The notes under the pieces are model-generated. The model did no database searches. It was not told the origin of the DNA and saw only the letters and a program-made list of their open reading frames with translations. Source: Reclinomonas americana ATCC 50394 (taxonomy: Eukaryota). Taken from it: a stretch of DNA of 45,154 nt. The stretch lies in assembly GCA_048213135.1 (NCBI GenBank), contig PS015050.1:59055-104208 (forward strand). Reading direction: 5' to 3'. Every line of letters starts with the position of its first letter. Positions within the stretch are counted from its first letter, which is position 1. The position numbers and the translations under genes were made by a program. Below are positions 1 through 45,154 of the stretch, one piece after another.

Positions 1-473
1 GTCGTTTTCCGCTTTGGTGTTGCCCTGTCGGGCGTGACCTGCAGAGGGAGCGCGCACGGAGAGCAAGAGAGAGTGTGTGTGCATGGGTGTCAGGCAGAGA
101 GAGAGAGAGAGCAACCCTCGCACGCCGCAAGATCGAATTGCGTGCGTCGACGCCACCTGCCTTTTCAATCATTGACTTTTCTTCTTTCTCTCTGTGATCC
201 TCTTGCGTTGCCTCTCTACGTCTGCTGTGGTCGATAGTCTCTCTCTCTGTGTGTGTGGTGCCCCTGTGCATTGTGCGCATCTTATTGGAGTGTCGCGTCT
301 GTTGTCATTGCTTTTTTCGTCACACTGGCCAGTGACCAACGGTCGGTCGTCGCGTGCTTCCCTCGGGTGGACATGTCACCTCAGACTCCTCTGTCACACA
401 CACACTGTCGCCTACTGCTGCTGCCTATCACCTCACTCACTCTCTCTGTCTGTCTGTGTGTGCGCGCGCGCAG

Positions 474-642
474 TCACGTGCACCTGCCAGCCGATGTGGC
501 AAAGCTCGTGCCCAAGGATCGTCTGCTGACCGAGGACGAATGGCGCGGTCTGGGCGTCCAGCAGTCGCGAGGATGGATTCACTACATGCACCACCGACCT
601 GAGCCGCACATCCTGCTCTTCCGCCGACCTGTCTCCAAGTGA
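474..642 (+). CDS. CKS1: Cyclin-dependent kinase regulatory subunit (CKS/Suc1 family), last coding exon; upstream exon(s) probably outside the window
   Basis: After acceptor cgcag| the frame reads [55 protein letters not shown], containing the CKS hallmarks EWRxLGVQQSxGWxHY and [13 protein letters not shown]. Confidence 0.96.
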
Positions 643-1105
643 GACAAGTCCACTTTGTCTCGCAATCCCTTCTCTCTCTCTCTGTGTGTGAGTGCAACTC
701 ACTCTCCTCCTTTCTCGTGCTCACACACACTCTCGCCCTGTCTTTCTGTCTGATCTGTCTGTTATGTGTGTGCTGCGACGCGCCGTTTTCTTGCTTGTGC
801 GTGCGCCGCCTGTAGTATGTTCTTCTTCTCATGGTTTTTTAACACGAAAGAACTCTCGCTTTGTTGACCCTTTCTCCTCTCTCTCTTGTCGTCTGCTCTG
901 TCTGCAGATCAGTCCCCTCCCTCCCTCCCATTGCAGCGAACCGTTGCTCATTGGTGATGCAACTGTTTTCAGTGGTCTGTGTGGTGGTGGTGTGTTTCCC
1001 CAGCGTTTTCTTCTCTTCTTTCTTCTTGCGAAGGCAATGAAGCGTCTGTGTAGCATGAAAGGAAGATGTAACAAACACACACAAAAAGAGTCGATGCTTT
1101 ACTGC

Positions 1106-1329
1106 TTACGGTCGCGCACGGAAGTAGTTGCCCGTCTCCTCGTCATCGTCCTCAGACGGATAAATCGACGAACGTGGCGTGCCTCCTGTCGAAGGCGCAC
1201 CCGCCGTGTGCGACGCTGCCTTAAATTCTCTGCGAAACACGGAAGAGGGGAAATGAGGGCACGCGGCAAAGAGGGAGTGGCGGCTTGCTTTCGCAACATC
1301 ATGTGCGGANNNNNNNNNNNNNNNNNNNN

Positions 1330-1380
<51 letters not shown>

Positions 1381-4300
1381 CCTCTTCCACCCTCTCTCGC
1401 ACTCACCGGTACGAATGGCCGCCGCAGACTTGGGCTTCATCTTTGCTCGTGCCGCCTCCAGTCGCGCATTGGCCACGGCGGCAGCCTGCACCAATCGATT
1501 TCAATCACCTTTCACACACAACGGAACCATGAAACGGGGAGGGTACACGCAACATTGGCAGCCTCCGGAATGAACACATGCGCAGCCAGTTCCGTGAGAC
1601 CCTCTTGTGACGATGTTTGCTTGCGGCTGTCGGCAACCGGTCAATAAAAAAGCAAGTTGATCAGAACGCTGACAATCGAGAGGGCGACCAACCTGAGCTT
1701 CCATCCCGTCTTCATGTCCAAGAACAAAAGCCAGACGGCCAGGGCCGTGGACAGTGCTGTGACCAACATGAAGAAGAGGATCACAGAGCGGTAGCCGTAC
1801 CTGTGAAAGAGAGAGAGAGAGAGAATGGATGAGTGCACAGTTGCGTCTCATCTCGCCAAGGATGCGGTTGCGACAGAACTTGTCCTTGATGGTGCCGGTG
1901 GCGGGAGCCATGGCGGCAAGACCCGCATTCTGAATGGCTTGCATCAAGCCATATGCTGTACCGACAATCTCCGGCTTGACAACCTCCGGAACACACGGCC
2001 ACAGGGCGGCGGCACACAGCGAGTACATGAGGCCGAGCGTGACCATAGGAATGTACGGGTTGATGGCCGTGAACGCCAGGATCGCGTGGGTGCCAGAGAC
2101 GCCAGCGCATGAAATGACCACTATCGTATGTGGTAGTGAAGTGTGAGACATGTGGTGGAAAGGACCAACAACAGTGAGTGAGCGAGTCCGTGCGTGCGTA
2201 GGCGTGTGCGTGTGCGTGTGCGCGAGAAGAGAGAGGGAGAGAAAGTGCCGAGAAACTGTGCAAGGATCTCCACACGCAAGCTCATGTGTGACCCACGCAA
2301 CGGAACCACGGCTTGTAGCCGACGCGGTCGACCACGAAACCAAATATTGGCGACACCACAGCGGATACTGCGTCGCAGCATCGTCAGCACGACTCCAAAG
2401 ATGGTGACGTGGAGCGACTCACCAATGTACGGTATTGATGCCACACGACCAGCCTCGTCTTGTGACATGTGATTTTGCAGCTCAAAGTAATTACTGCGAT
2501 ATGCGAGTGATGGTGGTGCTGCGTGAGTTCAACAATGCCCTCTCTCTCCCCCGCTTTTCCGCACTCATCACGTTGGACGCAACGTGGAGATGGAAACGAA
2601 CGGGAACACGCCGCCGTAGAAGAGGACGCAGATGAAGAAGACCAGCCACAGGGAAAGCGGAAAGTAGCGCACATCCTTGAGGGAAATGTCGGCACTGGCA
2701 CGACTCTGTTCCGCATGTGAATATCCGTATCCACGGGCAGACACCAGCGTCGCCCACCACGTACCCTCTCCTTCTCCTTGGCCTCGAACTCCGCATCCGA
2801 CAGCATGTGCTGCTCCTTGCGACGCTCCACTCGACGAGAACCCTCTTGAATTCGGTCCAAGACGCCAGAGAGCACACTGATGCCCACCGAGATGCCACAA
2901 ATGATGGCACCTGGCACACACACACACCCGAGGAGGTGAGTTCTCCCAACGCACGCAGTCTCCAATCGATACCACACATAGTTCACGCACCGACCCACAG
3001 CGCCGTGGCCATGCTCGATTTGGTGGCGACCGCCGGCGATACGGCCATGTTGACGGCACTTCCCTGCAGTGCATTGTCAGCAACCTCGTTGACTGTTGGT
3101 TTCTGGAAGACGGGGCACTCAACAATTCGTGACACTGACAGCGTGATACCGAGCGCCATGGCCAGCTCCTTGCCGCTAAAGGTGCGTGTCACGTACAGAT
3201 TCTGCGCCACAGCTGCTCACCCGACAATGTTAGTTCTGCTGCACAGACTCAATGAGAAGCGTAGCACGCAACTGATCGACTCGCCACCGAGACTGCGACG
3301 GGGGATAGAGACATGAGCGATGAGAGAGAGAAGGCGGGGATGACTGGGGACGCATCGATGTACCCGAACAGCGTCCTTCCGCAAATCATCACAATGTACG
3401 AGTTGAGTGAGCCGCCAACAGCAAACAGAATCTGCCCAGCTGTGGTGATCAAGGCGTACAGAAAGCCACCAAAGCTGTGTATGCGAAAGAGAGAGACAGG
3501 GTGAATAAATGTGCTGCGCCATACACTCGAAAGAGCAACGCACCGGATGCCAAACAAGGCGTCGATCAGGTAACCGCCAAAGAACACCATGAACGTGTTG
3601 GGAATCGAGTACACAAGGTAGAGCACTTGGTACTGGTTGGTGTCAATGTGAAGACTCTGCGGTGGAACGTGTGAGCGGAGAACGAAGACGCGATCCGCAT
3701 GGAGAGGCGCAACATCTTGAATGTTGGTCTGCAGCGCGGCTGGGTTGTCGTAGCAGTAGTACGAGCCTGCCATGGCGCCACGCACCGTTGGTCAGTGTGT
3801 CGACAGCTCAGCGTCAAGAACGAGAGTGTGCTCACTCACCGAACGACAACAAGCAGGCGCAGATGAGGAAGAACCAGCGGAACCAGAAGCGATTCGGGTG
3901 ACAGATGGGCAGTCGCTTTCTCGTCTCTGTTCGCTTCACGTCGTCGAGATCCTTGACCAGATCATCCAACATGTGCGCCGACCTCATGCGCGAGCCACCG
4001 GAAGCAAGCTTGCCGCCACCGCGAGATCCCAACGGAAACTCGTCGTCGAGGGGGGTGTTGGTGGAGAAGTTGGCGGAGGGGCGGTTCCTGTGTAGAGGAA
4101 AGGGAGTGCGTGAGAGTGGAAGAGAGAGGGAGAAGGAAGAGAGAGAGAGAGGAGGGCGGGAGAGGAGGGAGGGACAGGAGGGAGGGAGAGGTAGAAATGA
4201 GAAGGCGAGGAGAGAGGGAAGAGAAAGTGGAAGGTAATGAGAGGGAGGAACGAGGAGGCGATTCTGGAGAGTGCAGAGGAATGAGAGGGTGGAGAAGGGC

Positions 4301-5283
4301 ATGAAGAGGGAGGAATGAGAAGGTCACAAGGATTGGAGAGAGGAAGAGAACAGACGACGACAGATGAAAGATGAGATGGAGCAGAGTGGAAGAAGAGATG
4401 TAGAAGGAAATGGAGAAGGTAATGAGAGGGAGGAATGACGAGGTGATCCTGGAGAGAGCAGAGGGGACTGAGACGAGGATAGATGAGGGGAATGGAGAAG
4501 GGAACGACAGGGAGGAATACGAGGGAAGAGAAGAGACGACGACACCAGATGAGAGATGAGAGGGAGCGATGAGGCAGTGCGGAGATGAGAGGGAGAGAAA
4601 GTGGAAGAGAAGGTCATGAGAGGGAGGAATGAGGAGGTGACTCTGGAGAGAGCAGAGGAATGAGAGGACTGCGAGATGGAAGAGAAGAGACGACACCAGA
4701 TGAGAGATGAGAGGGAGCCATGGCAGAGACGCAGGAGGGAATGGAGAAGGGAATGAGAGAGGAGATACTGAAGGTCTGAGAGACGGCAGACGAGAGATGG
4801 CGAGGAGAAGCAGAACAGAATGCCACTGCAGATGACTCTAGAGTCATCAATGCATCGGTATGCTCATAGAGAGACAACACAGAATGAGAGACCACTGGAG
4901 AACAGGCAACTCACACACACACACACAAACATACACACACACAGCGCATTCTTCACCGCCTGAGCACTGATGCAGCGAGCGGAGTCACGCAAGCAGGCGA
5001 CAATGCGTGCGCCATGGCGCCCACCCTCCCTCAGCCCACCCCGCCCGCCCCAACTGCTGCTGCATCACTGAACGCACCCACGCACAGGCGACAGCACGCC
5101 ATACCTCACATCTTGTCACCTCTTCTCTTGCTCTCTCTCACTCACAGTCACTCGCCCAACTCACCATCCTTTCATGTCGCCAGTGAGCAGCGAGCTTGGG
5201 TCGCTGCCAATCAGCAGATCGCCTTCGCGGTCGTCCTCATCGACGCGCCCAAGAAGGCCAGTGCGTTCACTGGCCGAGGCCAT
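1106..5283 (-). CDS. MFSD1: MFS transporter, MFSD1-like (lysosomal type), about 16 exons
   Basis: Spliced translation MASASERTGLL...RWFFLICACLLSFG|SYYCYDNPAALQ...YLVYSIPNTFMVFFGGYLIDALFGIR|FGG...GRTLFG|LGGESIT|VAQ...FSGKELAMALGITLSVSRI|GSAVN...ALWPCVPEVVKPEIVGTAYGLMQAIQNAGLA. Motifs GSYYCYDNP, GGES, GKELA and GTAYG..IQN are typical of the MFSD1 family. The exons 3' of 1690 are uncertain (gap at 1310-1329). Confidence 0.9.
4190..4800. repeat. Degenerate purine-rich tandem repeat (about 190-bp period) in MFSD1 intron 1
   Basis: Block GAAGGT(A/C)ATGAGAGGGAGGAA..GAGG(T/C)GA..CTGGAGAG.GCAGAGG recurs near 4231, 4415 and 4610; GACACCAGATGAGAGATGAGAGGGAGC occurs twice. Confidence 0.8.
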
Positions 5284-5546
5284 GCTGTCAATCGGTGATT
5301 GATTGATGATAGCTGATGATGAGAGAGACAACTGTGGGACCATGATCGTCGAAGTCCGCAGTGTTGTTCTCTATTCTTCTCACACAGCTAAGCAAAGTAC
5401 ACTGTCGGCTGCTGGGTGCAGTCGCTGCATAATTGCACATATTCATCAACGAGGCCAACCAACTGCAAGGCGATTGCATACATCGAGACAACTCCCTCCC
5501 TTCCCTTCTCCTCCCTTCCCTTCCCTCGTATACAACGCACAATAGT

Positions 5547-6525
5547 TTACCGATCCATGCTCACGGTGAACGAGGTGCCACTGCGGCCTTCCGGTGGTGG
5601 CCGACCCGAGCGGTGCTCCACCAAGTATTCCCACGCCTGCTGCAACGGCGCCAGCAACGACGGCGGCGGTGCCTCTCGTGGATCTGCAGACGCTGCCGAC
5701 CTCTTGCAGAAGACGTAGCACACAGCACGCGGCAGCACCACGCCCTCGGCCGCCTGCACCTGCTCCGCACACCACACCGCCAGCACACTCAACCCGGCAT
5801 CGCTGGCGTGGCTCTCAAACTGCTCGGCACTCGGACGCGACGGATCCATGACAATCGCCAAGCCGGTATCCGCGCGCAATGCACTGGCAATGGCCGACGC
5901 CACCGGTCGCGAGTGCGCACCGACAAACAGCACATCGGAACCAATCACAACATCACACGAGCCGACGAGATCCTCCGGCAGCGGCTGATGCCAATCCAAT
6001 CGCTGTGCTCGCACGCGATCCGCAACGCCATTGGCGCTGGCACTGGAACGCACTGCCATCGCAACGTGATGAGCCTGAGGAGACAACTCTCTCGCGCAGT
6101 CTCTGTCTCTCTCTCACCGAGCTCGCACGCCTCCTCGACAATGTCCGTGCTGATTACTTGCGTGCTCGCGTCGCCGCACAGCGCTGCCGTGAGACCGCAC
6201 AGACCGGTGCCAGCACCGAGCTCCAGCACGCGACAATCGCTCAGTGCATCACTCGGCAATCCTGTGCGCGCACGTGTGTATAAGCTCTCACTCTCACACT
6301 TGTGCTCTCTTATACGCACACACCGGCAACCATGTCGGCGAGGATGCAGCTGGTGGCCCACACATGCGCCCACAGATGACACTTTGTGGACGACCACGAC
6401 GGCATATTCGATCGCGGATCCACCACATGCATCACTCGCAGAGACAGCGACGCCTGCTGCTCATCACTGCGACGACAGCAGCAAGGCGACAACACAAGGC
6501 ACTGCTCGGCGACTTCCAATGACAT
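5547..6525 (-). CDS. SAM-dependent protein lysine methyltransferase, family 16 (METTL21/EEF2KMT-like), 3 exons
   Basis: Spliced MSLEVAEQ...HVWATSCILADMVA|GLP..CRVLELGAGTGLCGL..VISTD..EACEL|VRSSASANG..RLDWH..DVVIGSDVLF; contains the VW motif, motif I (VLELGAGTG), LDW and the (D/E)xxF motif. Confidence 0.88.
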
Positions 6526-6568
6526 CTTCGCAGCGTGTCCTATGTGTCCTCTTGCTTTCATCCTCACA

Positions 6569-9011
6569 ATGGCGTCGGCTTCGGGTGCCTCGGATGCTGA
6601 GATCACACCGGACGTGGTGCTGGCTTACCAGGCTCCCACAGAAGGTACGCTTAGTGGAGGTGCATGTGTGCGTTTTGCAGCGGCGGTCATGGCGCGGGAA
6701 ATGGCGCGTCACAAAACAAGAGAGCTTTTGTTGTCGCGCGTGTGTGTTGTCTCTTTGTGTGTGTGTGTGTGTGTGTGTGTGATGCAGCTCACATCATGAG
6801 CGCAGATTTCCTGTGTCCGTTGGAGGCTAACACGTATGGTGAGCATTCACAAGTTGTGTGTGCGTGCGCGTCTCTGCTGTCACTCATGTGTGTTTGTGGG
6901 GGGAGCACAGGCGTGGAGTTCCTGTCATTCAAGGTTGCAATTGTTTTGTGGGTGATGATTGATGGGCATTGGTTGCTGAGCTGGGTGAGTTGTCGTCGCA
7001 GATTCGTGATATGGACACGCAACAGGAGATGTTCAGGGTGAGTCGCCTGGAGGAGAGTGGGAGGGGGGAGGAGAGTGAGAGGGGGGGAGTGGGAGAGGAT
7101 GAGCCGCGGGAAGCGGACAAGTCGTATTCAAGGAGTTTGTAAGAGAGTTTGGGAGGATGAGTGGGAAGGAGATGGAGGAAGGAGAGTGGTGCCTGCTTGA
7201 GCTTGGATGCCGCAGATGCAACACTGGAGCTGAGCGTCCAAGAGAGAGAGAGCTTGAAGAAGCTGTACTACGCACAAGCATGAGTGTGATGCACGCGGTG
7301 GAGACAGACGCAACGCAGGAGCAGAGTGTGAAAGAGAGTGGGCATGGCAAGTGAGGCATGAGTGTGATGCACGTGGTGGAAGAGAGGAGAGGGACGAGAG
7401 ACAGACGCATCGCAGGAGCAGATTGTGAAAGAGAGCATTCTGAGTGAGAAAAGCTGTACGCGAGAGGCATTCGTGTGATGTACGCGGTGGAAGAGAGGAC
7501 GGAGAGACAGGTGCAACACGGGAGCAGAGCGTGAAAGAGAGACGATGACAAGTGAGGCATGCGTGTGATGCACGTGGTGAAAGAGAGGAGATGGACGAGA
7601 GACAGACGCAACACGGGAGCAGAGTGTGAAATGGAGAGAGAGAATGGGAGAGAGAGAGAGAGAGAGAGAAGCTGTACGCGAGGCGATGCACGCGGTGAAG
7701 GAGAGGACGGCGCAACACACGGGAGTAGAGTGTGAAAGAGAGACGGCATGACAAGTGAGGCATGCGTGTGATGCACGTGGTGTAAGAGAGGAGAGAGATG
7801 GAGAGAAAAACCAATGCTGCACAGGAGCTGTGTGAAAGAGAGAGAGAGAGAGAGGGAGCACGCCGACTTGAAGAAAGCTTTGACTTGAGAGTCATGCGTG
7901 TGATGTACGCCCTGGAAGAGATAGAGAGAGAGAGAGAGAGAGAGCGTGTCGAGTGAGAGAGGATGAGCCGCTGGGAACTCGTGACAAAGCTGCACGGCAA
8001 TGCTGGAAGAGACGAGTGCGCGAGAGGCATGTTCGTGACACTCGTGCCGTTAGAGACAGATGTGTGTGGCCAGCAGGAAGACATGGTGAAAGTGCGAGTC
8101 ATGATGCTGCAAGGCTGACACCGAGAGTGAAGGCACACGCCCAGACAGACAGGCAGATACACACACGCACACACACACACACACACGCAAACACTCACAG
8201 GCAGGCAGGCAGGCAGGCAGGCAGACAGACACCGAGAATGTGTGAGAGAGAAATCTGCACCCTGTCGTCAAGTTTGATGATTATGTTGTTATTTCGATTC
8301 TGCTTGGGAGAGGCAGCTGCACATGAGGCTTGGAGAGATGAAGAGTGAGGCTGGCGGATACTGTGTTGGAGATCGTGACGCACATGTAATCTCTGCCTTA
8401 TTGCGCGCTGCTGCTTGCCCCGCCACGCTCCTCCCTCGTCTCACCCCTTCTGTGGATCGCAGGTGGAACGAGACCCCACAATGGCCGAAATCCCACTGGA
8501 TGAGATGACGGAGGCCGAGAAGCAGGCGTCGCGCATTGTGCGCTACAACTTTGGCTCGCAGTTTCTCAACTTGCGAACGATTGGCACAACGTTGTGTGCG
8601 CTTCTTGCCCGCTTGCTTTTTTTTCTGCTTCTTCTTCCTGCTCACACGCGCGTATGGCCCATGCACAGACTCGAATTCAGGGTCGGCGACCAGCCGGTAC
8701 CGAACCTGCGCATGATTGAGCGGCATTACTTCCAGGACGAGTTGCTGCAGAGTTTTGATTTCATTTTCCCGTTCTGCATACCAGGCAGCACCAACACATG
8801 GGAGGTCATCTACAACATGCCGCGATTGTCGGAGGACAAGGGTGAGTGCCCAGCCTGCGTCACAAAATAGTACGATTGGCGCTCACTTCGTCCCGATGCA
8901 GCGCGTGCCATGATGGACCACCCGTTCGAGACCTCGTCGGACTCGTTCTACTTTGTCGACAACAAGCTGATCATGCACAACAAGGCCTTCTACGCATACC
9001 TCGACGAATGA
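6569..9011 (+). CDS. UNC119: UNC119 homolog (myristoyl-cargo carrier, PDE-delta/UNC119 fold), 7 exons
   Basis: Spliced [130 protein letters not shown]..|..[29 protein letters not shown], matching the UNC119 signature motifs. Confidence 0.95.
7260..7920. repeat. Degenerate minisatellite (about 7 units of 80-120 bp) in UNC119 intron 4
   Basis: Recurrent GCATG(A/C)GTGTGATGCACG(T/C)GGTG...GGAGCAGAGTGTGAAAGAGAG units with alternating AAGTGAG and AAGCTGTACGCGAG linkers. Confidence 0.85.
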
Positions 9012-9204
9012 GCCGAGTGACTCGTGTTTTTGCCCCAGCGGCCAGTATGAGAGTGTGCGCGAGTATGTGTACGTGTGTGATGGTGTCAACACACACACAC
9101 ACACACACGCCGACAGTGTACCGCGCATGAGATATATTGATGTTCAAAAACGAAGTGGGAGGGCGGTGATGACGATTGGTAGCCGAATACTGTCCCTAAT
9201 CCGC

Positions 9205-10440
9205 TCAGTCCACCCACACGTAGCCAGCCTCGGTGCGGTAGCCGGCAAAGTTGCACACTTTCCACGTCTTGCTGGTGAGATCGATGAGGTAGAGGTACTC
9301 AAAGTCCGACACAATGTACGTCTTCGTGGCGTCGATCTTGCCGGCCACGAACGGATAACCTGGTGTCGAAGAAGGAAACGAGGGAGCAGTGAGGGCGACG
9401 TGCAGTGTCGCGTCGTGTCGAGCGGAGCATGCCACTCACCAGGTCCATTGGGAATGCTCATGAGGGTGGTGATGGCGCCGGTGGCCGGATTGAGGGTGTA
9501 GATCGAGAGGTCGGCCATGAAGTAGACGCTTGAGTCGGACTCGAACGACTGGATGGTCAGTGGGGAGCGCGTGAGTGCGGGCGTCAACGTGTGCGGCGTG
9601 TTCTGCTTGGTGGGCAGATCTGCGTGTCGGACGTGTTAGTAATGAGGCATGATCGCAAGACGACGACGACGACGACGACGCACCAAGCGTGCCAACAACG
9701 TTGCTGGACTGGAAGTAGTACACCTGCTGCTTGGCACTCAGCAGCGTCACCAAACCGTCTTCATCCTTGTTGTTGACGGCGGCCGTGAGGCGCCACGTGA
9801 CACCATTCTGTTGTCGCGAATGAGCAACAACAGTGGGGAATACAGAAGTCATGCCCTGCCCTGCACGCACCTTGCTCGCATCGTGCACCGCATACAGCTC
9901 TCCCGGCAACATGCAGTACAGTGTATCCGAGGCCGCATCGACCAGCAGCGCCAGCTGCAGCACGTTGGGCTTGGCGGCGGCCGGCAGCGGAATCGTGCGC
10001 ATCTCCTTGCCACTCGTCGCATCAATCGCGTGCACTGCAGTGCCGGAGCCGGTGGTGTAGTACATCAACCGGCGTGTGCGATCGTAGGCCAACAGAGGGC
10101 GTGAGTTGGGGTCCTGTCGGTCGGTGGTGCAGGCCGGAACCACGGCGGCAATGGTCGTGTAGTTGCCCGTGGCCGGATCGATGCGCACGAGGGAGCAGGT
10201 GAGATCAGACAGGTTCGGGCGCCACAGTGCAGTCAGCCCTGCAGTGAAAGAGTGAGAGTGAGTGTGTGTGAGTGTGTGCGAGTGTGTGAGCGAGGAAAAA
10301 AGCGCACCTTGCGTGGCCTCGGACTCGCGCTCCGATGGGTGGAACTCCACGTGGCTGGCACGCAGGAGAGGATGCGCGCTTGCAGCAGCTGCAAGAGTGG
10401 CGATGAGCAAGAGGAGGAGCACTGCGTGGGGTCGTTGCAT
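9205..10440 (-). CDS. Secreted protein, probable beta-propeller-like fold, function unknown, 5 exons
   Basis: Signal peptide MQRPHAVLLLLLIATLAAAASA; repeated blade-like motifs LVRIDPATG, VHAIDATSG, IYTLNPATG, YLIDLTSK; GT-AG introns keep the frame open to TGA at 9205. Confidence 0.75.
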
Positions 10441-10824
10441 TTTTCGCGTGTTTGATTGACGAGGACGTCGACGTTCCGTTACTACGTGGAGAGTGTTCTT
10501 ACGAGCTAGTGAGAGTACCACTGCTGTTATCGTATGCACTCTGATTGCCGCCTTGAGTGCACAAGTCAGAGGATTTTTCATAGTCAATGTCGACGTCGAC
10601 GTCGTTGCACTCGCGGCCTCGGGTTCTGGAGGAGCAGAAAAATGCCTGTTATAAGCAAGGCACTCTGTTGACACAATGGCGTCTTCACAAGCACCACCGC
10701 TGACCATAAACATGTCACAGGACCGTGGAAGGCGTCCGCTGACCGTTATTTTTTGCTTCCGCTTTCTCTGCGCACTGCGTCTCTCTCTCTCTCTCCTCCT
10801 TCTCTCACTCTCCCATTGTCTACG

Positions 10825-12181
10825 ATGAGCGCCTCACCCGTTACCGCGGACGAGAACAGCGGCAGCACTCTGCGCCGCACAAACAGTGGCAATGGTTTGC
10901 CTGTGCAGCAGTCACGCGTCTCTCACTCTCTCTCTGTCTCTCACTGTCTCACTCGCCTCCCACGCTTGCAGCCTCGGCGACCCTGGCCTCGCCTGATCCC
11001 AAGCGCGTGCTCAGCGACATCACGGGCTCTGCGCGCGCCTCGGCCTCTGGCGCCCCGCTCGACTCTGATCAGGACTCGGCCGCCATCAATGCCGGTGAGT
11101 GTCACCACACACATGCACGCACACACTCTCTCTTTTACACAACACACACGCACACGCACGCTTCTGCTGCCCACGCGTTGCAATCGCCACGTGGCACCAC
11201 CATGCAGTTGTCTGCTGCACACCTTGTGTGAGGGAGAGTGGATTGTCTTGCATTCACTCGACTGTGCACGTCTCTGCCCTGCCTGCATGTGCGTCTGCGT
11301 GCCTGTCTGCATGTCTCTCTGTGCTCATCGCACACGCACTCTGTGTGTTGTCGGGCTGGCGCGCTGGTGTGTTTCGCAACATGTGCATGCCTCGCCCACT
11401 CTCTCTCCACCTCCATCCGCCGTCAACCGTTTCTCTGACCCCTTTGCCTCCTCCTTCTCCCCACAGTCCGCGATTTCATCCTGTGGAAGAAGCCGGTGAC
11501 GACGGGAGCCTTTTTCGGCACCACGCTGGCCTTCCTCGCGCTCATTGTGTACTACGGCTCGTTCTTCTCGGCCGTGTCGATTGTGGGCTTCCTGACAGTG
11601 GCCCTCTTTGGTGTGATTGGCCTGGTGGGCCCACTGCTGCCGCCCAATATCACCGAGAAGTTTTGTGTTGTTTTTTGGTCGCCATTTACAGAAACGGCTG
11701 TCGCTGACTGTTTGTGTGTTCTTGAAGGCCCACGGCCATTTGCCAAGCGATTGCCGGCTTCCGTCTGTCGGAGCAGACTGTGGTGATGATTGCTCGTCTG
11801 GCGACGGCGCAGCTCAATGCTGGCATTGCGGCGGCGGTGCGCATTAGCACATGGACCGACATGATCACGTCGGCCAAGGCACTCGCCGCGTTTGTCGTCA
11901 TCTACTACATTGGCGGCCTCATGACCCTGTTCAACTGGTTCCTGTTTGGTGAGGACTGCGTGCGTGCTCGCTCGTGCACGGAAATGATCGCTCACTCAAC
12001 CCCCTATCGTGCAGGCATCATTGTCACCTTCACCATCCCGAAGCTGTACTTGGCCAACAAGGCGCTGGTCGACTCGTCGCTGGTCCTGGCCTACACCCAG
12101 GCGCGCAAGTACGCCATCCTCGCCTTCAACGTGGCCAAGGATCGCATCTCGTCGCTGCTGCAAAAGGGCAAGAAGGAGTAA
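10825..12181 (+). CDS. Reticulon-family ER-shaping protein, 5 exons
   Basis: Spliced ...VRDFILWKKPVTTGAFFG (long hydrophobic segment)...TWTDMITSAKALAAFVVIYYIGGLMTLFNWFLFG|IIVTFTIPKLYLANKALVD; D.ILW(K/R) start, two long hydrophobic hairpins and FT.PKLY are reticulon-domain features. Confidence 0.88.
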
Positions 12182-12700
12182 TCCTCGCGTGCCAATCTCT
12201 CCCATGTCCACCGTGAGTGCCGCTCGTTCGCGATCGGCTAAAGCGTGTTGCGACCGCTTTTCCATGTATAATTCGAGCAATAGAATGTCACATTGTGGAA
12301 GGGGGGAAGGGGGGAAGGAGGGAAGGGGGGAAGGAGGAGGGATTGGAGAGCAGGATGAGGGAAGTGAGCCGTGATGAAGAAGGACAAGACAGCGCTGAAC
12401 AACACTCCGGCCGTGTTCTAGTACTGAAGTTGGACTGTGCAACATTCACCAACAAAAAACAAGAAGCAACTGCTGTGTTGAAAGTCCAACCATATCCAAG
12501 AAATCACCACAAACGCCAGTATGGACAGGATGTGCACCACCTACTTACGCACAACTGCGATATTCCCCTGCTCTGTCTTGCACACGCAGGTCATTTCGAG
12601 ATCCACGTTCACCTCCAACACCGCGTCTCTCAACCGCAACGGAGGTACGGCACTCGCTGGAACGATTCTGTTTGCGAAGAGCACTGGCGGACAGTGGTAT

Positions 12701-12858
12701 GGTTTTCCGTATGTTCGTTCTCGGAGCTTCGATCTTCGCCGCAATGTGTGATTGAGCAGTGGATTCGACGCACTTGCGTGGTTTTCCGTATGTTCGTTCT
12801 CGGAGCTTCGATCTTCGCCGCAATGTGTGATTGAGCAGTGGATTCGACGCACTTGCGT
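12701..12858. repeat. Perfect 79-bp tandem duplication
   Basis: 12701-12779 is identical to 12780-12858 (GGTTTTCCGTATGTTCG...GCACTTGCGT). Confidence 0.95.
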
Positions 12859-13173
12859 AAACGCACGTGCGTAACGCCGAGCAAACAAAGCAAAGCCGGG
12901 TCCGGATCTGTTCGAGCTTGTCGTGTGGTTGGTGAGGCTAATGTCGGCAGTGAGGAGCTCAGGTAGCAGGCGCATCGTAATGCCGTAGTTATTGCAGTCA
13001 CTGACTGGGCACAGTGAGAACAAGAGAACTGAGGGTTGATCGGCGACGCTGACCACAGTCAATTGTTGTTGTTGTTGTTGTTGGCGTTAACTATCATCTT
13101 CGAGGGCGACATGGATAAACAAATTCTGCACAACATTTAATTGCAACAAAGATTGGAAACATCAACACCATCA

Positions 13174-15989
13174 TTACTGTACAGCGCTGGGAGAGTGCGT
13201 GCGGTGTCGCAGCAATTCAAGCTTGGTCTTGACAGCATCTGCAAGAGGACATGAGTGGCTGATAGTAAATAGAATGGTGCCAGCACAGCAACTCACCAAC
13301 GAGCTGATCGTCCAGCGAGTCGTCCAGATCGCCGAGTGCACCGCGCGCGTCGTGTCCGTGGTAAATGTACGCCACTTTCGAGGCTCGCTTGGCGCGCTCA
13401 CGCAGCTGCTCCAGTTCCATGGCCCGTCGCTGCTCGTCTTGCAGCTTTTCGGGACTGACATGCTTGGCGTTCTTCACCGAGTGACGCAGGTTCTCTCGTC
13501 CGTGCTCGTGCATCAGCTGCCGAGAAAGTGAGAACAACGGCCACCGAAGAGGGACAGCACGAGCATTGCGCACGCAACTCTTCTCCTCTCCACCTCCTGC
13601 TCCGCCTTGGCGGTGGCCTCGGCTGAGAAACTGGTCACCAGCTGCGGCTTCCACTTGCGCCTGCGTGACGACAACGACGAATGATGAGCAATGTGTTCGA
13701 GGAGGAGCGTCAGTGCACAAACGCACGCAACATGCGAGCTGGTGCACTGGAGCGTTCAGGCGACACTCCTGGTGGTGCGGACACGGGCACTGTGGACCAG
13801 TGCGTGAGTAAAGGAAGAAAGCGACAGAGTGAGTCGTATGACGCAACGATTGGTGCGGTAGTTGGCATTGTCCAGTTCCGACGTGGTGGCCATGATGTCG
13901 GCCGGCTCGGTCTGCGCGCGCCGTGCTGGAGAACGACTGACCTTTTGCTGGTGGTAGACAGGGAAAGTGAGGCACGTGAAACAACAGCGCAATGTGGCAC
14001 GCGGAATTACACACCTCAGTTTCGACTTTGAGCTTCTCTCGTACAACACGGTCGTACTCCTGTCGCCGGATTAGGGTGGCCTTTGCCTTTTCGGCCTCGA
14101 GTTGTGCAAGCTCTCGGCGCTTGCGCTCCTCCTCGACCACCAGTGCCTGTGAAGATGTATGATGATGAGGAGGAGGAGGAAGAAGAAACGAGATGTGCTC
14201 CTCATTCACGCACCATGGCCTTGCCCTCGTAGAACTGATGCAGAGGGGACACATTCCTCACCGGTTGCGGTGGGTGCCGCAACATTTGCATCTGCGCCAC
14301 TCATCGCCAGTCAGCATTTGCATCCATCTCCTTCTACTCTTGCTCAGACAAAGACGCAACGACTGCCTGGTACCGAGTGCTGTGCTCCGCAATCTCGGCC
14401 AGCACACCGTTCTTGGGGTGATGCTTCTCGTACCGCTGTGCCAGCAGCTTCCTCTCTTCCTCGATCTCGGCGGCGCGCTCTGCCATGCACATGTCAACAC
14501 AATGACTTCGATGCAACATCACTACGCAGACGATACCACGCACCCATTGCCTCCTTTTCTTGCAGCATCTGGAACAGGTACTTTTGATGCTGGCTCGAGT
14601 GTGCATTCTCCGACACCATTCGCATCTGCGACAAGAGACGCGGTGAGTCGGGTGAGCGGAAAAGCGCAATGCACAGAGACAGCAATCCAGCTCACCCGTA
14701 GCTCGCGTTCCTTTTGCTGCTCCCTCCACTTGGTGTACTTGACCTCGCGCTCCGCCTTCTCCTTCTCCTGCCACTGCGCAGCGCGCTGCTTCACCTCCTC
14801 CGCATGCGCCACCTGCTGCGCCATCCATTGCTCCTTGGCCTTGGCTTCGCGCTCCTGTAGACAGATTGTGAGGAGAGGAGCGGGGCACCCAAGAGAGTGA
14901 TATCCACACTCACCAGGCGAGCCTGCTTGCGCTTCTCGTCCTCCTTGCGCAGTGCCGCGTGGCGCTGCAGCAACTCGCGCTGTCCCGGCGACAGGTTGCC
15001 CAGCGACGGAAGCGGGCGTCGCTGTGGACTCGCATTGTTGCTGCTGTTGCTGTGCTGCGTCATCGATGGTGGCAAAGGCGCAGGCGGGCTCATTGTCGAG
15101 TCGTCGCTCTCCGGCAGCGCAGTCAGCATGATGGTGGGTGGGGTGGCCGGGGGCTGTGGAGGGGAAGGAGGGGAAGGAGGGGAAGGAGAGGGTGAGGGGA
15201 GGGGGAAGGAGAAGGAGAAGGAGAAGGAGAGGGGGTGGAGGTTGAGAGGAGAAGGAGTGCTGTGGAAAGGTGTGGAGAAGGCGAGAAGAGGGAGATGAGA
15301 AGAGAAGAGATCGACAAGAGATGAGAAGATGAGAAGAAGGGGTGGAGTTGAGTAGAGAAGAGATCGGCAGGAGAGGAGGTGAAAAGGGAGGGTGAGTGGA
15401 AGGAGAGGAGAAGATGCGGAGAGAGGTGATCGGAGTAGAAAAGAAGGAGAGGAGAGGGAGAGAGAGAGTGCGTGTCTCGCTCAGCCCTCTCCTCTCTGCT
15501 CTCTGCTCCCTTCCTCCCTTCTCTCTCTCTCTCNNNNNNNNNNNNNNNNNNNNNNNNNNNNNNNNNNNNNNNNNNNNNNNNNNNNNNNNNNNNNNNNNNN
15601 NNNNNNNNNNNNNNNNNNNNNNNNNNNNNNNNNNNNNNNNNNNNNNNNNNNNNNNNNNNNNNNNNNNNNNNNNNNNNNNNNNNNNNNNNNNNNNNNNNNN
15701 NNNNNNNNNNNNNNNNNNNNNNNNNNNNNNNNNNNNNNNNNNNNNNNNNNNNNNNNNNNNNNNNNNNNNNNNNNNNNNNNNNNAATCCAATACAATCGGC
15801 ACAACGTCATTTTTCTCTCTCATCAAACGCGGAAGGCGGGAGAAGACAATGAACACACACACGTGGAGAGCAGAGAGCAGAGAGAAGAGAAGGAGAGAGA
15901 GGAAAGGAGAGCGCCACGTAATCGGACAACATTCACACCTCATCACTGCTCGTCATCTGCATCGTCGCGGTCTCCACCAGCTCGCTCAT
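13174..15989 (-). CDS. Uncharacterised charged coiled-coil protein, about 11 exons (gap at 15534-15783)
   Basis: Exons MSELVETATMQMTSSDE|...RELLQRHAALRKEDEKRKQARL|EREAKAKEQWMAQQ...|...RKWKPQLVTSFSAEATAKAEQEVERRR|LMHEHGRENLRHS...DDQLV|DAVKTKLELLRHRTHSPSAVQ*; most junctions checked are phase-consistent GT-AG. Confidence 0.75.
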
Positions 15990-16115
15990 GTTGTTGTCAC
16001 AGACAGAGAGAAAGAAAGAGGAAAACAAACAGTTGCCGCACACACAGCAACACTCTGCTCGCACAAAAAAAAACGCACAGTTGAAATTCGGTTTTATTGT
16101 TCGGTACGTAAAGTC

Positions 16116-16125
16116 TTTCCCGCCA
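16116..16125 (+). promoter_or_regulatory. E2F/DP-like element TTTCCCGCCA in a divergent intergenic region
   Basis: Matches the TTTSSCGC consensus; lies between the ATGs at 15989 (-) and 16271 (+). The same 10-mer recurs at 20667. Confidence 0.4.
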
Positions 16126-16270
16126 GAAGTAACAGGACAGTCGAAATTACATCCGATCGTTCATCGGACGAAGTGATTGATCGAAACGGGAGGGCCCACT
16201 TTTGCGAAAAATGCTCTCTGGAGGCAGTGTGGATGACAGTCGATTCAATCCGACTGAGATCCTCAAGCGA

Positions 16271-19200
16271 ATGCGTGGTGGAGGCGGAGGAGGAGGAGGA
16301 GGCGGTGGAGGTTATCTCACTTTGTCTCTTGTGTTTGTGTGTTTGTGTTGAGTGAGTGTGGTGCTTACTTTGTGTGTGTGTTGTTGCATTGTTAGTGAGT
16401 GCAGCGGCGTTTGCGTTGCCGACGGCGCCGGGAGCGTTGCCGGGAGTGAGTGGGCAGTCGTCGATGAGGGTTTGTCTTATTTGGACACTCACACACGCGC
16501 TTGGAGTGAGAGAGAGACGGAGAGAGGAGAGAGAGAGATAGAGGGTGAGTGCGTGCTCGATGGGAATCGTTGCTTGTGGGTGTCTCGCATTTCACATGAT
16601 CGATCAAGCTTCCTCGTGTTCCATCGCTCGCTCTCACTCTCTCCTCTCTTCCTTCTCACTTTCTCTCATCATTCTCGCCTCCTTCTCACCTCCTGTTCTC
16701 TGTCTTCTCACATTCCTCATCCTTCTCCCTTTCTTCCTTCCGTTCTCATCCTTGTCGCTCTCCTTTCTCACTTCCTCTCTCCCTTCTCCCTCCCTGTCTC
16801 CTTTCTCACCTCCTCTCTTCCCTTCCTGCCCACCACCAGTCCACCCCCATGAGCTTCTTCTCGACACACTCGACTCCCGCCACCACCACCACCACCAACG
16901 GTCGACCCATGTCGCCTGCGGCGACCGGTCGCAGTTCTGCCACTCAGCAGCACGCCAACGGCAGGAGACCACCATCGCGCTCGTCGATGATGGCCGAGAC
17001 GTGAGTATCCCTGTGCACAAGCAGAGGGCAAGCGATCGCTGATGTTGGAACGCAGGGCCTCCTATGCATCGTCGGCGCACGACGACGGCGGTAATGTGTA
17101 CTCGATTCTGGCGGATCCCATTCCACTGGATCGCTCCGGCAGTCGGCAGTACCTGTCAGCGAGGTGGGTGTGGGAGGCAGCAGCCAGGGAGACCACTCGA
17201 CACACACACACACACACACGCTCTCTCGTTCCTCTCCTCTCACTCCACTCCACGCAGTCTCTCGGCACCTGCCTCACGACCAGTGTCTCCGCCTCTTCGC
17301 AGCGCGCGTGACAGCCCTGCGTTTACGACGATCAATCCCCTGGCCTATGGAGACGGCTACGGCAGCACGCTCTCGGGCGGTCCACGCACACCACGTTCGC
17401 CCTCTTCCGTGCCGCACATGAACGGCACCGCCTCGTCGATGCTCGATGCGGTGGTTCCTCTGCTGCCCTTTGATGGTTGCGTTTTTTCTGCGTGGTGGCG
17501 ATTGCAGTAGTTCTTTGTCCGCCAACGCACATACCGTGCACAGTGGCCAGCGTCGGCGACTTGCCGCACAATGTGGTCGAGTTGCGCACGCTCGTCGTTC
17601 ACCTCCGACGCGTGATTGAGACGAAAAATGCCGAACATCGTTGCGCGCGCGTGCGCGCCCCACCATCCGTATTTCAAGTGCCACTCCTCTCTGACACGTG
17701 CATGCAGACCAACTCGTGGTGCGGCTGGAGGAGATGCAGCGGTTACGGGAGATGGATCAGTCGGCGCTGCGGGAGCGCGACTCGAATATGGTGATGCTGA
17801 CAGAGGAGAAGGCATTAACAGAGGCGGCGCTGGCGGACACGCAACGTTCGCTGATGGAGCGTGAGGCGCAATGCGACGCGCTTCGCAGCAGGAGAGATGA
17901 AGTTGCGGCGAGAAAACAGAAAGAATGGGAGACGTGGAGCGAGCAGGCGACTCACTCGCCGCTCGTGCAGTTGGTGCGGGCGCTGGAGGCAGAGCAGCAG
18001 ACACGGGATGCCGATCGGCGGCAGTTTGAGGAGATGGTGGACCAGCTGGAGGCGGCGTTGCAGCAGGTGGAGGAGACGAATCAGGTACTGGTAGAGGAGC
18101 GCGACAGTGCATTGCAGCGGTTGCGCAAGGAGCGTAATTCGCACAAGCATCAGCTGCGACAACTGGAAGGTCTCTTCTTTCTTCNNNNNNNNNNNNNNNN
18201 NNNNNNNNNNNNNNNNNNNNNNNNNNNNNNNNNNNNNNNNNNNNNNNNNNNNNNNNNNNNNNNNNNNNNNNNNNNNNNNNNNNNNNNNNNNNNNNNNNNN
18301 NNNNNNNNNNNNNNNNNNNNNNNNNNNNNNNNNNNNNNNNNNNNNNNNNNNNNNNNNNNNNNNNNNNNNNNNNNNNNNNNNNNNNNNNNNNNNNNNNNNN
18401 NNNNNNNNNNNNNNNNNNNNNNNNNNNNNNNNNNNNNNNNNNNNNNNNNNNNNNNNNNTTTTTTTCGTGTGTGTTTTTTTTTACAACGCATCGTTGCTCA
18501 CCAGCGTACCGGTATGCACAGCCGATCTTTCACCGGAACCGCCACCAGCCAAGACTGAGCGGCGGCCGGTGACGGTGCACTCGCTGCGCTCCACCAACGG
18601 CTCCACCCCCACCAGTCACTCCAGTTCGCTGTCGTCGGCCCGCTCACGCCCCAACGGGCGACCGGGAGCGTCGCAGGCGCCAGCAGCACCAGCACAACCA
18701 CCGCCACCCACCTCTTCCTCGTCTTCGTCATTAGCAGCTGGAGTATCACACGGACGGGCGACAAGCTCTTCGCGTGCCGACGCGAGGCACAAGCGCAATC
18801 ATAGTGTGAGTTGTGGGTGGTGGTGGTGGCGTATTTTAGCTGGCACACGTGGCTGATGGAGGACGGTTTGTGTGCGCATAGTTGGACTCGCTGGAGCAGT
18901 GGTTGGCGGCGAACAATGTGTTTGATGGTGATGCCACGTCGGCGGGACCGCCGCCAGCTGGTGCGTGGATGGGAGGGAGAGGGAAATAGAGGGGAAGGAG
19001 AAGGAGAGAGGGAGGGAGGGAGAACGAAGAAGAGAGGGAGAGCAAAGAGCAAGAAGAATGGAGGGGAAAAGCAAGGAAGGGAAGGGGGGAAACGGAGAAG
19101 AGAAAGGAGCAAGAAAGATGAAGTAGAATGGAAGGAATACGAGGAGGCGAGCGACGAGCGGAGAGGAAAACAAGAAGAAGAATGGAATGGAAGAAGAGGA

Positions 19201-19818
19201 GAGCAGGCGATGGATGTGAACGGCAGTGGAGAGCAAAGCAAGAAGAATGAGGGGAAGAGTGAGGAGGGGAAGGGGGGAAACGGAGAAGAGATGGAGAGCA
19301 AAGGAGAAGAAGAAGTAGAGTGGAAGCGATGAAGACGTGGCGAAGGTTGTCAAGAGGTAGTGGAGAGGAAACCAAGAAGAATGGAAGTGCTGAAGAGGAG
19401 TTGAAGGATGTGAACAAGGAGTGGCGAGGAACATAAACGAGAATGGGATGGATAAGGAGGAAGCGAAAGGAAAGGCAACAGAGAAGAGAGGGAGTGCAGT
19501 GAGGAAGAACGGCTGAGAAACACGAGAAGAACAGGCGGAGGGTGTGAAGAGGGAGCGGAAAGAAGAACAAAAAATGTAAGGAAGAAGTGGAGGCGAAGAG
19601 AAAGAGAATCGGGGAAGAGAGGGGAGAAGAAACACAAGAAGAAGAATGGAATGGCAGCTCCGAGAAAGAACAGGCGATGAATGTGGGGAGAAAAACAGCC
19701 GAAATAGAATGGAAAAGAGAGAAGATTAGACTAGCGAATGGCTGGGGACTAGGAAAGAGGAGGATAAAACGACGTATGCAAGTGCGCCTCCTGCACGGGC
19801 AGAAGCTTTGCTTCATTA

Positions 19819-19849
<31 letters not shown>

Positions 19850-20298
19850 CTCTGTGTAGCAGTCGCATTTCGTCACTCTCGGCTCACCTCTTCGCTCACA
19901 CAGTTGAACCCGAACGCCGCACTGGTCGGGGCGAGACAGTGCGTGTGGCGTCGAAGCGACTGGCGGATGTTCGTGGCGGCAGTGGCAAGGTCTGCATCTC
20001 TCATGCCTGCACCGTGCATCTCCACGTCTCATATTCCCGTCAATCCACACAGACCAGTCGGCGTTCATCGAGAGACAGCGGCACGGCCGGCAACAGTCCA
20101 GACGCCACCAAGCCTGTATTACGCATCAATCTCAGCCGAGCCATGCCAGGTGAGCACCAAGTGCACTCGTCAGTCGCTCGGGTGCGTTGCTGACCACGTG
20201 ACACAGAAATATCACCACCAGGCGGGCGGTCCTCGCGAAGCCCTCGGGATCGCGATCCTGGACCACGCGTAATCCGTACCCGTCTCGATGTGTTGTAA
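16271..20298 (+). CDS. Uncharacterised protein with poly-Gly start, Ser/Pro-rich disordered regions and a central coiled coil (gap at 18185-18458)
   Basis: Spliced MRGGGGGGGGGGG|AAFALPTAPGALPG|STPMSFF...MAET|ASYASS...|VASVGDLPHNVVELRTLVVHLRRVIETKNAEH|HQLVVRLEEMQRLREMD...|EISPPGG...RTRLDVL*(TAA at 20296). Confidence 0.72.
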
Positions 20299-20666
20299 TG
20301 GNNNNNNNNNNNNNNNNNNNNNNNNNNNNNNNNNNNNNNNNNNNNNNNNNNNNNNNNNNNNNNNNNNNNNNNNNNNNNNNNNNNNNNNNNNNNNNNNNNN
20401 NNNNNNNNNNNNNNNNNNNNNNNNNNNNNNNNNNNNNNNNNNNNNNNNNNNNNNNNNNNNNNNNNNNNNNNNNNNNNNNNNNNNNNNNNNNNNNNNNNNN
20501 NNNNNNNNNNNNNNNNNNNNNNNNNNNNNNNNNNNNNNNNNNNNNNNNNNNNNNNNNNNNNNNNNNNNNNNNNNNNNNNNNNNNNNNAGGGTGGGTTCCC
20601 TTCTTTTTTTTTTAAATCGCCTGAGCGGCGACGCCGGGCACCAACAATGTATAAAGCTGAATGTAA

Positions 20667-20676
20667 TTTCCCGCCA
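20667..20676 (+). promoter_or_regulatory. E2F/DP-like element TTTCCCGCCA about 30 bp upstream of the ATG at 20708
   Basis: Identical 10-mer to 16116-16125, in a start-proximal position. Confidence 0.4.
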
Positions 20677-20707
20677 TTTTTCCTATATCCCATTTTCCCT
20701 CCCTTGA

Positions 20708-23700
20708 ATGTCGTCGCGCCGGCGATCGCAGTCGCCGCCGCCAGAGTCGCTGTCGTCGATGGACAGCAGTGCGCGCTTCCACAGTGAGCGCTCTCCTGCC
20801 TCATCGTCGTACCACTCGTACGACCATGCAGAGTACGAGCACCACCGACGACGACGGGAGATGCCCTCGTCGGCCTTCTCCCCGTCCTCGTCGGCGGCCA
20901 CCACTGCCACAACAGGAGGAGGTGGAGGAAGAGGAGGAGGAGGANNNNNNNNNNNNNNNNNNNNNNNNNNNNNNNNNNNNNNNNNNNNNNNNNNNNNNNN
21001 NNNNNNNNNNNNNNNNNNNNNNNNNNNNNNNNNNNNNNNNNNNNNNNNNNNNNNNNNNNNNNNNNNNNNNNNNNNNNNNNNNNNNNNNNNNNNNNNNNNN
21101 NNNNNNNNNNNNNNNNNNNNNNNNNNNNNNNNNNNNNNNNNNNNNNNNNNNNNNNNNNNNNNNNNNNNNNNNNNNNNNNNNNNNNNNNNNNNNNNNNNNN
21201 NNNNNNNNNNNNNNNNNNNNNNNNNNNNNNNNNNNNNNNNNNNNNNNNNNNNNNNNNNNNNNNNNNNNNNNNNNNNNNNNNNNNNNNNNNNNNNNNNNNN
21301 NNNNNNNNNNNNNNNNNNNNNNNNNNNNNNNNNNNNNNNNNNNNNNNNNNNNNNNNNNNNNNNNNNNNNNNNNNNNNNNNNNNNNNNNNNNNNNNNNNNN
21401 NNNNNNNNNNNNNNNNNNNNNNNNNNNNNNNNNNNNNNNNNNNNNNNNNNNNNNNNNNNNNNNNNNNNNNNNNNNNNNNNNNNNNNNNNNNNNNNNNNNN
21501 NNNNNNNNNNNNNNNNNNNNNNNNNNNNNNNNNNNNNNNNNNNNNNNNNNNNNNNNNNNNNNNNNNNNNNNNNNNNNGTAGTAGACAGGTCGTCCTTCAT
21601 CACACCGTCGCCGGCCAGTGCATCGGCTGCGCATGTGCCACTGTCGCCGTCCTCGTCGGCCTCTTCTGTGGCCTCGTCGCTCACCCGTCGTCGCCACCAG
21701 CCGCCGCCGCCGCGCAGTGGACAAGCCTACGATGACGTGTCGCGCGGCTCCGCTTCGCCATCGTCGTACTCGCATTCGGCATCTCATCATCATCATCATC
21801 ATCATCATCAGCCGCTCGATCGCTCGCTGTCGCCTTCGGCTGTGTCGGTGGCCAGTGGGCCCGACGCCTCATTTGCGCACTATCGAGCGTCGGCGTCGCA
21901 CTACCGGCATCGCCACGACAGTCGGCACACACTGGATGGCAGCGGCAACAGCGCGGCCGGGGATGTGTACACGCCATCGTTTTCATCGTTTTCGCGCAGT
22001 GGTGGTGCTGTTGGCGTCGGTGCAGACTCGCTGTCGCAGTACTCGCGGGACTCGTCTGGGGCGCTGGAGCAGCCGCTGTCTGCTTCGTCGGCGGCCGTGA
22101 CGGCAGCGGCGAGGGCTCATCTCGGTGTGCTGTCGCGATCCGGCGTGCATTCTGTGGCCTCGTCGGGGTCGCCGCCACTCTCCATCACGCGCGACAGCGC
22201 GGCAGGTGCAATGCGGGACGCTTGTGTGTCACGCATACACGTGTAGTTGTCACTCACCGTCGCCTGCAGCGTCAACTGTGCACTACGTGGCTCGTGGCGG
22301 CGGCTCGCCTCACAGTCTCTCCATTCATGGTCTGTCGCCGCGGTCTGGCTCGTTGTCGCCGTCGCCGTTGCCGCATTCGCCGTACCGCCGACGTGGAGAC
22401 GAAGAGGATGTGATTGCCGAGTTGGTGAGTCGACGGTGTTTGTGTGTGTTCTCTGCGCGTCGGCTTTGCTTACCTCCTGCGACAGCATCGGTTACTGGAG
22501 AGCAAATCGATCGAGGTCGAGGAGCGTGATCGCATGTTGTCGAGTGCGCACCGTCGTATCGACGAGCTCCGGCAGCGGTTGACTGAGTTGCGCGAGAGAA
22601 GTGGAAAGGATGGCAAGGAGGGAGAGAGCGAGAGAAAAGGGAGAGAGAGACAAGGAGAGAGATTGCATTCTGACTGAGACACCCAAGCGCGGTGTCAGAG
22701 GAGACCAAGCTTGTGAATCTTATCTCACTAGCTTCGGTCACGCAGAATGACGGAGTCGCGGTCCTACAATCAGACCATCGAGCTGGTGGAATTGCGCGAC
22801 GAGGCTCAGCGGCTGAAGGATGTGGCGTTGCATTTCGAAGCAGAGGTGAGTGCGCGTGAGGCGGCGGCGGCGTCGGCGGCGGCTGGGAAGTGAGTCGTTG
22901 TCGCTGACGCTCCCTCGGTTGTCGTAGACCCATCAAGCACGCTCCGAGGCGAATGGCGAACGGCAGCGTGCCGACGCCATCATCATCGATTTGGATGCGC
23001 AGAGATTGGAGTGCCAGCGACTGGCGCGCGAAGTGACGATGCTGACGCTGACGGCGGACTTGCGGCGCGCCGACACACTGCTACTGGTCAAGGATTTGGA
23101 AGAGCGCAACGTGCTGTTGTATCAGGCTGCCGATCTCATCACGCGACTGGTGAGTGTGCGGTGTGGGCACGGAGAATTCATCATTGTCTGCTGCACGTGC
23201 GTCCGTCGCGGACATACGCTCAGCGAGAGAGACTTGGGAAGACAGGTGTACAGCCAGTAAGAGAGGCACATGCACACACCGAGACATATGGAGAGTCGTA
23301 CACACAAGTTGAGAAGAAGACAGGTGTACAGCCCTTGAGAGAAGCATACAGACGCACACCGAGACAGATGGAGAGTCGTACACACAAGTTGAGAAGAAGA
23401 CAGGTGTACTGCCCGTGAGAGAAGCATACACACACACACACACACACCGAGACAGATGGAGAGTCGTACACACAAGTTTCGGTTCGCCTTTTGTTTCTGT
23501 GTTTCCTTACCTTCCGGTCTGATGTGGCGCGTCGTGATCTGTCTTTGTTCTGCTCCTCTGTTGGATCGTGATGCTCATCCGTGTCGGCAGAATACACAAG
23601 TGGCGTCGGGCGATGAGCAGATTGCGCAACTGTGCGTGGTGCTGGAGAGGCGCGATGCTCAAGTCGAGACGCTGACGACCATGTGTCGTACCCTCATGGA

Positions 23701-26700
23701 GCAAGTCAACAGCGCCAACGTTGCGGTGGCATACATGCATACAGTGCTTGTCTGTTAGGAAATGTGCACTCACAGCTGTGTGCACAGGGCGCCTCCTCCA
23801 CCCTGGCCATTGAGGTGCACCAGCTGGAGGAGGAGCTGACTCGCGATCGTCAAGCAGGCATGCATGTGATGGCCAGTGCGCGGTCGCGTGCCGAGTCGCC
23901 GGCGCTCACAGGGTGCGAAGAAGGGGCGCGGAGAGAGAGAGAAGGGAAGGAGGCTACAAGTAGCAAACAGATGTTCGCGTGTGTTTGTTTGCACGAACGA
24001 GAAACGATAGTGCAGTGAGAAACATACTGTTGTGGAGAGAGAGAGAGAGAGAGAGAATGTGTGTGTGCGTGTGTGAGAGAGAAAGCAGCAGCAAAAGTGG
24101 ATGCGTGAGAGAGTGGCGAGAACATGAGATAGTACTGTGCGTTCTCTTGCCCGGTCGCTCTCGTTGCGCTCGATCACTCGCTCGGGTTCTTACCGTCATC
24201 TTGCGCGGTCATCTCAATTGTTTTCCTCATGTCTGCAGGTCGAGGTCGCGTGGAGACGTGCCAATTGATGTACAGCTGGCTCGGTTGCGTTGCACTGCGT
24301 GCATGTCTGTCTCACGACTGCACTCTTACTCATCTCTATCTCTCTCTCAATAGCGAGGCCGCTCGCCTCTCGCGTCAGATCTCCAGCACCCGCCTGTCCA
24401 CGAACTCCGTGGAGATTCTTGGCGAGTTGGAGATGCGCCACTTGCAGCGCTCCGAAACCGCACAACTGTTGCGGCAGTCGACGCAGGCGATCGAACACAG
24501 CTTGCATGCGGCTCGTGACGAATTGCGCGCGCTGGAGTCGGCACTGACGACAGACAATGAGCAGAATGTCAGACACATTCTGCGCCGCCTGGTCATGGAG
24601 CGCAGCAAGGAGGTGGAGTCGCTGGAGGACCGACTGACGCAGCGTCTGCAGCAAATCAGTGAGCGACGAGCCGCCGGCCTCGATGAAGGCGACAGCGTGC
24701 GGAGCTACGCGTCGTCCGCCAGTCGCGCGCCCGATCACTCACGTGCAGCGTCGTCCTCGCCCGATTTCCGCTCGTTGCGTCTTGCCCTGCCTGCAGAGAG
24801 CACTTTGCACTCGCGCCGTGCAAACTCGTGCGTACTGCACAGAGAGGAACGGTCGCCTCTTCTCGATCAGAGTCTGTCGCAGCTGGCGCCCGCCACCCCC
24901 GGCTCATCACAGCCCTCCGGCAACTCCGCCTCCACGCTCGGCTCGCTGCACATGTCGAATTCGGCCAACATCACTGTCGACGACTACCGCAAGATGGAGG
25001 CCGAGTATCGCGAGACGCGACGGGAGCTGCAGCAGCTGCGCGATGAGCTGCATGAGGCACAACACCGACTTGCCGGTCACAGTCAGGTGCGAGCCGAGTC
25101 TTCGATCACGCTATCAGGTGTGCATCTCACGTCGTTGTACCCGTGCATCCGCAGTTGGTGGAGCAGCAGGAGGTGTTGGCGGCAGAGTCCGATGATTTGC
25201 GACATGAGGTGAATTGCAGGCAGAGCAGTATCGGTGGAGAACGAGACGAGCTCACTCTGTTGCATGTAGTTGCTCGATTTGACGCACACGTGCGAGAGAC
25301 TGCGCGTGCAGTTGAGCGAAAGTCGTCAGGCGGAGGAGCGCACCATGTCCGCCCTTCGACAAGGTTGAGTGATGAGCGTATTGTAGGCGGCATCGGTGCA
25401 CGCTATTTACTGTGATCGTGTGTGTGTGTGTGTGTGTGCGCGCGCAGCTGACGCACAATTGGCCTCGCGAGTCGGCGTGGAGAATGTGCTGCAGTCAGAC
25501 GTTGCCGCCATGCGTACGCATGCCGATCGGCTGCAGGAAGAACTCACGCGAATGCAAGCACGTCTCGAGTTGGCGCATCGCGACGAGGCCCTGTTCCGAC
25601 AGCAAGTGGAGGACCTGCGTGTTGAGCTAGACGGCGCATGCCGCGAGCGCGACGAGCTGCGCCAGCACGTGGCGTCATTCATGTCGGAGGAGTCGGTGCC
25701 ACAGAGCCCCGGCGTGTCGCCGTCGTTTCGTCCATACGAGCACTCTTCGTGCGATTGGGGTGTGCTTGCTGACACTTTTTTGCAGGGTACTTGCCGCTCG
25801 CGAGTACGAGATTCGTCGGCTGCAGAGCGACTTGGAGGGTGCACGACAGTTGAGTGGTAACTGGTTGAGGGTGGCACAATACCATATGGGCTAGTGTTCT
25901 ATTTCACTGTTTTTGCATGCTGTTTTTCTTGCTGCTGAGTATCGCCATCCTGCCACTGTAGGTCACTGCGGGAGCAAGAGGCCAGTCGTACAGATGTTGA
26001 CGAACGACTGGAACGACTGCGCACTGCACTGGAGAACGAGCAGGCATCCAGGCTCGCCGATGCCGAGGATTACGCTGCGCGTCGTCGGGAACTGGAGGAA
26101 CGCCTTGCCGCTTTCGAACGGTTGGTTTGCCTCGGATCATCGCACGTTGTTTTAAGTGGCGCTTGCTTCTCATCAATCTTCGCTGTAGCTCGGGCGATTC
26201 CGTGCATGCGGAGGTGGAACGAGTGCGCCGCGAGCTGGATGAGTCGCTGCTGGCCAGGCGGCAGTCCGAGGACGCCTTGCATGTGATGCATGCCGATGTC
26301 GAAGTGTTGCGGCAGGAGCATCAGCAGTTGACGCTCCGTCACGAGGAGCTGCTCATCACGGTGGAGACGGAGCGTATGCGTGTGCGAGAACTGGAGGCCG
26401 AACGGGACAGCCTGACTGCGGCACTGGAGGCCACACGTGTGGAGAGCAAGCAGGCGTTTGACGCGGTGGCAGCCGCGCATCGCACGCTCGACACGGTTGG
26501 CCCTGACACGATGCACGATGTTCGCCTGCTGATCAACATCATGCTCGGTAATATGGCACTCCTCTTTGACGGTGTGCGCCACTCGGTGGCCGATTTTGGT
26601 GGAGACAGCTTGCCGGGTGTGCGTGTGTTGGAGCCTCGTTGCGTGGGCGGGAAGGGTGAAAAGGGAAGGGGGATGAGGGAAGGGTGCAAGGGGGAAGGGT

Positions 26701-27770
26701 GCAAGGGGGAAGGGTGCAAGGGTGAAGGGTGAAGAGGGAGGGGGAGGGGGAAGGGGATGAGGGAAGGGTGCAAGGGGGAAGGGTGAAGAGGAATGAAGAG
26801 GGAAGGGTGAAGAGGGAGGGGGAGGGGGAAGGGGAAGAGGGACGAGGGATGAGGGAAGAGGGAAGGGAAAGGGGAAGGGGACGGGGATGGATGCGAAAGA
26901 GAAGGGGAGGGAGAGGAGGGATCGGAGAGGAGGGAAGGGCAAAGAAGGATGGGCGAAGAGAGAGGAGCGAAGAGGGATGAGAGAGAAAGACGATTGACAT
27001 ATAAACTGAGACAGAGTGAGTGAGAGAGAAACAGACAGACAAACAGACAGACAGCCAACCAGCTAGCCAGACAGCCATATACAGACATAAAGACAGGAGA
27101 GAGAGAGAAGGAGAGGAAGAGGCACACAGACAAACAGACAGACAGAGACTGTCTGAGACAGACAGACAGACAGTCAGACAGAAGAAACAGAGAGACATCA
27201 AGTGCGTGGGACAGCCTGATAGACTGATAGACTGAGAGAAAGAGGGAAACAAGACAGCCAGACGGACAGGCAGACAGAGAGAGAAACGAGAGGGCACCAG
27301 ACGTAGGACTGATGGAGATGGTCAAAGAAAAACGATATGACCTGTGTCCGAACCGAGAGGACATTCAAGATGACTGATTGCACAGAATGCGCAGCAGAAT
27401 ATCAGATTGCACATGTAAGAGAGAGAAGGCAGACGGATAAACATGAAAGGGAGAAACCGATAAGATTCGCTCTCTGTTTCTCATTGAGTCATGCAGAATT
27501 CGTTACCGAGTTGTGCGATGTGCTGCAAGAGTTTTGCCGCAACATTCTCACGACGTTCTCGGCCGAGGAACCGCCTGGAGGTGAGCAAGTGTGGGAAAAG
27601 GAGAGGGGGAATGCAGAGAGTGGACCTCTCAGATTTCTGCTCGCACAGGTCCCTACAGCTCGCAGAGTCTCCCTCCGCGACTCTTGTCGCCTGTGCGCCA
27701 CCGATCGTACACGGGAGAGTATGACGGCGACACGGCACCTTCGAGTTTCGTCCACCGCGCGTGGTTTCCT

Positions 27771-27809
<39 letters not shown>

Positions 27810-30800
27810 CTCGCTAACACATCTGGCCAGCGTTGCCGCCCACGAGTGTCCGCGACTCCTCCGGTCCCGGATCCTTCGACCGGCGTGTGTCTGACTACTC
27901 GTACGACAACCAGTGGGACTCGGCGGCGGCCGGAGGCGGCGATGGGGTCGACGAGTTTGGCGCTCCACAGCGGCGCATCTCAGTTGGCGGAGACGAGGAC
28001 GGTCGCGCGCACGAACCGAGCGTGTTGCATCGACAGGAGGCGGCGGATCGGCGTCCGGGTGACCGACAGGCGGTGGCGGCGGTGGCAGCAGCTGGCGACC
28101 GGCGTTCGTCCGCCTTTAGTGTGCAGGGTCCGTCGCCCGCCGCAGCACGGCCACCGCAAGCGCCGTCGTCACCACCGCAGCAGCAGCAGCCGCAACAGCG
28201 CCATGCCGGTGCGCCGGAGGTGGAGTCCTTCCGACACTATCGACGCGGCGAGTCGCCGACGCAGGAACGCGACACGTACCGCATCGACGGGCAGGATGAC
28301 TCGCGCTACGATTTCTCGTCGCTGCGGCGCGAGGCGCACATTGAAGATGTGCTGGCGGCGGGTGGCGCCGATGAGTTTGGCGAGGGCACGGTGGTGGAGC
28401 AAGAGGGTGGGGATGTGGTGCCGGCGCCGGTGAGTGGAAAGGGGCGGAAGGGGGCAAAGGAAAAGGGGGATAAGGGGAAGGGAAGGGGGGAGGGTAAAAA
28501 GGGGGTAAAGGGGGAGGAGAAGACCTGGGAAGCGTGGGGAAGGTTGTGAAGGAGAAGGGCGGGAAGAGATGGAAAGTGTATTTGAGAGAACAAGGATGGA
28601 GGTGAAGGATGGAGAGCCGCGGAGGAAGGAAAAGTGGGAGGGGAAGAGAGGAGATGGAGGCAGAGGAGGCTTGAGGAATGGATGGGAAGGAAAGCTGGAG
28701 GGAAGCGAGAGCGAGATAGAAGTGGGAGAGGAGAGAGAGAGGACAGGAGGTTTGCAAGTGTTAAGCTGGCGAGGATCGGAAGAAAGATGTGCGCAGCAGT
28801 CCGTGTTACGGAAAGCGTGCAAGAACGAGAGAGGGCCTCATTACGATAAATGAGCAGAGATGTAGAAGGCTACGAATGAAGGTGGTGCGCTGCAGTGAGT
28901 AACTGAGGAAAGATTGAGAGTTGTGCAAGAGATGTTCAATTCTATACGAGTGGCAATCATGCTTCGACGCCCATGTCTGTTGTATGTAGGACGGGCAAGG
29001 GAGTTTGAGTTTGCATGTGTTGTCAATGACGTGTAATTGCCTCTGCTTGCTCACTGATACATCGCCCATTGTTGACAGCTGCGGTCACCGTCACCCAACC
29101 GGCCACCTCGTGCTGCAGGTCTTGCGTCTGGTTTTGTCGCTCACTCACTATTTCACGCGCGTCACGCTCACTCCCTCTTCATCATCTTGGTTCTGTGCAG
29201 GTGCGGAGGCCGGCAGTCAGGCACGAGTGTCGGTGGCCTCTCGATCGTCACGCTCCACCGGCAACGCTTCGTGGCGGCGCTCGCTGAATCCGGCCTTGCG
29301 CACATCGTTCGAAGAGGCTGGCGCGACACAAAACACCTCGTCGTCCTCCTCGTCGTCTGGCCCGCAAGGCGGCACGCCGGGCAGCGACCCGCGTGGTGAG
29401 CTTGCTGCACTTGTCGCATCGACTGTGACTTGGTGCCATCTGATTGAGTTTTATTCCCCAATAGCTCGGCGACGAACGCCTGCTGTGGTGCACGACCCGC
29501 GACTGACAGATGTGGAGGACAACTTTTCTGGTGGTGCCGGACAGCTACTTCGTCGCCTGCAGCTGTTGCGTTGAGCACACAAGTGCTGCTCGATGTGGGA
29601 TGCATATGTGCCTGACATCCATGGCGTCTGTTTGTAGGACGGTCGAGGAGGCGCGGGGACTCGAGGCACAAGATGTTGAGTGTTTGTTGCATTGTGGCTC
29701 CTGTGTCTCGCTACGCCTCACTCTTGTCGCGTATGCACATAGGAAATGCTGCAATTGTTGAACGACTTGGAGGCAGAGTATTCGCAGGCCGTTGAGACAC
29801 TTCGCGCGCACCCGGTGCCTGGTGCGTCGCAGCATGGATCTGTGAGTGGCCACCTCTTGTAATGCGACGTGCTGACCAGTTTGTCGATTGTGGCAGATGC
29901 GAGCGTGCAAAAGCTGGCCACCGACGTGTGCCGTACTGCGTATGTGCGGACGATGCAGGAGGTTGTGAGCTTTGTGGACGAGCGACTCGACGAGCCGCCT
30001 GGTGCCGGAAGTTGCGGTGGTGGATTACGAGATTTGTGTGAAAAAGAGATTGTGCGCTGACTTGCTCGCCGGCTCTTCTGCAGCGGGTGCTCGTGAGGAT
30101 GACATGCGCATGGCGGTGGAGCATGTCAAGCTGTATCAGAAGCGACTGGAGGTCGTGTGGAACTATGCAAAGCGGGTGAGTTATGAGGCAGCGTCTGTTC
30201 GCACGCAGCAATCTGAGCGTTTTGTCGTGTGCAGCGCATGGCAGCTGTGCTGCACCTGTCACAGCCGGCTCTGCAGCAGACGGTGCTTGTCACCTCCGAG
30301 ACTGCCGATGTGGAACGCATGGTGCAGCACTTGTTGCATTCGACGGCGTCGGACTTGTACTCGCTGAGGAGTTATGCGGAATATCACCCTGTAGTATCAC
30401 GTCGCATTTGCTGACTAGAACTGGGCTGACAGGTTCGGAGCGAGGCGGCTCGTCGGGCGACGAAGGTGTAGACAAGGGCGTAAGCGCGGAGGGCACTGCT
30501 GCTGCAGCGTCAAGTGCAGCGGCGACTGTTGCTGTGCCAGTGTCGTCGCCGCTGGAGGCCGCATTGCGCAGTCAGTTGGATAGATTGAGTCAGACGTCGG
30601 ATTCCGACCGGCTGAGATACAAGAAGGTGATTGGGAAGAGAGAATGAGGAAGGAGAGAGAGAGAGAGAGTAGGAAGGGAGAGAGAGGGAAAGAGAGAGTG
30701 AGAGAGAGGAGGGGGAGAGAGGGAGAGAGAGAGAGACGTAGAGAACGAGGGCTGAGTGAGGAGAGGCGGAGACAAACGGTGACAAGTTACAATGAATTGA

Positions 30801-32644
30801 GAGAGAGCGAGAGAGCGAGCGAGAGAGAGAGAGAGAGCAGCAGAGTGTGTCAGGGGGAAAAGGTCACAAGCAAAGAAGATGTATGAATGCAGGAGTGGAA
30901 ACGGAGAATAAGCGAGCAGCGATTGGCAAGAGATAGAAGAGAGAGAGAGAGAAGCAGCGTGCGACAAGTGCATGACACGGACAAGAGGTCACTGTACGAA
31001 ATCAGGAGAGAGATTGTGGTTGGAGGGGGACAGACACAGAGGAGGCACGCGGCGACAAGCGAAGGAGAGGAGAGACAGAATGAGATAGAGGGCGAGACGA
31101 CCGCGCGCAAGTCTGAAAAATCTCATCATGCGACTGCCGTCTCCCCCGCAGATTCTGGATGAGTTGAAGCCAGGTGCTACTGGCGAGGACGCTGCGCGGG
31201 AGTGGATGGCGCAGAAGGAGGCTGAGACCAAGGTCAGTTGTTTCGGGGCATTCCCGAGAGTAGCCTTCACGACAAGAAGCTGATCAGTGCTCCACATGCA
31301 GGCTATCAGCAGTCTGTTGGAGTTGCACCGCCAACAGGTGGAGGATTTGGAGCGGTTGAAGGTTGGCGCTGGCTTGCATGCGTTGTCGCCTGGTGGCGGA
31401 CCATCGCTCACCGATCCTTCCCTTGTCAGACGCAGGAGGCTGTCCTTCGTCAGCAGCAAGTGGAGCGCGCCGCGGCAGTGCAACAAGAGAGTGACGACAA
31501 GGTGAGTGAGAGATTGTGCGTGCACTACAACGTGCCGCGCGCCGACTGCAACTTTTGCTACGCAGCTGCTGCGCCGGCAACAGAAGCGTGACGTTTTCGA
31601 CGACCGGCTGGCGCTCAAGCTGCGTAAGCGCACACATCAGTTGCGCGATGCGCTGCGGGTGGCCTCGTCGGTGGATGCCGATGTCAAACCGCTGTTGGAC
31701 CGCACTGCGGTATGTTGAGGGGGGGGGGAAGTAGGGAGAGAACGAGAAATGGGAGAGAAAGGGAGAGAGGGCGACAGGAGCAGCTGGGGTACTTGGAGTG
31801 GAGAGCTCATTTGCTTCTTGCGCAGGCGACAATCGCCAGCGGATTGGCACCGGAAGCTCCGCTCAGCCAGCAGATTCGTACGTTGGCCAGGGAACTCAAG
31901 TCGCTGTTGACGGTGCGTGCGTGGGAAAGGAGAGGGGGGCAGAAGGCAAGGAGGTGCGAAGTGAGGGGCAGAGAAGGGAAGGATGCCTGCAGGAGGCCGA
32001 GCGGGTAGACAGGAAAGAGAAAAGAGAAAATGAGGTGGGAACAGTGGGAAGAGTGAGGGAGAGAAGAAGAGAATAGGCACATGTGAAGGAGGTGCGAGGT
32101 GAAAGAGAGAGAAGGAGGAGGTGCGAAGCGAAGAACAGAAAAGGGAAGGATACCCAGTGGAGGCCGAAAGAGAGGGTCGACAGGAAAGAGAAAGGGGAAA
32201 TGAGGTGCGAAGTGAAGGACAGAGAAGGGAAGGGTGTGTACTTGCTGTCAAGATGAAGCAAATCGATAGGAAAGAGGAGACGAGAAACGAGGTGAGAACA
32301 GAATGAAAGAGAGGGGAAAGGAGAGGAAGAAAGAAGAGAATAGGAACAAAGTGATATGAAGGAGAGAGAAGGGAAGGGCGAGTCCTTGCTGTCAAGAGGA
32401 GGCAGAAGGATTTGATCGATGGGAAAGAGGAGACGAGAAAGGGGTTGAAAATAAAAGGGAAAGTGAGGGGAAAGGAGGGATGAGGGAACGGAACACTTGA
32501 GGAAAGAAGAGACAGGAAGGGTGAGAGGAGAGCAGCAATGCAGACGTGAGCANNNNNNNNNNNNNNNNNNNNNGAGGAGTGTGGGCTGAGAAGAGTGGAG
32601 CGGAGGGTTCGTGATGCTCTGTTCTCTCTCTCTGTTTCTCTCTC

Positions 32645-32691
<47 letters not shown>

Positions 32692-35493
32692 ATCGACTGA
32701 CACTCCGTATCGAGAATCCGTCACTCATCGCAATTGGCGCAGGGCCTGGCCACCGTAATGCGCCGAATGACGCAACGTGTGGAGACTGCGGAGCGTGGAG
32801 TGGAACGACAGCGATTGAAAGCCGGACAGATCAAGGAGCGCGCTGCGGTGCTTNNNNNNNNNNNNNNNNNNNNNNNNNNNNNNNNNNNNNNNNNNNNNNN
32901 NNNNNNNNNNNNNNNNNNNNNNNNNNNNNNNNNNNNNNNNNNNNNNNNNNNNNNNNNNNNNNNNNNNNNNNNNNNNNNNNNNNNNNNNNNNNNNNNNNNN
33001 NNNNNNNNNNNNNNNNNNNNNNNNNNNNNNNNNNNNNNNNNNNNNNNNNNNNNNNNNNNNNNNNNNNNNNNNNNNNNNNNNNNNNNNNNNNNNNNNNNNN
33101 NNNNNNNNNNNNNNNNNNNNNNNNNNNNNNNNNNNNNNNNNNNNNNNNNNNNNNNNNNNNNNNNNNNNNNNNNNNNNNNNNNNNNNNNNNNNNNNNNNNN
33201 NNNNNNNNNNNNNNNNNNNNNNNNNNNNNNNNNNNNNNNNNNNNNNNNNNNNNNNNNNNNNNNNNNNNNNNNNNNNNNNCAGGAGCGTCTCGCGGATTCC
33301 GAGGCGCGGGTGCACTCGTTGCGTGAGCGCATTGTGCAAATTGAGCAGGAGAAAGCGCTGGCGGTGTCGATTGCACCCGACAGTATGAAGGGAAGGTGCG
33401 GGTCGATGTTGTGCACGTCCGTCGATTGACTCTGGGTACTCATTGCGCCACATCACGCCAGCTTCCTGCGCGGCCTCGACTCATTCTCCAAGTTTGTCAA
33501 CGATCGTGACACGGTGGCAGGATCCATCGACGAGGCTCTGCGCCAGGCCGACGCACACAGCATTCTCATGGACGTGTGCCATTTGTGTGACGTGGACTCG
33601 CCGAGTCAAACTGTCGGAGTCCTGCGGCACATGCGGCGAGTGATTGAGCGCTCGCTCATGTTGCAAAAGGTGCGTGGGCACACACGCGAGTGGAACGAAA
33701 CCGTCGTCCTGCATCTCACTGGCGCTTGTCAGGAACTGCTGGCGTTGGGTGCACTGCTGCGGTTGCCGACTGACTGCTCACTGTACGAGGTGCTGGATCG
33801 CATGCGTGAGGTCATTACGGAATCGGAACTCATGAAACGGCGCAAGGTGCGGAGCTCCTCTCGTGTTGCGCCGTGGTTGACATGCACCAACACAACTTTG
33901 TTTTTCTCTGTCAGGAATTCCACGACAATTATGGCGCGGAGGCTCCCACGGGTGTGACGGAAGCGTGGCGGAAGCGTCGCATGTTTGTGCCGGCGAGGCT
34001 AGTGAGACCATTCCGCGAAGTTGAGCAACTGACGACTCTTTTCTCGTGCGTTTGTGTGGGGTGGGGTCACTAAAATGTGCACCGGCCAGTTTGCGACTGC
34101 AGGCAGCACGGAGAGCCTGGGTGCGGATATGTTGCACTTTGCGCACGAGTTTTTGCGAGATTTTTGCTTGGTGGCGCGGCTGGCAGACCCCGTGCGGGCG
34201 GCGAGTGGCAGTTGAGTGGCTGGAAAAGGGGGAGGGGGTGGGGGAGGAAGAGAGGGAGAGAGAAAGACAGAGAAGAAGAGAGAGAGAGAAACAGAGGAAG
34301 AGGAAAGAGAGGAAGAGGAAGAGAAAGAAAAAGAGAGAGAGAAAGAGGATGGGAAAAGATAGAGCGTCAGCTCCAGACGAGACAGAACCACGCATGGCCA
34401 CAAGTTGTTGCCAGAGTGTGAGGCAAGCAGTGTTCTTGATCTAAGTGGCGAGATGACGAGGGGAGACGGACTGGCCACATTGGCAGCTGAGCAGACAAGA
34501 GGTAAAGAGAGAATGGTAACGACGCCGATGTACGACCACGCGAGAGGAGACTCATTGGCTGTCATGACGGCCGTATTATCAACTGAGACCGAAGTCGAAG
34601 CAGGAGTAAGAGGAATAGAGAGAGAGAGAGAGAGAGAGAGGAGGAGAGAGAGAGAGAGAGNNNNNNNNNNNNNNNNNNNNNNNNNNNNNNNNNNNNNNNN
34701 NNNNNNNNNNNNNNNNNNNNNNNNNNNNNNNNNNNNNNNNNNNNNNNNNNNNNNNNNNNNNNNNNNNNNNNNNNNNNNNNNNNNNNNNNNNNNNNNNNNN
34801 NNNNNNNNNNNNNNNNNNNNNNNNNNNNNNNNNNNNNNNNNNNNNNNNGAGAGAGAGAGAGCGACCTTCCACGGACTGACACTTTGTGTTCTTCGTCTGG
34901 TCTCCCAGCGTCCGCCTCACTCAAATCCTGGCAAGCGGACGTGCACCGCGAGCTGCGCTCTCTTGGCAAGATGGTGGATCGCGATGCGGATTTGAAACGC
35001 CGTCTCGCTACGGCACTGGCTTTTGGATTCGCCGATCACATGTCGCTTGCCGAAGTGGTGGACCGAGCGGTGATCTTTATCAACAGCCGCAACGATGCCC
35101 ACGCGCTGTTGGACCGCTACTCTCGCGAAATCACAGACGGTGTGGCGTTGTGTTGTGCACTCTGTGCGTGGCGCATTCATGTCTCACACCGTGGTGCAGA
35201 TACGTCGGAGGTGGTGAATCGGTACAAGGCCGTACTGGAGGCCTTGTGTGACGAACTGCAAGTGGATCGGTACAGCGAAATCTTGGCGGCCGTGTGCGAG
35301 TTGCGGTGGCTGAGGCGTGGCGATGCATAGGATGACTTCATGACTCATGTGAGTGATTTGGTGCAGGTTGACCACGGGCACTCGGTACGAGCTGGCGTGG
35401 ATGCAAAAAGTGCTGGGACGGGTCGCAGAATTGCTGGCTGTTGACTCGGTGGAGCAGATTGTGCCGGCGTTGGTGAGGTTGCAGAGGGCCTGA
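20708..35493 (+). CDS. Very large multi-exon (more than 30) coiled-coil protein with Ser-rich N-terminus and CEP70-like C-terminal helical repeats; putative centriole/basal-body scaffold
   Basis: Exons followed from MSSRRRSQSPPPES to ...KVLGRVAELLAVDSVEQIVPALVRLQRA* (TGA 35491), with heptad-rich exons throughout. C-terminal units DVCHLCDVDSPSQTV, ALCDELQVDRYSEILAAV and AELLAVDSVEQIVPAL resemble the CEP70 tail as I recall it. Three N-gaps interrupt the model and not every junction was resolved. Confidence 0.65.
23238..23478. repeat. Intronic tandem repeat, 3 units of about 78-82 bp
   Basis: Units start at 23238, 23316 and 23396 with GAAGACAGGTGTAC and share CACCGAGACA(T/G)ATGGAGAGTCGTACACACAAGTT. 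Confidence 0.92.
26650..27290. repeat. G-rich 15-bp repeats (GAAGGGTGCAAGGGG) followed by a degenerate (GACA)n tract, intronic
   Basis: GAAGGGTGCAAGGG occurs four times in 26679-26778; (CAGA)-type repeats at about 27010-27290. Confidence 0.8.
31950..32520. repeat. Degenerate purine-rich intronic repeat
   Basis: GAGGTGCGAAG..A..CAGA.AAGGGAAGG recurs near 31951, 32118 and 32202; CTTGCTGTCAAGA and GGAAAGAGGAGACGAGAAA each occur twice. Confidence 0.75.
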
Positions 35494-35592
35494 TAGGAGG
35501 AGGAGGGCAAGGGAGAACGAGGGAGGAGGAGGGAGGGAGGGGGAGTGTATAGAATTGCGGTGTGGTTGGCGATCGGTGACATGCTTGAGCCT

Positions 35593-35915
35593 GGTATCAT
35601 ACACTCTGCAGTAGGAGTTGGAGAGGGAGTAGAAAGAGGAGTGCGTGGAACTGCGGATGAGGCATAGTGATGTGCGTTGCTGCTTCAGTGTTTGGCAAAC
35701 CTTGATCTCCAAGTGACATTTTCGCCTCGGTATCATACGTCTGTAGAAGGAGAAGAAGGGAGCAGGAGGGGGAGTGCGTGGAACGACGGAAGAACAAGTG
35801 TGGTGTGTGTTGTTGCGTCAGTGTTTGGTCTCCAAGCGACCATTTCGTCATGGGAGCAGGAGGGGAGTGCATAGAACGACGGAGGAAGAAGTGTTGTGTG
35901 ATGTGTGTTGTTGCA
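35593..35915. repeat. Degenerate intergenic tandem repeat (about 3 units)
   Basis: GGTATCATAC, GGAGTGC(G/A)T(G/A)GAAC, TCAGTGTTTGG and TCTCCAAG.GAC blocks each recur 2-3 times. Confidence 0.75.
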
Positions 35916-36353
35916 TCGATGGTTGGCGTCCTTACTATACACCCGAGTCAACTCTGTGGGCTCTGTGCTCTTCACCTTTTCGTCGACTCTTGACGGGAAA
36001 GAGATGCAAGCATGTATTCTGGCGTGGCAGAAGCAGGCAGCGTGACTGCCCTTTGCGACCATTGTCGTACTTCAAATGAGGGTACACTCCATGTCGCGTG
36101 ATAGTCGGGCGTATGACTCTGGAATTCTTGTGATCAGGTCGTGCATGCATATGCTTGTGCAAACCGTCGTGCTGCTGTCGGAAAAATGCATCAAGGAAGC
36201 GGTTAGACGTGGCTCACTGCCTTGTATCAACATTCTGCTCAACATGTTGATCATCTTCATGTGGTGTTTTTCTCGTCGGGACAGAAGAGAAACAGTCCAC
36301 TCGCGCTCGGAACTGTCCACACAAACTTATCATACTTCGTTCGCGCTTTTACA

Positions 36354-37366
36354 ATGACTGACCCCGAGGCTGGTTCGTGCCGCGTGTGTTCCCTTGCTCA
36401 CGTTCATGTCCTCTCTCTCTTCGTCCCGCTTCTCGTGTCGCTGTGTATGCGTGTGTGTGTGTTCCGTGTGCGAAATGTCGGGTGGTGTATTCACCCGCTT
36501 TTTTTCTCCGGCCCTTGTTTTTGCCCCCACACAGCTGCGGTGATTCGTGCGTTCCTGGCTGGACCTGAGTTGCGTTCCTGTCTCGAGCGATTTGCACTGC
36601 TGCTTGCTCTTGCTCACATTCGACTGGTGCAGGTTCGAGGCGGTGCGTTGTCAAGAGGGCGTGAACATTTTCTTCTTCTCCTGCTTGCTGTGTGTGTGCG
36701 TCCGTCTGTCTGTCAGTCTGTCTGTCGTGTGCATTTCTCCGCGCCCAGCCGCTGTCGTGTGGTCATGGGTGTGTGTCTGTTTTGTAAAGTGTGTGCACAT
36801 TTCCACACACCTCTCGCTCTCTCGCTCTCCTTTCGCCCTCCCCCGCGGCTCCTCATCCTTCTTCTTCGTTCTTCTCCGTTAGTCCGCCGTGGAGGCTTTC
36901 AAGGAGGCCGACGTTGCGTGGTTGCTCGTTGTCTGTTTTTTTGGCACTCTGCGCTCCTTCGCCCTCAACGCTTTTTTGCCTGTTGCACACACAGACTGAC
37001 CACTCTGGCTTCCTCGACAAGGCCGAGACACGCCAGGTTGTCGACGCGCTGATTGTCGGTACGCGCGTGCATCAAGTGTCATCTTGTCTCCCTCATCTCA
37101 TCCTCGCTGTCATCTCATCCTCGCTGGCAGAGCTCGGCGGTGGCAAGCTGATGGACTCCGAGTTCGAGCAGGCGTTTGCGGACATTGACACTGACGGCTC
37201 GGGCAAGATCGAGCAGAGCGAGGTGAGTGAGAGGAGTGCGCGAGTCGCGCGCGTGGTTCGCGCTGGTGGACTAAATGTGTGTGTGTGTGTTTTTGCTTGG
37301 CAGTTTGCTGCGTTCACCCGTGCTGTGTTCGAGGCGATCGCCGACGCTCTGGAGGGCTCGGCTTAA
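36354..37366 (+). CDS. Small two-EF-hand calcium-binding protein (about 103 aa), 7 exons including a 10-nt microexon
   Basis: Spliced MTDPEA|AAVIRAFLAGPE|FEA|SAVEAFKEAD|TDHSGFLDKAETRQVVDALIV|ELGGGKLMDSEFEQAFADIDTDGSGKIEQSE|FAAFTRAVFEAIADALEGSA*; two canonical 12-residue loops DTDHSGFLDKAE and DTDGSGKIEQSE. Confidence 0.88.
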
Positions 37367-37595
37367 AGCTCCCTCCTTCCTGACGGAGGGAAGGAACTTG
37401 CATTGCCGGTTTCGCCTCTCTGGGGTGTGTGTTGGTGCCGATTGCTCTCTTAACCTTCGTCTCGCCGGCGTCGGTTGTACAATGAAAGGGTGATGGGCAT
37501 GCCTGTGAATGTGCGGTGGCGTGGGAGATGCCTGATGTTTGCCAAGGGCAGTGCTTTCCCCAAACGAATGAGAGTTTACATCGGGGTTTTACTTG

Positions 37596-37828
37596 TCAGC
37601 AATATAGCCAGGGATCCACTGAGCGTCGGTACACCATGACCTCGGCCTCCTCGACGATGAAACACCGCAGCACCATCTCCGCCAGGCAGCGCGAATCCAG
37701 TCCCTCCGCTGCGCCTTCCTGCATCTCCTGCACAGCCTGCATGGCCGCGCGCGCGCTGTCGAGCTCCTGCCGGGCGAGGGCATACGGCGTCGACCACACG
37801 CGGATCGTGTCATCGCGACCTCCGCTGA
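37596..37828 (-). CDS. WD40-repeat protein, C-terminal fragment (remainder lost in the gap)
   Basis: Minus frame leaving the gap reads SGGRDDTIRVWSTPYALARQEL...DPWLYC*; SG.xD.TIRVW is the WD40 repeat-end signature. Confidence 0.65.
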
Positions 37829-38467
37829 NNNNNNNNNNNNNNNNNNNNNNNNNNNNNNNNNNNNNNNNNNNNNNNNNNNNNNNNNNNNNNNNNNNNNNNN
37901 NNNNNNNNNNNNNNNNNNNNNNNNNNNNNNNNNNNNNNNNNNNNNNNNNNNNNNNNNNNNNNNNNNNNNNNNNNNNNNNNNNNNNNNNNNNNNNNNNNNN
38001 NNNNNNNNNNNNNNNNNNNNNNNNNNNNNNNNNNNNNNNNNNNNNNNNNNNNNNNNNNNNNNNNNNNNNNNNNNNNNNNNNNNNNNNNNNNNNNNNNNNN
38101 NNNNNNNNNNNNNNNNNNNNNNNNNNNNNNNNNNNNNNNNNNNNNNNNNNNNNNNNNNNNNNNNNNNNNNNNNNNNNNNNNNNNNNNNNNNNNNNNNNNN
38201 NNNNNNNNNNNNNNNNNNNNNNNNNNNNNNNNNNNNNNNNNNNNNNNNNNNNNNNNNNNNNNNNNNNNNNNNNNNNNNNNNNNNNNNNNNNNNNNNNNNN
38301 NNNNNNNNNNNNNNNNNNNNNNNNNNNNNNNNNNNNNNNNNNNNNNNNNNNNNNNNNNNNNNNNNNNNNNNNNNNNNNNNNNNNNNNNNNNNNNNNNNNN
38401 NNNNNNNNNNNNNNNNNNNNNNNNNNNNNNNNNNNNNNNNNNNNNNNNNNNNNNNNNNNNNNNNNNN

Positions 38468-40636
38468 GCGCGAGATGGATCGCTTGATGCTGGCCCTCTT
38501 AATTGTTGGCCTCCTATTTGGCGTCTTCATTATCTGGGCCTTCCGGTGGAGCCTAGCATCAGGCCCTCTGTTGTATGCCTCCGCGACGCTGGTGGCAATC
38601 ATCCCGGAGGTGGCAGTCGTGCTCATCAACGTGGTCATGGCGCTGGGCAGTCGCCGCATGGCCGACCAGAATGCTATTGTTCGACGCCTCACGTCCCTGG
38701 AACGGCTCGGCCGAGTGACCGACATTTGCTCGGACAAGACCGGCACTCTCACTCAGGCCAGATGACAGTCTGTCGTCTGTGGCTTTCAGCTGAAATCGGC
38801 CTGCCGCCCTCGGAGTGGACCAACGCAGCGGATACGGCCTCTGACGACGACGACGACGATGAGGCTCAACAACCACATCGCCTTCGTCAGCATCATCTCC
38901 ATGCTCTCGCCAGCGGTCCACTTGTGCCTGCCGCTCGTCCGATGCATGTTGCATGCCGCTGGTATCGTGAAGGCCAGCTGCCGACAGGAGCGCCTGTTTT
39001 ATCACCCATTGGTTCGTGTTGTGCACCACTGACACTAATTCCTTGTGCACTGATTTGTGTCGTGCAGGCGGTCGTGGTGATGTCCGGGTCGACGAGCTGT
39101 ACCCTCCGGTCAACGTTCGTACCGGTGAGCCTCTAACTGCCGCGCAGAGGAACCGCCTGAAGGAGGAGTGGGTGTTGGCCAACATGGTGGCGGCTCTGTG
39201 CTCGTCCACCACGGTGGAACTCAGTGACGACGGTGATACGCTGGTTGGCACGGGCAACCCGACCGAACTCGCTCTGCAGGCGATGGCTCATCAGGCCCGC
39301 TTGCCACGAGATCTCTTCCTGGTGGACTGGGAGTCTCGTGGCGAGTGGGCCTTCGACTCGGGGCTGAAGCGAATGAGCACTGGATGGAGACATCGTGATT
39401 TGCCGGTTGGTGTGGTGCTGACCAAGGGCGCGCCGGAGAGTGTATTGCCACTCTGCCGGAATATCGNNNNNNNNNNNNNNNNNNNNNNNNNNNNNNNNNN
39501 NNNNNNNNNNNNNNNNNNNNNNNNNNNNNNNNNNNNNNNNNNNNNNNNNNNNNNNNNNNNNNNNNNNNNNNNNNNNNNNNNNNNNNNNNNNNNNNNNNNN
39601 NNNNNNNNNNNNNNNNNNNNNNNNNNNNNNNNNNNNNNNNNNNNNNNNNNNNNNNNNNNNNNNNNNNNNNNNNNNNNNNNNNNNNNNNNNNNNNNNNNNN
39701 NNNNNNNNNNNNNNNNNNNNNNNNNNNNNNNNNNNNNNNNNNNNNNNNNNNNNNNNNNNNNNNNNNNNNNNNNAAATCGGCGGTCCGCTGCATCGTGGCG
39801 TGGAACAGGCGTGTGGCCACTTGGGCCGTCAAGGCCTGCGCGTGCTCGCGCTCTGCTTCCGACTCGTGCGCAACGGCCTGATGCGCACGCCAAGTGTTCC
39901 TGATCTGGCTCATCTGGCGTCGTTGAACCGCGACCGTCATGGACACTCTTCGGCTGCATTGCGCCGCTCGGCTTCCTTTCTGCGCTCGCACTCTGGTCAA
40001 GGCGTCTTGCGCGACGACCCCAATGTGCCCAATCTCGAATCGTCGCTTGAGGTGGTTCGCGGCTTGTTGCAAGGGCCCATGGTGTCGCGCTTCCTGGGTC
40101 ACGTGACGCATATTGTGCTCGACGACGAGGGCGAAGCTCTCGACCTGGCGTCCGTGGACTTGCGCGGTACGGATCTGCTTGTGCCGACCACCATCGACCT
40201 TCGCGAGAGTCACGTTGGCGACTTTGACCGTGCGGAGATCGAACGCGACCTGGTGTTCGTCGGTCTGGTCGGCGTGCGCGACCCGCCGAAACCAGAGTCG
40301 GCACCGGCCGTGGCCGAGTGCAAGCAGGCCGGTATCACTGTTCGTATGCTCACTGGTGATCACCGTGAGACTGCCACCACGATTGCGAAGGAGATAGGCA
40401 TTTTGCCGAGACCAGACGACGAAGGCGAGGGAACTGCAATTCAAGACAACGTCTTTTGCCCTCGTCGTGCTCACCTTTCACGTCGTCGTCACTGTGCAGA
40501 ATATGACCCCGAACTGGCTGGCGACATCCAGCACAGCTTCATGGTGATGACGGGACCGCAGGTAGACCGCATGACGGCTGCCGAACTTGACGCACTTCCC
40601 GATCTCCCGCTTGTGGTGGCTCGGTGAGTCGTGTGT

Positions 40637-40680
<44 letters not shown>

Positions 40681-42350
40681 CGCTTGGCAGACCACTGGCG
40701 ATTGGTATGACTACTCACCTTGTGTTATAACTGCAGCTGCACGCCGGAGAGTAAAGTGCGCTTGGTGGAGGCCCTGCATCGCCGCAAGCGCATTGTGGCG
40801 ATGACTGGTGACGGCGTGAACGACTCGCCGGCAATCAAAGTGGCCGACGTGGGCGTGGCCATGGGCATCACCGGCTCCGAGATCACCAAGTCCGTGGCCG
40901 ACATTGTGTTGTCGGACGACAACTTTGCCACGATTGTTTCGGCCGTGCGCGAAGGTCGTCGCATCTTCGACTCCATCACCAAGTTCGTCCTACATCTGCT
41001 CAGCAGCAATGTGGCCGAGGGCATTGCGTTGATGCTGGCGTTGGCCTTTGCTCTTGATACCGATGGCTTGCCAGTGTTCGTGCTCAGCCCGCTGGCCATA
41101 TTGTGGCTGAACACCATGACTGGGACGGGACCAGCCATCGGCTTGGCGATGGACCCCGCTCCGATAGACATTATGCAGCGACCGCCTCTGTCGCGCTCTA
41201 TCTTTACGTTTGAGCTGCTGTTGGACATGACGGTTTACGGGGTGATTATGGGCGGCTTGACTCTTGGTGGCTTCTCCATCGCCACCTGGAGCGGGAAGCC
41301 AGACTCGCTCGGCCGCGACTGTAACAAGGGCGACGTGAGCGACCGCTCCGATTGTGATCCGGTGCTTCGCGGGCGAGCAGTGGCGTTTGCCGTGCTGAGC
41401 TTGCAGTTGCTGTTGCTGGCTTTCAACTGCCGANNNNNNNNNNNNNNNNNNNNNNNNNNNNNNNNNNNNNNNNNNNNNNNNNNNNNNNNNNNNNNNNNNN
41501 NNNNNNNNNNNNNNNNNNNNNNNNNNNNNNNNNNNNNNNNNNNNNNNNNNNNNNNNNNNNNNNNNNNNNNNNNNNNNNNNNNNNNNNNNNNNNNNNNNNN
41601 NNNNNNNNNNNNNNNNNNNNNNNNNNNNNNNNNNNNNNNNNNNNNNNNNNNNNNNNNNNNNNNNNNNNNNNNNNNNNNNNNNNNNNNNNNNNNNNNNNNN
41701 NNNNNNNNNNNNNNNNNNNNNNNNNNNNNNNNNNNNNNNNNNNNNNNNNNNNNNNNNNNNNNNNNNNNNNNNNNNNNNNNNNNNNNNNNNNNNNNNNNNN
41801 NNNNNNNNNNNNNNNNNNNNNNNNNNNNNNNNNNNNNNNNNNNNNNNNNNNNNNNNNNNNNNNNNNNNNNNNNNNNNNNNNNNNNNNNNNNNNNNNNNNN
41901 NNNNNNNNNNNNNNNNNNNNNNNNNNNNNNNNNNNNNNNNNNNNNNNNNNNNNNNNNNNNNNNNNNNNNNNNNNNNNNNNNNNNNNNNNNNNNNNNNNNN
42001 NNNNNNNNNNNNNNNNNNNNNNNNNNNNNNNNNNNNNNNNNNNNNNNNNNNNNNNNNNNNNNNNNNNNNNNNNNNNNNNNNNNNNNNNNNNNNNNNNNCA
42101 TGAGCGCTTCTCTGCTTTCGCCTTTTCGTGGGTCCGCAACAAGGTCTTGCTGTACTCACTCCTAGTCGGCATCTTCCTCACCGTGGCAATTGTGCACATC
42201 CCGGTGATCAATGTCTCCGTTTTCCGTCACCGCGGCATCACGTGGGAATGGGGCATTGTCGTCGGCTGCATCGTCATGTTTCATGCACTGAGTGAGCTGT
42301 ACTTTTGGCTGAAGCGATGGCACTGGAATCGGCGACACCATGCCACTTGA
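38468..42350 (+). CDS. ENA: P-type ATPase, type IID (ENA, Na+/K+ efflux), partial; N-terminus in the gap; apparent 1-nt frameshift at about 38757
   Basis: Motifs [16 protein letters not shown](G)[52 protein letters not shown] and [23 protein letters not shown] and KFVLHLL favour ENA over SERCA/PMCA. Confidence 0.85.
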
Positions 42351-43654
42351 ATCGAGCAGAGTACGACCATGTACACACGAGAGAAGGAATGAATATGTGT
42401 CGAGAATTAGTTCTGCAATCTGTATCTGTATAGCACAATAGCGTGGTTGAACAGTTAATGCAAAAAGCAGCGTGCCGTACGAGTGCGCCTGGTGAATNNN
42501 NNNNNNNNNNNNNNNNNNNNNNNNNNNNNNNNNNNNNNNNNNNNNNNNNNNNNNNNNNNNNNNNNNNNNNNNNNNNNNNNNNNNNNNNNNNNNNNNNNNN
42601 NNNNNNNNNNNNNNNNNNNNNNNNNNNNNNNNNNNNNNNNNNNNNNNNNNNNNNNNNNNNNNNNNNNNNNNNNNNNNNNNNNNNNNNNNNNNNNNNNNNN
42701 NNNNNNNNNNNNNNNNNNNNNNNNNNNNNNNNNNNNNNNNNNNNNNNNNNNNNNNNNNNNNNNNNNNNNNNNNNNNNNNNNNNNNNNNNNNNNNNNNNNN
42801 NNNNNNNNNNNNNNNNNNNNNNNNNNNNNNNNNNNNNNNNNNNNNNNNNNNNNNNNNNNNNNNNNNNNNNNNNNNNNNNNNNNNNNNNNNNNNNNNNNNN
42901 NNNNNNNNNNNNNNNNNNNNNNNNNNNNNNNNNNNNNNNNNNNNNNNNNNNNNNNNNNNNNNNNNNNNNNNNNNNNNNNNNNNNNNNNNNNNNNNNNNNN
43001 NNNNNNNNNNNNNNNNNNNNNNNNNNNNNNNNNNNNNNNNNNNNNNNNNNNNNNNNNNNNNNNNNNNNNNNNNNNNNNNNNNNNNNNNNNNNNNNNNNNN
43101 NNNNNNNNNNNNNNNNNNNNNNNNNNNNNNNNNNNNNNNNNNNNNNNNNNNNNNNNNNNNNNNNNNNNNNNNNNNNNNNNNNNNNNNNNNNNNNNNNNNN
43201 NNNNNNNNNNNNNNNNNNNNNNNNNNNNNNNNNNNNNNNNNNNNNNNNNNNNNNNNNNNNNNNNNNNNNNNNNNNNNNNNNNNNNNNNNNNNNNNNNNNN
43301 NNNNNNNNNNNNNNNNNNNNNNNNNNNNNNNNNNNNNNNNNNNNNNNNNNNNNNNNNNNNNNNNNNNNNNNNNNNNNNNNNNNNNNNNNNNNNNNNNNNN
43401 NNNNNNNNNNNNNNNNNNNNNNNNNNNNNAGGATATCGGAGGTGGTGTGCACGAGTCACTGTTCTTGTAGCGGTGGCCGTACAGCGAGAACAGAAAAACT
43501 TGAAGTCGGCATGTCTTTCGTTTACTGGTGACAACGTGTACGATCGCCGACAAGTGCACGTGGTGCAGAATCGCAAAGCAAGAAAAAAAGGGAATAGCGA
43601 AGTGGGAGCATAGGGCAAGGCAGAACCCCCGAGTAAAGGCGTACCATTGACTTC

Positions 43655-45154
43655 TCAAGCGCACTTGGCATCTGTGCCCGCAACACAGCCGAGGCGCTGT
43701 CCGTTGCTCCAGTTGAATGCCTGGTACGGAGTCGCGCCCTTGTTCAGCAACTGGCACGCACCCTCGATGCGGCACTGGCAGTGCGTGCCAATGGCACCGG
43801 TGCTGGCATAAGGCGCATACGGGTAGGTGCACGAGCACACACTGCACTCATACACGGTCGCGTCAGCATCAAGTGAAGTGGTTGACTCGGCGAGCTACTC
43901 ACGCAACTTGTTCGCGCATCGCCCGCCGACAAACAGGCCGCCATTGTCAGCACGACCTACACCATACCCCATGCACTGCGAGTCGCTAGCGCACACAGGC
44001 GGCGGCGCCACGACCGAGCACGTCGGTCCACTGAACCCGCTCTTGCACACACAGCCGGTGCCAGTGCGGCCCGTCGAGCACGATTGCGTACCTGCGGCGT
44101 TGCATGTCGAGCAGCTCTTGCTGCAGTCCGAGCCCCTGTACCCCACACGGATGGTGATGAGAAACGACGACACAGCACAGCACAGAACAATACAGAGCAG
44201 CACAGAAGAGCACAGAAAAGTACATAACAGCACAGCAGATACAACACAGCACAACAGCACAGCACAGAACAGAACAGCACAGAGAAGTATAGAGAAGCAC
44301 ATAACAACACACAGCACAGCACAGCACAGCACAGCACAGCACAGCACAGTACATCACAACCTGTACACACACACATACTTTCTCTCTCTCTCTCACACAC
44401 ACACAAACCAGCGATCAGGTGCACAGTTGTCGCACAGAGCTCCAGCAAAACCTGCCTTGCATACTGCGAAGAAAAAAGAGTCTCTCGTAAGTCTTCCGGA
44501 TCATATCCTTTTCCAACGACTTCACTCACCGCAGCCGCTGGCACTCGCACAGCTCGCAGTTCCAGCCGCCAGACACGACGTGCATGTCTGGCTGCAGTTG
44601 GCGCCAAAGTGCTGCGCGTCACACTGCGCACAGGTCGAGCCGGCAAATGGCACGTAGCACGAGCACGATCCGTCGTCTAGGAAGCACGAGCCGTGACCAG
44701 AGCAGTCCTCCACGGGGCGGCACTATTTGAAGGAGAGATGTGGGGGGAAATGCAATGAGTGTGGTAACAACAACAAGACATTTGCGAAGGCGATCTAGGG
44801 TGGCGACTGAGAGGAGAACAGAAAAGCCATTGAATGACATTCCCACCAAGAAACAGAGAGAGCCACGGCATAACAAGCCAACTCTCAAACACACTTTGTC
44901 ACTCGGGGGTGAGAAGGCGAAGACCCCACACACAGAACGAGAGACGAGGATCAATACCGCATGACTCAGCCTGTGGCCTTTGCAATTGCCACCACCTTTT
45001 TTCTCTCCACTCACCTGGCAGTTCTTGCCACCAATGCCGGGCAAGCACGCACACTTTCCGGACGACTGGCCACTCGACAACACGCAATAGCCACTCAGGC
45101 TCGACTTGTTGCCAATAGTCACTGGCTGAGTGTTGCCTGCGCTCAGAAAAGGAA
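43655..45154 (-). CDS. Cys-rich extracellular protein with EGF/laminin-EGF-like repeats, 3' part (5 exons; start outside the window)
   Basis: CACLPGIGGKNCQ|CRPVEDCSGHGSCFLDDGSCSCYVPFAGSTCAQCDAQHFGANC...|CKAGFAGALCDNCAPDRW|GSDC...CVCKSGFSGPTC...; CxCxxG(F/Y)xGxxC motifs; no C-terminal transmembrane segment seen. Confidence 0.85.
44170..44350. repeat. (CACAG)n pentanucleotide microsatellite, intronic
   Basis: Near-perfect CACAG run at about 44311-44349 with degenerate copies upstream. Confidence 0.9.

Follow-up and report, generated by a model that had tools for sequence, protein, structure and literature searches.

U12-type introns, with the donor [AG]TATCCTT, a branch site resembling TCCTTAAC, and a 5' splice-site reader of their own, U11, show that a second class of donors, distinct in sequence, can be served by snRNAs dedicated to it. 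For human 5' splice sites, Roca et al. reportedly described a bulge +2/+3 register in 2012. Human atypical 5' splice sites are also read by U1 in a register shifted by +1 (Roca and Krainer 2009, as presented in PMC4856993 and PMC11162779). In these accounts, the consensus block of such sites comes one base late after the GU, the cut is still made at the GU, and support for the canonical register is missing, with no G at -1 and none at +5.

The window analyzed here, the whole 45-kb stretch of intron-rich Reclinomonas americana DNA to which all counts below refer, probably contains a second, abundant class of donors in which the conserved block lies one base deeper into the intron. Canonical donors, GTG(A/C)GT, are termed class 1, and GTTG(A/C)G(T) donors are termed class 2. 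Predicted class 2 donors share all of the above features of the human +1 shifted sites, and the model oligonucleotide in Table 2 of PMC4856993 is laid out in the same way. In abundance the two differ, since human non-canonical registers all together make up about 1.5% of sites according to PMC11162779, whereas class 2 made up 23 of the 78 predicted introns; unlike the human sites, class 2 also follows a tight consensus of its own and occurs alongside a class 1 in which position -1 is nearly always G. The STAT3 tandem donor, a single human site with a non-canonical U6 register, has the same one-base offset of the cut site and the U6-pairing G-U, but as described in PMC11162779 its GU lies one base nearer the cut, and here it lies one base farther.

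All 24 coordinates listed in the original prediction carry the hexamer on the strand given there (GTTGCG, n = 17; GTTGAG, n = 7), with T at +7 in 18 sites and G at -1 in 3, and its two weaker variants, GTTGCA at 6934 and GTTGTG at 8591, also read as claimed. With 200 dinucleotide-preserving shuffles of the window as the chance level, the enrichment of the motif was clear for the heptamer GTTG[AC]GT (34 copies versus 14.8 +/- 3.8; shuffle maximum, 27), a surplus of about 19 copies, and only mild for the hexamer family GTTG[AC]G (81 versus 65.4 +/- 7.3; maximum, 88). Heptamers with A, C, or G inserted in place of the T were not enriched over the shuffles (2 versus 4.8, 24 versus 18.0, and 23 versus 15.3, respectively). 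G preceded 5 of the 34 GTTG[AC]GT heptamers. In a test independent of gene models, a branch-plus-YAG module was present 50 to 110 nt downstream of 14 of the 34 heptamers versus 1,017 of all 4,942 GT sites (p = 0.005), and the canonical control gave 14 of 42. The motif had a sense-to-antisense ratio of 30:11, uncorrected over 129 hexamers, and GTGAGT showed no such bias (19:13).

The share of class 2 among introns, 23 of 78 or 15 of 53 in a stricter subset, is close to the quarter originally estimated, and the spread across several genes was borne out by class 2 donors in 9 of the 17 gene models. G stood at -1 in 21 of 26 class 1 donors versus 4 of 23 class 2 donors (Fisher p = 1.2e-5), and thus GTTGMGT reads as G/GTGMGT (slash, cut site) cut one base upstream. 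The predicted displacement of the conserved G from +5 to +6 was seen: donors with T at +3 had G+6 in 21 of 23 cases, a count that is partly circular, and G+5 in 2 of 23, versus G+5 in 23 of the 30 remaining donors. T+7 (13 of 23) and G+8 (11 of 23) in class 2 are independent of that circularity and parallel T+6 (20 of 26) and G+7 (16 of 26) in class 1; among other occurrences of the motif, T at +7 was found in 21 of 58 (p = 0.13). The variable position held 18 C and 5 A in class 2 versus 10 C and 16 A in class 1 (p = 0.009), giving a class 2 consensus of GTTG(C>A)GT(G) that is sharp out to +8.

The 3' halves of class 2 introns were ordinary. All 23 predicted class 2 introns and the seven supported by homology or domain fit begin with GT and end with AG, and the two classes were alike in median length (69 nt in class 2 versus 74.5 nt in class 1) and in GCAG acceptors (14 of 23 versus 15 of 26). 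A branch-like CT[ACG]A[CT], a motif widened after inspection of the introns, lay at -45 to -8 in 18 of 22 class 2 introns versus 314 of 1,616 positions (19%) upstream of all CAG. Removal of 20 of the 23 predicted class 2 introns is required for an open frame; the other 3 are in frame and stop-free. Two other identities were rejected. None of the 22 class 2 introns compared had a minor-type donor or branch site, and their branch sites look major-type, unlike those of U12-type introns. An all-against-all comparison of 43 introns gave no shared sequence among class 2 introns except simple repeats, with (GT)n matches only, and no common internal sequence or terminal repeats of an introner or transposon-derived family.

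Introns were predicted with a gene finder started without a donor motif (uniform GT prior) and then self-trained. GTTGCG shared first place among donor hexamers in the uniform-prior round, with 4 of 51 introns. It led alone once the finder had trained itself, with 18 of 78 introns, and GTTGAG accounted for a further 5; these later counts are partly circular, since the self-trained finder favors recurring motifs. Of the 24 listed sites, the trained finder called 17 and missed those at 2301, 13578, 25849, 34020, 34211, 36569, and 36913. When all GTTG[AC]G donors were forbidden in a motif-free parse, 3.1 of 1,071 nats were lost, and the loss per occurrence was about the same as that for the control family GTGG[AC]G. 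Class 2 donors are barely required by coding potential alone.

Homology placed class 2 donors at exon ends (Table 1). In the MFSD1-like transporter gene, donors were scored with a profile of 17 homologues against in-frame, stop-free GT..AG alternatives within +/-60 nt, and the 11-intron model outscored every alternative tested. Its six other introns have GTGAGT, GTGCGT, GTACGT, or GTACAT donors, all with G at -1. The intron starting at 3713 is itself in frame and stop-free, so its removal is demanded by homology only, and the donor at 2583 is weakly supported because of the small loss of its alternative; GTGATG, 12 nt downstream of it, could serve as a donor in the same phase. In the UNC119-like gene, both aligned UNC119B blocks end on chain residue 93, and therefore colinearity with UNC119B requires removal of the intron at 8591; the alternative donor at 8594 would add one residue. 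The exon downstream of the intron at 36913 begins at position 10-11 of the EF-hand profile, a weak match (E 0.025-0.12), and the EF-hand loop is complete only with the 36913 donor. Homology or domain fit thus supports six of the 24 listed sites as putative donors, five in the transporter gene and one in the EF-hand gene, and likewise supports the 8591 variant as a candidate donor. The original description of the gene models as homology-constrained holds for these three genes; the remaining host genes had no detectable relatives.

Table 1. Coordinates of class 2 introns, candidate introns, and related features (bit scores are relative to the model).
Feature	Position	Strand	Length (nt)	Donor	Basis or remark
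MFSD1-like major-facilitator transporter gene	1880..3900	-			Model with 11 introns, 5 GTTG donors
Class 2 intron	3657..3713	-	57	GTTGCGC	Best alternative -5.4 bits, retention -8.7 bits
Class 2 intron	3213..3272	-	60	GTTGCGT	CTAAC branch-like motif; next-best alternative -6.0 bits, next-best other donor -13.8 bits
Class 2 intron	3064..3123	-	60	GTTGAGT	CTGAC branch-like motif; next best -9.5 bits
Class 2 intron	2494..2583	-	90	GTTGCGT	Alternative only -2.2 bits
Class 2 intron	2121..2301	-	181	GTTGCGT	Next best -5.8 bits; self-trained finder chose 2296
UNC119-like gene intron, variant donor	8591..8668	+	78	GTTGTGT	Colinearity with solved UNC119B
Class 2 intron	36913..36994	+	82	GTTGCGT	Splits EF-hand calcium loop after first Asp
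Three class 2 introns, coiled-coil gene	14292-14360, 13790-13847, 13661-13731	-	58-71	GTTGCGT (all)	Frame-required
Listed site	13572..13578	-		GTTGCGTG (13578)	Finder preferred in-phase GTGGAG donor 15 nt upstream
Class 2 introns	17476-17543, 17640-17707	+			Self-trained finder
New class 2 candidate	17902-17970	+		GTTGCGG	Self-trained finder; in frame and open
Class 2 introns, long coiled-coil gene	22587-22745, 23720-23787, 24284-24353, 25364-25447	+			Gene model
Two in-phase candidate GTTGAG donors 15 nt apart	25849..25961	+		GTTGAGTG (25849), GTTGAGGG (25864)	Common acceptor
Class 2 introns	29565-29637, 29675-29742	+			Self-trained finder
New class 2 candidate	30011-30083	+			Self-trained finder
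Listed sites 34020 and 34211	34020..34217	+			Phase and frame reading
Class 2 intron	35300..35366	+	67	GTTGCGG	Self-trained finder
Listed site 36569	36569..36632	+	64	GTTGCGT	Hand model, frame-consistent; no gene called by finder
New class 2 candidate, not in original list	43842..43907	-	66	GTTGCGT	

The use of all 24 listed sites as donors stood in part, and about four of them are doubtful: 34020, which has a phase conflict with a better downstream frame; 25849, which has an in-phase alternative; 13578; and 26638 (plus strand, 26638..26644), where the open frame runs on into a low-complexity tract rich in purines, no credible exon was found downstream, and the site may simply be the gene end. 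A donor at 34211 would bypass an in-frame TGA, and no exon was found past it before a low-complexity tract and a gap. The assembly contains 12 N runs and at least one probable 1-base indel, located in a conserved ATPase motif.

The reading that we favor, with a probability of about 0.5, is that true GT-AG introns of the major (U2) type start at the GTTG(A/C)G(T) sites, which form a second donor class read in a shifted U1 register. One seven-base signal would then serve two cut positions, G/GTG(A/C)GT in class 1 and /GTTG(A/C)GT in class 2, and U1 snRNA would pair with class 2 at a one-base offset. The first intron G of class 2 would face C9 of U1, normally the partner of the last exon G, U+2 would be unpaired, and +3 to +7 would pair like +2 to +6 in normal sites; the U6/U5/Prp8 stage would then set the cut at the single GU present there. 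PMC4856993 and PMC11162779 present as established for human sites both the idea of U1 registers and the later determination of the cut position by U5/U6. The shifted register calls for U at +3 to pair with A7 of U1, in agreement with enrichment of the T insert only, and it also matches the -1 G contrast and the mirroring of T+6/G+7 by T+7/G+8. Support for the canonical register is missing from class 2, as the counts at -1 and +5 above indicate. The C preference of class 2 is opposite to the A that a U1-driven site should favor, and it is not what would be expected if the same U1 were simply shifted.

Somewhat improbably, class 2 might instead depend on a U1 paralogue dedicated to it, possibly accompanied by a matching U6. 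The 5' arm of that paralogue would be complementary to GUUGCGU; it might, for instance, carry A for C at position 8 and G for pseudouridine at position 5. The textbook U1 5' end, from which the organism's own arm may differ, is predicted to pair poorly with class 2 (mean, -2.1 kcal/mol; commonest form, -0.6 kcal/mol) compared with class 1 (-8.1 kcal/mol). Such a paralogue would also fit the sharpness of the motif out to +8 and the preference for C facing U1 position 5, the reverse of class 1, but GTGCGT donors are common too, so C opposite position 5 is already tolerated in class 1, and a single shifted-register U1 explains the -1 G contrast and the T-only insert equally well. Humans have variant U1 genes whose 5' arms are altered, and according to PMC3561869 and PMC10870369 such paralogues can assemble into particles; they are not known to be linked to an abundant donor class. 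No snRNA gene was found in the window.

A gene-model artefact is unlikely. GTTG[AC]G would in that case be a frequent word (codons GTT-GCG and TTG-CGT), and the true donors would be different GTs close by, or coding sequence would in some cases have been taken for intron. The 3.1-nat cost of forbidding class 2 donors, the mild hexamer enrichment, the 3 in-frame, stop-free introns, and the lack of homologues for most host genes are compatible with an artefact, but the transporter profile scores, UNC119 colinearity, the EF-hand loop, the heptamer surplus, the tendency, seen without gene models, of a branch site and acceptor to follow the heptamer, and the 20 introns necessary for an open frame all argue against it.

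Pairing in which the helix keeps the canonical register and a single U of the two is bulged out, the bulge +2/+3 arrangement, also has little likelihood. It begins, as class 2 does, with GUU, one U being looped out and the rest pairing normally (Tan et al. 2016, PMC4856993), and for such a start it differs from the shift only in the partners of U1 C8 and C9; Table 3 of that paper gives 68 predicted human sites, 54 after curation. In a bulged canonical helix, however, exon position -1 would still lie opposite C9 and G would be expected there as in class 1, and the depletion seen here (4 of 23 donors versus 21 of 26, and 5 of 34 heptamers) is the opposite of a favored -1 G. An extra T from homopolymer miscalls in ordinary GTG(A/C)GT donors, conceivable in a gapped assembly with a probable indel, is very improbable, since random errors cannot strike one donor position in about 30% of introns yet spare exons and would neither remove the -1 G nor invert the A/C preference.

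The reversed A/C preference and the very weak fit of the standard U1 arm point, at low probability, to two parallel 5' splice-site readers in the major spliceosome: standard U1 for G/GTG(A/C)GT, and a U1 paralogue that has diverged, possibly alongside a U6 or Prp8 region adapted to it, for GUUGCGU at about a quarter to a third of introns. If a dedicated U1 does exist, the major spliceosome would have a second reader of 5' splice sites, and the two-reader arrangement, if true, would constitute a third kind of intron recognition beside the U1/U2-type and U11/U12-type.

The original prediction held that GTTG(A/C)G, often followed by T, forms a second class of 5' splice site (class 2) beside the canonical GTG(A/C)G donors (class 1), and it named 24 such donors. 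All 24 positions carried the motif on the strand assigned to them (17 GTTGCG and 7 GTTGAG), with T directly after the hexamer in 18 and G before it in 3. Against 200 dinucleotide-preserving shuffles of the window, the hexamer family was in mild excess only (81 occurrences versus 65.4 ± 7.3), whereas the heptamer GTTG(A/C)GT was in clear excess (34 versus 14.8 ± 3.8), its count being reached in none of the 200 shuffles. The surplus of about 19 heptamers is close to the number of the 24 donors with T at +7. When the extra T of the heptamer was replaced by A, C, or G, no excess over the shuffles was found (2 versus 4.8, 24 versus 18.0, and 23 versus 15.3, respectively). GTTGCG also occurred at a sense-to-antisense ratio of 30:11, without correction for the 129 hexamers compared and with strand composition as a confounder.

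Homology or domain fit underpins seven predicted GTTG donors in three unrelated genes. The model of the MFSD1-like transporter gene, built by hand from a three-frame display, contained 11 introns, 5 of which had GTTG donors; the other 6 donors were GTGAGT, GTGCGT, GTACGT, or GTACAT, all preceded by G. Each junction was scored with a profile of 17 homologues against all in-frame, stop-free GT..AG pairs within ±60 nt and, where possible, against intron retention, and the hand model was top scoring at all 11 introns. In the UNC119-like gene, alignment to the solved UNC119B gave two blocks, each ending at chain residue 93, and colinearity demands removal of exactly 8591-8668, an intron whose donor reads GTTGTGT. 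In the EF-hand gene, the intron with donor 36913 is preceded by an exon ending in residue D and followed by one starting with TDHSGFLDKAE; joined, the two give the same loop pattern as the DTDGSGKIEQSE loop of the next exon. The Pfam matches, which place the first T of TDHSGFLDKAE at EF-hand profile position 10-11, are weak (E values of 0.025 and 0.12) and consistent with this junction.

A codon-only gene finder recovered five genes, too low a sensitivity, and a frame-aware exon-chaining parser was run in which any GT could serve as donor and all were weighted equally. This motif-free run yielded 51 introns, in which GTGAGT and GTTGCG were the joint commonest donor hexamers (4 each); it often misplaced boundaries by a few bases and left in-frame introns unspliced, making it unfit to judge single sites. 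After self-training, with donor hexamers, acceptor weights, and intron lengths learned from the parser's own output, 78 introns were predicted, and the leading donors were GTTGCG (18), GTGAGT (16), GTTGAG (5), GTGCGA (5), and GTGCGT (4). Class 2 accounted for 23 of the 78 introns and, when a stricter subset was taken, for 15 of 53, in agreement with the earlier estimate of roughly a quarter of introns; since self-training favors recurring motifs, these counts are partly circular. Class-2 donors were present in 9 of the 17 gene models, and 17 of the 24 originally named sites were regained, the exceptions being 2301, 13578, 25849, 34020, 34211, 36569, and 36913. Banning all GTTG(A/C)G donors took 3.1 nats off the 1,071 of the motif-free parse, a cost per occurrence no greater than that of the control family GTGG(A/C)G; this knock-out is underpowered, as the loss is just 23 nats even for the canonical family. 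Coding potential by itself is a weak discriminator of donors.

The features compared between the classes (the -1 base, +7/+8, length, acceptor, branch motif, and downstream module) lay outside the donor model. The exon ended in G at 21 of 26 class-1 donors versus 4 of 23 class-2 donors (p = 1.2e-5). In class 2, T at +7 (13 of 23) and G at +8 (11 of 23) paralleled T at +6 (20 of 26) and G at +7 (16 of 26) in class 1; among other occurrences of the class-2 hexamer, T at +7 was found in 21 of 58 (p = 0.13 versus predicted donors). The variable base was C in 18 and A in 5 class-2 donors versus A in 16 and C in 10 class-1 donors (p = 0.009). The classes were similar in median intron length (69 nt for class 2 and 74.5 nt for class 1) and in the share of GCAG acceptors (14/23 and 15/26). 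In 18 of 22 class-2 and 12 of 21 class-1 introns, a branch-like CT(A/C/G)A(C/T) was located 8 to 45 nt ahead of the acceptor, against 314 of 1,616 windows upstream of any CAG, in a test that was not blind, the motif having been widened after inspection of the introns. When no gene model was used, a branch-plus-YAG module was found 50 to 110 nt downstream of 14 of the 34 GTTG(A/C)GT heptamers (p = 0.005), compared with 14/42 for the canonical control G/GTG(A/C)GT (slash, cleavage site), 19/81 for GTCG(A/C)G, 23/127 for GTGG(A/C)G, and 1,017/4,942 for all GT sites.

The original observation was largely right; several of the named sites are doubtful. Site 34020 is out of phase with the better of the downstream frames, 26638 opens into a low-complexity tract where a credible next exon was not found, 13578 and 25849 each have an in-phase alternative donor (at 25849, a second GTTGAG 15 nt downstream), and the variant 6934 (GTTGCA) falls outside every gene model. 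Sites 34211 and 36569, both missed by the parser, are plausible in hand models. At 25849-25870 (+), two same-phase GTTGAG donors 15 nt apart have one acceptor in common and could be alternative 5' splice sites that add or remove five codons. Further candidates, some with other GTT starts, are listed in the table, and the class of GTT-start donors may be wider than GTTG(A/C)G. The predicted donors at 25725 and 27745 (+) have the same 9-mer, GTTTCGTCC, and a third, at 31240, starts with GTTTCGG.

Genes, candidate donors, and low-complexity tracts in the window (donor positions give the first G)
Feature	Position	Strand	Remark
MFSD1-like major-facilitator transporter gene	1880-3900	minus	
Transporter donor	3713	minus	runner-up 5.4 bits lower
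Transporter donor	3272	minus	runner-up 6.0 bits lower (same donor, other acceptor); best other donor 13.8 bits lower
Transporter donor	3123	minus	runner-up 9.5 bits lower
Transporter donor	2583	minus	weakly preferred, because the runner-up is only 2.2 bits lower
Transporter donor	2301	minus	runner-up 5.8 bits lower
Lysine-methyltransferase-like gene	near 5550-6525	minus	
UNC119-like gene	8481-9011		
Reticulon gene	near 11.7-12.2 kb		
EF-hand gene	near 36.5-37.4 kb		
ENA-type P-type Na+-ATPase gene	~38.5-42.3 kb		
New class-2 candidates	17902, 30011, 33865, 43907 (minus), 25864, 31714		predicted
Other GTT-start candidates	26121, 31362, 8591		GTTGGT, GTTGGC, and GTTGTG, respectively
Low-complexity tracts	26640-27300, 4000-5000, 7000-8300, 18800-19700, 34220-34440		

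The window is eukaryotic scaffold sequence interrupted by 12 runs of N (4,641 bases in total), with genic parts of about 57% G+C and numerous short introns. Predicted intron lengths clustered at 55 to 90 nt, acceptors in both main classes were strongly GCAG (29 of 49), and canonical donors nearly always followed an exon-final G. Intergenic space is filled by long low-complexity tracts rich in purines or pyrimidines (GGGAAGG-like, GA, and CA repeats), and these give rise to lengthy spurious reading frames on either strand. The nearest database relatives had only 47% identity to the transporter and 67% to the ATPase; among named matches for the ATPase, Chromera velia was best (65%), followed by Tetraselmis (62 to 63%), and a search of metagenomes with an ATPase exon gave 80 loci, none close (top identity, 53%). 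Family and homologue searches found nothing for the remaining genes, which are coiled-coil or lineage specific, nor did a homologue search with a coiled-coil exon. Directly after the conserved DKTGTLT phosphorylation motif of the ATPase gene, at 38745-38770 (+), the frame breaks at an in-frame TGA and homology resumes in a different frame, as with one base lost; either an indel in the assembly or a disabled gene explains this. Searches of the window found no tRNA genes and no Rfam match at gathering scores. At E ≤ 1, there were only miRNA-precursor-like matches on both strands of the palindromic low-complexity tracts at 15393-15538 and 16503-16667, which at 23 to 30 bits (gathering scores, 60 to 96) most probably represent hairpins formed by chance in simple repeats.

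In a block alignment, both classes reduce to one seven-base word, cut as G/GTG(A/C)GT or as /GTTG(A/C)GT. Class 2 has the same layout as human "+1 shifted register" donors, in which, as described by Tan et al. (2016, PMC4856993) and in a paper on the STAT3 tandem donors (PMC11162779), U1 pairing is offset by one base and cleavage still takes place at the GU, a position that U5/U6 set later. We infer that such a register is the best reading of class 2: U1 would pair one base shifted, with G+1 opposite U1 C9 and +3 paired with U1 A7, and cleavage would still occur at GU, fixed afterwards by U5 and U6. The textbook U1 arm is predicted to pair very weakly with class 2 (mean of -2.1 kcal/mol for the class and -0.6 kcal/mol for its commonest form, versus -8.1 kcal/mol for class 1), and this, like the class-2 preference for C, does not fit a plain shift of the standard U1. 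Both the weak pairing and the reversed A/C preference would be accounted for if class 2 were read by a diverged U1 paralogue. The shifted register is favored over a simple bulge, in which the canonical register is kept with one U looped out, by the loss of G at -1 and the enrichment of the T insert alone: under a shift, the former would follow because G+1 now faces U1 C9, and the latter because +3 must pair with U1 A7. Assembly or homopolymer error that adds a spurious T can explain neither why the classes differ in G at -1 nor why their A/C preference is reversed, and this rival was rejected; the assembly nonetheless has at least one probable 1-base indel. Minor-type introns were rejected, since neither the donor nor the branch motif of that type occurred in any of 22 listed class-2 introns, and so were introner-type families, as the introns share no sequence with one another beyond (GT)n runs.

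To our knowledge, shifted or bulged U1 pairing is known solely as a rare rescue for odd human splice sites. The human noncanonical registers are put at about 1.5% of sites combined (PMC11162779), and 68 human sites are predicted to use the +2/+3 bulge (PMC4856993). In contrast to this rare mode, class 2 here would make up about a quarter of introns, with a tight consensus of its own. In the open-access literature searched, which takes in neither subscription journals nor genome-paper figures, no account of a GTTG(A/C)G donor class turned up; one specific to the lineage could have been published elsewhere. Gene finders with a single donor model would miscall a large share of this organism's introns, which may explain why its own proteins were absent from the protein collection that was searched. 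If the shifted register is true, this genome would be a natural experiment. It could reveal to what extent the choice of cut site may be separated from U1 pairing and how U6, U5, and Prp8 tolerate one extra base ahead of the conserved G-U.
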